Source of the DNA: Octopus bimaculoides
Lineage: Eukaryota
Length of the DNA stretch: 36,193 bases
Direction of reading: 5' to 3'
Assembly: GCF_001194135.2 (NCBI RefSeq)
Contig: NC_068983.1
Span: forward strand, 137,556,822 to 137,593,014
Part shown: positions 1 to 36,193 of the stretch, piece after piece
Position numbering within the stretch: position 1 is the stretch's first letter
Layout of the letters: each line of letters starts with the position of its first letter
The notes under the pieces: model-generated
What the model was told of the DNA's origin: nothing
The model's database searches: none
Seen by the model: the letters and a program-made list of their open reading frames with translations, nothing else
Translations under genes and position numbers: made by a program

Positions 1-300
1 GTTTCCTTCAAAATTCCTACATGCTTGAAATGTACATACATCAAGGTACATTTGTACAAAATTTCATGAAAAAATATTCATTTTCCTTGAAGTTAAGAAG
101 AATTTAAGTGGAATTTCCGAATATTGTACCCCACCCCCTTCCAAAACACTTTCACCGACAATTTTTGTATATTTAGAATCTACATAATAAATAATATATG
201 CATAGAAAATTTCATAACAAAATATTCATTTTTATGAAAGTTATGACCTTCCAAAGTTGGGGGATACAACTCTGTAGTTATGCCATCAATGTTTTGTAAA
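1..300. repeat. Probable non-autonomous repeat or DNA-transposon fragment
   Basis: Internally repeated motif aaatttcat(g/a)a(a/c)aaaatattcattt at ~58-84 and ~207-232. No ORF. Family not identified. Confidence 0.25.
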
Positions 301-579
301 TATACCACGATGTGAATGATTGTTTACTTGCACAGAGAGTGAGAGAGGAAGAGGGGGAGAAATGAATAGAGAATGAGGGCAATGTGTATGTTGTTGTCAC
401 AGGTCATGTATGTGTGGTGTGTGTTTTTACGTATCTATGTTATGAAAAATAGGTAAAGAATACTGAGATGAAAGTTTAATCTATGACGTTGTATGTATCA
501 CTTTCTCTCTCTCTCTCTCCCTCTTTAACTCTTACTCTCTATATTTTTATGTTGAGCGCGTGTGTTAGAATGGCGTTCC

Positions 580-1162
580 NNNNNNNNNNNNNNNNNNNNN
601 NNNNNNNNNNNNNNNNNNNNNNNNNNNNNNNNNNNNNNNNNNNNNNNNNNNNNNNNNNNNNNNNNNNNNNNNNNNNNNNNNNNNNNNNNNNNNNNNNNNN
701 NNNNNNNNNNNNNNNNNNNNNNNNNNNNNNNNNNNNNNNNNNNNNNNNNNNNNNNNNNNNNNNNNNNNNNNNNNNNNNNNNNNNNNNNNNNNNNNNNNNN
801 NNNNNNNNNNNNNNNNNNNNNNNNNNNNNNNNNNNNNNNNNNNNNNNNNNNNNNNNNNNNNNNNNNNNNNNNNNNNNNNNNNNNNNNNNNNNNNNNNNNN
901 NNNNNNNNNNNNNNNNNNNNNNNNNNNNNNNNNNNNNNNNNNNNNNNNNNNNNNNNNNNNNNNNNNNNNNNNNNNNNNNNNNNNNNNNNNNNNNNNNNNN
1001 NNNNNNNNNNNNNNNNNNNNNNNNNNNNNNNNNNNNNNNNNNNNNNNNNNNNNNNNNNNNNNNNNNNNNNNNNNNNNNNNNNNNNNNNNNNNNNNNNNNN
1101 NNNNNNNNNNNNNNNNNNNNNNNNNNNNNNNNNNNNNNNNNNNNNNNNNNNNNNNNNNNNNN
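580..1162. other. Assembly gap (N run). Other gaps: 2199-2208, 2463-2800, 12852-12945, 14233-14746, 25999-26169, 34071-34252, 35205-35434
   Basis: Runs of n in the sequence. ORFs containing X in the ORF track are artefacts of these gaps. Confidence 1.
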
Positions 1163-1292
1163 TTCCAAAACGGAAACGAAATGGTTTGCAGAAGTACCCG
1201 ACGGAACGGAGTCAAAAACAACAGGCAGAAAAGAAACAATTGTGCATGGAGAGAACTTTGTCGATGGAAATGATAATGAAATTCAACAGATA

Positions 1293-1482
1293 AATTTCTA
1301 GGACTGCATGCTGATCTCAATGAGATCGTGTTCATTAAAAATAGATATTTATTAATGAAATTTTCTACAGTTATGCTCCAGATGTTTGAATATATTGCAC
1401 TGTAGAAAATTTCATTAAAATGTATCTATTTTCAATGAACACGACCTCGCCGAGTGAGGGTCACCATGCAGTTCTAGAAATT
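1293..1482. repeat. Fold-back inverted repeat (~80-bp arms, 29-nt spacer), MITE-like
   Basis: 1293-1370 (aatttctaggactgcatg...ttttctacag) is the imperfect reverse complement of 1400-1482 (ctgtagaaaa...catgcagttctagaaatt). Confidence 0.8.
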
Positions 1483-1792
1483 CACCTACTCAACATTATA
1501 CACTTCAGAAATGGCAGCCAAAAAATAAACAAGTGTTTTTTTTCTTTTGGGATTGAATTCCGCCATAGAAATTCATATAGATAAGATGAGATTGAGGATT
1601 TCGTTTTCAGCAACAATAGGATGTTGTGCAGCCTGTCTTCCACGAGGCATTTTCGATTTCTCATGAGAAACTATGATATTCAATCACGTGTGATTTATTT
1701 ATAAACAGAGTAGTACGGAGAATACTGGTAAGACGTTCAGTTACTTCCCTTCAATAATTTTATTTATTTTTTTTACCCCCCTAAACTTGAAG

Positions 1793-1794
<2 letters not shown>

Positions 1795-1828
<34 letters not shown>
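1795..1828. repeat. (TA)n microsatellite. Others at ~2370-2389 and ~34043-34070
   Basis: Direct reading of the sequence. Confidence 0.95.
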
Positions 1829-1833
<5 letters not shown>

Positions 1834-1834
1834 C

Positions 1835-2040
1835 TACTTGTTTCAGTCATTTGACTGTGGCATGCTGGTGCACCGCCTTTAGTCGAGCAAATCGACCCCA
1901 AGACTTATTCTTTGTATGCCTAGTACTTATTCTATCGGTCTTTTTTGCCGAACCTCTAGTTACAGGGACGTAAACTTAACAGCATCGGTTGTCAAGTGAT
2001 GTTGGAAGAACAAACACATACATACACACACACACATACA
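1835..2040 (-). mobile_element. 3' part of an octopus-type SINE family, ending in a (CA)n tract
   Basis: Reverse complement of the 21010-21195 segment (cagtcatttgact...gacttattctttgt...ctagtacttattctatc). Confidence 0.65.
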
Positions 2041-2462
2041 GCCACTGGACTGGCTCCTGTAAAGGTGACACGTAAAAACACCATTTGAGCGTGGCTGTTG
2101 CCAGTCCCACCTGACTGGCCTTCGTGCTGGTGGCACGTAAAAGCACCCACTACACTCTGGGAGTGGTTGGCGTTAGGAAGGGCATCCAGCTGCAGAAANN
2201 NNNNNNNNCTCTGGGAGTGGTTGGCGTTAGGAAGGGCATCCAGCTGCAGAAACTCTGCCAGATCAGATTGGAGCCTGGTACAGCCATCTGGCTCACCAGT
2301 CTCCAGTCAAACCGTCCAATCCATGCCAGCATGGAAAGCAGACATTCAACAATGATGATGATGACGATGATATATATATATATATATATACCTTTGGAAA
2401 TGTGCTGTGCGTGAGAAGACCCGGCAAGCCAAGTAAGATCGTTGCCAGTGCCCCTGGACTGG
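2040..2462 (+). mobile_element. 3' UTR fragments of an RTE-type LINE (~63-bp repeat units, ...gagtggttggcgttaggaagggcatccagctg... terminus, (TGA)n tail)
   Basis: Same sequence as the 3' end of the RTE element at 19420-19905. Confidence 0.75.
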
Positions 2463-3149
2463 NNNNNNNNNNNNNNNNNNNNNNNNNNNNNNNNNNNNNN
2501 NNNNNNNNNNNNNNNNNNNNNNNNNNNNNNNNNNNNNNNNNNNNNNNNNNNNNNNNNNNNNNNNNNNNNNNNNNNNNNNNNNNNNNNNNNNNNNNNNNNN
2601 NNNNNNNNNNNNNNNNNNNNNNNNNNNNNNNNNNNNNNNNNNNNNNNNNNNNNNNNNNNNNNNNNNNNNNNNNNNNNNNNNNNNNNNNNNNNNNNNNNNN
2701 NNNNNNNNNNNNNNNNNNNNNNNNNNNNNNNNNNNNNNNNNNNNNNNNNNNNNNNNNNNNNNNNNNNNNNNNNNNNNNNNNNNNNNNNNNNNNNNNNNNN
2801 ATAATCATTAATAAATCATAGGGCAGCAAAAAAATTTTAGAAATTTAATTTACCGCCAGTGGTCCAGCGAGAATAAAAATTAGTCAGTAGACTATATATA
2901 TATTATTCATTAAAATACAGAGATGCCTATAATAGGACATCTAACCCGCTAGAAGGAGCAGCAAAAAACTCTATACCACAAAAATAGGGATAATTTCGAA
3001 AGAGAATGAAAAATAAAAACTTTTACCAGTCTATACTCTGTACCATGGTTTCAAGTTATTTAGCAAGATAAAAATAAATCTTACTTGGACAACTTTCTTC
3101 AGCAGAGTACCACGAACAAGCGAGTAAACAGTCACCACCGTTTGGGCGT

Positions 3150-3400
3150 GATTGTTACCAGCATCGCCTTCCTGGCACTTGTGCTGGTGGCATGTAAAAA
3201 GTCATTCGAGCGAGATCGTTGCCAGTGCTGCTTGACTGGCTCCTGTGTAGGTGGCATGTAAAATACACCATTTTGAGCGTGGCCGTTGCCAGCACCACCT
3301 GGCTGGCCTTTGTGCCGGTGGCACGTAAAAGCACCCACTACACTCTCGGAGTGGTTGGCGTTAGGAAAGGCATCCAGCTGTAGAAACTATGCCAAATCAG
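3150..3400 (+). mobile_element. RTE-LINE 3' UTR fragment with about three ~63-bp units
   Basis: ccagtgc..gactggctcctgtg..ggtggcatgtaaaa units followed by ctctcggagtggttggcgttagg. Confidence 0.75.
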
Positions 3401-3717
3401 ACTGCGAGTCAGCATATACGACGTGAAATCGCAAGTAACGTGGCAAATTTATAATCGTGTTCGAAGGGTCCTAATCCCTTACATTGCCTTTATAAAGAGC
3501 AATATTGTGCAAAGTGAAGACGATACACTAATATTTCAGATGGAATCTTGATATAAATACAAGTTTTCTGTAGACATAATTAGGAAAGAATTATTGGTAT
3601 GATTCGTTGTTTGTAACATTGAAAAGATATTGCACAAATTTTTTTTTTAGATATCTAGAAAATGTGTGTCAATGTTCTCTGATAATAGGAAATTTTTTTT
3701 TCTAGTGTTATGAAATT

Positions 3718-6700
3718 ATGCGTCCCAAACGATCGTCACTGAGCAGTCTCACCAAAGAAGCTAGGAGGGCAAGAGAAAAACGGAAAAGGGAAACCACAGA
3801 AGAAAGGCAATTAAGATTAGAAAATCACAGGCAAAGACAATTGGCTCGTCAGCAGACAGAAACAGCAGAAGAAAGGCAGGCAAGATTAGAAGCTAAGAAA
3901 CAGAGGACAAGAGCTTATCGTGCAGCTCTCAAGGTAGGTGTCAGGTATACATTCTTAAGCATCACACACCTATAGGAGAAATATAACAAAGGTCAGCTTA
4001 CAGAATTTATTTGCAAGGTCATTGATATTAAAATTTATTTCAGAGAGCAAGGATGTATGTAGAATAAATGTATTAAGAAGCTTTGTGATAAGAAGTTTCT
4101 TGTGATGTCAACTTTTAGTATTGCAGCCTCTCCACAATTTTCGTTAAGAATGAGCTCAACAAAATACTTTGCAACCTTCAGTCATACTTTGCAACCTTCC
4201 TTGAATCTCCATGTCAGGTATAGGAGCTGTGCAATTGATAAACATCGGTGGGCAAGCCAAGTAACTTACCATGCTCTGTACTTCATTATCTGGTATTATC
4301 AGCAACACAGAAATACGCACCTGCAATACAATATCATGTACACTATACATTGTTGAGGGATCACTATCCATATAAATTGAGTATAATTTTGGAATCAATA
4401 TACGTGATCAAAATACAAGTTTAATGAAGCTACTGTTAAATCAATGGTAGATTCAATCAGGAATTACAATTTTGAAAAATTTTCTGAAGAAAATCTACCA
4501 GAGAACGTCTGTGTGAATTGTAGCAGCAGTTACTATACATTTGATGTTGAAGACAAATTATAACAATCTACCATCATGTGAGATTTCAGAATAGGATACG
4601 TATAACATGTAGCTTCATTTTCATTTCAGTTTCGGAATTCTATTGGGATTCTCTGTTCAGATTGATTTTGAATGCTACATATTGCTATATACTTATGTGA
4701 CTGACAGATTCCATTTTGTATCTTTTTATTTCTTTCTTTGATTATGCCTCACTTCCTCAACACTCAGATGAAAATGATGCAGCAAAAAAAGAACGAAATA
4801 CAGCACCTTGGGGAGCAACACTTGAAGAAGCAACACCAGAATCAAATGTTAAAAAATCAACAATCACATGACAGATGGTATGTGGTGACTAAAATGGTAT
4901 TTTGACAATGTTATTGTGTTACTATTTTTCTTACATATTTCTTCTGAATTAATTGCAAATTTTCATTTTAGGCAAATGGACAGTGCTTTATCATCTCCAA
5001 AGACTTCAAAATGTGTACATCTAACTACTAAAATGCCAGTCCAGCAAGATTCAAGTTTAGCACAAGCATCGCAAAATATTACAAAGCCAGCCCAGGTGTT
5101 GGCTTCACCATTTCAAATAACTCCATCCAAATCAAATCTGGTGAAAAATCCAAATCAAACAACCGTATCTAAATCAATAATTAGAAAAAAAGATTTACCG
5201 AAACAAAAATTGCTAGTTACTAGTCATCAACGTAATGTCATGTCTAACCTAGCATCATTGTGGAGAAGTAGAAAATTTTGTGATGCCTGTATTACCAATG
5301 GCTCATCTACTGTAATGGTAAGTATACAGTTGTAAACTTTTTCATATTTATAAACTGTTTCTATTGTCATCATCATGATAACTAAAAAATCTTGCTTGTA
5401 AGTCTAAAAATTTATGCATAATTTCTAATGTGCTTAATATCAAGATATTCTCCCTCTATATTTCTCAAAGGTAGGTGTAGCCTTTAGTTTTAAGTATTAT
5501 TATTATCAGAAAATTCTACGATTCCGTCATTGAAAATAACTTTTTCTGAAACATTTGCTTATTAATATAGAATAGAACATTTTACAGAAAAAGAAAATGG
5601 AGTTGATTTAATTAAGGTATTAATGAAATAACTCTCTGAGATAAGTGGCTTGAGACTTTTGGGAGTGAATAGGTTTTGTAGAAGATGGAGAAAGATACAC
5701 TTACATTTTTCTACTTTATAAACATGTTTCTTAAATGTCTATCATTGTATTGTTGGCAAGCTATAAATATACTGTTATTATTTACTATATTTCAGGTCCA
5801 TAAAATAGTCTTGTCTGCTGTGTCTCCAAAATTATTATTATTAATTAGTACACACATCTCAACTCAGTTTTATGAAGTAAAATTTCCTGAAGTAAGCACA
5901 GAAACTTTAATGGCTTTTGTTGAATACATGTATACTGGACTATTAGATCTTGATCTTAATATTTTACAACAGCTAAAAGTCATTGCAAAACAATTAGACA
6001 TGAAAGACTTACAAAATATATGTGATGTACATCTTTTACGTGGAGCACGTCAGCAACTTTCTTCAACAGTGACTGCGTTTGATGATCCCAGGCAGATGCC
6101 ATCTGATGTTTCAGCTGTTCCGACAGAGGATATTAAACAGGAGATTTCTCAAAATGAATCAGCAGAACTTAAAGAAGATGAGGTTAGCATCTTTGAGCAA
6201 GAGGTTGAGGCTGCATCTTCGGACACTAAGGATAGCAGCTCTTCAGTTAGTTCTCTTATTCTTCCTACTGTAAAAATAGAGCCTGTAGGACCTGATGACG
6301 ACAAATATGGTCAAATGAATAAAAGGGCTTCAACATCTTGTTCAGTTTCAGATAGTTCTCAGGCACTAAACACTCCTTTGAATTCTATAGCTGTGTCCAC
6401 TACAGATTTTAGCTTACCGTTTTCAGATACCACAAACAGCAAAGCAACTGCAAATAAGATACGTGGAACATCACCTAAATTAAAATCTAACGAAGTTGAA
6501 AGTTCTCCAGTTTCTGACTCATCTCCTTTGTCATATCGTGAAGAAAAACTGTGTTCTCAATCTAGACTCATAAGAGAAGACCCTTCTAAACCACTAAATC
6601 GAACAATAACAACTCAGACAATTGACAACAATGAGATTTGTGGTAGCAATGAAGGTGTCTATCCTGTAGGACTTTTTACAGCAGGAGGGGACAGATTACC

Positions 6701-6767
6701 ATTATCATCAACAGAAGTTACCAATGTCAAAATTACAGGTTTATATAAAACAGATGGTCTTACTTGA
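3718..6767 (+). CDS. STPR-like repeat + BTB/POZ protein, copy 1; join(3718..3933,4768..4877,4972..5317,5796..6767), 547 aa
   Basis: Splice sites AAG|gtaggt 3934, ctcag|ATG 4768, TG|gtatgt 4878, tttag|G 4972, ATG|gtaagt 5318, ttcag|GTC 5796. Phases 0/2/0 join in frame (1644 nt). BTB motif H..VM..L..LW...FCDA..VHKIVLSA.SP..EYMYTG.L.L..A.QL.M..L..IC. Two 23-aa repeats at 3790-3927. AATAAA at 6834. The gene model is well supported; the STPR label rests on recalled similarity. Confidence 0.85.
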
Positions 6768-6833
6768 TATCAGAAATAGTTAATTTTCAGTCTACACACG
6801 CATACACACTGATAAATTGAGCTTTAATTTTGT

Positions 6834-6839
6834 AATAAA
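6834..6839 (+). terminator. Candidate polyadenylation signal AATAAA (paralogous sites at 16329-16334 and 27531-27536)
   Basis: Conserved about 60-70 nt after the stop codon in all three complete terminal exons. Confidence 0.55.
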
Positions 6840-7100
6840 TAATTTTTGAAATACTAGCCTTGTTTTATTTTCTAATGAAAAATACAGTAGAGTTTTCTAT
6901 CTTGTAAAAAATTGTTGATAAATTTCAGTATTGTCTACATAAACTTGTTTTTTGTTGACTATTGCTGCTAGATGTAACCTGTTGCTATCCTCATTTATTA
7001 CCTTTGTACTACTAGGAGTTGGGTGATTGAACAATAGCAGTGGCGGTAGCAGTGCTGCTCCCTTGAAGTCACCAAAGATGTGATCTAAGCATTGTAGAAT

Positions 7101-8830
7101 TGTTGCACACGCTACCAGAGCCTCTGCCAACTTGCCCTCCTTGTCACCCAAGGTCATCCTCAAACTTGACCTTAAGAATGCCTTCAACTCCATCAGCCAC
7201 AATGCTGTCCTCAGCTCAGTGAGAGAGAAGGTCCCACAACTCTACCGCTTTGCGTAGCAGTCTTACTGGGAGTCCTATCTCTTTTTCGGTGACCATATCA
7301 TCACGTCCACCTCAGGCAGGGTGACCCACTCAAGCCCACTCTGTTTACACTGGGCATTGATGACATCACCAAGATGGGGATCGAGCTAGACCTCAATGCC
7401 TGGTATCTCAATGATGCTTGTTTGGGGGACCTCCTGACAGGATTTTTGCCATTGCTAACATGACAGCTGGGGAGCTTGGTCACTGGGGTCTCCAAGTAAA
7501 CAGCTCCAAATGTGAGCTCTGGATCCTCAACCACCTGGGTTCTCAAACATAACCAACTATTGACCTTTTTGCAGAGTCCTTTCTTTCCATTGCAGTACCA
7601 TCACCATTGGCTTGGTGATCCCTAGGAGCCCCAATCACTGACCTTGCCTTTGAGTCCATCTTCCAGTTGAAGGTGGCTGCCCTTGAGCAATTGTTGACAG
7701 ATATTGAAGCTGTTGAACCCCACCAAGGTCTTTTCATACTTAGGAATTACCTCTTGATCCCTAAGCTTCTATATTTACTCAGAGTTAGCTCATCTTACCG
7801 ATTCCCATCATGCCTCTAGTGCTTCAACAAACTAATTTTTGAGAGACTTGAATGCTTAGTCAATGTCAGACTCTCTACAATGTCCCATGATCAGGCTGCA
7901 TTGCCCAAGCATTTTGGAGGTCTTGGTCTTCGTAACTGTTTGTCCCTTTCTCTCCCCTGCTTCCTTTCCTCACCCTGGTGAGCAACATCCTGTCCTTTTC
8001 AACATGGACCAGTTCCAACAGAGAGTTGGATGAAGTTCAACAATAGAGGGAATTTGGCTTGTCTGCTCCTGAGAAGGTAGATGACTGTCAGAGTCAGAGA
8101 GCTTTGGACAACTTAATTTCAAAAGCCAACTTTGACTCCCTCTTCAACAAGTTGGACCAGGTTTCAAGGTGCCACTTACTGTCTGCTAGTGCCAAATACT
8201 CAGGTGACTGGATTGATTGTGAATAATGTTGGTGGCCTACTCAGCTTAGATGAACTTCATGTCTCCATTGCCCTCAGAGTGGGAGCTGACATATGCACAG
8301 GTTTGATCTGTTGTGGCCTGTAGAGTTGACTTCACAGGCCTCCATGGCCTTTCTTGCCACCTGAATGCTGGTCGCTTCATGCATCATATGGAGTTGAACT
8401 TGATGCTCAAGAGGAGCTTGGGAAGGGACGTGACGGTCTCACCCTGTGCCTCTGGTCGCAAAGCAGATGCCTTGTCTGGGATGTCACAGTTAGCGACTCC
8501 TTTGCTTCTCAAATCCTGGATGCTGTGGTAAGGTCGAGATCCACAGCTTCAGCGGCCAAGTGGAACAAAATCCTGAAATACCACAATTTGTCGACCAACT
8601 ACGTTTCCCATATTGTGGTGTTCGAGAGGTTTGGTGGGGGTCGCACCACTAACTGCAAGATACCTGTTTTCACTGGCAACTCGCCTTGCAGAGGTGACTG
8701 TTGAAGCTTGTGAGAGCACGTAGCTGTTCCAGAGCATCAGCCTTGCCATTACCCATGGCAACGTTGCTGCTGTGCTGGCATGCCTCAATAGCCATTCGAG
8801 AGGTTTCCCAGCATCCCAACGTTTCAACCC
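7101..8830 (+). mobile_element. Decayed non-LTR retrotransposon, CRE-like clade (RT, Cys/His knuckle, restriction-like endonuclease)
   Basis: Translates with stops and frameshifts as AHATR..KVILKLDLKNAFNSI..GDPLKPTLFTLGIDD..NAWYLND (RT), then CCGL..DFTGLHGLSCH (knuckle), DGLTLCLWSQSRCLVWDVTVSDSFAS (RLE) and ISLAITHGNVAAVL (C-terminus). Confidence 0.85.
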
Positions 8831-9212
8831 AAGGTGGTGAATTGTTTTTCTTTTTTCTTTCTCTTTTTTTTCCTTTTATCTCATAAATTTTTTCAATTGT
8901 ATTCTCTGTTAAATTGTCCAATTTGTAGTTTAATTTTGCTCCGATTGCGTTCAATTTTGGTGTATCACTGCAACTCTGAATTTTGATTACGATCAACCAA
9001 TTACTTTATCTAGTAAATTAAAGAATCTAATGTTATTTGGAATTAAAGTTGGGAAATTTGGGTAATTTTAGCCAATCAACAGACAGTGTTGCATTAGCAA
9101 ACAGCACGCTGTGATGTGGTTCACTGTTGTTTGTGCTCTAATATAATAAAACACTAATACAATAAAACAATAATAAAATAAAAAATTCTGCGTTGAAGAA
9201 AAAAAAAAAATC

Positions 9213-9655
9213 AAGAGAGTTATCGAACCTGGAGGCTCTGGAAACGAACTTTTCATCTACTGTTGAACCTTCTCTTGTAAGTTTGATTTGTTTCCATCAC
9301 TTTGCTATTATGAAACACTCGAAAATCGTCTAATGTGGTTCTATTATTTTCACATCGTAAATATTATAATTCTTATGTTTCTTCCTGATTACCCATATTG
9401 TTTTTTTTGTGATGAATGGTCAATCATGCCTGCCGTCCTTTAGTGAATAATATTTGTATCACGTAACTATCTTCTACATATATGTGATGCTATATCTTAA
9501 TTAAATATAATGCATAGAAAATCTAGAAAAACAGATACTTATTGCTTTTAGCGAATTCAGAATTTGAATTCCTTAACTAAAGGATACATCTAAAATGAAA
9601 TATCGTAAAAATATCCAATTGTCTTTGTGGTAAATAAAAAAATTGATATTTCTAC
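9213..9655 (+). promoter_or_regulatory. Conserved upstream non-coding block with candidate 5' UTR exon and donor at 9277 (paralogues ~21926-22420 and ~33188-33930)
   Basis: aagagagttatcgaacctg..ctc.ggaaacgaa..ccttctc is followed by gtaagt, gtaaga or gttagt upstream of copies 2, 3 and 4. Function is inferred only. Confidence 0.45.
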
Positions 9656-10198
9656 ATCGTAATAATACTAAAACTCTAGAGATGTTTGTGTGTACCCGAA
9701 ATATATCAGAAATAGTATATTGTATCTTATTTTTTTTGCATATTTATTTTTATACTTAACTTCGGCAGTGCAGTACAAATTTTCCTGATATTTGGACCTT
9801 TATTTATTAATGAAAACGATTGAACAATCTTTGTTATCTCTTGAAAAAAATAAAACATGGCTTCCTTGACGTTTACGCACATTGAATACACACACATATA
9901 AAGAATATCATGGCATGTCAAAACAGCACGAACGCATGTCCGCTTATCTGTGACATATACACACGCATAGTGTTCGTGATTTCTAAGAACAACAGCAATA
10001 AAAAAAGAAAAGAAAACATCGACTTTTTGACGTACACAATATTTTAATCATTTGAAAATATTTAACTCAATGTTATTTCAAAAATGGGCGGAAGTAAAGG
10101 ACATGGACGCCTCTCTTTCTGGGTGGTTTTTAAATTTTTTTTACAGAAACCCACTTCTTCCACAGCGGATTAAGTATTTTTAGCTTTCTTTAACCAGA

Positions 10199-10462
10199 GT
10201 GTTGTGTCTGGGAAGACTCTTTTGGTGCCTTATAATTTAATGCACACACACACCTGTAAAATTTCCACTCATTTACTTATTTATTTTTCTAAAATTTTCG
10301 TTGCGTCTTGTAACCTTTTCAATAGTTATTGACTCTGTCTGTTATTCAATAACGGACAGAGCCAACGAAAATTTTAGAAAAATAAGAAATGAGTGGAAAT
10401 TTTACCTGTGAGCGTGTTTAAGTATAAGGCATTAAAAAGAATGACTTTCCCCAGATACAACA
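10199..10462. repeat. Long inverted repeat (~100-bp arms) with an inner hairpin at 10333-10361
   Basis: 10199-10303 pairs with 10363-10462 (gtaaaatttccactcattt..ctaaaattttcgttg / caacgaaaattttag..aaatgagtggaaattttac). The inner ctctgtctgttattcaataacggacagag is self-complementary. Confidence 0.8.
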
Positions 10463-10696
10463 GAATATGCTTCAACACTTTTTTGTTATTTATCTCCTCT
10501 ACCTGCACGTCTCACTCAGGCTCTGTTTTACACACAAATATATAAAAAGTCAACGCTCATTATTATCTTTGGAGATTATACATACATTTTAACACTTTAC
10601 AATATACTTACATATATACATAATTCTAAATCTGTCGAATATAAATAATGTACATAATTATTCATCTCTTAACTGTGGAACTGAAAAGTTAATCAA

Positions 10697-11878
10697 TATG
10701 TCAGACAACAGGAGGCACAGATCAATTGGTGGAGGCAGAGGACCAGAAAATGAAGATCTAGAGATTGAACTCTTACAGTGGATTGTTGTTTAGCGTGCAA
10801 ACAATGTAATTGTAAATTATCGCCATTTACGGGAATATGCTTTTGAATTGGTAAAAAGGTTTGGAATTGGAATGAACAGCTTTAGATGTTCTGATAAATG
10901 GATTTTCAATTTCATGAAACAGAATAATCTGACTGTGAGAAAGATTACACATGTTGGTCAAGCAGACAATAAAAACACTTGGAGAAAAGGCACAAATCAC
11001 CAGTGACTATCTAGATAGTATTCCAATGTTAACAACAGATAAGGATGCTAACCATATTTATAATATGGATGAAACACCTGTATATGTTGACATGTTGAGT
11101 TCAACAACCATAGACTTTGTTGGCAATAAAAATGTAGATGCTAGCCCCTGTGGTGCTACCAAAGCTCGTTTTACTACTGTGTTGTTTGTTAATGCTGCAG
11201 GAAAGGTGTTGAAAACGATGATTACCCTTAAAGGATTGAAAAACGTGCCTAAAATCAACGTCGTAAAGAATATTTACTTAACAGTCTCCAACAGAGGATC
11301 AATCACATATGAACTCATGCAGCTGTGGGCTGACAAAGTGTTTGGGCAGAGAACAGCACAACTATCCCATGCTCAAAATTCAGTGCTATTCATGGACGAA
11401 TGCTCAGTGCATGAGAAAACAGAGCTGCTAGAAGTGTTCAAACGTAGGAATACAATTCTCAAACTTATACCTCCTAAAACAACATCTTACTTGCAGCCGT
11501 TAGATGTATCAATTATTGGTCCATTCAAGAAAGCCCTTCGTGCAGAATGGGATAATTAGTTTTTCAAATGACAAAAAGGAGTATACAAATAAAGAATATT
11601 GCAAAAGACCCTAACAAGAGATAGTGAACTTTGTGGCTCAAGCTGTTGCCACTTTAAATAAAGAAACTATAAAGCATGCTTTTGAATGTTGTGGAATTGC
11701 TCCTCGTGGACAGACTGTAGAACATAGCCTCTTAAACTCATGCTTACAGGATGTTTTGTCTGGCCTTGAGGTAAATGCGCCAGATGCACAAAATGATAAA
11801 ATTGAAGATGAGATACAAGTGAAATTAGCACATGTGAATTATGACCAAGTAACAAATGAAGAAATTTGTGATATTTAA
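10697..11878 (+). mobile_element. pogo/Tigger-like DDE transposase pseudogene (CENP-B-type HTH + DDE_1)
   Basis: LEIELLQWI..FRCSDKWIFNFMKQNNLTVRKIT (HTH), a frameshift, then IYNMDETPVY..RFTTVL..VLFMDECSVH..IPPKTTSYLQPLDVSIIGPFKKALR..AFECCGI. Internal stops are present. TIRs not confidently located. Confidence 0.9.
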
Positions 11879-12399
11879 CTTGAACCCATTCAATTATTAT
11901 CCTACTATAAATGTCCAATGACATTATTTGTTCATACAAGGCCTCTATTCATGTTTCCAACAGTTTAATTTTCAATATTTTTTCTAATAGACCCATAGTT
12001 AACTTCAGAATATTTTTTAATATGTTACTTCTTTTAAAGTTGTTTCAGTTTCTTTATGCCTATCTATCTGGTAACTGAAACGATAGAAGTTCAATGGAAT
12101 TGTATGAAATAAATATGGTTTTTGAGAATATCTTTGTTTTTCCTAGGTGAAATATTTTACTTCCATATTACCGCCCATGAGTGCTTATTATAGGTGGGCG
12201 GTTATTTAAACCGAAAAATAGTTTTATAAAATAGAATTATCCTTTTCACAGTCCTAGGCGGATTTTCAGAAAACCCCATAATAGTTTTCAAGGGAAGATA
12301 ATCCATTACACTCCGTTTATAAAGACCGATAAATATTTCTTCATTGCCAATTGGGTGTGTGGGGGGACCAAAAATATAGAGGAAACAAACAACTTCAGA

Positions 12400-12572
12400 T
12401 AAAGGGATTAAGTCGATTACATCGACTCCAGTGCACGACTGGTACTTATTTAATCGACCCCGAGAGGATGAAAGGCAAAGTCGACCTCAGTGGAAATTGA
12501 ACTCAGAACGTAAACGAAATACCACGAAGCATTTCACCCAGCATGCTAACGATTCTGCTGGCTCGCCGCCTT
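12400..12572 (-). mobile_element. tRNA-derived SINE
   Basis: The minus strand starts aggcggcgagccagcagaatcgttagc (A-box-like), then gagttcaatttcc (B-box-like), then gtcgactttgcctttcatcctctcggggtcgat. Absent at the homologous site upstream of copies 1 and 4. Possible aatatt duplication at 12332 and 12574. Confidence 0.8.
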
Positions 12573-12710
12573 CAATATTGTGAAAAGTGAAGACCATACA
12601 CTAATATTTCAGATGGAATCTTGATATAAATACTAGTTTTCTGTAGACATAATCAGGAAAGAATTATTGGTATAATTTGTGGTTTGTAACATTCTGTTTA
12701 AAAGATATTG

Positions 12711-12996
12711 GGCAAGAATTCGGCCCCGATCACTTTTAAGAACTTCTTTTTTTCTAAATATGTGGAAAAATACGGACATTATGATTTGGACAAAAATTTT
12801 AAAACATTTCTGTAGTTATGGTTAGGGGGTTAGGGCCAGTTTTTTGGGGAANNNNNNNNNNNNNNNNNNNNNNNNNNNNNNNNNNNNNNNNNNNNNNNNN
12901 NNNNNNNNNNNNNNNNNNNNNNNNNNNNNNNNNNNNNNNNNNNNNTTTTTAAATAAACAAATTTGAGAGAAAATGGGTTGGGGTCGGAGTCTTTCC
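12711..12996. mobile_element. MITE with ~17-bp imperfect TIRs and an 8-bp TSD (Merlin- or hAT-like)
   Basis: TIRs ggcaagaattcggcccc and ggggtcggagtctttcc (13/17 match to the reverse complement). Flanks agatattg and aggtattg. Absent at the homologous site in copies 1 and 4. Contains a 94-N gap. Confidence 0.6.
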
Positions 12997-13086
12997 AGGT
13001 ATTGTACTAATTTTTTTTGGATATCTAGAAAATGTGTGTGAGTGTTCTCAAATAATAGGACATTTTTTCTCTAGTGTAATGAAGTT

Positions 13087-16000
13087 ATGCGTACCAAACG
13101 ATCATCACTGGGCCGTCTCACCATACATGGAAAGAAGACAAGAGAAAGACGGAAAAGGGAAACCACAGAAGAAAGGCAATTAAGATTACGAAATCATAGG
13201 GAAAGACAATCTGCTGCTCGACAGGCAGAAACAGCAGAAGAAAGGCAGGCAAGATTAGAAACTCAGAAACAGAGGGCAAGAACTCGTCGTGCAGCTCTCA
13301 AGGTAGGTGTCAGGTATACATTCTTAAGCGTCACACACCTATAGGAGAAATATAACAAAGATCAGCTTACAGAATTTATTTGCAAGGTCATTGATATTGA
13401 AATTTATTTCAGAGAGCAAGGATGTATGTAGAATAAATGTATTAAGAAGGTTCATGATATGAAGTTTCTTATGATGTCAACTTTTAGTATTGCAGCCTCT
13501 CCACAAATTTCATTAAAAATGAGCTCAATAAAATCATGAATTAAGGCTCAGTCATACTTTGCAACCTTCCTTGAATCTCCATGTCAGGTTTAGGAGCTGT
13601 GCAATTGATAAACATTAGTTGGCAAGCCAAGTACCTTACCATGCTCCATACTTCATTACCTGGTATTATCAGCAACACAGAAATACGCACCTGTAATAAA
13701 TTGAGTAGAACTTCAGAATCAATGTATGTGATAAAAATACTACTTTAAAGAAGCTACTGTTAAATCAATTGTAAATTCAATCAGGAATTACAACGTTGAA
13801 AAATTTTCTGCAGAAAATCTACCAGAGAACGTCTGTGTGAATTGTGGCAGCAGTCACTATATATTTGATGTTGAAGACAAATTACAACAGTTTACCACCA
13901 TGTCAGATTTCAGAATAGAATAAGTATAACATGCAGCTGCATTCTCATTTCAGTTTTGGAATTCTGTAGAGATTCTCTGTTCAGGTTGATTTTGAATGCT
14001 TTTGGGGATTTACCATATACTCATGTGGCTGACAGATTCCATTTTTTCTTAGTGGATTCAATGTGGGAATTCAAATATTTGTTAGTCTTACAAACAAGAA
14101 TTTTTAGTTATCATTGACATTTGCATTAGCCTAAATTATTCATTCATCACAGTCCAAATTATTTCCATTGAACTGAAATCTTTATTCTTTTATCTTTTTA
14201 TTTCTTTCTTTGATTATGCCCCACTTCCTCAANNNNNNNNNNNNNNNNNNNNNNNNNNNNNNNNNNNNNNNNNNNNNNNNNNNNNNNNNNNNNNNNNNNN
14301 NNNNNNNNNNNNNNNNNNNNNNNNNNNNNNNNNNNNNNNNNNNNNNNNNNNNNNNNNNNNNNNNNNNNNNNNNNNNNNNNNNNNNNNNNNNNNNNNNNNN
14401 NNNNNNNNNNNNNNNNNNNNNNNNNNNNNNNNNNNNNNNNNNNNNNNNNNNNNNNNNNNNNNNNNNNNNNNNNNNNNNNNNNNNNNNNNNNNNNNNNNNN
14501 NNNNNNNNNNNNNNNNNNNNNNNNNNNNNNNNNNNNNNNNNNNNNNNNNNNNNNNNNNNNNNNNNNNNNNNNNNNNNNNNNNNNNNNNNNNNNNNNNNNN
14601 NNNNNNNNNNNNNNNNNNNNNNNNNNNNNNNNNNNNNNNNNNNNNNNNNNNNNNNNNNNNNNNNNNNNNNNNNNNNNNNNNNNNNNNNNNNNNNNNNNNN
14701 NNNNNNNNNNNNNNNNNNNNNNNNNNNNNNNNNNNNNNNNNNNNNATTATGTGATGCCAGTATTAGCAATGGCTCATCTACTGTGATGGTAAGTATACAG
14801 TTGTAAACGTTTTCACATCTATAGACTGTTCCTAATGTCATCATCATAACTAAAAAATCTTGCTTGTAAGTCTAAAAATTTATGCATAATTTCTAATGTG
14901 CTTAATATCAAGATATTCTTTCTTCTACTTCCCTCTATATTTCTCAAAGGTAGGTGTAGCCTTTAGTTTTAAGTATTATTATTATCAGAAAATTCTACGA
15001 TTCCGTCATTGAAAATAACTTTTTCTGAAACATTTGCTTATTAATATAGAAGAGAATATTTTACAGAAAAAGAAAATGGAGTTGATTTAATTAGGGTATT
15101 AATGAAATAACTCTTTGAGATAAGTGAAGTTTAAATCAACTTTCAGTGGCTTAAGACTTTTGGGAGTGAATAGGTTTTGTAGAAGATGGAGAAAGATAAA
15201 CTTACATTTTTCTACTTTATAAACATATTTCTTAAATGTCTATCATTGTATTGTTGGCAAGCTATAAATATACTGTTATTATTTACTATATTTCAGGTCC
15301 ATAAAATAGTCTTGTCTGCTGCATCTCCAAAATTGTTATCACTAATTAGTACACACATCTCTTCTCAGTTTTATGAAGTAAAATTTCCTGAAGTAAGCAC
15401 AGAAGCTTTAATGGCTTTTGTTGAATACATGTATACTGGACTATTAGATCTTGATCTTAATATTTTACAACAGCTAAAAGTCATTGCAAAACAATTAGAC
15501 ATGAAAGACTTACAAAATATATGTGATGTTCATCTTTTACGTGGAGCACGTCAGCAACTTGCTTCAACAGTGACTGTGTTTGATGATCCCAGGCAGATGC
15601 CATCTGATGTTTCAGCTGTTCCGACAGAGGATATTAAACAGGAGATTTCTCAAAATGAATCAGCAGAACTTAAAGAAGATGTGGTTAGCATCTTTGAGCA
15701 AGAGGTTGAGGCTGCATCTTCGGACACTAAGGATAGCAGCTCTTCAGTTAGTTCTCTTATTCTTCCTACTGTAAAAATAGAGCCTGTAGGACCTGATGAC
15801 GACAAATATGGTCAAATGAATAAAAGGGCTTCAACATCTTGTTCAGTTTCAGATAGTTCTCAGGCACTAAACACTCCTTTGAATTCTATAGCTGTGTCCA
15901 CTACAGATTTTAGCTTACCGTTTTCAGATACCACAAACAGCAAAGCAACAGCAAATAAGATACGTGGAACATCACCTAAATTAAAATCTAACGTATTTGA

Positions 16001-16268
16001 AAGTTCTCCAGTTTCTGACTCATCTCCTGTGTCATATCGTGAAGAAAAACTGTGTTCTCAATCTAGACTCATAAGAGAAGACCCTTCTAAACCACAAAAT
16101 CGAACTATAACAACTCAATCAATTGACAACAATGTGACTTATGGTAACACTGAAGGTGTCTATCCTGTAGGACTTTTTACAGCAGCAGGGGACAGATTAC
16201 CATTATCATCAACACAAGTTACCAATGTCAAAAATATAGGTTTATATAAAACAGATGGTCTTACTTGA
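13087..16268 (+). CDS. STPR-like repeat + BTB/POZ protein, copy 2; exon A 13087..13302, exon B and most of exon C in gap 14233-14746, exon C end 14747..14788, exon D 15297..16268
   Basis: Same splice signals as copy 1. All visible exons are open. The 514-N gap matches the 515 nt separating the homologous flanks in copy 1, so the missing exons probably lie in the gap. Confidence 0.75.
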
Positions 16269-16624
16269 TATCAGAAATAGTTAATTTTCAGTTTACACAC
16301 ACACTGATAAATTGAGCTTTAATTTTGTAATAAATAATTTTTGAAATACTAGCCTTGTTTTATTTTCTAATGAAAAATACAGTAGAGTTTTCTGTCTTGT
16401 GAGAAATTGTTGATAAATGTTTATTTCAATACTGTCTTCATAAACCTGTTTTCTGTTCACTACTGCTGCTAGATGTACCCTGTTGCTGTCCATGGCTGAT
16501 ACCAGTGTCACATAACCAGCCCATTTAAAAGTACCCTTGAATTGTCGGGCGATACGCTGTGCTTGAGAAGACCTAGTGAATGAAGTAAAATGAAAATGAA
16601 AATCAAAATAGAAATTGTAGTTGT

Positions 16625-17017
16625 GGCTGATGCCAGTGCTGCCTGACTGGCACCTGTGCTGGTGGTACATAATAAGCACCATTCAAGTGTGAGTCAATGC
16701 CAATTCCACATGCTCCTTGTGCCGGTGGCTCATAAAAACACCATCCGAATGTGGTTGATGCCAGTGCTTCCCGATTGGCTCCTGTGCCGGTGACACATAA
16801 AAAGTACCATTTGAACATGGTCGATGCTAGTGTTGCCTGACTGGTTACTGTGCTGGTGGCACATTAAAAGCAACTTACAATCTTGGACTGGTTAGTGTTA
16901 GGAAGGGCATTCAGATCAGATTGGAGCCTGGTGCAGCTTACTGGCTTGCCAGTCCTCAGTCAAACTGTCCAACCCATGCCAGCATAGAAAATGGATATTA
17001 ATCAATGATGATGATGA
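16625..17017 (+). mobile_element. RTE-LINE 3' UTR fragment with about four ~63-bp units and a (TGA)n tail
   Basis: Same unit and terminus as 19420-19905. Confidence 0.75.
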
Positions 17018-17519
17018 CTTAGTATCCATACAAAAATTTCTTTAAAATCCTCTATTACCAAGGGATTAAGAAATTGCATAGAGCAATATGCATATTACAA
17101 TCCACTTTTGGTTGCTATTTCGAATTATAAATTATGGGTGCATTAACTGTAACACAGGATTGAATCTCATCTCATTGATCTCTCTCTCTGTCTCTCTTTG
17201 TCCATGAAGATGATGTAGAGACATGTTATTTACATCTGTCTATAGCAGTGTTAGTTAAAAATCTATAGATATGCTTTGTAGTTCAGAATAGCAATTAATG
17301 TTTTGTGTGATATATACCTGTGTTACTAAATGTTCGCCCTTAGGTTAAATCAGTATGTGTGTCTTAAGTTATTGACGATTCTTAGAAATTTGAAATTTTG
17401 TGTAGGAGTTTGCCTTTTGGCTCTGGTTCAACAGACCTATTGATCAAAAGCATTCCATTCCTTCCTAATATCTTCTTTTTTAGGCATAATATACATCCTG
17501 GATACTTCGGTAAATGGGA

Positions 17520-17700
17520 GGATCACTGATTCCATAGCCAAATGGAACAAAATCCTTAAGTATCAGCAGTGTGTAGTGTTTGAGGCATTTTGAGGTACTG
17601 GCCCACTAATGGCGAAGTTCTTGTGATCATTGGCAGCTTGCCTCACTGAGGTGTGAGGTAATGCATGTTGAACCCTATAGTGTGTAACCAATTGATGCAT
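17520..17700 (+). mobile_element. Short 3' relic of a CRE-like element (paralogue at ~30550-30790)
   Basis: aatggaacaaaa(g)t(at)cct.aagtat...gtgtttgaggc matches 8558-8625. The 30550 copy encodes LFQHLSLIITHGNAVSV. Confidence 0.6.
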
Positions 17701-17779
17701 TTGGTGCTGCATTGTTTTTTTGTCTTTTTCCCTCTTTGTTTTTTGTCTTCCTTTTGTAAAATATATTTCTGTGTTGCCT

Positions 17780-18012
17780 GACTGGCTCCCGTGCTGGTAG
17801 CATGTAAAAAGCACCATTTGAGCGTTGTTGATGCCAGTACTGCACGATTGGTCCTACTACACTCTCGGAGTGGTTGGCGTTAGGAAGGGCATCCAGCTGT
17901 AGAAATCTTGCCAGATCAGACTGGAGCCTGGTGCAGCCTTCTGGCTTACCAGTCCCCAGTCAAACTGTCCAACCCATGCCAGCATGGAAAGCAAACGATA
18001 AACGATGATGAT
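17780..18012 (+). mobile_element. RTE-LINE 3' end fragment
   Basis: ctctcggagtggttggcgttaggaagggcatccagctgtagaaa...ccaacccatgccagcatggaaag...gatgatgat. Confidence 0.75.
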
Positions 18013-18479
18013 AATTTTGATTAAACCAAAACAGGAATGGTTGCGTTTAGTCCAAACACTTATTTTCAAATATACTTAGAACTACATTATACAGAGTTAT
18101 ATTCCTTTTAACATGGTAGCATTTCTAATAGGTCGAATAACCATGAAGAGGTTTTTCATTGATTAGCGCATGATTTTACTTTCAGTTAATATTACTTTTG
18201 TTAAAGTAGCCAGCATCTTCCAATAAGATGCAAACATCTTTATATTTAAAAGAAGAAAATATTCCATAATGAAACTAAATCGATGCCATGTGAGCTGTAC
18301 AATGCCATGTGTTTAATGTAAGTATAGAAGAGCAGCTGGAATCGAATTATTGGAAACACTGGATTGAAAGCAATGTTCACCGGAAAGATCACTATTTATT
18401 TGTGTGGGATACCATGTGACAACCCACGTGCTCAACGATTTCCAACGAAACCATCAAAATATCGAACGCATGTGCTTTG

Positions 18480-18875
18480 ATGCGCGCACATGAGGAGACA
18501 ATAAACTCAAAACTTATATCTGAAATGTTGACAGATGTGTCAAAAATATTCGGAGATGTTTTCGTTCAGACCGCTTTTGACTCATTTGATTCATTCTTGG
18601 AGCTATTGCACCAGTTCATGAATAGAACTGGATACATATACCGTATTAAATCATCGTGTAATGCTAATGACCACAACAAGTACTGAGACAAGACTCGATC
18701 TAAGACTCTCCGATACATCTCCATGACATTTGTGTGTACTCAATATGGAGAACTAAAAGATAATTCAAATACAAAACAACTTAAGATGCACTGCAAGCCA
18801 GTCAGATGTAAGTCATTCCTCTCACTATCCAGTGCTAAAGGATAACTGAATCCAACTTAGAACACAATCACAAAC
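18480..18875 (+). pseudogene. Decayed FAR1/ZSWIM3-N-like (WRKY-GCM1 fold) DNA-binding domain, probably a MULE transposase relic
   Basis: FDSFDSFLELLHQFMNRTGYIYRIKSS..*..LRYISMTFVCTQYG..PVRCKSFLSL, then in a shifted frame ITESNLEHNH. The C..C..HNH signature carries one stop and one frameshift. Confidence 0.6.
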
Positions 18876-18959
18876 TGTTGGTGGGATTTTCATGTTCCAA
18901 AATTCTATGATGTAAATTGTTGAAAGAAGAAATTGAAGACGTGAGTATATGTCAGTTTT

Positions 18960-19905
18960 GTTGTGATTGAAGTAGAGGACATGTGTAGGCTTGAAAGAAA
19001 TGAAGCTCGTATGATCTGCTGGATGGGTAATGTAGGTGTAAACGCTCTGAAAGAAAAGTTGGGCATAAGAAGCATCAGATGTGGTGTGCAAGAGAGGCGA
19101 CTGTGCTGTTATGGCCATGTGTTATGTATGAATGAAGACAGCTGTGTGAGGAAGTGCCATTCCCTAACTGTAGAAGGAACTTATGGAAGAGATAGAGCCA
19201 AGAAAACATAGGATGAGGTGGTGAAGCATGACCTTTGAACATTGGGCCTCACAGTGGTGATGACAGGAGACTGGGACCTTTGGAAATATGCTGTGATTGA
19301 GAAGACCCAGCAACTAAAGTGAGATTGAAGCCATGCATGTCCGGCCCTGTTAAGAATACCCCTGATGCATCAAGCGATATGATAGGCTTGAGAAGACCTG
19401 CTGAGTCAAGTAAAGCCAATATCATAGCTGGGACCAGTGCTCTCTGACTGGCTCCCATGTCAGTGGCACGTAAATAGCACCATCCGAACTTGGTCGATGT
19501 CAAGTCTGTCTGACTGGCTCCCATGCCGGTGGCATGTAGAAAGCACCAACTGAACATGGCCAATGCCAGTACCCCCAGACTGGCTCCTGTACTGGTGGCA
19601 GGTAAAAAGCATTGACTGATCGTGGCCAATGCCAGTAGCCCTGATTGGGTCTTATGCCGGTAGCATGTAAAAACACCATCCAAATGTAATTGATGCCAGG
19701 CCCGCGTGACTGGCTTCTGTGCTGGTGGTACATAAAAAGTACCCACTACACTCTTAGAGTGGTTGGTGTTAGGAAGGGCATCCAGCTGTAGAAACATTGC
19801 CAGACCAGATTGGAGTCTAGTGCAGCCACTGGCTCTGCAGACCTCAATCAAATCGTCCAACCCATGCCAGCATAGAAAATGGATGTTAAATGATGATGAT
19901 GATAT
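18960..19905 (+). mobile_element. 5'-truncated RTE-clade LINE: ORF C-terminus, 3' UTR with about five ~65-bp tandem units, (TGA)n tail
   Basis: RLERNEARMICWM..LGIRSIRCGVQERRLCCYGHVLCMNEDSCVRKC..VEGTYGRDRAKKT*DEVVKHDL resembles the RTE RLRWYGHV..GRPRKTW tail. Units at ~19434, 19501, 19567, 19633 and 19696. Confidence 0.85.
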
Positions 19906-20827
19906 TTTTTATTTGATATAAGTTTAAATAAAAATGTGTGTATCAATATAAATTTATATTAAATTGTTTATTCTAATATAAAAAAAAAGATTGTCATTTA
20001 ATGCCTGTTTTCCATGCTTGAATGGGTCGGACAGCTTGACAAGAACTGCCAAGCCCGGCAGATGCACCAAGTGCCATAATCTGTTTTGGCTTGGTTTCTA
20101 TGGTTGGATGTCCTTCCTTACACTAACTCTTCTACACTTAGAATTTACAAGATTATAAGATATATTATGAAGGCTTAATGGTTCTAATATTAATGTGCTA
20201 GGTCTCTGACTACATAATTGTGGGTTGAAACTGAAGTACTACAGAGTGCCTGACATAAATAAAACATTTTTGCTCTTATGTTATGAATATTAGTAAGAAG
20301 AGCATTTATCAGTAAAAACAATTGCACTAATAAAAAAAAAATCTTGGCTATACAAAATGGCAATAACAAAGAAAACAAAATAAAAATTAAATTAAATAAT
20401 CAAGTCTTGTTTCTAGTTTTCTATTTACGAAATTGAATATTTCATTTTCTAAATTTTCCCATAAAAAAAAACAGAAAATTAATAAAAGAAATTCCACAAA
20501 CAATTTGGTCATTGTGTCGATGTACCTAGCATTATCTTCAATGATCTGTATGCTAGTTAGCCTCTCCATTGATTAACAATAAAAGGATGGATATACTTGG
20601 AAACCTTAATCTTAATCATTGATGTCTTTATATATATTTTTAACTCCTTAATTTATCAATCCCTTCCAAACATAGAAAATGATGTACTGCATTGTATCCT
20701 TGAGCAAGATACTTTATTTCCTGTTGCTTCAAAATGGTGAAAATAAGTATTGCCTGTATTTAAAAGGGCCAGTCTTGTTGCATTCTATGTCATGTTGAAT
20801 CTCCCTGAGAACTATGTTAAGGATACT

Positions 20828-21195
20828 CAGGTGTGGTGTGGTTCTGTGATAAGAAGCTTGCTTCTCAAGCACATAGTTCTGGGTTCAGTCCCACTGTGTG
20901 GAACCTTGGGCAAGTGTCTTCTACTATAACCTTGGGCTGACCAAAGCCTTGTGAGTGGATTTGATAGACCGAAACTGAAAGAAGCCTGCCATGTGTGTGT
21001 GTGTGTCTGTGTTTGTCCCCTCAACATCGCTGGACAACCTATGCTGGTGTGTTTATGTCCCTGTAACTTAGCAGTTTGGCAAAAGAGCCTGATAGAATAA
21101 GCACTAGGCTTACAAAGAATAAGTCCTGGGGTCAATTTCTTCGACTAACAAGTGGTGTTTCAGCATGGCGACAATCAAATGACTGCAACAAGTCA
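20828..21195 (+). mobile_element. tRNA-derived SINE with an internal (TG)n tract
   Basis: tRNA-like head (gtgtggtgtggttctgtgataagaagc..gggttcagtccc), then accttgggcaagtgtcttctactata..gaccaaagccttgtgagtggattt. The 3' part matches 1835-2040. Confidence 0.75.
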
Positions 21196-21454
21196 AAGAA
21201 TGTAGAGTGCTCAGCCACTTTCATGCTAATTTCATGTGCAGACTGTTCTGTTGGTCTGATCAACTAGAGCCCTCTTTGTAACCAATGGGGTACCAGTAAA
21301 GGTGTAATTCATGATGCTTTTAGCTTTGTTTAGCAGGTTTATCTTCATTAGTTTCAAATATTGTGAATATTTTCCTTTGAATTAAGTTAAAATTAATGCA
21401 GATAATTTAATTCAATCATGTCCTCCTCCATTTTACTTGCAAGATTACATGAGA

Positions 21455-21850
21455 AAATGGCATGAAGTGTTGTTACAAGACCCCTCCCAACTTTTTGTTT
21501 GCAATGTTCACATTGAGCATATTCAAAGGTATTTCAGTCCTAGTCTTTTTTGTAGACATACCATATCTAAGGGCAACATTATTCAAAGTGTCCTTCTCCT
21601 TTTATGACTTTTGGAATACTTTTGTCCATAAAACGATTTGACCAGGGATTATCTGAGACCAAAGAGCAACCTCAGGTTTTTATAGTGTCAAATAACAATA
21701 GGTATAGTGTTCTAACATCTAAAAATTTCTGTTAGTCACCACTTTTCCAAAGATTACATTATGAAATTACACCAAATTTTCATGGTTTCTTTTACTTGAA
21801 TAGAAATATTTACTTAAAATATAAAATCCATTAACTTTAAATCATATGAA
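21455..21850. repeat. Locally duplicated block X (copies at ~21455-21850, ~23085-23655, ~32515-33105)
   Basis: Shared catgaagt.ttgtta..cacattgagc..ttcaaagtgtccttctccttttatgacttttggaatacttttg..gtcaccacttttccaaagatt. Confidence 0.8.
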
Positions 21851-23678
21851 GCGTTTCTTAGCGGCGATATCATTATCATTGAGGTTTATCCGAGGCTAGT
21901 TGAATAAGCTAATCCATCAATAAGGAAGAGAGTTATCGAACCTGGAGACTCTGGAAACGAATATTTCAGCTATTGTTAGCCCTTCTCTGGTAAGATTAGT
22001 TTGTTTCCACCACTTTGCTAATATGAAATACTCGAAAATCGTTTAATGTGGTTCTTCTATTTTCACATCTTAAATATTATAATTCTTTTGTTTCCTTCTG
22101 GTTACCCATATTGTTTTTTTTGCAATGAATGATTAATCATGCCTGCCGTGCTTTAGTGAATAATATCTTACCAAGTAACCATCTTCTATTTATATATGAT
22201 ATCTGAATTAAATATAATGCATAGAAAATTCAGAAAAACTCAGCATTACGCAAAATATGTTTTAAAAGGCATTAGGAAAGAACAACTCTGTAATCGAATT
22301 GTTTCTTATAACAAACTTTTTGGGAAGTAAATACGAAGTTTTAGGGAAGTTATGAAATATCGTAAAAATACCCAATTGTCTTTGTGCGAAAAAAAAAAAA
22401 TTGACATTTCTACATTTGATATAAGACTACAAATTTGGAATCGAACTCATTACTAATGACTTTTGTTTTCTGTAGCAGAGATAGATATCTGGCCAGGTAT
22501 TGGTGGTGATGGTTTGCACGAATACCCGGCCTTTTCACTCATTCTTCGAAATCTCGCCAAAAACGTTCGATGCTTTTGGTGTGTATGTGTGGTGGTAAAA
22601 TTATTTAGTACTGATATCGAGTCTGGTGTGAAACTATAAATTTACCATCATATTTTATTTAGTTTCTCATGTTGAATCCAGCAAAGAAGCTTTATCATAT
22701 ATAATTTAGGAGTTCAGATTTTGAATCCAATGCAATTCAGCGAATGCAAAATGAAATCGCTAGTAAAATGGCGAATTCATAATAGTCTTTCAAGGGGAGC
22801 TAATCCAATAATATTTGTTGATACCACAATTATCCAAAGAAATAAAAGAACTTGCAAAATCCTGATCGAATTTCACTCCTCCCCATTGTCCTAGAAGTGT
22901 CAAAGATTATCTGGTAATTTAAAAGAAAAAAGATAGCGATTTCTTTAACCATAACTCATTCCATTAGTGAATGAGAGCAGTGCTAAATATGTCATTGTAA
23001 AGGGCTCGCAAGCACTATTTTGAAAAAACCATTATCTCTCTTCATTTTTCTACTCCGTATACCTTGTAACTTATTGGTGAAAGGGCGTATTGTGATTGTG
23101 AGGTCAGGCATTTATAGTTACCTTTGGTGCTTTGGTTGTTTTGTTTATGGCTGAAGATTTGTGTTACAGTTAAATTTCCTTGATATACATGTCTTCGTGA
23201 TTTTGAAAGATAACTCGAGTGTCAAGTACCTATTAAAAGATGCTTACAACATTTATGTTCATAGAAACATGTCTGTCATGAAGTGTTATTAGCCCCTGCT
23301 CACATTGAGCAGACGTAAGTTCAAATATATTCCAGTCTTAGCCAAACCATTTTTCTTTGTAGACATACTGTATCTAAGGACAATTCTTCAAAGTGTTCTT
23401 TTATGATTTTTGAAATACTTTTGACCACAAGGTTATTCAACGAGGGATCACCTGAGGTTTTTATATTGTCAAATAACAATAGGTATGGTGATCTGCATCT
23501 AGAAATTTCTGTTAATCATATCGTCACCACTTTTCCAAAGATTTCATTATGAAATTACACTTAATTTTGATGGTTTCTTTTACTTGCATATAAATATTTA
23601 CTTAAATAAAAATAATTTTAAATCCATTAACATTAAATAATATTTTACTGAACGTTACAGATTCAACCGTTCTTAAAA

Positions 23679-26600
23679 ATGGAAGAGAGAATAAGTCAAC
23701 AAAGAGCGGCAGCAAGAGAGAGACAGAGAAGACGACGACAGCGGTTATCATCCGAAGAGAGGCAAGCAGTCCGTGAACGTATTCGAGAACGTATGCAAAA
23801 AATGAGGAGTAATATGAACGAAGAGGAGAGAGAACTTTATCTTCAGAATAGGAGAAACAGGGATCGAGAAAGAAGAAGTAATATGGATCAAGATGAGAGA
23901 GAACTTTATCTTCAGAATAAAAGAAACAAAGATCAGGAGAGAAGAAATAACATGAATCCTGAGGAGAGAGAAACTTATCTACAGAATATGAGAAATAGAG
24001 TTCAAAAGCGAAGAAATGCCATAAATGAAGATCAACAAAATGAAGTTATGCATCCCAAACTATCGTCACTGGGCCGTCTCACCAAACATGCTAGGAAGGT
24101 AAGAGAAAGACAGAAAAGGGAAACCACGGAAGAAAAACAATTAAGATTACAAAACCAGAGGCAAAGACAATTTGCTAGTCAGCAGGCAGAAACAGCGGAA
24201 CAAAGGCAGGCAAGATTGGAAGCTCAGAAACAGAGGACAAATACTTATCGTACAAGTCTCAAGGTAAATATCAGGTATACATTTTTAAGCATCACACACC
24301 TATAGAGGAAATATAACAAAGATCTGCTTATAGAATTTATTTGTGAGGTCATTGATATTGCAATTAATTTCAGAGACCAAGGATATATGTAGGATGAATG
24401 TATTAAGAAGCTTCATAACATGAGGTTTCTTGTGATGCAAACTTTTAGTACTGCAGCCTCTCCAAAATTTTCATTAAAAATGAGCTCAATAAAATTATGA
24501 ATTAAAGCTCAGTCATACTTTGTATGCTTCCTTGAATCTCCATGTCAGGGTTAGTAGCTGTGCAATTGATAAACATCAGTGGGCAAGCCAAGTAACTTAG
24601 TGTGCTCAGTACTTCATTATCTGGTATTATCGGCAACACAGAAATACGCACATGTAATAAAGTATCATGTATGCTATACAGTGTTGAGGGATCACTATCA
24701 ATTATAAATTGAGTAGAACTTTGGAATCAATGTATGTGATAAAAATCCAAATTTAATGAAGCTGCTGTCATGTCAATTGTAAATTCAATCAGGAATTACA
24801 ATGTTGAAAAATTTTCTGAAGAGAATCTACAAGAGAAAGTCTGTGTGAATTGTGGCAGCAGTTACTATATATTTGATGTTGAAGACAAATTACAACAGTC
24901 TACCATCATGTCAGATTTCAAAATAGGATAAGTATAACATCCAGCTCCATTCTCGTTTCAGTTTTGGAATTCTGTAGAGATTCTCTGTTGAGGTTGATTT
25001 TGAATGCTTTTTCTTTAGTGAAAGTTTCAGTGTGGAAATTAAGCATTATGTGTTAGCCTTACAAACAAGAATTTTTAGTTATCATTGACATTTTCATTAA
25101 AATAACTTATCAATTCGTCACAGTCTAAATTATTTCCATTGAACTGAAATCTTTATTTGTATCTTTTTATTTCTTTCTTTGATCATGCCTCACTTCCTCA
25201 ACACTCAGATGAAAATGACACAGAAAAAAAAGAATGAAACACAGCACCTTGGGGAGCAACACCTGCAGAATCAAAAGTTTAAAAATCAACAATCACATGA
25301 CAGATGGTATGTGATGACTAAAATGGTATTTTGACAATGTTATTGAGTTACTATTCTTCTTATATATTTCTTCTGAATTAATTGCAAATTGTCATTTTAG
25401 GCAAATGGACAGTGCTTTATCATTTCCAAAGACTTCAAAATGTGTACATCTAACTACTAAAATGCCAGTCCAGCAAGATTCAAGTTTAGCCCAAGCATCG
25501 CAAAATATTACAAAGCCAGCTCAGGTGTTGACTTCACCATTTCAAATAACTCCATCCAAATCAAAGCTGATGAAAAATCCAAATCAAACAACTGTATCTA
25601 AATCAATAATTAGAGAAAAAGATTTACCGAAACAAAAATTGCTAGTTACTAGCCATCAACATTATGTTATGTCTAACCTAGCATCCATGTGGAGAAATAG
25701 GAAATTATGTGATGCCAGTATTAGCAATGGCTCATCTACTGTGATGGTAAGTATACAGTTGTAAACGTTTTCACATCTATAGACTGTTCCTAATGTCATC
25801 ATCATGATAACTACAAAATCTTGCTTGTAAGTCTAAAAAATTATGCTTAATTTCTAATGTGCTTAATATCAAGCTATTCTTTCTTCTACACCCCTCTATA
25901 TTTCTTAAAGATAGGTCTAGTTGACGTGTATGTTCTTACTGGTGCAATTCTTAGATAAATCTGTTGTTTTATAATTAATTGGTCATAAAATCTTTTATNN
26001 NNNNNNNNNNNNNNNNNNNNNNNNNNNNNNNNNNNNNNNNNNNNNNNNNNNNNNNNNNNNNNNNNNNNNNNNNNNNNNNNNNNNNNNNNNNNNNNNNNNN
26101 NNNNNNNNNNNNNNNNNNNNNNNNNNNNNNNNNNNNNNNNNNNNNNNNNNNNNNNNNNNNNNNNNNNNNTATAGATAAATTTTTTATTAAGTTTTAAGTT
26201 TTATTATTATCAGAAAATTTTATGATTCAGTCATTGAAATACACTAGAATATTTTACAGAAAAAGATAATGGAGTTTATTTAATTAAAGTATTAATGAAA
26301 TAACTCTCTGAGATAAATGAAGTTTAAACTAACTTTCAGTGGCTTAAGACTTGGTTAGTCAATAGCTTTTGTAAAAGTTGGAAAAACATAAACTTACATT
26401 TTTCTACTTTATGAACATGTTTCTTAAATATCTATCATTGTATTGTTGGCAAGCTATAAACGTACTGTTTATTATTTACTATATTTCAGGTCCATAAAAT
26501 AGTCTTGTCTGCTGTGTCTCCAAAACTGTTCTCAGTGTTTAGTACACACATCTCTTCTCAGGTGTTTGAAGTAAAATTTCCTGAAGTAGTTAGTACAGAA

Positions 26601-27464
26601 GCTTTAATGGTTTTTGCTGAATACATGTATACTGGACTATTAGATCTTGATCTTAATATTTTACAACAGCTAAAAGTCATTGCAAAACAATTAGACACGA
26701 AAGACTTAGAAAATCTGTGTGATGCTCATCTTCTAAGTGGAGCAAGTCAGCAACTTGCTTCGACAGTTACTGCATTTGATGATCCCAGGCAGATGCCATC
26801 TGATGTTTCAGCTGTTCCTACAGAGGATATTAAACAAGAGATTTCTCAAAACGAATTAGCACAACTTAAAGAAGGTACAGTTAGAACCTTTAAGCGAGAG
26901 TTTGATGCTGCATCTCTGGACTCTAAGAGTGGCAACTCTCCAGTTGGTTCTGTTATTCTTCCCAGTGTAAAAATGGAGCCTGTAGGACCTGATGATGACA
27001 AATATGGTCAAATGAATGAAAGAGCTTACACATCTTGTTCAGTTTCAAATAGTTCTGAGACTCTAAAAACTACTTTGAATTCTATAGTTGTGTCCACTAC
27101 AGATTTTAGCTTACCGTTTTCAGATACCACAAACAGCAAAGCAACAGCAAACAAGATACATGGAACATCACCTAAATTAAAATCTAATGTATTTGAACGT
27201 TCTCCAGTTTCTGACTCATCTCCTGTGTCATATCGTGAAGAAAAACTGTGTTCTCAATCTAGACTCATAAGAGAAGACCCTTCTAAACCACTAAATCGAA
27301 CAATAACAACTCAGACAATTGACAACAATGAGATTTGTGGTAGCAATGAAGATGTCTATCCTGTAGGACTTTTTACAGCAGGAGGGGACAGATTATCATT
27401 ATCATCAACACAAGTTACCAATGTCAAAAATACAGGTTTATATAAAACAGATGGTCTTACTTGA
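23679..27464 (+). CDS. STPR-like repeat + BTB/POZ protein, copy 3 with an expanded repeat exon; join(23679..24263,25209..25306,25401..25746,26490..27464), 667 aa
   Basis: Phases 0/2/0 join in frame (2004 nt). Donors gtaaat, gtatgt, gtaagt. Four extra 23-aa repeats at 23745-24020 plus the two shared repeats from 24120. BTB motif intact. Confidence 0.85.
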
Positions 27465-30008
27465 TATCAGAAATAGTTAATTTTCAGTTTACACACACAT
27501 ACACACTGATAAATTGAGCTCTAATTTTGTAATAAAATAATGTTTGAAATACCAGCTTTGTTTTATTTTCTATTGAAAAATACAGTAGAGTTTTCTGTCT
27601 TGTGAGAATTTGTTGATAAATTTTTCTTTCAGTATTGTCTACATTAACTTGTTTTCTGTTCACTACTGCTGTTAGATGTACCCTGTTGCTTTATTCATTT
27701 ATTGCTATCCTCATTTATTACTTACTAGGAGTTGGGTGATTTAACAGTAACAGTGGTGGTGGCAGTGCTGCTGCCTTGAAGTCGCCAAACTACGATGAGA
27801 TATAAGCACTGTAGAATTGGAATCCTTCTGCTACCTGCAAGGCTTCTCCATTGCTGCTACTCATGACTGTGTCATTGGTGTTTGAAGTTCAGATCATTGG
27901 TTTTCTTTAAGAATAGTTCTACTTCTATAATATTCTGTATTAACTGCAAGCAGGATCTAAGACAAGTGAGATGTTGACACAACCAAAATCAACAATTAAT
28001 ATCTGACAAACAGTGAATTACATTTCTTGACTGCAGTGTGATCTCAGTGCTTCTCTACATAATTAACAGGCAAATGTTTGAGTAATAGTAATGGAAAGGG
28101 AGGTAGGCTGACTATCTCCCTGCTGCACACTGCTGAAGTTGTTGAAGACGTTCATTTCACTGTCAGGCAAGTTGATCTCCACTCATGCCTGCATACATAA
28201 CTTGCTGATTGCTTGCGCTAGCTTCTCAGGATTTTCATATCTTTTCAGAATGCGGACAAGTTCTCAATGAACTGTAAAAAATACTTTCTTAACACCAATG
28301 AAACTCCTGATTATTGGGAGCTTTCTGTCCCTCACTTCTTTACTGATCCTGCTTAGAACCAAGATATGTTTATGGATGTCTGTTTCTCTTGAAATTTGTT
28401 CTGTTGAAACTTCAGTAGAGTTTTTAACAGGCTGAAAATGGTAGGCATACATCCTGTTACAGTTTTTGGTAAGAACTGAACTGAAATAGATCTCTTTCTG
28501 CTTATTAGTTAACTTAATACAATGCTATCAACTAAAACAGTCCACTTCTCCTGGAACTACATCTTTACCACAGCTCTCACCAGTCTTCAGGAATCTATGC
28601 TTTCACATACTCTGCCTCTGTGAATGGACAATCATTGATAGGAATATCTTAAATAGTTGGTCAATTTCTTCATTTTTGTGAAGGATAGTTGTAAGATTAT
28701 TGGGGAGATCCTTTATTTAAGGATTTTTAAAGCATATTCGAAACTAGTCCCATGGGTACTCTTCTGTAAACTTTTACGTTTATTAGAATGATTGCCCAAA
28801 CAAAATAATACCATAGTTTGTATGATATCTAAGAATTTAATATACTCAATAAATTATTGTATCAGCAGTGTTTTATTTCAATGCTGTTCTGTACTACAGA
28901 GTTGTAGAAGGAATATTTAGCAGTCCCAACACACTTAGAAATTGAATGTAGATCACTGTATTTGATGCAAAAGCAACTAAACTATATGAACACGATTTGC
29001 TCTGTTACTGATGATGTCATAAATATTTTGTAAAACAGGATCTTAGTAACAATTCCATCTAGCACTGTTTTCTCTTTGAAAGATATAGCTGTAAATAGAG
29101 CTTTCTTTTGCCACTGGCAAGTAGCAGTGGTTCACAGCTTAAAACCAGTTGACTGCAAGTAGTGTGGCTGTAGCATTAAGACCAATGGCTGGTGATGCCA
29201 ATGTTGATTCAGCTAAACCACCTAGCTGCAAGAATTAACCAAATCATTTCCAGTGGAACATATGCTTGCCATGCTGCTAGACAGTCTTCTTGCATTCCTG
29301 TTTCACACTGATTGATGAAGTGTTTATTCTGGTGTAAATATCTTTTCTAGTGTTTATAGTAACAATGATACCTAGTTTGTTAATGATAACAGTAAATATC
29401 TTTGTGTTTAAAATCTCAATAGAGTTTGTGTTCGTTCCATTGTCTTCAACTCAATAAAAACATCACACTGATGACACATATACAGAAATATTCTTATTGT
29501 TATTGAGTATATCAATAGATTTTAACCAAAATTTTATATAATAGACAGATGGAAGCAACCTCTCTCTCTATATATATCTATATGCACTATATTTTTGTGG
29601 TCAGGTAAGGAAGTATCAACTGGACAAATTTCAGGTCTATATTGAATTGGAATTCCATCAGTGACAGAGCTCCCTGTTCAACTGTTCACAGAGACACTGC
29701 TGATAGACCCACTGTGACTAAACACATAAGGAAACTGAATAGAGCATGGTGCACATTATGATACATTCTTGGCAGCTAGTTTGATTAATAAAGTTTTGGT
29801 TAGTTGACAGTGTCTTGTTTCAGTTCTTTTCTCTACCTCAGAGACCTCTATAGATTTTCACCCAGATTACACATAATACATAGATGTAAACACCATGTTT
29901 ATACTCGCATACATACGTATGCACATTCGTGTCTATCTATCTTTGAGGACAGGCAGAGAGACGAACCAGACTAGTTTCAATTTTGAATTGGAATTTCATA
30001 CACAACTA

Positions 30009-31025
30009 AGTATCCATACAAAAATTTTTATTGCCAAGGGAGTAAGAAATTGGATAGAGCAATATGCATATTACATTACATTTTTGGTTGCTAATTTGAT
30101 TTATAAATTACTGGTGCATTAACTGTAACACAGGATTGAATCTAATCTCATTGATCTCTCTTTCTCTTTGTCCATGAAGATGATGCATGTAGAGACAAGT
30201 TATTTACATCTGTCTATAGCAGTGTTAGTTAAATATCTGTAGATATGATTTGTAGTTCAGAACAGTAATTAATGTTTAGTAGCACATGCCTTGGAAAATA
30301 TTTTTTTTTTGTGTGAGATATGATACCTGTGTTACTAAATATTCGCTCTCGGGTAAGACCAGTATGTGTGTCCATTTAAGGTATTCATGATGATTCTTAG
30401 AAATTTGAAATATCATTGCATTGGAGTTTGCCTTTTAGCTCCAGGTCGGCTCTGGTTCAACAGACCTATTGAACAAAAGCATTCTATTCCTTCCTAATAT
30501 CTTCTTTTTTAGGGATAATATACATCCTGGATGCTCTGGTAAATGGGAGGGTCACTGCTTTTGTAGCTGAATGGAACAAAAGTATCCTGAAGTATTGGGA
30601 TCTTCCAGCATGTGGTGTTTGAGGCATTTTGAGGTACTGGCCACTAATGGAGAAGTTCTTGTGATCATTGGCAGCTTAGTGTCAAGTGATGCCTGTGAGG
30701 GTGCTTGGCTTTTCCAACACCTTAGCCTTATCATCACCCATGGTAATGCCGTGAGTGTTTGCCTGCTTTAGTAGGTCCTGTTGAACCTTGTGGTGTGCGA
30801 TCAATTGATGCACTTGGTGTTGCATTGTATTATTTGTCTTTCTCCCTCTTTTATCCTTTTTGTTTGTTTTTCTTTTGTAAAATATATTCCTGTATTGCCT
30901 GACTGGCTCTTGTGCTGGCGGCACATAAAAAGTATCATTCAAGCATGGTCAATGCCAGTACTGACTGATTGGCCCTTGTGCTGGTGGCATGTAAAAAGCA
31001 CCCACTACACTCTCGGAGTGGTTCC
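30009..31025. repeat. Intergenic segment paralogous to ~17021-17860, including the CRE relic and RTE 3' units
   Basis: agtatccatacaaaaattt..gcaatatgcatattaca..ctctggttcaacagacctattga is shared by both segments. Confidence 0.8.
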
Positions 31026-31689
31026 ACTCACTTCTACACACCTCATACCTTGATGGACCACCCAGATACTTTATAACAACTATTTCATCTCCTCCCAGCT
31101 TCCCCCAGTCATTCTGACCCTCTCTTCAATATGTAACTATGTAGCTCCTCTACAGTAAGAAACCTGCTCTGCTCCTTTCTATGATACTTTAACCCTTCAT
31201 CTTACATAAAACCATCCTCCCCTCAGAGTTTGTAGTCTTGCACACTGCATGGGAACCTCACTAGTGTTGGTGACATGAAAATAGCTCCCAGTATATTCTG
31301 TATTGTTTGGCATTAGGAAGGATATCCAGGAGTCACTGGAGCACAATGCAATCCTTAGACTCATTGTATACAGTCAAACTGTCCAAATCATTCCAGTATG
31401 AACAAGGTGTTAAATGATGATATATATGTGGGTCAATGGCTTGGTGACTGGGATAAACTTAATACCAACTTTATAAACCACTCTCCTGAGTCTCATTATA
31501 ATATTCCACAGTATTGTAGACTATACATCCAGTGGCTGAAAAAATAGAGACCCTAATCAAGATATTCCTAACCAATCCTATGATGACATATCGTGGATAG
31601 CAGGGTTGTCTATAAATGTAATGGAGGCTCTTATTAAATTTGTGGTATGGAAAATACAATCTCAAGTTCAAACTTAATGTCTAGAATGT

Positions 31690-31998
31690 TAGCCTCTGTA
31701 CTGCATCGCTTGAAATAGATAGAAAGATTGTAGTTTCTGCAAAAAAAGTATGGAGACGCTTTCTAAGCCTCTCCAGCTGTGACTGGGAACATCCAGATGG
31801 GGTTCAGAGATCTCTGTTGAGCCCATCCACTCGAATGAGAAAGCTCCCTCTCAGATGATAGAGGAGGTACAGACCGACAAGGTTGGTCATCTGGGTTCTC
31901 ATTCCTAAGGTATTTTTCAATGTTCAGGTCACTGCCTAGAATCGAACTTGGAATCTTGAGGTTAGTAGTCCACGCTCTTAACCACTACGCTATATGCC
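31690..31998 (-). mobile_element. tRNA-derived SINE (head ~31925-31998)
   Basis: The minus strand reads ggcatatagcgtagtggttaagagc...aagttcgattctaggc with A and B boxes. The anticodon stem pairs poorly. The 3' extent is approximate. Confidence 0.6.
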
Positions 31999-34038
31999 TG
32001 TGATGAATGCTGGAGGGTATATCAGCTGAAACGTTGTGTTGACAGTAAACAAGATGAGGAGAAATATCCATCAAATGTAAATAATGATGTGTTTAATGTT
32101 CAGCTTGAACTTCTGCAGGACAATGTTGTCAGGAAATGTATGGTTAGGAAGGGAATTCCAAAGAGAAAGAACTGAGTGAAATATCTAGGGAAGAGTATGT
32201 CAGTAGCTAGTTCAGAGAAGCAGAGGTTTTCATGGTTGCAATAAAAGTGGCAGAGAGAAGAAATAGCATGTTTGTGAGGTAATTGTTGATACTTGTTGGT
32301 AAGTGAATTATCACTAATCATATGAATGACTTTTTAAATGTGTATGTGTGTGTGTGGCAGCACTATTTCAAAGCATGAGCAGTTCACCTATGTTGGGTTT
32401 ACTTAAGCTTTGTAAGTGGTCAGCTAAAGTATTTGCGGACCCTTAAGAGGAATCCTTGTTTTTGCAGTGCAGTTTTGGCTATGATATAATAAGGTTTGGC
32501 ATAAGAGATAAATAGTGATTGTGAGGTCTGGCATTTATAGTTACTTTCAGTGCTTTGGTTGTGTTGTTTATGGCTGAAGGTTTGTGTTACAATTAAATTT
32601 CCTTGACATATGTGTCTTTGGGATATTGAAAGATAGCTCGAATGTCAAGTTGCTATTAGAAGATGCTTACATCTATGTCTGGCATGAAGTATTGTTACAA
32701 GCACCTTCCCCAATTTTTTTTACAAAGCTCACATTGAGCAGGTGTAAGTTCAAAAATATACCAGTGCTAGCCAAATCATGTTTCTTTGTAGATACACTGT
32801 ATCCAAGCACAACATTATTCAAAGTGTCCTTCTCCTTTTATGACTTTTGGAATACTTTTGCCTACAAGGCTATTCGACCAGGGATCACCTGAGACTAATA
32901 GCACCGTCAGGTTTTGATATTGTCAAATTACAATAGGTATAGTGGTCTGCATCTAGAAATTTAGTTAATCATATCGTCACTACTTTTCCAAAGATTACAT
33001 CATGAAATTGCACTCAATTTTCATGGTTTCTTTCACTTGAATATAAATATTTGCTTTAAAATAAATAATTTCAAACCTACTAACATTAAATTATATTTTA
33101 CTGAAATTTGAAGCTTTGCTCAGTGGCAATATCATTGTCATTGAGATTTTTCCGACGTTAGTTGAAAAAGGTAATTCATCCATAATTAAGAGAGTTATCG
33201 AACCTGCAGGCTCAGGAAACGAACATTTCACCTACTGTTGGCCCTTCTCGGGTTAGTTTAATTTATTTCCACCGCTTTGCTATTATGAAACACTCGAAAA
33301 TCGTTTAATGTGGTTCTATTATTTTCACATCTTAAATGTTATAATTTTTTTGTTTCCTCCTGATTACCCATATTGTTTTTCCTTTTGCGTTCAACAGTTA
33401 ATCATTCCTGCCGTGCTTTAGTGGATAATACATGGGTAAATATTTGTACCATGTCACTATCTTCTACATATATGTGATGCTATATCCTAATTATATATAA
33501 TGCATAGAAAATTCAGAAAAGCTCGGCATTACGCAAAATACGTCTTAAAAAGTATTAGGAATGAACAACTCTGTAATCGAATTGTTTCTTATTACAAACT
33601 TTCTGGGAAGAAAATACAAAGCGTTAGGGACTTTATAAAAATTAGAATTAATAAGAATAATTCATGAACGTGCTTCAATTAAACACGAAAATATTTAATT
33701 TATTCTAAGACTTCAAAATGAGTAAACTACCCAATCGTTCCAATCTGTTGATTATTTACAAAATAAATGAGTAGCGATCACCAGATTAGCTTAAAAGGCA
33801 GATACTCATTGCTTTCGTCGAATTCAGAATTTTTTAATTCCTCAACTAAAAGATACATGCAAAATGAAATATCGTAAAAATATCCAATTGTCTTTGTGGT
33901 AAATAAAAAAATGATATTTCTACATTCGATATAAAACTACAAATTTGGAATCGAACTAATTACTAAAATATGTGTCCATCTTGGCAATGTTTAAAATCAC
34001 ATTTTACTACTTTTCTCACGTTGACTCCAGCAAAGAAG

Positions 34039-34070
<32 letters not shown>

Positions 34071-34498
34071 NNNNNNNNNNNNNNNNNNNNNNNNNNNNNN
34101 NNNNNNNNNNNNNNNNNNNNNNNNNNNNNNNNNNNNNNNNNNNNNNNNNNNNNNNNNNNNNNNNNNNNNNNNNNNNNNNNNNNNNNNNNNNNNNNNNNNN
34201 NNNNNNNNNNNNNNNNNNNNNNNNNNNNNNNNNNNNNNNNNNNNNNNNNNNNTCACTTACACCCCGTTTATAAAGAGCAATATTGTGCAAAGTGAAGACC
34301 GTACACTAAGATTTCAGTTGTAATCTTCATATAAATACTAGTTTTCTGTAGACATAATCAGGAAAGAATTATTGGTATAATTTGTGGTTTGTAACATTAT
34401 GTTTAAAAGATTGTACAAATTTTATTTTCAGATATCTAGAAAATGTGTGTCAATGTTCTCTGATAATAGGACGTCTTTTTTTCTAGTGTTATGAAGTT

Positions 34499-36193
34499 AT
34501 GCCTCCCAAAATATCATCACTGGGCCGTCTCACCAGGAATGCTATGAGGGTAAAGGAAATACGGAAAAACGAAACCACAGAAGAAAGGCAATTAAGATTA
34601 GAAAATCATAGGGAAAAACAGTTTGCTAGACGGCGGACAGAAACAGCAGAACAAAGGCAGGCAAGATTAGAAGCTCGGAAACAGAGCACATATAATTATC
34701 GTACAAATCGCAAGGTAGATATCAGGTATACATTCTTAACCATCACACACCTATAGGAGAAATATAACAAAGTTGTGATATCAACTTTTAGTATTGCAGC
34801 CTCTCCACAATTTTCATTAAAAATGAGCTCAACAAAATTATGAATTAAAGCTCAGTCATACTTTGTATGCTTCCTTGAATCTCCATGTCAGGGTTTGTAG
34901 CTGTGCAATTGATAAACATCAGTGGGCAAGCCAAGTAACTTAGTGTGCTCAGTACTTCATTATCTGGTATTATCTGCAACACAGAAATACGCACATGTAA
35001 TAAAGTATCATGTATGCTATACAGTGTTGAGGGATCACTATCAATTATAAATTGAGTAGAACTTTGGAATCAATGTATGTGATAAAAATCCAAATTTAAT
35101 GAAGCTGCTGTCATGTCAATTGTAAATTCAATCAGGAATTACAATGTTGAAAAATTTTCTGAAGAGAATCTACCAGAGAAAGTCTGTGTGAATTGTGGCA
35201 GCAGNNNNNNNNNNNNNNNNNNNNNNNNNNNNNNNNNNNNNNNNNNNNNNNNNNNNNNNNNNNNNNNNNNNNNNNNNNNNNNNNNNNNNNNNNNNNNNNN
35301 NNNNNNNNNNNNNNNNNNNNNNNNNNNNNNNNNNNNNNNNNNNNNNNNNNNNNNNNNNNNNNNNNNNNNNNNNNNNNNNNNNNNNNNNNNNNNNNNNNNN
35401 NNNNNNNNNNNNNNNNNNNNNNNNNNNNNNNNNNATGTTGAAGACAAATTACAACAGTCTACCATCATGTCAGATTTCAGAATAGGATAAGTATAACATC
35501 CAGCTCCATTCTCGTTTCAGTTTTGGAATTCTGTAGAGATTCTCTGTTCAGGATGATTTTGAATGCTATATATTGCTATATACTTATGTGACTGACAGAC
35601 TCCATTTTTTCTTAGTGGATTCAATGTGGGAATTCAAATATTTGTTAGTCTTACAAACAAGAATTTTTAGTTATCATTGACATTTGCATTAGCCTAAATT
35701 ATTCATTCATCACAGTCCAAATTATTTTCATTGAATTGAAATCTTTATTCTTTTATCTTTTTATTTCTTTCTTTGATCATGCCTCACTTCCTCAACACTC
35801 AGATGAAAATGATACAGAAAAAAAAGAACGAAATACAGCAACACTTAAAGAAGCAACACCAGAATCAAATGTTAAAAAATCAACAATCACATGACAGATG
35901 GTATGTGGTGACTAAAATGGTATTTTGACAATACTATTGAGTTACTATTCTTCTCTTCTGTATATTTCTTCTGAATTAATTGCAAATTTTCATTTTAGGC
36001 AAATGGACAGTGCTTTATCATCTCCAAAGACTTCAAAATGTGTACATCTAACTACTAAAATGCCAGTCCAGCAAGATTCAAGTTTAGCACAAGCATCGCA
36101 AAATATTACAAAGCCAGCTCAGGTGTTGGCATCACCATTTCAAATAACTCCATCCAAATCAAATCTGGTGAAAAATCCAAATCAAACAACCGT
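34499..36193 (+). CDS. STPR-like repeat + BTB/POZ protein, copy 4, 3'-partial; exons 34499..34714, 35803..35900, 35999..>36193
   Basis: Acceptor tctag at 34486. AAG|gtagat, ctcag|ATG, TG|gtatgt, tttag|G. All exons open and homologous to copies 1-3. The BTB part lies beyond the window. Confidence 0.8.

Follow-up and report, generated by a model that had tools for sequence, protein, structure and literature searches.

Which genes does this stretch of Octopus bimaculoides chromosome C3 encode, and do they form a rapidly expanding regulator family? The stretch, hereafter the window, spans C3:137,556,822-137,593,014 (36,193 nt) and contains four neighbouring paralogues that join a fast-diverging STPR-like repeat, putatively DNA-binding, to a constant BTB domain. 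The four homologous same-strand copies proposed by a sequence-only reading are present, with start codons at 3718, 13087, 24048 and 34499, and each paralogue is a four-exon gene on the + strand, arranged head-to-tail. The proposed start-codon spacings (9369, 10961 and 10451 bp) were reproduced, and are approximate because of assembly gaps. We built the gene model on P0001 (547 aa), a 100% match to copy 1, which gives the following features in window coordinates:

3718..3933, + strand: copy 1 exon A, 72 codons, basic arm and two 23-residue STPR-like repeats, 100% to P0001 residues 1-72
4768..4877, + strand: copy 1 exon B, Q/K-rich helical linker, AG/GT sites present
4972..5317, + strand: copy 1 exon C, disordered linker and N-terminal part of the BTB domain (Pfam BTB, E 4.7e-14)
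5796..6767, + strand: copy 1 exon D, remaining BTB, disordered C-terminal region with two conserved ψKxE motifs, conserved tail, stop codon
13087..13302, + strand: copy 2 exon A, 100% to P0012 residues 1-72
14233..14788, + strand: copy 2 gap (14233-14745), then the last 14 codons of exon C (14746-14788) with GT donor
15297..16268, + strand: copy 2 exon D, open frame, 93% amino-acid identity to copy 1
23679..24263, + strand: copy 3 extended exon A, Helitron-derived block (23679-24047) and canonical exon A (24048-24263), matched by P0005 (LOC106877738 X2)
25209..25306, + strand: copy 3 exon B, from the gene model
25401..25746, + strand: copy 3 exon C, from the gene model
26490..27464, + strand: copy 3 exon D, from the gene model
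34499..34714, + strand: copy 4 exon A, matched by P0043
35803..35900, + strand: copy 4 exon B, from the gene model
35999..36193, + strand: copy 4 exon C, first 195 nt, the remainder lying inside a 1509-N gap just beyond the window

Assembly gaps are frequent (eight in the window, 28 across the 173 kb examined), and large ones flank the window on both sides; none breaks a readable frame. Those at 12852-12945 and 34071-34252 are non-coding, upstream of exon A of copies 2 and 4, and that at 25999-26169 lies in the copy 3 intron between exons C and D. The gap at 14233-14745 (513 N vs 502 nt in copy 3, with flanks collinear with copy 3 positions 25201 and 25704) presumably conceals exon B of copy 2 together with all of exon C except its last 14 codons, which are in frame with their GT donor. 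A further gap, at 35205-35434, falls in intron 1 of copy 4, where the paralogues have only ~15 nt, so that its stated length is probably too large. In copy 4, the 1509-N gap immediately after the window conceals what remains of exon C along with ~230 exon D codons; the tail of exon D resumes at C3:137594524-137594799. Because gaps conceal exons of copies 2 and 4, openness is seen in these two copies for readable exons only. The readable exons of the four copies contain no stop codons, every visible AG/GT splice site is conserved, and copy 1 has a conserved in-frame splice acceptor at 3706, 12 nt 5' of the ATG.

The gaps also bear on whether the copies could be haplotigs, or one or two loci misassembled in a short-read scaffold rich in gaps. 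Another point in favour of such an artefact is the small unplaced contig C32271, which matches part of copy 1 exon D at 100% identity. Against this, the copies differ at 6-19% of nucleotides and each has its own exon A; O. vulgaris has counterparts of copies 1, 3 and 4 in conserved order; and gap-free loci carry tandem cassettes both in O. vulgaris (17.4 kb; two complete copies, 11.6 kb apart) and in O. sinensis (46.8 kb; three cassettes). The ordered array shared by these gap-free assemblies largely refutes the haplotig reading, to which we attach almost no weight. We conclude that the array arose by whole-gene tandem duplication, introns and flanks included, which predates the divergence of O. 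bimaculoides from O. vulgaris and O. sinensis. Self-BLASTN of the window gives collinear units of ~3.4 kb (83-98% identity) that include introns and near flanks, and the co-duplication of introns and flanks anticipated by the sequence-only reading is borne out at 81-100% nucleotide identity. Its suggestion that the array continues past the window also proved correct, on both sides. The close family has five members, four of them inside the window; the fifth (g5), upstream, consists of a THAP domain, an STPR remnant and BTB; its exon-B acceptor is lost (AG to AA) and its repeat 1 is incomplete.

The encoded proteins share one order: basic arm, two STPR-like repeats (exon A), helical linker, long-form BTB and a cephalopod-only disordered tail. 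In copy 1 the repeats occupy residues 25-47 and 48-70, and E1, T/S2, R6, R9 and L10 (Thr at position 2 in copy 1) are invariant in both repeats of all copies, in a strict 23-residue register. The published STPR definition fits the E1, T/S2, R9 pattern (PMC4856987). AF2 predicts a 21-residue helix (27-47; pLDDT 70-87) after an E25-T26 linker, and a single helix spanning repeat 2 and exon B (residues 50-114); most of the protein is predicted to be disordered, 335 of its 547 residues having pLDDT <50. For the repeats, Pfam offers no STPR model, and a PDB search with the repeat profile returned only two matches, one of them FMBP-1 (5d23) at a non-significant E of 3.1. The repeats vary mainly in their second half (0.89 bits at positions 11-23 vs 0.24 bits at positions 1-10).

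The BTB domain of copy 1 matches Pfam PF00651 (E 4.7e-14), and its PDB sequence matches are NS1-BP, ZBTB17/BCL6, KLHL3 and CP190. The AF2 model of this segment (pLDDT 68-81) aligns by Foldseek over nearly the whole BTB domains of ZBTB8A, BCL6 and PLZF, with TM 0.78-0.80. Since the top sequence and fold matches also include KLHL proteins, KEAP1 and NS1-BP, a role as Cul3 substrate adaptor stays among the readings: the proteins would then be adaptors or scaffolds that do not bind DNA, with exon A serving only as a basic, coiled-coil or nuclear-localisation segment. Such a role is in keeping with proteins among the best PDB matches by sequence and fold (NS1-BP, KLHL3, gigaxonin, KEAP1, SPOP), with the merging of repeat 2 with exon B into one long helix and with the lack of significant STPR similarity. 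However, Pfam finds no BACK, Kelch or MATH domain; the matches to ZBTB8A, BCL6 and PLZF are just as good; the geometry of a two-residue linker plus 21-residue helix fits STPR, as does the E1/T2/R6/R9/L10 signature; and sister genes or isoforms place bona fide THAP, FLYWCH, CENP-B/Tc5 HTH and FAR1 domains in the position of exon A. We therefore judge the Cul3 reading quite improbable and favour a putative DNA-binding exon A; the STPR-BTB system that had been supposed for a cephalopod is genuine, as a head-to-tail set of STPR-like and BTB paralogues.

The alternative first exons belong to a wider cluster of at least ten BTB cassettes on the same strand over ~155 kb, as judged by exon-D-like matches at ten places. 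Its 5' exons code for transposon-derived DNA-binding domains, namely THAP, FLYWCH, pogo/CENP-B-like HTH, FAR1-like and Helitron N-terminal repeats, and less securely a Tc1-like HTH. Isoforms of the neighbouring gene LOC106877732 share one constant part, to which THAP, FLYWCH, CENP-B/Tc5 HTH or other N-termini are joined. The close paralogues of the window are the youngest part of this cluster. Three remnants within the window are related to such exons or to transposons:

4408..4757, + strand: relic of an ancestral alternative 5' exon in copy 1 intron 1, decayed, homologous to the zinc-finger N-terminal exon of LOC106877732 isoform X15
10939..11878, + strand: pogo-like DDE_1 transposase remnant, spacer 1 only (Pfam DDE_1, E 1.5e-16)
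18420..18842, + strand: FAR1/ZSWIM3_N-like DNA-binding pseudo-exon in spacer 2, two in-frame stops (BLASTP vs Argonauta P0039 N-terminus, E 2e-14)

The first has equivalents at 13735-13890, 24743-25005 and 35086-35564; by tblastn these relics show 48-54% identity, with frame breaks and stops. An intact paralogue of the FAR1/ZSWIM3_N-like pseudo-exon lies at C3:137600105-137600491, and the pogo-like element has at least 87 genomic copies. The proposal that the spacers carry different transposable elements thus stands for this element, but the collinear share is ~30% between spacers 2 and 3; between spacer 1 and the others it is ~12%. Helitron fragments are present in orthologous spacers.

A Helitron also contributed to copy 3. 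Its block at 23679-24047 comprises about four 23-residue 'MNxEER' repeats (Tandem Repeats Finder: 69-nt period, 3.2 copies at 23810-24031) with at least 74 dispersed relatives, mostly stop-ridden, one of them ~2 kb 5' of a PIF1 helicase ORF. The block is also found in the O. vulgaris orthologue of copy 3. The N-terminal repeat block of a Helitron was thus captured by copy 3 and is now read in frame with exon A. Two canonical repeats are present in most copies; copy 3 adds about four of Helitron type to its two, and one O. vulgaris copy has four canonical repeats. Of the variable array envisaged earlier, variation in repeat number is therefore real, but most differences are substitutions in the C-terminal half of two repeats and not changes in a long modular array.

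To follow how the family evolves, exon A and the constant region were considered separately. In the exon A tree, copy 1 and its orthologues from O. sinensis and O. vulgaris form one group (support 96/98), and monophyly of the O. bimaculoides sequences is rejected (p-AU 0.00076). The constant-region tree gives (g5,(c1,c2)), c1 and c2 being copies 1 and 2, with support of 98-100, and grouping by orthology is rejected (p-AU 0.0002 and 0.0007). Identity between copies is patchy, from 81% to 100%. Evolution is mosaic: the constant part is homogenised patchwise by gene conversion, and exon A stays paralogue-specific and conserved between species. Between paralogues, ω is about 1 for exon A (0.63-2.2; dN 0.16-0.28), 0.04-0.6 for exons B and C and 0.69-0.78 for exon D. 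Among paralogues, divergence is much faster in the N-terminal repeat exon than in the BTB part, with pN higher in exon A in every pair (P 1.7e-3 to 3.5e-11), but an exon A ω above 1 does not reach significance on the N:S ratio (P 0.07-0.38). Between orthologues exon A is under purifying selection (dN 0.043, ω 0.38). For exon A, sustained positive selection explains the data no better than relaxed constraint or a short early burst.

The ω values of exons A and D between paralogues would also suit a decaying array in which some or all copies are unprocessed pseudogenes from recent duplication, as would the losses in g5 and the pseudo-exons in introns and spacers. This is very unlikely, given that the readable exons of all four copies are open with conserved splice sites, that orthologue ω is 0.38-0.59 vs introns at 85.6% identity, and that the exon A lineages have stayed intact since before the species split.

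Is the family, then, engaged in an arms race in the style of KRAB-ZNF or ZAD-ZNF genes, with each paralogue repressing a transposon family and turning over quickly? As in those families, the genes are clustered in tandem and the putative DNA-binding exon outpaces the effector part in divergence; the DNA-binding exons of the cluster are transposon-derived, including the block captured by copy 3, and Helitron fragments lie in the orthologous spacers. On the other hand, there are five close members and not hundreds, positional orthologues are retained in three Octopus species (O. bimaculoides, O. vulgaris and O. sinensis), exon A is constrained between them, and a genome search found no dispersed relatives of canonical exon A at E ≤ 1e-3. 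The large, fast-turnover expansion proposed earlier is not supported by these data, the KRAB-ZNF analogy holds only in outline, and we consider an arms race unlikely.

Since the cluster of at least ten cassettes includes THAP, FLYWCH, HTH, FAR1 and Helitron-derived 5' exons, mod(mdg4)/lola and host-transposase fusions are closer analogies. Like the octopus cluster, mod(mdg4)/lola combines a constant BTB with many alternative DNA-binding exons, several transposon-derived (FLYWCH), in one same-strand locus. In octopus, however, the variable domain is N-terminal and supplied by alternative 5' exons, whereas the fly adds it C-terminally, by trans-splicing; the octopus constant cassette is itself duplicated at least ten times, and its BTB is nearer ZBTB/KLHL types than the TTK type (CG6765, E 0.0019), which is reported to be arthropod-specific (PMC11426971). 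In host-transposase fusion, a host gene captures a transposase DNA-binding domain by splicing (Cosby et al. 2021, as cited in PMC10027918); the octopus genes similarly join transposon-derived DNA-binding exons to a host effector domain, with copy 3 as a direct example of capture. Octopus THAP-BTB and CENPB-BTB genes were noted by Mukherjee & Moroz 2023, and BTB/POZ is reported in most Octopus THAP and CENPB transcription factors (PMC10027918). PMC10027918 does not cover the STPR-type members, the common constant module, the tandem array or mosaic evolution, and treats BTB as a transposon component; the present data do not support that treatment. No STPR-BTB fusion was found in the literature searched. 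Vertebrate ZBTB (BTB-zinc finger) repressors, such as BCL6 and PLZF, likewise pair a long-form BTB fold with a separate presumed DNA-binding part, but the octopus order is reversed, with the putative DNA-binding part N-terminal to BTB, and zinc fingers are lacking.

With the STPR domains of Bombyx FMBP-1 and human ZNF821, the octopus proteins share 23-residue repeats with conserved Glu1, Thr/Ser2, Arg6, Arg9 and Leu10, a two-residue linker and 21-residue helix per repeat, and a basic composition. They differ in having two repeats, not four (literature range three to seven), and positions 11-23 are dissimilar to those of FMBP-1. In the solved FMBP-1 domain, four repeats lie along the major groove of AT-rich 4-bp repeats, with the base-facing residues in repeat half 11-23. 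We propose that (i) the BTB domain dimerises each protein, alone or with paralogues; (ii) the dimer would place 2 + 2 STPR helices on DNA, equalling the repeat number of the solved domain; (iii) the paralogues, which differ mainly in the half that is base-facing in FMBP-1, would recognise different sites; and (iv) the BTB domain and SUMO-motif tail may recruit co-repressor or chromatin factors. We thus think it likely that the window encodes an Octopus-lineage STPR-like and BTB family of putative DNA-binding regulators, the youngest part of a cephalopod-only cassette cluster that, by its sequence, builds regulator-like proteins from transposon-derived parts.

The sequence-only reading had proposed four start codons, at 3718, 13087, 24048 and 34499, and closely related sequence does surround each of them. 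Self-BLASTN of the window yields four collinear units of ~3.4 kb, all on one strand and 83-98% identical, which take in the introns and a few hundred bases of flank; the proposal that introns and flanks were duplicated together with the exons is thus borne out. The window corresponds to positions 137,556,822-137,593,014 on the plus strand of chromosome C3 of Octopus bimaculoides. We derived a four-exon model of copy 1 from an identical database protein of 547 aa (P0001), which exposed the small exon B; a direct splice from exon A to exon C was ruled out, as the phases are incompatible.

Exons of copy 1, placed by the match to P0001
3718-3933, plus strand, exon A (basic arm and repeats R1 and R2)
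4768-4877, plus strand, exon B (linker)
4972-5317, plus strand, exon C (with exon D, the BTB domain and disordered tail)
5796-6767, plus strand, exon D

Copies 2-4 have the same exon set, with all visible AG/GT sites kept. Copy 3 corresponds to LOC106877738 and copy 2 to UniProt A0A0L8GDT8, a truncated model; the database names for these genes are 'uncharacterized' or 'Ken-like' only. The window gave no Rfam match. Several assembly gaps touch the copies, and the spacings between copies are approximate for this reason.

Assembly gaps
12852-12945, gap 5' of exon A
34071-34252, gap 5' of exon A
25999-26169, intronic gap
35205-35434, intronic gap
14233-14745, gap of 513 N that stands for 502 nt of copy 3 and covers exon B and most of exon C of copy 2
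directly 3' of the window, gap of 1509 N that covers the rest of exon C and ~230 exon D codons of copy 4

The final 14 codons of exon C of copy 2 and its donor are readable and in frame, and the exon D tail of copy 4 resumes at 137594524-137594799. No gap contradicts the gene model, and the intactness of copies 2 and 4 is putative.

A reading of the copies as haplotigs was ruled out on two grounds: they differ from one another at 6-19% of nucleotides, and ordered arrays are present in gap-free sequence of O. vulgaris and O. sinensis. The gap-free O. vulgaris chromosome carries, in this order, a gene resembling g5 (LOC106877737, a fifth close paralogue upstream of the window), the copy 1 orthologue and the copy 3 orthologue, with a copy 4-like gene 11.6 kb beyond the latter. 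The gap-free O. sinensis locus (L023, CM016861.1:139599522-139646329) spans 46.8 kb and holds three cassettes, as we call the BTB-bearing constant units. Its NCBI model LOC115209898 (P0004) links exons of the first and third cassettes over a whole intervening paralogue, a pattern that may point either to a chimeric annotation or to cross-cassette splicing; as a possible chimera, it was set aside as evidence of such splicing. Two small unplaced O. bimaculoides contigs carry exon D fragments, one 100% identical to copy 1 (C32271:3-248) and one at 83% (C38024:2-130); they may represent residual haplotype sequence or collapsed repeats.

Close STPR-type members (at least 78% identity) came only from O. 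bimaculoides, O. vulgaris and O. sinensis; relatives are also present in Argonauta, as THAP-BTB and FAR1-BTB proteins, and in a cuttlefish. The array does run beyond the window, as had been suspected, with ten same-strand exon D-like places between 137.476 and 137.615 Mb. An expanding family like KRAB-ZNF or ZAD-ZNF genes had also been suggested; a large lineage-specific expansion with rapid gain and loss did not hold, as there are five close paralogues, whose order and orthology the three Octopus species share. Some 2 Mb away, on the minus strand and so opposite to the array (C3:135.37-135.49 Mb), at least five further BTB-like matches form a second group, 31-49% identical to the BTB segment of exon D.

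An STPR repeat measures 23 residues, made up of a two-residue linker and a helix of 21 residues, and Glu1, Thr/Ser2 and Arg9 are its conserved positions (PMC4856987). In the exon A product, a basic arm precedes two units, ETTEERQLRLENHRQRQLARQQT and ETAEERQARLEAKKQRTRAYRAA, each exactly 23 residues long; they occupy residues 25-47 (R1) and 48-70 (R2) in all copies and have the repeat length of FMBP-1 and ZNF821. Glu1, Thr/Ser2 and Arg9, and also Arg6 and Leu10, are invariant in both canonical repeats of copies 1-4 and their orthologues, and the AlphaFold model predicts a 21-residue helix (27-47) directly after E25-T26. STPR proteins contain three to seven repeats, usually four, and bind DNA in the major groove; the four O. 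bimaculoides copies fall short of this with two canonical repeats each, and the O. vulgaris copy 4-like gene has four, by internal duplication. FMBP-1 (5d23) is one of just two PDB matches to the repeat profile, and since this similarity is non-significant (E 3.1) and two repeats stand in place of the usual four, we use the label 'STPR-like'. Pfam, which has no STPR model, gave no meaningful match on exon A or on the N-terminal extension of copy 3. The paralogues differ mostly at repeat positions 11-23 (0.89 bits vs 0.24 bits), the same half of the repeat that holds the base-facing residues 13, 14, 17 and 21 of FMBP-1 (PMC4856987).

The extension of copy 3 adds 123 N-terminal residues made up of 23-residue 'MNxEER' units with a 69-nt period, which depart from the STPR residue signature with Met at position 1, Asn or Asp at 2 and Tyr at 9. 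At least 74 relatives of this block, mostly stop-ridden, are dispersed genome-wide, and one of them (L018) has a PIF1 helicase ORF on the same strand ~2 kb downstream (E 1.4e-40). A phmmer search of the 195-aa repeat region against the PDB matched the Helraiser N-terminus only, at a non-significant domain E of 0.67. Given the dispersed relatives, the PIF1 ORF near one of them and the weak likeness to the Helraiser N-terminus, we conclude that copy 3 acquired, in frame, the 5' end of a Helitron ORF; because the O. vulgaris copy 3 orthologue shares the extension (92% identity), the capture predates the species split. For canonical exon A, a genome-wide search at E ≤ 1e-3 turned up no dispersed relatives, and its sole transposon link is a Helitron-adjacent pseudo-ORF in O. 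vulgaris with 38% identity (E 7e-6, from a 10-kb search). Transposon-derived DNA-binding parts are seen in the copy 3 extension (Helitron) and in g5 (THAP, E 2.8e-5).

Long-form ZBTB proteins carry a BTB domain with an N-terminal β1-α1 extension that makes a swapped dimer interface, and are without BACK or Kelch domains; TTK-type BTB domains (mod(mdg4), lola, GAF) have a TTK motif and a hexamer interface. By profile match and by fold, the domain encoded here belongs to the BTB/POZ family: PF00651 is matched with a Pfam E of 4.7e-14 (52.9 bits vs a cut-off of 20.5), and Foldseek superimposes it on nearly whole BTB domains of ZBTB8A, BCL6, PLZF and NS1-BP with TM 0.78-0.80. For the AlphaFold model, a family alignment of 22 sequences was used; it is confident only at residues 20-110 (helices) and 193-316 (the BTB domain), the remainder being predicted as disordered. 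In this model α1 is present at 193-207 and the β1 strand is absent; the BTB alignments begin at BCL6 residues 4-10. The sole TTK-type structure match, CG6765 (8rc6, E 0.0019), is weaker than those to NS1-BP, ZBTB and KLHL proteins, and TTK-type domains are reported from arthropods only (PMC11426971). A rival reading takes the proteins as Cul3 adaptors; NS1-BP and KLHL proteins are among the structural matches, and Pfam detects no BACK or Kelch domain.

Exon D of all copies contains two ψKxE motifs (the SUMOylation consensus), invariant in eight distant family members, as is the C-terminal tail VYPVGLFTAGGD..LPLSS..LYKTDGLT.

ψKxE motifs in exon D, as residues of P0001
~337-341, DIKQE
383-387, VKIEP

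The post-BTB tail has 11 matches among 1.84 billion representative proteins, and those that are named are all cephalopod, bar one spurious low-complexity match.

Phylogenies differ between exon A and the constant part (the other exons). The exon A tree places copy 1 with its orthologues from O. sinensis and O. vulgaris (support 96/98), and a single clade of O. bimaculoides copies is rejected (p-AU 0.00076); in the constant-region tree, g5, copy 1 and copy 2 form a clade (support 98-100) and orthology groupings are rejected (p-AU 0.0002 and 0.0007). Sliding-window identity is 96-100% between copies 1 and 2 from 5378 to 6573, 99% between copies 3 and 4 in intron 1, and 99% between copies 1 and 4 in exon C. 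The exon A window, at 81-90% in all pairs, is usually the lowest, and is below the flanking intron in most pairs. Our reading of these sequence patterns is that the duplications predate the species split, and that gene conversion then homogenised the constant part, with exon A kept paralogue-specific.

The expectation of faster evolution in the DNA-binding part than in the effector part is upheld between paralogues: dN is 0.16-0.28 in exon A vs 0.00-0.085 outside it, and per-site non-synonymous change is higher in exon A in all pairs (P 1.7e-3 to 3.5e-11), with no difference in synonymous change. The ω values are 0.63-2.2 for exon A, where values above 1 are non-significant, 0.04-0.6 for exons B and C, and ~0.7-0.8 for exon D. 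Between copy 1 and its O. sinensis orthologue, exon A is the most constrained part (dN 0.043, ω 0.38), with ω 0.43 for exon C, dN 0.082 and ω 0.59 for exon D, and introns just 85.6% identical. A transposon arms race, in which the proteins would bind and silence transposons in the manner of KRAB-ZNF or ZAD-ZNF members, is a rival reading of how the family works. The comparisons fit, short of proof, an early divergence of DNA-recognition surfaces followed by conservation.

Immediately upstream of the window, g5 consists of a THAP exon, a shortened exon A and exons B-D. Its exon B acceptor (C3:137547807) reads AA in place of the AG of other copies, its repeat 1 has a four-codon deletion, and the annotated protein uses other junctions. 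Further upstream, the annotated isoforms of LOC106877732 join alternative 5' exons to one constant part; these exons encode THAP, FLYWCH, a CENP-B/Tc5 HTH, a zinc-finger segment or a winged HTH (HTH_29), the last a weak match that falls short of the Pfam cut-off. Upstream of LOC106877732 there also maps an exon of DUF3504-like type, which an O. sinensis isoform contains, and ahead of other cassettes lies a FLYWCH exon, an exon of Helitron-type repeats or an intact FAR1-like exon. In copies 1, 2 and 4, a pyrimidine tract and CTAG acceptor lie 12 nt 5' of the ATG (3706, 13075 and 34487), and the frame is open through the acceptor (CYEIM, CNEVM and CYEVM, respectively). Because g5 joins its THAP exons in frame to exon A through the equivalent acceptor, exon A may double as an internal exon.

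Exon remnants, an intact relative, and repeats
4408-4757, intron 1 of copy 1, decayed N-terminal exon of LOC106877732 isoform X15
13735-13890, intron 1 of copy 2, the same
24743-25005, intron 1 of copy 3, the same
35086-35564, intron 1 of copy 4, the same
18420-18842, plus strand, spacer 2, FAR1/ZSWIM3_N-like DNA-binding pseudo-exon, 59% identity to the N-terminus of Argonauta FAR1-BTB
C3:137600105-137600491, intact FAR1-like paralogue downstream of copy 4, before the next BTB cassette
16629-16872 and 19444-19678; also 2045-2359, 3172-3410 and 17853-18018, tandem and short dispersed repeats

The X15-like sequences contain frame breaks and stops, have lost the zinc-finger-like start, and look like the relic of an ancestral alternative first exon. 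The FAR1-like pseudo-exon was detected by comparison with the Argonauta protein; Pfam on ten spacer ORFs found nothing but DDE_1. Tandem repeats of 66-bp period occur, and the spacers have short dispersed repeats in common; these may be SINE-like or satellite sequence. A rival reading sees a decaying array, to which these remnants would belong; copies 2-4 keep the exon set and all visible splice sites.

On our proposal for the window copies, BTB-mediated dimers would place four STPR helices on DNA, paralogue-specific residues would set site preference, and the BTB domain and tail with its two invariant ψKxE motifs would recruit co-repressor or chromatin partners. The KRAB-ZNF analogy is valid in outline only; nearest in design are mod(mdg4)/lola and host-transposase fusion genes. 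The likeness to mod(mdg4)/lola lies in the annotated LOC106877732 isoforms, with one constant part and many alternative DNA-binding exons, whereas the window copies each own a constant cassette. In Octopus, BTB is reported as the usual companion of THAP and CENPB domains in such factors (PMC10027918).

A broader reading, which we regard as improbable when taken jointly with all its parts, would make the entire region of 155-170 kb the cephalopod equivalent of mod(mdg4)/lola, its polarity reversed. In it, at least 15 DNA-binding 5' exons of transposon origin (THAP, FLYWCH, pogo HTH, Tc1 HTH, FAR1/MULE, DUF3504 and Helitron/STPR-like) would combine with at least ten duplicated BTB cassettes through alternative 5' exons and perhaps cross-cassette splicing. 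Each product would recognise the source transposon family of its DNA-binding domain or, for STPR, AT-rich satellite repeats, and BTB heterodimerisation would provide combinatorial control; gene conversion would keep the BTB cassettes compatible, and selection the DNA-binding exons distinct.

In the literature searched, neither STPR-BTB genes and STPR-type members nor the array and its mosaic evolution are described. C2H2 zinc-finger and protocadherin genes are the well-known expanded families of cephalopod genomes, and the locus adds another kind of regulator family: a cephalopod-restricted BTB module that repeatedly gains transposon DNA-binding exons, arranged as a tandem array and, in a neighbouring gene, as an alternative-first-exon locus. 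The window copies display the process finely, with whole-gene tandem duplication, in-frame Helitron capture (copy 3), change in repeat number, gene conversion restricted to the constant part, and paralogue-specific DNA-binding exons later conserved between species. If the proteins bind DNA, they would represent an independent, non-arthropod instance of the mod(mdg4)/lola design, and a natural variant series for how the poorly studied STPR helices read DNA.

Follow-up and report, generated by a model that had tools for sequence, protein, structure and literature searches.

STPR-type repeats of Helitron affinity at the N-terminus of BTB proteins in a tandem gene array of Octopus bimaculoides

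Four tandem paralogues in a stretch of Octopus bimaculoides chromosome DNA (the window, 36,193 nucleotides in all) combine short charged open reading frames (ORFs) with ORFs of a BTB domain, which raises the question of whether the two make one protein, and where its N-terminal part came from. Splicing in phase, as a sequence-only reading of this DNA had proposed, was borne out for copy 1. Its four exons on the + strand, A (3718-3933), B (4768-4877), C (4972-5317) and D (5796-6767), had AG and GT borders and compatible phases, and translation of the predicted splice model gave a product of 547 aa with one stop, which was terminal. A database search showed 100% identity and coverage with protein P0001, and the 547-aa BTB gene called on chromosome CM046603.1 of NCBI assembly GCA_001194135.2 had the same product; the GT-AG model thus reproduced the recorded protein exactly. 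Exon A, according to the sequence and a profile search, comprised 72 codons for a basic leader, MRPKRSSLSSLTKEARRAREKRKR, and two 23-aa STPR-type repeats, and was directly followed by a GT donor at 3934. Exon B encoded a Q/K-rich helical linker (splice model, tblastn and AlphaFold). By the splice model and Pfam, exon C carried a low-complexity linker and the beginning of the BTB domain (nt 5258); exon D completed this domain (to nt 6035) and added an acidic and Ser-rich tail and the stop codon. The tail ended in a conserved C-terminal motif (VYPVGLF..LYKTDGLT), and all relatives stopped at the same ..LYKTDGLT. An AATAAA poly(A) signal (6834-6839, + strand) was located 67 nt past the stop codon, which together with the stop codon and the C-terminal motif indicated that exon D was the last exon and the end of the gene, without further exons downstream. 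The orthologues of O. sinensis and O. vulgaris had the same gene structure. An out-of-frame ATG (3710-3712) was noticed 8 nt upstream of the start codon.

The two repeats, read from the sequence, were ETTEERQLRLENHRQRQLARQQT (aa 25-47; 3790-3858, + strand) and ETAEERQARLEAKKQRTRAYRAA (aa 48-70; 3859-3927, + strand). The exact 23-aa period that had been noticed in them was present throughout, since 23 residues separated E25 from E48 in each of the four copies and also in the orthologues, and the same spacing was found in the profile relatives of exon A. STPR repeats are defined by the conserved residues Glu1, Thr/Ser2 and Arg9 in each repeat (PMC4856987). The repeats of exon A kept Glu1, Thr2, Arg6, Arg9 and Leu10. 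Alignment of the exon A copies and orthologues showed that E25, E48 and T49 were invariant and that residue 26 was T or S; Arg9 of repeat 1 (R33) was also invariant, and Arg9 of repeat 2 (R56) was found in every sequence covering that position. The exon A profile retrieved 110 proteins at E<=1e-3 among 1.84 billion, and Pfam PF21107 (STPRs) was carried by 77 of the 107 matches scanned (best E=4e-29). When PF21107 was compared directly with exon A, copies 4 (E=2.6e-4, 21.8 bits) and 2 (E=4.5e-3, 17.8 bits) remained under the gathering threshold of 27 bits, of whose model two repeats span only about 46 of 74 positions, and the Pfam scan reported no PF21107 match for copies 1 and 3 or for the full proteins. 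Exon A also had only two ET-type repeats, against the STPR criterion of three to seven tandem repeats, usually four. The description of the repeats as STPR-like was therefore supported by the period, by Glu1, Thr2 and Arg9 and by the profile family, but not by the direct Pfam scores or the repeat number. Judged by the profile search, the repeats of exon A are members of the STPR sequence family.

The predicted structure was consistent with one helix per repeat. AlphaFold placed one helix at aa 27-46, from repeat residue 3, and another beginning at aa 50; the breaks fell precisely on E1-T2, and pLDDT was 68-87 there, in a model of the 547-aa protein built on a 16-sequence alignment with a mean pLDDT of 41. 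A generic coiled coil was also considered, and by eye the repeats of exon A contained few hydrophobic residues and no obvious heptads. Tandem Repeats Finder missed the two ET repeats because their DNA was too diverged. When exon A was compared with PDB chains by phmmer, the STPR structure of FMBP-1 was not among the matches; the only ones, both weak, were to rat RAP (E=1.2) and to Helraiser residues 4-112 (E=2.8) and are a lead, not evidence.

The repeats had been compared with the STPR domains of the host genes FMBP-1 and ZNF821, with which they share the 23-residue period, Glu1, Thr/Ser2, Glu4, Arg6, Arg9 and Leu10, a basic region right before the repeats, a predicted helix from repeat residue 3 and profile relatives that are mostly PF21107-positive. 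Unlike those domains, the octopus repeats are two instead of the usual four, N-terminal instead of C-terminal, and fused to a BTB domain instead of C2H2 fingers or an acidic region. The residues M13, S14, A17 and L21, by which BmSTPR contacts thymines, were replaced in the octopus exon A by H/K, R/K, Q/T and Q/R, respectively, and so the specificity of BmSTPR cannot be transferred to the octopus repeats. The profile relatives and the leader pointed away from kinship to these host genes and towards Helitrons. In exon A, the leader was of the MPPKRSSLGR type and the first repeat started at residue 25, and 50 of 106 profile matches began with an MPPK(K/R)..(L/I)GR.T leader and had the first ET repeat near residue 25. 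The Helitron motif C..C..CC..G was found in 15 profile matches, and Helitron_like_N, PIF1 or DUF6570 in others. The O. sinensis orthologue was flanked by Helitron relics with an N-terminus of the exon A type. STPRs have been reported to be stably included in HLE1 Helitrons, in whose Rep/Hel protein 23-aa repeats lie at the very start of the ORF, as in exon A (PMC11417382). The Met-Pro-Pro-Lys-Arg..Leu-Gly-Arg..Thr leader and a first ET repeat near residue 25 were likewise common to both; in contrast to Rep/Hel, the octopus exon A comprised the first 72 codons, followed by a splice donor to host exons. By its similarity to these proteins, exon A represents the module at the N-terminus of a Helitron transposase and corresponds to the first 72 codons of the transposase ORF. 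The zinc-finger-like motif, the HUH Rep nuclease and the PIF1-type helicase were absent and only the leader and repeats were present, and exon A is thus a derived fragment and not a transposase. The loss of the Helitron sequence beyond codon 72 was clean, as tblastn with Helitron proteins detected no Helitron coding relics past exon A in the window, including intron 1.

Homologues of exon A began at 13087, 24048 (in an ORF starting at 23679) and 34499, and the exon A ORF and the GT donor after it were intact in all four copies, which lie on the + strand in an array rich in transposon debris. In copy 2, homology to copy 1 identified exon A (13087-13302) and exon D (15297-16268), while exon B and most of exon C were missing in an assembly gap at about 14230-14745. 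In copy 4, exon A (34499-34714) and exon B (35803-35900) were identified in the same way, and exon C began at 35999 and ran past the end of the window. In copy 3, the exon A core (24048-24263), aligned with 3718-3933 of copy 1, was preceded in frame by an N-terminal extension of 123 codons (23679-24047; ORF, tblastn and Tandem Repeats Finder) that was found in this copy only; homology to copy 1 began only at 24040. The copy 3 model (23679-24263, 25209-25306, 25401-25746 and 26490-27464, the last three being exons B, C and D) gave the 667-aa protein that had been proposed, of which 662 of 667 residues matched the database record P0006 (XP_014782229.1). The extension contained four 23-aa MNxEERExYLQN repeats, encoded by a 69-nt tandem repeat (23810-24031) that Tandem Repeats Finder detected. 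These four repeats lacked Glu1 and Arg9 and gave no PF21107 match. The extension shared 92% identity with its counterpart in the O. vulgaris orthologue and 78% with P0028, a protein of O. bimaculoides that runs on into a Helitron N-terminal region; by this resemblance, the extension is another kind of N-terminal Helitron module.

A domain order reversed relative to other BTB transcription factors had been proposed. This order is real, although it is not unique to this gene but the rule of an octopod gene family, as the isoforms of a paralogue about 110 kb upstream revealed. In its predicted isoforms and ORFs, at least 14 alternative first exons lay ahead of the same BTB exons, with THAP, FLYWCH, CENP-B/pogo HTH, Psq and Crypton domains. 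The isoforms differed only in the N-terminal exon (THAP, FLYWCH, CENP-B_N+HTH_Tc5, DUF3504 or C2H2-like), and the BTB domain and tail were the same. At least 14 such plus-strand ORFs were found upstream of the common exons in the 60-kb locus of O. sinensis. Each gene of the window had one exon A and the relic of another first exon. In copy 1, this relic lay in intron 1 (4408-4757, + strand; tblastn) and was homologous to the N-terminal exon of the paralogue isoform P0013, and P0013-type relics recurred at 13735-13890, 24743-25005 and 35086-35564 (tblastn). Because the paralogues place THAP, FLYWCH, CENP-B-N/HTH_Tc5 or DUF3504 at the N-terminus, a DNA-binding role for this position is strongly suggested by analogy. 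The Pfam scan found a BTB domain in none of the 107 representative exon A profile matches, and a literature search found no published paper combining the STPR phrase with BTB. Word-indexed protein searches gave three matches for copy 3 exon A and one for the exon A profile, too few for a Metazoa-wide survey.

Taken as a whole, we consider it somewhat probable that the window contains four tandem members of an octopod-specific nuclear BTB family whose N-terminal DNA-binding part, encoded by the first exon, is transposon-derived; nuclear location, DNA binding, oligomerisation and any regulatory output are what we infer for them. The first exon would be the domesticated 5' end of a Helitron ORF, with its start codon, its basic leader of 24 residues, a probable nuclear localisation signal, and its two STPR repeats. 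It would be spliced through the helical Q/K-rich linker to the BTB domain, behind which lies an acidic tail bearing SUMO-type motifs, and copy 3 would have gained, in frame ahead of exon A, a further N-terminal piece of a Helitron. Each repeat may form one helix in the major groove of DNA, in which the conserved first half (E1, T2, E4, R6, R9 and L10) would keep the scaffold and the phosphate contacts, and the variable second half would face the bases and differ between paralogues. FMBP-1 truncated to three repeats lost stable chromatin binding (PMC4821344). Stable binding probably takes more than two helices, so that BTB pairing, which would gather four or more helices, is probably needed. 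The tail would recruit partners for the regulation of transcription or chromatin, possibly at Helitron-derived sites.

The pattern of selection bore on this division of the repeat. Copy 1 exon A and its O. sinensis orthologue differed by a dN of 0.043 and a dS of 0.113 (ratio 0.38), and were 94% identical in nucleotides, against about 86% in the flanking intron. Among the four paralogues, dN/dS was 0.12 at repeat positions 1-10 and 2.0 at positions 11-23, and the Fisher contrast between the two was found in six of six paralogue pairs (p = 9e-6 to 0.02); the excess of dN over dS between paralogue repeats was not significant by itself. Over the whole of exon A, dN/dS between paralogues was 0.75-2.1, about the neutral rate, a range that would also agree with a relaxation of constraint beyond the ten scaffold positions. 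Exon A could serve solely for nuclear localisation and as a charged helical spacer, without reading DNA sequence; the BTB domain and the conserved tail would then be the functional parts, and the protein would act, for example, as a cofactor that other proteins recruit. The hyper-basic region and STPR domain serve as the nuclear localisation signal in FMBP-1 and ZNF821 (PMC4821344), exon A has only two repeats with Pfam STPRs scores under the threshold, and the leader and repeat positions 11-23 vary freely between paralogues. We nevertheless regard this as rather unlikely, since a simple basic localisation signal would not call for the strong purifying selection on positions 1-10, recognised DNA-binding domains occupy the same position in the paralogues, and copy 3 acquired four more repeats that were conserved in O. 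vulgaris.

The BTB domain raised a different alternative. A single BTB domain (Pfam PF00651) was identified at aa 205-304 (E=5.5e-14, 52.7 bits with a cut-off of 20.5, model positions 4-106 of 110), and PDB BTB chains matched it down to E=7e-8. The best structure matches included the Cullin-3 adaptors IVNS1ABP, KLHL3, gigaxonin and SPOP, and the proteins could be Cullin-3 substrate adaptors, in which Cul3 docks on the BTB domain and a substrate on the N-terminal helices or the C-terminal tail, and the outcome is protein turnover and not transcription. This is improbable, because the BTB domains of the transcription factors CP190, BCL6, Miz1, PLZF and ZBTB8A matched about equally in the same search, the Pfam scan found no BACK, Kelch or MATH domain, and the family carries DNA-binding domains as its N-terminal modules. 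The AlphaFold pLDDT was below 50 in the BTB domain, which permits no inference on its oligomeric class, and the tail was also unreliable. The tail contained the invariant motifs IKQE (6132-6143) and VKIEP (6270-6281). The absence of zinc fingers, as first proposed, was upheld: the Pfam scan found neither these nor another DNA-binding family in the 547-aa protein, and STPR-type repeats N-terminal to a BTB domain without zinc fingers are thus a confirmed architecture of the predicted proteins. The proteins resemble ZBTB/POK factors in a BTB domain of the same Pfam family, similar to those of BCL6, PLZF, Miz1 and ZBTB8A, but lack C2H2 fingers and have the BTB domain downstream of the putative DNA-binding module. 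It is most improbable that the array consists of duplicates in decay or of chimeric annotations, with exon A a chance upstream Helitron remnant outside the functional mRNA, for although dN/dS between paralogues is near or above 1, an out-of-frame ATG precedes the start codon and transposon debris occurs throughout the array, every one of the four copies has an intact ORF and GT donor, the O. sinensis orthologue has the same structure with a ratio below 1 and higher identity in the exon than in the intron, independent annotation yields the same 547-aa and 667-aa products, and the Helitron sequence past codon 72 is cleanly gone.

As putative members of a transposon-derived nuclear BTB family, the window genes resemble host-transposase fusion transcription factors and the THAP-BTB and CENPB-BTB proteins of Octopus, with a spliced transposase DNA-binding module, a host interaction or effector domain and lineage-specific tandem expansions. 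These two combinations have already been noted in print (PMC10027918). Mukherjee and Moroz 2023, where Helitron has no occurrence, treated BTB as a transposon component; here BTB is the host part, the donor is a Helitron and the module is STPR (PMC10027918). The window genes would represent a lineage-specific case of a new regulator assembled with a transposon piece. New transcription factors arise to a large part, as one main route, by domestication of transposase DNA-binding domains, mostly donated by cut-and-paste transposons, and no published host regulator with a Helitron protein module as its building block is known to us. The genes would offer a natural test of whether the N-terminal STPR repeats of Helitrons bind DNA and what they recognise, and a case in which BTB oligomerisation may offset a minimal two-helix reader.

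In Drosophila, lola and mod(mdg4) combine common BTB exons with many alternative exons for DNA-binding domains, FLYWCH among them. The octopus paralogous locus is predicted to combine one BTB exon set with many DNA-binding exons in a similar way. Its layout is mirrored, however: the variable exons are 5' first exons for N-terminal domains, so that each needs its own promoter and not alternative 3' splicing or trans-splicing. The domains also come from several transposon superfamilies, and the four window genes are duplicated versions with one exon A, unlike lola and mod(mdg4). Tentatively, and with more doubt than belief, the octopod BTB cluster may be a mirror image of these loci that recruited transposase DNA-binding modules as alternative first exons, among them, in what is perhaps the first such case, the N-terminal STPR module of Helitrons, beside P-element, pogo, Crypton and FLYWCH types, and whose STPR-BTB daughters keep the helix scaffold and diversify the base-facing residues; this would fit repressors or chromatin organisers that track Helitron-derived sites. 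Such a cluster would be an independent cephalopod reinvention, in mirror image, of the one-BTB-many-readers logic of lola and mod(mdg4). In the next gene upstream, P0002, a THAP domain and a partial STPR were both found together with the BTB domain.

Analysis of copy 1, the first of four tandem paralogues, revealed that its exons (3718-3933, 4768-4877, 4972-5317, and 5796-6767) had canonical AG/GT borders and joined in phase into a 547-aa ORF. An independent annotation of the NCBI assembly placed the same 547-aa BTB gene at the same position, in agreement with the single spliced protein proposed in the sequence-only reading. The spliced product was 100% identical to the database protein P0001, and its gene was located on O. 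bimaculoides chromosome CM046603.1 at ~137.56 Mb. The 667-aa protein proposed for copy 3 (23679-24263, 25209-25306, 25401-25746, and 26490-27464) was also recovered, with 662 of the 667 residues identical to XP_014782229.1. In copy 2, exons A and D were present and exons B and C fell inside an assembly gap; copy 4 was truncated by the window end. The public annotation range of the 667-aa gene began near ~9333 (L002:15616 onward) and ran to 27464, spanning copy 2. Either the annotation may have fused copies 2 and 3 into a single gene, or copy 2 may supply its exon A as an alternative first exon. Among named proteins, the closest relatives of P0001 came from O. bimaculoides, O. sinensis, and O. 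vulgaris and were annotated as “uncharacterized” or “transcription factor Ken-like”, the latter an automatic name.

The Pfam scan of the copy 1 product showed a BTB domain (aa 205-304, E=5.5e-14) and no other domain, and comparison with PDB chains also returned BTB matches (best E=7e-8). All relatives, including the distant paralogues and Argonauta, shared the C-terminal end ..VYPVGLFTAGGD.LPL....V.NVK...LYKTDGLT followed by a stop codon, and AATAAA was located 67 nt 3' of the copy 1 stop codon. Because this motif, stop, and AATAAA close the gene, downstream zinc-finger exons were considered absent, and the proposal of a BTB protein without zinc fingers held. The tail contained two invariant psi-K-x-E motifs, IKQE and VKIEP, which are putative SUMO sites, followed by acidic residues; the C-terminal motif was invariant as well. 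At the other end of copy 1, a polypyrimidine tract with an AG (ttttttttctag) was observed at 3702-3717, ending 12 nt 5' of the ATG and in frame with it. In P0002, the upstream paralogue, a THAP exon was joined a few codons ahead of the equivalent Met. Because of these two features, exon A may double as an internal exon. A 10-codon uORF, which overlapped the start codon, began at an out-of-frame ATG at position 3710.

The published STPR definition requires a repeat length of exactly 23 residues and conservation of Glu1, Thr/Ser2, and Arg9; the phosphates are contacted by Arg6, Arg9, Leu10, Tyr16, and Arg20, and the methyl groups of thymine by Met13, Ser14, Ala17, and Leu21 (PMC4856987). The two repeats of exon A were spaced by exactly 23 residues, as claimed, and retained E1, T2, E4, R6, R9, and L10, with R20 also kept in repeat 1. 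Direct scoring with Pfam PF21107 gave E=2.6e-4 (21.8 bits) for copy 4 and E=4.5e-3 (17.8 bits) for copy 2, values that are significant when a single protein is scanned against a single library but that fall below the curated cut-off of 27 bits; the direct Pfam scan gave no PF21107 match in copies 1 and 3. A profile built from nine exon-A sequences gave 110 matches with E<=1e-3 among 1.84 billion representatives, and PF21107 was present in 77 of the 107 matches scanned. The AlphaFold model, which was unreliable over most of the copy 1 protein, showed helices at 13-23, 27-46, and 50-114 within aa 11-114 (pLDDT 68-87), and the predicted helix breaks in exon A coincided exactly with the E1-T2 dipeptides. 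The proposed STPR identity was thus upheld as family membership by the profile and the retained E1, T2, and R9, but not as a full domain, since only two repeats were present and the direct scores fell short. We conclude that exon A is a member of the STPR family in a minimal, divergent two-repeat form. Its base-facing residues were unlike those of FMBP-1, so an FMBP-1-like AT-rich specificity cannot be assumed.

Exon A of copy 1 was 94% identical to that of the O. sinensis orthologue (dN/dS 0.38), compared with ~86% for the adjoining intron. Between the four paralogues, dN/dS over the whole exon was 0.75-2.1, an average that masked a sharp contrast between the repeat halves: dN was 0.025 and dS 0.216 at repeat positions 1-10, whereas dN was 0.313 and dS 0.157 at positions 11-23; the leader showed dN 0.252 and dS 0.144. 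Non-synonymous change differed significantly between the two halves in 6/6 pairs (p = 9e-6 to 0.02), although dN>dS taken alone was not significant (p = 0.018 to 0.35). Therefore, the scaffold was conserved and the base-facing half changed at or above the neutral rate, a divergence that fits diversifying recognition and also relaxed constraint.

The profile matches pointed to a Helitron origin of exon A. A leader M-P-P-K-(K/R)-x-x-(L/I)-G-R-x-T, followed by a basic stretch and the first ET repeat near residue 25, was found in 50 of 106 matches, and octopus exon A had the same layout (MRPKRSSLSSLTK.., MPPKISSLGRLTR..). The Helitron C..C..CC..G motif lay downstream in 15 matches, others contained Helitron_like_N, PIF1, Pif1_2B, or DUF6570, and among the named ones were spider proteins annotated as “ATP-dependent DNA helicase”. 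According to a survey of Helitron-like elements, STPRs are a stable component of HLE1 Helitrons (PMC11417382). The O. sinensis orthologue was flanked by Helitron relics, 4 kb away on the upstream side and 9 kb away on the downstream side (L001:5852-7431 and 22539-23620), which contained the leader and degenerate repeats, a Zn-finger-like motif, and Helitron_like_N. No Helitron-like sequence was found 3' of codon 72 in the window; of the Helitron ORF, exon A retains the start alone, with the GT donor next.

In copy 3, homology to the other copies started 8 nt 5' of the shared ATG, and the ORF extended upstream by 123 codons with four MNxEERExYLQN repeats, corresponding to a 69-nt tandem repeat. 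This extension was 78% identical to P0028, an O. bimaculoides protein that continued into a Helitron N-terminal region, and its start resembled Helraiser with a weak match (E=2.8). The Pfam scan showed no PF21107 match in the extension, and Glu1 and Arg9 were absent. It was 92% identical to the O. vulgaris orthologue, a conservation higher than that of the tail. The 331-aa protein P0027 of the mantis shrimp Oratosquilla oratoria started with MEER..QQR.AARERQRRRR.RL and MNxEER repeats, 61% identical to the octopus module at 23679-24047, followed by an HMG box; it may represent another host fusion of this Helitron module or horizontal spread of that Helitron family.

The reversed domain order noted previously was real in the window genes but not special to them. 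A paralogue (LOC106877732 in O. bimaculoides, LOC115209932 in O. sinensis) was 53% identical across the BTB domain and tail, and its many predicted isoforms differed only at the N-terminus, which contained THAP, FLYWCH, CENP-B_N + HTH_Tnp_Tc5, DUF3504, or a C2H2-like exon. Over 60 kb of LOC115209932 (L003:2968-63248), at least 14 plus-strand ORFs with transposon-type DNA-binding domains were all located 5' of two common BTB exons: five with THAP, three with DUF3504/QRICH1, and others with DUF4817, HTH_psq, HTH_29, CENP-B_N plus HTH_Tc5, a weak zf-C17orf113 match, and a C2H2-like sequence without a Pfam match. A plus-strand STPR-looking ORF (MGRPKKYATDEERRAAKALRERARRERETAEKRSRRLEKMRSSALRRRQ.., L003:44511-44801), also without a Pfam match and followed by a GTAAAA donor-like site, appeared to comprise a leader and a single STPR-like repeat, which shared M13 and A17 with FMBP-1; no predicted isoform was seen to use it. 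The paralogous locus shared the strand of the STPR-BTB array and lay ~110 kb 5' of it. All four window copies kept, in intron 1, a relic of one LOC115209932-type first exon, and P0002, the next gene upstream, encoded THAP, a partial STPR, and BTB. Therefore, an N-terminal DNA-binding module with a C-terminal BTB is the rule across the family. The octopus family, like the LOC115209932 locus itself, resembles Drosophila lola/mod(mdg4) in mirror image.

The gene models were already in the public annotation without description. BTB domains of octopus THAP and CENPB factors were noted in one paper (PMC10027918); our literature search found no paper with the STPR phrase and BTB together, and found STPR with Helitron only in the HELIANO survey and its preprint. 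The window genes were therefore classed with host-transposase fusion regulators or BTB factors; their donor, a Helitron, is unusual, and so is the locus logic. The STPR-BTB proteins are most likely nuclear regulators. The leader and repeats would direct nuclear import, as the hyper-basic region and STPR domain jointly do in FMBP-1 (PMC4821344), and each repeat would place one helix in the major groove. The fourth FMBP-1 repeat was needed for stable chromatin binding (PMC4821344), and three repeats were enough in vitro. Two helices are probably insufficient for stable DNA binding, and pairing through the BTB domain would bring four or more together. The Helitron protein from which the exon A module stems requires its N-terminal region for DNA binding (PMC4778049), so the STPR-BTB proteins binding to sequences derived from Helitrons would be an appealing possibility.

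The DNA of the window was AT-rich, with introns and runs of N. Self-comparison revealed four tandem units of ~10 kb each, with homology starting ~90-240 bp 5' of exon A and ending ~330 bp 3' of the stop codon, and the spaces between units held transposon debris. Between copies 1 and 2, a plus-strand pogo/Tigger-like transposase relic (10848-11878) contained the end of HTH_Tnp_Tc5 and then DDE_1 (E=1.5e-16). Directly 3' of copy 1, broken ORFs on both strands at 7000-8900, including a weak Pfam RVT_1 fragment at 7132-7257 (E=0.003), probably represent a decayed retroelement. A GC-rich 66-nt tandem repeat at 16629-16872 and 19444-19678, with related copies at 2045-2362, 3172-3410, 17771-18018, and 30779-30976, was dispersed through the window and also present in the O. 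sinensis locus; it was the source of long PPAQ/WHVK-type ORFs, and the one ORF tested had no Pfam match. Intron 1 of copy 3 (24430-24861) was 98% identical to that of copy 4 (34773-35204), whereas exon A of the same pair was only ~84-86% identical, which points either to recent gene conversion that did not reach exon A or to selection keeping the exons different.

Follow-up and report, generated by a model that had tools for sequence, protein, structure and literature searches.

Why does one exon of a tandemly repeated octopus gene differ between copies almost only by amino-acid-changing substitutions, while its neighbours appear nearly identical? The exon in question (exon A, 72 codons) lies in a window of 36,193 nt from Octopus bimaculoides (the whole stretch of DNA that was analyzed; contig NC_068983.1, positions 137,556,822 to 137,593,014 of the forward strand). 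The initial annotation attributed the contrast to diversifying selection on putative recognition residues, as seen for the contact residues of zinc fingers. When its counts were repeated, copies 1 and 2 of exon A were found to differ at 30 of 216 nt, with 21 codons changing amino acid and 2 differing only synonymously, and 3 differing positions were found in the first 147 nt of the adjacent intron (intron A), all as originally given. The number of residues that differ in exon D (21, from 29 nt differences) was likewise reproduced, as were the conserved framework ETxE(E/Q)(R/K)QxRL and the four 13-residue strings quoted for positions 11-23. The near-identity of the neighbours was a local feature: divergence as high as that of the exon itself was found in the 5' flank (12-24 %) and across much of intron A (8-16 %).

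The counts were compared to a chance model of 30 random substitutions on exon A (kappa 2.7), which gave means of 19.8 amino-acid-changing and 6.3 synonymous-only codons. The 21 changing codons match this neutral expectation (P=0.39), and only the shortage of synonymous-only codons was unusual (P=0.035). By Nei-Gojobori counting, Sd was 4.5 over 49.5 sites and Nd was 25.5 over 166.5 sites; for exon A of this pair alone, the omega of 1.77 was not significant (Fisher p=0.24).

The gene array and the module encoded by exon A

Four 'Ken-like' BTB genes lie in tandem in the window and a fifth (copy 0) lies upstream; exon A has five copies only in the genome. The proteins named as relatives are from O. 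bimaculoides, O. sinensis and O. vulgaris, and the array is syntenic in three Octopus species. According to the annotated proteins, including the protein of the window itself (P0001, copy 1), the exon order is A-B-C-D. The features are as follows (the slash marks the exon edge).

3718-3933, + strand: exon A of copy 1, ATG to AAG/GT, in P0001
4768-4877, + strand: exon B of copy 1, 110 nt, acceptor cag/, donor TG/gtatgt, in agreement with P0001
4972-5317, + strand: exon C of copy 1, coding for the linker and the beginning of the BTB domain, in agreement with P0001
5796-6767, + strand: exon D of copy 1, coding for the remainder of the BTB domain and a Ser/Thr-rich tail, ending with the stop codon (open reading frame, PF00651)
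13070-13086, + strand: splice acceptor (tctag), 12 nt 5' of the ATG of copy 2 exon A
13087-13302, + strand: exon A of copy 2, open reading frame of 72 codons, ATG to AAG/GT
14233-14745: assembly gap in copy 2 (run of N), masking exon B and most of exon C
15297-16268, + strand: exon D of copy 2, homogenized with copy 1
23652-24263, + strand: copy 3 exon A extended at its 5' end by coding sequence that carries another array of 23-residue repeats (open reading frame)
24048-24263, + strand: exon A of copy 3, ATG to AAG/GT
34499-34714, + strand: exon A of copy 4, ATG to AAG/GT, Pfam STPRs 21.8 bits (E=2.6e-4)

The BTB domain is divided between exons C and D. PF00651 was detected above the Pfam cut-off in P0001, P0002, P0007 and P0024 (40.8-52.7 bits) and at 46.9 bits in the exon D frame of copy 2 (15183-16268); exon C of copy 2 picks up again past the gap at 14746-14788. 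The extension of copy 3 includes a 69-nt tandem repeat (3.2 copies, 23810-24031) and is annotated as coding in XP_014782229 (P0007). The tctag acceptor is kept in copies 0, 1, 2 and 4 and in O. sinensis and, since it lies upstream of the ATG, exon A can also be used as an internal exon. In copy 0, this acceptor joins exon A in frame to THAP-coding exons (P0002). Thirteen sequences, representing at least four taxa, retain the open reading frame and framework of exon A; in O. sinensis and O. vulgaris, exon A of copy 0 is decayed. Neighbouring members of the family were observed to bear THAP, pogo-type HTH or FLYWCH heads. A direct splice from exon A to exon C (by a second donor 11 nt downstream, with the frame open) was also considered and dropped, as the annotated proteins contain a real exon B.

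Exon A encodes a short putative STPR-type DNA-binding module of three basic helices, as judged from its sequence. In copy 2, a degenerate repeat forms a basic lead (residues 2-24) ahead of STPR repeat 1 (residues 25-47) and repeat 2 (residues 48-70), and the window copies likewise have two canonical repeats, one degenerate lead repeat and three predicted helices. The repeat period is exactly 23 residues (E25 to E48) in all copies. Residues E25, R33, L34, E48, T49, R56 and L57 were unvarying in nine sequences, with T or S at position 26, and R38 and Q41 (repeat 1 positions 14 and 17) were invariant. Members of the STPR family typically have three to seven repeats, a number that is not strictly defining; copy 4 of O. 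sinensis and O. vulgaris has gained two extra repeats via a 165-nt internal duplication. For copy 2 exon A, AlphaFold2 predicted three helices (residues 7-23, 27-46 and 50-71; mean pLDDT 84.8), interrupted at the E-T pairs.

Isolated exon A peptides matched Pfam STPRs at 29.6 bits (O. sinensis copy 4), 21.8 bits (O. bimaculoides copy 4) and 17.8 bits (O. bimaculoides copy 2, E=0.0045) compared to a gathering cut-off of 27 bits. No match was found for the peptides of O. bimaculoides copies 1 and 3, and STPRs was never reported in Pfam scans of the full-length proteins. Among the relatives found with an exon A profile, 56 of 66 were strong Pfam STPRs members, some with Helitron_like_N. The best PDB match of this profile was FMBP-1 (5d23), in register and weak (E=0.04); a single-sequence PDB search with exon A gave no STPR match, and Foldseek comparison of the AlphaFold2 model to the PDB gave no matches. 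A Pfam STPRs search of the O. bimaculoides genome yielded at least 59 matching places.

Exon A shares with the STPR modules (PF21107) of Bombyx FMBP-1 and of ZNF821- and MBR-1-type proteins the 23-residue period, the conserved Glu1, Thr/Ser2, Arg6, Arg9 and Leu10, the single predicted helix per repeat after a two-residue linker, and the basic composition. Glu1, Thr/Ser2 and Arg9 are conserved in each STPR repeat (PMC4856987). By contrast to FMBP-1-type modules, in which four repeats are usual, exon A has two canonical repeats and the degenerate lead; H/Q/K, R, R, Q and Q/R stand in place of the hydrophobic, base-contacting M13, S14, Y16, A17 and L21 of FMBP-1; most copies score under the Pfam cut-off; and a BTB domain is fused C-terminally to the module. 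Similarity also extends to the N-terminal STPR arrays of animal Helitron (HLE1) Rep/Hel proteins, in which the lead MPPK(K)RS.LS likewise stands ahead of ET.E.R..RL repeats. For copy 4, exon A aligned from Met1 with a Helitron-type STPR protein (42 % identity, E=5e-12), and relatives found with the profile bear Helitron_like_N, DUF6570 or Pif1 domains. STPRs has been reported as a stable component domain of HLE1 elements (PMC11417382). Unlike HLE1, the octopus gene is an intron-containing host gene without a Rep or helicase part and with BTB exons downstream. In the literature searched, no description of an STPR-BTB architecture in cephalopods was found.

Gene conversion ends within exon A

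Gene conversion was examined by sliding-window divergence and quartet-informative sites, with the O. bimaculoides copies (Ob1, Ob2) compared to those of O. sinensis (Os1, Os2). A run of 36 consecutive orthology-type sites was found to end at window position 3856 in copy 1 (13225 in copy 2). From 13294 to the gene end, grouping is by species at about 80 informative sites and by orthology at a single one. The switch of site type thus falls at 13225-13294, inside exon A, and divides copy 2 as follows.

13087-13225, + strand: part of exon A that, with the 5' flank, escapes conversion and retains older paralogue-specific divergence
13235-13302, + strand: 3' third of exon A, a mosaic at the tract edge (sites CCC, OOO, then C from 13294)
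13303-13449, + strand: start of intron A, with recent conversion between copies 1 and 2 (first 147 nt, 3 differences)

From window position 3908 to the gene end, divergence was 0-4 % for Ob1-Ob2 and 3-7 % for Os1-Os2, compared to 7-15 % for orthologues. Over the first 147 nt of intron A, paralogues differed by 2-4 % and orthologues by 12-15 %, and purifying constraint was on this ground rejected as an explanation of the near-identity there. In exon D, paralogues differed by 0-3 % and orthologues by 7-11 %, with 39 consecutive concerted-type sites. Species-specific motifs follow the same grouping: ETAEERQ and AALK are common to Ob1 and Ob2, ETVEQRQ and (A/T)TLK are common to Os1 and Os2, and the derived donor context gtaggtgtcagg is present in Ob1 and Ob2 only. 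In quartets that included copy 3, exon A was entirely orthology-type and exon D was a mosaic. Thus, the neighbours of exon A are nearly identical because of gene conversion. The initial annotation had allowed that conversion alone might account for the flanks, and that the contrast would then not speak for selection; conversion after speciation was found to explain the flank similarity fully.

Partial concerted evolution with one segment that escapes conversion is known from clustered protocadherins, UGT1 variable exons and a ruminant CEACAM1 paralogue (PMC3924837, PMC3966226, PMC1885805, PMC7042247). The octopus array resembles these systems in that most of the unit is more similar between paralogues than between orthologues, tract boundaries are sharp, and the escaping segment is a putative determinant of specificity with elevated dN/dS. 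It differs in that each octopus unit owns its 'constant' exons instead of drawing on a common set, the escaping part is a putative N-terminal DNA-binding repeat, and the evidence for selection is weaker.

Rates of change and fast codons in exon A

Among the coding parts of the gene, exon A evolves fastest: its overall omega is about 1.05-1.2, compared to 0.43 in exon C and 0.50 in exon D (range for exons B to D, 0.3-0.8). The whole-exon M0 estimates (1.05-1.34) were, under F3x4, indistinguishable from 1 (p=0.2-0.6). The sole whole-segment run to reach significance was F61 on full exon A of 10 sequences (omega 1.63, p=0.040), and pairwise Fisher tests for exon A dN/dS above 1 gave p>=0.11. Paralogue pairs gave an exon A omega of 0.75-2.2. 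For orthologue pairs, the value was low in copy 1 (0.38) and copy 3 (0.27, p=0.016), about 0.96 in copy 4 and 1.3-1.7 in copy 2. Since O. bimaculoides and O. sinensis split, purifying selection has acted on copies 1 and 3. The values near 1 for copies 2 and 4 after the split are compatible with relaxed constraint too. By branch model, the branches that predate the species split had an omega of 2.5 (p=0.036 against 1), and copies 1 and 3 had 0.45 later.

Codon site models were fitted with our own likelihood code, which was checked solely by null simulation and by exons C and D as negative controls. With 11 sequences of exon A, M2a was favoured over M1a (LRT 14.5, p=7e-4) and M8 over M8a (p=7e-5). 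The M7 versus M8 comparison proposed in the initial annotation likewise favoured a fast codon class (statistic 14.4), and the omega of this class was about 3-6 by all three comparisons. None of 77 parametric bootstrap replicates of exon A reached the observed statistic. Addition of a twelfth octopod sequence raised the M1a/M2a LRT to 26.6 (p=1.6e-6). When the conversion-free segment (nt 1-141) was analyzed by itself, the LRT was 13.3 with 12 sequences (p=0.0013) and 7.8 with 11 (bootstrap p about 0.045, 3/67). No fast class was detected in the control exons (LRT 0.5 for exon C and 4.1 for exon D). The copy 2 lineage supplied much of the signal (p=0.066 without copy 2). A neutral third class at a 4.7-fold rate fitted equally well (lnL -1000.72 compared to -1000.62 for M2a) and, once rate variation was allowed, omega above 1 was not significant for full exon A (p=0.13) or for nt 1-141 (p=0.066). 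CpG hypermutability was rejected as the source of the hot codons, as CpG transitions make up a minority of the changes at codons 2, 5 and 44. Positive selection on exon A is suggested, not proven. In favour of the diversifying selection originally proposed is the fast codon class, which is also favoured in the conversion-free segment; the quoted pair (p=0.24), the rate-variation model and the purifying selection on copies 1 and 3 do not bear it out, and it is best regarded as plausible but unproven.

The fast codons are 14, 16, 42, 44, 50, 59, 66 and 70, which correspond to repeat positions 13, 15, 18, 20, 3, 12, 19 and 23, respectively. In FMBP-1, the STPR positions that contact DNA are 6, 9, 10, 13, 14, 16, 17, 20 and 21, and AT-rich DNA is recognized chiefly by shape with few base contacts (PMC4856987). 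When mapped on this structure, only codons 14 (repeat position 13) and 44 (repeat position 20) fell on contacts, 2 of 8 where about 3 are expected by chance. Since FMBP-1 STPR reads DNA mainly by shape, the proposed analogy to zinc fingers is not supported either. KRAB zinc-finger clusters and the Drosophila BTB factors lola and mod(mdg4) resemble the octopus array as tandem or modular transcription factors in which an unvarying protein-interaction domain is joined to a DNA-binding part that varies. The octopus genes differ from these in that the fast sites do not follow known contact positions, and no shared-exon or trans-splicing architecture was seen in the array.

Explanations of the pattern and their meaning

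Partial concerted evolution, in which the putative DNA-binding exon A escapes conversion and evolves fast at or above the neutral rate, is in our view the likely explanation. Exon A is the first coding exon of tandemly duplicated O. bimaculoides BTB transcription-factor genes. Conversion between neighbours has homogenized the unit from the final third of exon A across introns and BTB domain to the tail, and this happened separately in O. bimaculoides and in O. sinensis/vulgaris. Outside the tract lie the 5' flank and the first ~140 nt of exon A, where divergence is older than the species split. In the escaped segment, an invariant framework of E1, T2, R6, R9 and L10 alternates with a few hypervariable codons (14, 16, 42 and 44, plus 59 and 70). 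Amino-acid change was fastest on the branches that separate paralogues and in the copy 2 lineage, with copies 1 and 3 now conserved. From these patterns, the paralogues may have gained different DNA (or partner) specificities, and selection against homogenizing them could help to hold the conversion boundary in place.

A somewhat unlikely alternative is that there was no positive selection: apart from a few framework residues, a weakly constrained, basic, helix-prone segment would be drifting neutrally, with copies 2 and 4 relaxed or decaying and the contrast reduced to a conversion boundary. The mean omega of about 1, the non-significant pairwise tests, the orthologue omega of copies 2 and 4 (~1.0-1.7) and the neutral hot-site model that fits as well as M2a are all consistent with drift, as are the conservative nature of many replacements (K/R, E/Q, A/T/V), a 5' flank divergence between copies 1 and 2 (24 %) that exceeds dN (17 %), and the decay of copy 0 exon A. 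However, M1a was rejected even with its neutral class, beyond all 77 bootstraps and more strongly with the twelfth sequence. Drift would also require scattered 4-5-fold hot codons that are mostly not CpG transitions, and the intact frame and framework in 13 sequences and the clear constraint on copies 1 and 3 argue against it. That diversifying selection acts specifically on STPR DNA-recognition residues in zinc-finger style, giving each paralogue its own motif, we regard as unlikely: the shortfall of fast codons on the nine contact positions, the invariance of R38 and Q41, shape readout of AT-rich DNA with few base contacts in FMBP-1 (PMC4856987), the loss of omega above 1 under rate variation and the present purifying selection on copies 1 and 3 weigh more with us than the significant site-model tests, the invariance of the framework while positions 11-23 vary, and the placement of codons 14 and 44 at FMBP-1 contacts (PMC4856987).

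An assembly or annotation artefact (collapsed or mis-joined repeats, or an exon A that is not truly coding) is highly improbable. Eight assembly gaps lie in the window, one within copy 2, and some NCBI models are chimeric or span several units, but the same array, orthology groups and concerted pattern recur in independent chromosome-level assemblies of O. sinensis and O. vulgaris, and in every copy exon A keeps an open frame and good splice sites, and the annotated proteins include it. It is also conceivable, if quite improbable, that exon A is a Helitron-derived STPR head domesticated onto a BTB repressor scaffold, with hypervariable codons that record an arms race with Helitrons or other AT-rich repeat targets of the octopus genome; conversion would then preserve the effector half and selection keep the targeting half diverse, in a non-zinc-finger analogue of KRAB-ZNF/transposon co-evolution.

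Taken as partial concerted evolution, the locus is a clean, species-replicated case in which conversion keeps half of a transcription-factor gene uniform and leaves a putative DNA-binding head distinct. It also documents an STPR-BTB architecture, with a head that resembles the N-terminus of Helitron transposases. If the fast codons are not selected, the array would present an ordinary conversion boundary beside a weakly constrained basic segment. If they are selected and alter specificity, it would be a compact system for the study of STPR helix-DNA recognition and would bear on how regulators diversified in cephalopods, which have expanded transcription-factor families.

Organization of the array

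The window (~33% G+C, eukaryotic, with 8 assembly gaps) carries a direct repeat of ~10-kb period. The spliced translation of copy 1 was found to match the window's own protein, P0001, and named relatives in Octopus bimaculoides, O. sinensis and O. vulgaris labeled 'transcription factor Ken-like' or 'BTB domain-containing protein'; copy 3 corresponds to P0007 (XP_014782229, LOC106877738). The annotated proteins have the exon order A-B-C-D, with the BTB domain (PF00651) split over exons C and D.

Features of the array (window coordinates)
3718-3933, exon A of copy 1 (exon A: 72 codons, ATG to AAG|GT)
4768-4877, exon B of copy 1 (110 nt)
4972-5317, exon C of copy 1
5796-6767, exon D of copy 1
10939-11559 (+), transposase-like open frame between copies 1 and 2
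13087-13302, exon A of copy 2
14233-14745, assembly gap in copy 2
23652-24047 (+), 5' coding extension of copy 3 exon A
23810-24031, 69-nt tandem repeat within this extension
24048-24263, exon A of copy 3
34499-34714, exon A of copy 4
2045-2362, 3163-3410, 16624-17018, 17853-18018, 19440-19906 and 30894-31023, interspersed repeat family

Only five copies of exon A were detected in the whole genome, four in the window and one ~10 kb upstream (copy 0, G000:C3:137546805-137547008; locus L005), where exon A is joined behind THAP-coding exons with an open frame and a 12-nt deletion. In the copy 0 orthologues of O. sinensis and O. vulgaris (loci L007 and L010), only the last ~75 nt align to exon A, and stop codons lie in frame upstream of this remnant; a sixth unit, wholly without exon A, is present in the same two species.

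In copy 2, the assembly gap hides all of exon B and the greater part of exon C, and the UniProt model of this copy (P0012) is visibly broken. A splice acceptor 12 nt 5' of the exon A ATG (13070-13086, with equivalents in copies 1 and 4) and an out-of-frame ATG at -8 (ATGAAGTTATG) are kept across copies and species; thus, a 5' exon and a short, overlapping upstream ORF probably lie ahead of exon A. The O. sinensis NCBI models P0010, P0033 and P0006 (loci L012 and L007) cover 25-46 kb and several units, and isoform P0010, which starts in unit 2 exon A and continues within unit 4 exon A, results either from splicing between units or from faulty annotation.

A 206-residue open frame in the interval separating copies 1 and 2 matches DDE_1 (pogo/Tigger-type transposase, E=1.5e-16); it may represent an inserted transposon or a further domesticated fragment. 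Heads of pogo-type HTH, FLYWCH or THAP type occur in related members of the family (LOC106877732 isoforms). The repeats interspersed between the gene units, which share 70-90% identity and partly form short tandem arrays, probably represent a SINE or some other element of transposon origin.

A gene-conversion boundary within exon A

The initial annotation had described exon A of copies 1 and 2 as diverging almost only by amino acid replacement beside near-identical neighbours. Its counts were all reproduced: exon A has 30 differing nucleotides, with the amino acid replaced in 21 codons and only synonymous change in 2, and there are 3 differences in the first 147 intron bases and 21 different residues in exon D. 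These exon A counts are less extreme than their appearance suggests. Synonymous sites make up only 49.5 of the 216 nt, and Nei-Gojobori analysis gave an omega of 1.77 (Sd=4.5, Nd=25.5; Fisher p=0.24). Since 30 random substitutions on exon A yielded a mean of 19.8 replacement codons, the 21 observed are unremarkable; the shortage of synonymous-only codons is the only nominally unusual count (P=0.035). Near-identity of the neighbours is likewise only local, with divergence between copies 1 and 2 of 12-24% in the 5' flank and 8-16% over much of intron A.

For comparison with the O. bimaculoides units, the O. sinensis and O. vulgaris orthologous arrays were retrieved and merged (Ob and Os denote O. 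bimaculoides and O. sinensis copies). Exon A sequences sorted into orthology groups 1 to 4. As expected of orthologues, Ob1 and Os1 differed by 5-7% in sliding windows across exon A and its 5' flank, compared to 14-18% for Ob1 and Ob2. From position 3908 of the window onward this relationship was inverted (Ob1-Ob2, 0-4%; Os1-Os2, 3-7%; orthologues, 7-15%). Within the quartet Ob1, Ob2, Os1 and Os2, 36 consecutive informative sites of orthology type end at 3856/13225 (copy 1/copy 2) and are followed by a short mosaic; from 3925/13294 to the gene end, ~80 sites are of species type and 1 is of orthology type. The derived donor context gtaggtgtcagg is common to Ob1 and Ob2, as are the residues ETAEERQ and AALK; Os1 and Os2 have ETVEQRQ and (A/T)TLK in common. 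Constraint does not explain the identity of copies 1 and 2 at the intron start, as this region is not conserved between species. Taken together, these comparisons reveal that gene conversion has driven concerted evolution of the unit separately in each lineage. The conversion tract has its 5' boundary within exon A, and the contrast between this exon and its neighbours is the edge of that tract.

Copy 3 displays a patchier version of the same pattern, with an exon A entirely of orthology type and a mosaic exon D. The exon D 3' ends of copy 1 (6526-6700) and copy 3 (27220-27400) differ by 1-3%, compared to 8-18% further upstream in this exon, which marks a distinct tract of recent conversion with copy 3.

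STPR homology of exon A

The conserved repeat framework and four variable strings quoted in the initial annotation were confirmed. E25 to E48 span exactly 23 residues, and E1, T/S2, R6, R9 and L10 are invariant in every repeat. Pfam STPRs scored 17.8-21.8 bits for Ob2 and Ob4 and 29.6 bits, above cut-off, for O. sinensis copy 4. The best PDB match of the exon A profile was the FMBP-1 STPR (5d23), in register (E=0.04), and three helices with breaks at the E-T pairs were predicted by AlphaFold2. Among 1.84 billion representatives the profile matched 138 proteins; 56 of the 66 longer ones are strong STPRs members, and Helitron_like_N, DUF6570, Pif1 or Mutator domains are present in several. Copy 4 aligned with one such relative from the first methionine at 42% identity. 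STPRs have been reported as a stably included domain of HLE1 Helitrons (PMC11417382).

An internal 165-nt duplication in copy 4 of O. sinensis and O. vulgaris (loci L012 and L008; 93322-93702 of the merged O. sinensis array) adds two repeats to exon A, extending it to 127 residues; O. bimaculoides is without this duplication. The copy 3 extension, annotated as coding and kept in O. sinensis and O. vulgaris, includes 3.2 copies of a 23-residue repeat (NMNxEERELYLQNxRNR...), which form another, divergent array of STPR periodicity. In O. bimaculoides, the genome-wide count of matches above the STPRs profile cut-off is at least 59, several with in-frame stops. At two of these loci, given open frames of 1081 and 603 aa by the genome scan, all six frames are open through much of the sequence, an effect put down to N stretches.

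Codon evolution of exon A

Pairwise paralogue omega ranged from 0.75 to 2.2 for exon A (0.75-1.5 for conversion-free nt 1-141), none significant. Orthologue comparisons of exon A gave omega values of 0.38 (copy 1), 0.27 (copy 3, p=0.016), 1.3-1.7 (copy 2) and ~0.96 (copy 4). Omega in the other coding exons (B, C and D) was 0.3-0.8.

Codon models were fitted with our own GY94 codon-likelihood program. For 11 exon A sequences, M0 omega (1.19-1.22) did not differ from 1, and M2a was favored over M1a (LRT 14.5, p=7e-4) with an omega of 3.2 for 39% of sites. The M7/M8 comparison proposed in the initial annotation gave an LRT of 14.4, and M8a/M8 a p of 7e-5. None of 77 parametric bootstrap replicates under M1a reached 14.5 (highest, 11.1); for nt 1-141 of these 11 sequences the bootstrap p was ~0.045. 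With the same six genes throughout, the LRT was 13.4 for exon A, 0.5 for exon C and 4.1 for exon D. Addition of an octopod exon A from read set L017 raised the LRT to 26.6 (p=1.6e-6; nt 1-141, 13.3, p=0.0013). Without the copy-2 lineage, the LRT was lowered to 5.4 (p=0.066). Codons 14, 16, 42, 44, 59 and 70 had posteriors above 0.9, with 50 and 66 joining them in some runs.

These site-model tests favor a fast codon class, as expected under the diversifying selection claimed initially, but a neutral third class with a 4.7-fold rate, the most important caveat, matches the M2a fit (lnL -1000.72 vs -1000.62). With rate and omega both free, omega was 2.0 and did not differ from 1 (p=0.13; nt 1-141, 0.066); exon A is so short that selection and rate heterogeneity are inseparable. 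Diversifying selection on exon A is thus reasonable but unproven. Its assignment to recognition residues was unsupported: in FMBP-1-DNA structures, DNA is touched by positions 6, 9, 10, 13, 14, 16, 17, 20 and 21 and recognized chiefly by shape (PMC4856987), and just 2 of the 8 fast codons coincide with a contact position, with positions 14 and 17 of repeat 1 invariant.

In a four-category branch model, omega was 2.5 on between-paralogue branches (p=0.036 against 1) and, since the species split, 0.45 for copies 1 and 3, 1.76 for copy 2 and 0.92 for copy 4. Exon A is an STPR-type, Helitron-like putative DNA-binding head that escapes homogenisation, with a handful of codons changing at or above the neutral rate; its evolution was fastest at paralogue separation and in copy 2, and copies 1 and 3 are at present under constraint.

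What the first reader, a model, noticed from the sequence alone, without database searches (positions are those of the whole stretch)
23661..24263. Copy 3 has four extra 23-aa (69-bp) repeats of a second subtype and a different 5' splice context
Seen: LSSEERQAVRERIRERMQKMRSN, MNEEERELYLQNRRNRDRERRSN, MDQDERELYLQNKRNKDQERRNN and MNPEERETYLQNMRNRVQKRRNA start at 23745, 23814, 23883 and 23952, exactly 69 bp apart. A 10-aa partial unit (INEDQQNEVM) then merges at aatgaagttatg into the exon shared by all copies. The tctag acceptor used by copies 1, 2 and 4 is absent. A candidate ttacag acceptor at 23660 lies 18 nt before the ATG. Inference: repeat number varies (2 vs 6), which would change target length or affinity. 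FMBP-1 uses four repeats, so the 2-repeat copies may depend on BTB dimerisation to bind.
Basis: partly seen in the sequence, partly recalled or inferred. Interest (0 to 1): 0.74.

Follow-up and report, generated by a model that had tools for sequence, protein, structure and literature searches.

The report
Helitron transposase start fused to octopus BTB gene
The four "extra" 23-residue repeats of copy 3 are real, but they are the first 120 codons of a Helitron jumping-gene protein fused in frame onto one octopus BTB gene; three octopus species keep them, making this a clean example of a host gene acquiring a new N-terminus from a transposon.

Summary
There is a 69-bp (23-aa) tandem array at 23745-24020, its open frame starts at the ATG at 23679, and the tctag acceptor of copies 1, 2 and 4 is absent.

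The window is Octopus bimaculoides chromosome CM046603.1, a tandem array of genes with an N-terminal STPR-like exon followed by BTB exons. Segment 23655-24035 is not an expansion of the gene's own repeats. It is a 24-nt leader plus codons 1-120 of a Helitron transposase, covering the basic 23-aa repeat array that precedes the zinc-finger-like motif.

Evidence for this origin:
- It is 81-88% identical in DNA to a decayed Helitron on another chromosome.
- That element's protein matches Helraiser at E = 3.5e-25.
- In O. vulgaris and O. sinensis the orthologous locus still carries about 0.9 kb of Helitron leader. The 5' junction is canonical (host A|TC) at an AT site that is empty in the paralogous units.

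A deletion from Helitron codon 120 into the exon removed the rest of the element and the acceptor, giving an in-frame fusion.

The fused reading frame is intact in all three species, with dN/dS 0.23. It equals RefSeq XP_014782229.2 (667 aa).

The role of the ttacag site and any effect on DNA binding remain untested.

The parts
22809..23652 (+). Upstream segment specific to copy 3. It is 280 bp of unassigned sequence followed by a second, partial copy of the inter-unit region. O. bimaculoides has lost about 7 kb at its 3' end (23652/23653) relative to O. vulgaris.
   Evidence: Homology with the upstream regions of copies 1 and 4 ends at 'ctaatcc' (22808). 23089-23652 is 80% identical to 32512-33105 and 73.5% to 21505-21847. 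22461-23652 matches L003 1812-2982 at 82.9%, whereas 23655 onward matches L003 9977 onward.
23653..23678 (+). Remnant of the Helitron 5' leader, including the candidate acceptor ttacag (23655-23660) and 18 nt of open frame before the ATG.
   Evidence: The window reads cgttacagattcaaccgttcttaaaaATG. O. vulgaris and O. sinensis read cgcttacagattcaactattcttaaaaATG. The Helitron L001 reads cacttacacattcaatcattcttaaaaATG.
23679..24035 (+). Start codon and first 119 codons of a Helitron transposase, forming its N-terminal basic repeat array. Units: U0 23679-23744, U1 23745-23813, U2 23814-23882, U3 23883-23951, U4 23952-24020, tail 24021-24035.
   Evidence: It is 81-88% identical in DNA to L001 9842-10153. 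L001 encodes P0002, which matches Helraiser 7lcc_A residues 77-228 at E = 3.5e-25, and a PIF1 ORF lies downstream. The same repeats sit directly upstream of the C..C.ALRF..NCCH.GKV motif in P0030, P0033, P0034, P0042, P0058 and P0060.
24036..24038 (+). Three junction bases of uncertain origin. They are caa (codon 120, Gln) here and cca (Pro) in O. vulgaris.
   Evidence: A three-way comparison of the window, L003, the Helitron L001 and copies 1, 2 and 4.
24039..24263 (+). Host part of the exon, shared with copies 1, 2 and 4. It encodes a basic helix followed by two STPR-type repeats: S1 at 24120-24188 (ETTEEKQLRL...) and S2 at 24189-24257 (ETAEQRQARL...). The donor is AAG|gtaaat at 24263/24264.
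   Evidence: Glu1, Thr2 and Arg9 are read against PMC4856987.
25209..25306 (+). Exon 2 of LOC106877738, a Gln/Lys-rich linker.
   Evidence: Acceptor ctcag| and donor TG|gtatgt. The model reproduces XP_014782229.2 exactly.
25401..25746 (+). Exon 3 (MDSALS... to the start of the BTB domain).
26490..27464 (+). Exon 4, encoding the BTB/POZ domain, a Ser-rich C-terminal tail and the stop codon.
   Evidence: Pfam BTB at E = 2.7e-10 on the 667-aa protein. Exon borders.
3706..3933 (+). Copy 1 short STPR exon (acceptor tctag at 3701-3705, ATG at 3718). The empty Helitron target site gtgaagacgA|T lies at 3514-3524.
   Evidence: P0008 (547 aa) starts with MRPKRSS.
13075..13302 (+). Copy 2 short STPR exon (acceptor tctag at 13070-13074, ATG at 13087). 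The empty target site gtgaagaccA|T lies at 12587-12597.
   Evidence: RefSeq isoforms X2 and X3 use this exon.
34487..34714 (+). Copy 4 short STPR exon (acceptor tctag at 34482-34486, ATG at 34499). The site homologous to the Helitron target lies at 34292-34302 and reads gtgaagaccgt.
   Evidence: P0003 starts with MPPKISS.

Best explanation
SHOWN:
- The window is a tandem array in Octopus bimaculoides of genes with an N-terminal STPR-like exon followed by BTB exons.
- In the ancestor of O. bimaculoides and O. vulgaris/sinensis, a Helitron inserted in sense orientation into an AT dinucleotide about 185 bp upstream of the STPR exon of one unit (now LOC106877738).
- The present sequence joins Helitron codon 119/120 (...NEDQ) through 3 unassigned bases to the 4th base of the host exon.
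- The rest of the transposase gene, the Helitron 3' end, about 185 bp of host sequence and the tctag acceptor are all missing.
- O. bimaculoides has also lost about 7 kb that the other two species retain, including all but 24 nt of the Helitron leader.

INFERRED:
- A single deletion made the in-frame fusion.
- The fused exon is a first coding exon. Translation starts at the transposase ATG (23679) and yields a 667-aa protein. Five Helitron-type basic helices precede the gene's own basic helix and two STPR repeats, and these are followed by a linker, the BTB domain and a tail.
- The added helices lengthen a DNA-tracking or nuclear-targeting array on a BTB-oligomerising protein, changing its affinity or the length of its target site.
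For: Helitron origin:
- Window 23655-24035 is 81-88% identical to L001 9842-10153.
- In L001 the same ATG and repeats, now carrying stop codons, run into an ORF (P0002) that matches Helraiser residues 77-228 at E = 3.5e-25.
- A PIF1 helicase ORF follows in L001 (E = 1.5e-40).
- The extension itself aligns colinearly, though weakly, with Helraiser residues 4-112.
- Relatives from crustaceans and other samples show the same order: MEER... start, 3-5 repeats, then the Cys motif.

Insertion site:
- In O. vulgaris L003 and O. sinensis L004 the host sequence reads gtgaagaccA|TCttctatatt. About 0.85-0.9 kb of leader follows, homologous to L001 8908-9959 at 82.5%.
- The paralogous units read gtgaagac(c/g)A|Tacactaa and are uninterrupted.

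Fusion junction: it is identical in the three species.

Constraint:
- There are no stops or indels in 120 codons in either lineage.
- dN/dS is 0.23, with 9 synonymous and 10 non-synonymous differences (Fisher p = 0.0025).
- Amino-acid identity of the extension between species is 91.7%, against 90.6% for the BTB part and 84.5% for the tail.

Gene model: my exons reproduce XP_014782229.2 exactly. O. sinensis XP_036357292.1 has the same 667-aa architecture.

Fold:
- AlphaFold2 (single sequence, mean pLDDT 84) predicts helices 2-21, 25-45, 48-68, 71-91, 94-124, 126-147, 150-170 and 173-194.
- That is the pattern of a 2-residue linker plus a 21-residue helix described for the FMBP-1 STPR domain (PMC4856987).

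Published background: the Helraiser N-terminal 489 residues are required for DNA binding (PMC4778049). STPR domains have been reported inside canonical Helitrons (PMC11417382).
Against: - No transcript or peptide data could be reached. The RefSeq models are predictions.
- RefSeq isoforms X2 and X3 of the same gene bypass the copy-3 exon. They may be artefacts of the assembly gap at 14233-14745, which hides unit 2's own exon 2.
- The 145 bp of intron after the exon is as similar between species (93.8%) as the exon (94.2%). The constraint argument therefore rests on dN/dS from only 19 substitutions and two lineages.
- O. bimaculoides lacks the Helitron leader that could hold the promoter, so its transcription start is unknown.
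- The extension repeats lack the Glu1, Thr/Ser2 and Arg9 signature of STPR, and nothing matches the FMBP-1 STPR chains or any Pfam STPR model.
- Whether one deletion or several steps made the fusion cannot be told.
Confidence: 0.65

Rival explanations
1. The Helitron-derived segment is there, but it is not part of the functional protein. It would serve only as 5' UTR or promoter, with translation from Met124 (MHPKLSS, the counterpart of the start of copies 1, 2 and 4). Alternatively, the exon is a relic that mature transcripts skip.
For: Copies 1, 2 and 4 start at the equivalent Met. RefSeq isoforms X2 and X3 of LOC106877738 use the copy-2 exon instead. The adjacent intron is as conserved as the exon.
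Against: The 120-codon frame is intact in two lineages separated by dS of about 0.15, although Arg, Glu, Gln and Lys codons are often one step from a stop. dN/dS is 0.23 (p = 0.0025). The free Helitron copy L001 has accumulated stops over the same stretch. The extension is as conserved in protein as the BTB domain. Isoforms X2 and X3 may stem from the gap at 14233-14745.
Confidence: 0.22
2. One reading: copy 3 expanded the gene's own STPR array from 2 to 6 units by tandem duplication.
For: Units U2-U4 are 72-81% identical in DNA and exactly 69 bp apart. The window has one more unit than Helitron copy L001, so a single unit was probably gained or lost at some time.
Against: The extension's units share at most about 8 of 23 residues with the shared repeats and lie 10 residues out of register with them. 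The whole block, with its ATG and leader, is 81-88% identical to a Helitron elsewhere in the genome. It is flanked by a Helitron 5' end in O. vulgaris and O. sinensis.
Confidence: 0.03
3. The reverse direction: the long exon is ancestral to the gene, and a Helitron captured it.
For: Helitrons capture host gene fragments (PMC4778049). The HELIANO paper describes STPR as a domain 'captured' by Helitrons.
Against: The repeats precede the Cys motif in transposase N-termini of bats (Helraiser), amphipods, a mantis shrimp and unnamed samples. At the octopus locus the Helitron 5' terminus and leader are contiguous with the ATG and interrupt a site that is intact in all paralogous units. The paralogues lack the block.
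Confidence: 0.04
4. An assembly artefact: 22810-24040 is a mis-join in the gap-rich O. bimaculoides assembly.
For: The window has eight N gaps. The 23652/23653 junction is seen only in this assembly.
Against: The junctions at 22808/22809 and 24038/24039 are present in the gap-free O. vulgaris locus. The O. sinensis locus, also gap-free, has the 24038/24039 junction. Window 23655-24408 is colinear with L003 at 94.2%.
Confidence: 0.02

Closest known systems
Helitron transposase N-terminal region (Helraiser, PDB 7LCC; canonical Helitron elements reported to carry STPR domains)
   Same: The extension is homologous and colinear with the first ~115 residues of Helitron transposases. These are basic repeats of about 23 aa lying upstream of the zinc-finger-like Cys motif. 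In Helraiser the N-terminal 489 residues are needed for DNA binding (PMC4778049). STPR domains have been reported in canonical Helitrons (PMC11417382).
   Different: Only codons 1-120 remain here. The Cys motif, Rep nuclease, helicase and 3' end are absent, so it is not a transposon any more. The fragment is spliced to host BTB exons and conserved.
STPR DNA-binding domain of Bombyx FMBP-1 (also ZNF821, CG14440; PMC4856987)
   Same: Strict 23-residue period. The predicted pattern of a 2-residue linker plus a 21-residue helix is the same. The two shared repeats carry Glu1, Thr2, Arg6, Arg9 and Leu10. Composition is basic.
   Different: The extension units have Met/Leu at position 1, Asn/Asp/Ser at 2 and Tyr/Val at 9. 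There is no detectable sequence match to the solved FMBP-1 STPR chains or to any Pfam model. FMBP-1 has four repeats at its C-terminus and no BTB domain.
[quoted passage not shown]
   Same: A transposon-derived, presumably DNA-binding, module is fused in frame to a host protein-interaction domain (BTB), in a tandemly expanded, transposon-rich gene cluster. It is retained across species.
   Different: The donor is a Helitron. The captured part is the N-terminal repeat array with the transposase's own start codon. The fusion is by deletion inside an exon rather than by splicing to a transposase exon. It extends an array of a similar kind that already existed, rather than adding a new type of domain.
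Drosophila Ken (the O. vulgaris annotation calls these genes 'transcription factor Ken-like')
   Same: It has a BTB domain.
   Different: Pfam finds no C2H2 zinc fingers in P0051, P0008 or P0027. The name appears to reflect only BTB similarity.

Membership tests
STPR domain (FMBP-1 type) | Tandem repeats of exactly 23 residues | tested here: met
   Period 69 bp. The lag-23 autocorrelation is about 11 sd above shuffles.
STPR domain (FMBP-1 type) | Each repeat is a 2-residue linker plus a 21-residue helix (PMC4856987) | tested here: met
   The AlphaFold2 single-sequence model (pLDDT 84) gives helices 25-45, 48-68, 71-91, 150-170 and 173-194, with 2-residue breaks at the unit starts. This is a prediction only.
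STPR domain (FMBP-1 type) | Conserved Glu1, Thr/Ser2 and Arg9 in each repeat (PMC4856987) | tested here: not met
   For the four extra repeats the residues are L-S..V, M-N..Y, M-D..Y and M-N..Y at positions 1, 2 and 9. The feature is met only by the two shared repeats (E-T..R), read directly.
STPR domain (FMBP-1 type) | Sequence match to solved FMBP-1 STPR chains or to a Pfam STPR model | tested here: not met
   No such hit at E <= 10 in the PDB, and none in Pfam (E <= 1, E <= 10).
STPR domain (FMBP-1 type) | Binds DNA along the major groove, 4 bp per repeat | not testable with these tools
   Needs EMSA, DAP-seq or a structure.
Helitron (transposase N-terminal region) | Homology to the N-terminus of a RepHel transposase | tested here: met
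   81-88% DNA identity to L001. L001's ORF P0002 matches Helraiser at E = 3.5e-25. The extension aligns with Helraiser residues 4-112, colinear but weak, at E = 2.8.
Helitron (transposase N-terminal region) | 5' end TC joined to a host A at an AT target, with empty sites available for comparison | tested here: met
   Met in the orthologous loci L003 and L004 (gaagaccA|TCttctat) against the empty paralogous sites. In the window itself this junction has been deleted.
Helitron (transposase N-terminal region) | Rep (HUH) and helicase domains, and a 3' hairpin with CTRR end | tested here: not met
   Absent from the window. Helitron homology stops at 24035 and host exon sequence follows from 24039. 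The piece is a fragment, not an element.
Host-transposase fusion gene | Transposase-derived coding sequence in frame with host domain exons in one gene model | tested here: met
   Exons 23679-24263, 25209-25306, 25401-25746 and 26490-27461 reproduce XP_014782229.2 exactly. The BTB domain is confirmed by Pfam.
Host-transposase fusion gene | Retained under purifying selection in more than one species | tested here: met
   dN/dS 0.23, p = 0.0025, O. bimaculoides against O. vulgaris. O. sinensis has the same 667-aa model. This covers only two independent lineages and 19 substitutions.
Host-transposase fusion gene | Expressed as mRNA and protein | not testable with these tools
   No RNA or peptide data were reachable. 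The read-through ORF is not on record in the assembly collection.

The most novel reading that the evidence does not exclude
The Helitron N-terminal 23-aa repeats and the STPR repeats of animal transcription factors (FMBP-1, ZNF821 and the shared octopus exon) would be one homologous class of major-groove-tracking helices. The octopus BTB cluster would then be a modular locus that repeatedly takes N- or C-terminal DNA-binding modules from transposons: Helitron here, and THAP, Tc5/CENP-B, FLYWCH and ZSWIM3_N in neighbouring paralogues. It may even share 5' exons between tandem units. On this reading, the Helitron array was kept because it plugs directly onto a compatible array and lengthens the DNA site that a BTB oligomer reads.
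Probability: 0.2. Interest if true: 0.75.

Novelty: new variant of a known kind. Interest (0 to 1): 0.55.

Why it matters
Domestication of transposase DNA-binding domains by host regulators is well documented for cut-and-paste transposons. In the papers I searched I found no case of a host gene that kept a Helitron transposase coding fragment.

Every step can be read from sequence here:
- the target AT site, with empty paralogous sites for comparison;
- the canonical 5' junction;
- the in-frame deletion junction;
- a later lineage-specific deletion;
- purifying selection on the fused frame.

The case also links the little-studied N-terminal repeats of Helitron transposases to the STPR type of DNA-binding helix. 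It offers a natural comparison for asking what the number of such helices does to DNA binding: three helices in copies 1, 2 and 4 against eight in copy 3, on otherwise 80-90% identical BTB proteins. Finally, it adds a concrete example to the question of how transposons contributed to cephalopod gene-family innovation.

Tried and rejected
I rejected this because P0003 and the RefSeq models splice it to the BTB exons about 1 kb downstream.
- I looked for another copy of the extension inside the window with sensitive blastn and tblastn. There is none, only weak protein similarity to the shared exons.
- Pfam scans of the exon, of paralogues and of Helitron relatives gave no STPR or Helitron_like_N hit on these short pieces.
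- PDB sequence searches with the shared exon and with the repeat-rich N-terminus of the distant paralogue P0027 found nothing.
- A Foldseek search of the AlphaFold model against the PDB gave no match, as expected for an extended helical zigzag.
The unspliced 208-aa ORF is not on record. I therefore found no independent O. bimaculoides contig to test the 23652/23653 junction.
- I considered using a 3-sequence alignment as a profile for the large search. I dropped it because the unrelated C-termini of P0001 and P0002 would have become profile columns.
- Rfam and tRNA scans of the window were empty.
- I considered a simple Helitron insertion with premature 3' truncation. I rejected it because about 185 bp of host sequence next to the target site is also missing.


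Full report
**1. What is in the sequence**

The ORF 23679-24305 begins MEERISQQRAAARERQRRRRQR.
- TRF finds a 69-bp period over 23810-24031, with 3.2 copies, 77% matches and score 248.
- Units 2-4 are 72-81% identical in DNA. Unit 1 is only 41-46% identical to them.
- The lag-23 autocorrelation of residues 1-137 is about 11 standard deviations above 5000 shuffles.
- From aatgaagttatg (24039) onward, copy 3 aligns with copies 1, 2 and 4 at 82-87%. Upstream of it nothing aligns, and the tctag acceptor of the other copies is missing.

Two corrections apply. Residues 1-22 form a further unit of the same array. The two shared repeats begin at residue 148, 10 residues out of register with the extension's array.

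**2. Where it is and what the gene looks like**

The window is 100% identical, gaps included, to Octopus bimaculoides GCA_001194135.2 chromosome CM046603.1. Window position 24499 equals record position 137,581,320.

It holds four tandem units on the + strand. Each unit has an STPR-like exon, followed about 1 kb downstream by a small Gln/Lys-rich exon and two further exons that encode a BTB domain and a Ser-rich tail. The STPR exon is therefore N-terminal to the BTB domain of the same unit.

Splicing 23679-24263, 25209-25306, 25401-25746 and 26490-27461 gives 667 residues, identical to RefSeq XP_014782229.2 (LOC106877738 isoform X1).

Isoforms X2 and X3 of the same RefSeq gene map exactly to the window:
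- X2 is 9333-9356 + 13075-13302 + the unit-3 exons 2-4.
- X3 is 13087-13302 + the unit-3 exons 2-4.

This shows that a gene model uses the tctag acceptor. These cross-unit models may, however, be artefacts of the assembly gap at 14233-14745, which hides unit 2's own exon 2.

**3. Origin of the extra repeats**

Protein searches with the exon found very few relatives.
- One is O. bimaculoides LOC106877253 (P0002). In it, MNPEEREAYLQNMRNRVQQQRNAIKEDQ runs straight into ...GDMNVICRYCGALRF..NCCHKGKV....
- P0002 matches residues 77-228 of the reconstructed bat Helitron transposase Helraiser (PDB 7LCC) at E = 3.5e-25.
- Its locus L001, on chromosome CM046623.1, has a PIF1 helicase ORF 1.4 kb downstream (E = 1.5e-40).
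- Window 23655-24035 is 81-88% identical in DNA to L001 9842-10153. The match includes the ATG and about 24 nt of leader. L001 carries stop codons there and has one repeat unit fewer.
- The extension itself aligns colinearly but weakly (E = 2.8) with Helraiser residues 4-112.

An exhaustive phmmer search gave 22 hits.
- Several show the same order: an MEER-type start, 3-5 units of 23 aa, then the C..C.ALRF..NCCH.GKV motif. Examples are P0030, P0033, P0034 and P0042.
- The closest named relatives of P0002 are from the amphipod Trinorchestia, one of them annotated as Pif1-like helicase.
- A mantis-shrimp protein (P0001) has the same N-terminus at 61% identity, followed by an HMG box.

Published work agrees that canonical Helitrons can carry STPR domains (PMC11417382). 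It also shows that the Helraiser N-terminal 489 residues are needed for DNA binding (PMC4778049).

The extension is therefore the first 120 codons of a Helitron transposase gene.

**4. How the fusion arose**

The orthologous loci of O. vulgaris (L003, OX597816.1) and O. sinensis (L004, CM016861.1) have no gaps and keep more of the element.
- Window 23655-24408 is colinear with L003 9977-10730 at 94.2%.
- Upstream of that, L003 9092-10094 is 82.5% identical to the Helitron leader L001 8908-9959.
- The leader begins TCTTCTATATT directly after host ...gtgaagaccA.
- The same host sequence is uninterrupted in the paralogous units: gtgaagacgA|Tacactaat at 3514, gtgaagaccA|Tacactaat at 12587, and likewise at L003 21817 and L004 21768.

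This is the canonical Helitron junction, a 5' TC after the A of an AT target. It lies about 185 bp upstream of the STPR exon.

At the other end, Helitron sequence stops at ...gaagatcaa. Three bases of uncertain origin follow (caa, or cca in O. vulgaris). Host sequence then resumes at aatgaagttatg, the fourth base of the exon.

I infer that a deletion removed four things:
- the rest of the element;
- its 3' end;
- about 185 bp of host sequence, with the acceptor;
- the first three exon bases.

This left the transposase ATG in frame with the host exon. A simple 3'-truncated insertion would not explain the missing host sequence.

O. bimaculoides has in addition lost the equivalent of L003 2983-9974. 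That produces the 23652/23653 junction and leaves only 24 nt of leader. The older breakpoint at 22808/22809 is shared with O. vulgaris.

**5. Is it kept for a reason?**

The 120-codon frame is intact in O. bimaculoides, O. vulgaris and O. sinensis, and the repeat number is the same in all three.

Between O. bimaculoides and O. vulgaris:

| Region | Synonymous differences | Non-synonymous differences | dS | dN | dN/dS | Fisher p |
|---|---|---|---|---|---|---|
| Extension (codons 1-120) | 9 | 10 | 0.15 | 0.035 | 0.23 | 0.0025 |
| Shared part of the exon | 6 | 8 | 0.14 | 0.046 | 0.32 | not computed separately |

Against O. sinensis, amino-acid identity is 91.7% for the extension, 90.6% for the BTB part and 84.5% for the tail, with no indels over 667 residues.

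Caveats: only two independent lineages and 19 substitutions are involved. The first 145 bp of the following intron are as conserved as the exon.

**6. Structure and family membership**

AlphaFold2, run on the single sequence (mean pLDDT 84, pTM 0.28), predicts eight helices: 2-21, 25-45, 48-68, 71-91, 94-124, 126-147, 150-170 and 173-194. Each full unit is thus a 2-residue linker plus a 21-residue helix. That is the pattern described for the FMBP-1 STPR domain, in which each helix covers 4 bp of the major groove (PMC4856987).

The two shared repeats carry the STPR signature Glu1, Thr2 and Arg9. The Helitron-type units do not; they have Met/Leu, Asn/Asp/Ser and Tyr/Val at those positions.

No sequence search linked either part to the solved FMBP-1 chains or to a Pfam model, and Foldseek found nothing.

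I therefore describe the extension as STPR-like in architecture. It is a member of the Helitron N-terminal repeat family, not a demonstrated member of the FMBP-1 STPR family.

**7. Splice context**

The hexamer ttacag (23655-23660) comes from the Helitron leader.
- It reads ttacac in L001.
- In O. vulgaris and O. sinensis it reads cgcttacag, preceded by a good pyrimidine tract.
- In O. bimaculoides the 7-kb deletion ends 8 nt upstream of the AG and removes that tract.

The 18 nt between it and the ATG are open in frame. The in-frame stop tga at 23649-23651 lies upstream of the acceptor.

A conserved candidate donor (CTCTG|GTAAGA) lies at about 21990, in the homologue of the upstream non-coding exon. 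The MWFYYFHI mini-exon has a GT donor only in unit 2.

None of this shows use of ttacag as an acceptor. The RefSeq coding sequences start at the ATG.

**8. Most likely mechanism, and rivals**

- Shown: the Helitron origin, the insertion site, the junctions, conservation of the frame, and identity with the RefSeq model.
- Inferred: a single deletion made the fusion; the ATG at 23679 is used; and the five added basic helices extend the DNA-contacting or nuclear-targeting surface of a BTB-oligomerising protein.

I put about 0.9 on the origin and about 0.65 on the whole statement including translation.

Rivals:
- The segment is present but non-coding or skipped (0.22).
- The gene's own repeats expanded (0.03).
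- A Helitron captured the exon from the host gene (0.04).
- The join is an assembly artefact (0.02).

**9. Comparison and novelty**

The general phenomenon is established: host regulators, including BTB genes, capture transposon domains (PMC12062965). Three things differ here:
- the donor is a Helitron;
- the captured part is the N-terminal repeat array with the transposase's own start codon;
- the route is an exonic in-frame deletion rather than splicing.

In addition, the capture lengthens an existing array of similar helices. My literature searches found no description of this gene or of a host gene retaining Helitron transposase coding sequence. The library is incomplete, so this is absence of evidence only. 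I rate it a new variant of a known kind, with interest 0.55.

Noticed in passing
window 9333-9356, 13075-13302, then 25209 onward: RefSeq isoforms X2 and X3 of LOC106877738 join the STPR exon of unit 2 to exons 2-4 of unit 3, skipping unit 2's BTB exon and the copy-3 exon. This is either sharing of 5' exons between tandem units or an artefact of the gap at 14233-14745, which hides unit 2's own exon 2.
   Followed up: partly
window 23652/23653; L003 2983-9974: O. bimaculoides lacks about 7 kb that O. vulgaris and O. sinensis have upstream of the fused exon. The missing stretch includes most of the Helitron leader, so the promoter of the long form may differ between species. This junction could not be checked in a second O. 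bimaculoides assembly.
   Followed up: partly
window 24430-24861 vs 34773-35204: Intron 1 of units 3 and 4 is 97.9% identical over 432 bp, whereas neighbouring segments are 82-87% identical. This looks like a recent gene-conversion tract between units.
   Followed up: no
window 10951-11559 and 11624-11878 (+): Two adjacent ORFs lie in the spacer between units 1 and 2. The first has a DDE_1 (pogo/Tigger-type) transposase domain (Pfam E = 1.5e-16), so this is a decayed cut-and-paste transposon.
   Followed up: partly
window 16629-16872 and 19444-19678: Two arrays of a 66-bp tandem repeat (3.6-3.8 copies) contain the motif CCGGTGGCA(C/T)(A/G)TAAAAAGCACC. Single copies of the same motif occur elsewhere in the window (for example around 2100-2200 and 3330-3400), suggesting a SINE-like repeat family.
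   Followed up: no
P0001 (Oratosquilla oratoria LOC143040549): A mantis-shrimp protein has the same Helitron-type N-terminus (61% identical, four repeats) followed by an HMG box instead of the Cys motif. It may be an independent fusion of a Helitron N-terminus to a host domain, or an annotation chimera.
   Followed up: partly
P0058-P0067: The nearest named relatives of the octopus Helitron N-terminal region are from the amphipod Trinorchestia longiramus, at 56-64% amino-acid identity. This hints at horizontal spread of this Helitron lineage among marine invertebrates.
   Followed up: no
neighbouring genes on CM046603.1: Other BTB paralogues in the same cluster carry THAP (P0007, spliced upstream of its STPR exon), Tc5/CENP-B, FLYWCH, DUF3504 or ZSWIM3_N domains. 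A distant paralogue (P0027/P0028) has four or five 'AMSxEER' 23-aa repeats at its N-terminus. The cluster seems to recruit transposon-type DNA-binding modules repeatedly.
   Followed up: partly
L003 10001-26394 (O. vulgaris CAI9720157.1, P0005): The O. vulgaris gene model spans 16.4 kb. It uses a donor 18 codons earlier in exon 1 and, judging by its range, ends in the BTB exon of the next unit, although unit C's own BTB exons lie at L003 12020-15461. This is probably a mis-annotation.
   Followed up: partly
window 21926-22106, 9213-9393, 33188-33368: A conserved block upstream of each unit holds a consensus donor (CTCT(T/G)|GTAAG), which is mutated to GTTAG in unit 4. It is probably the non-coding first exon of the short-form genes.
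   Followed up: partly
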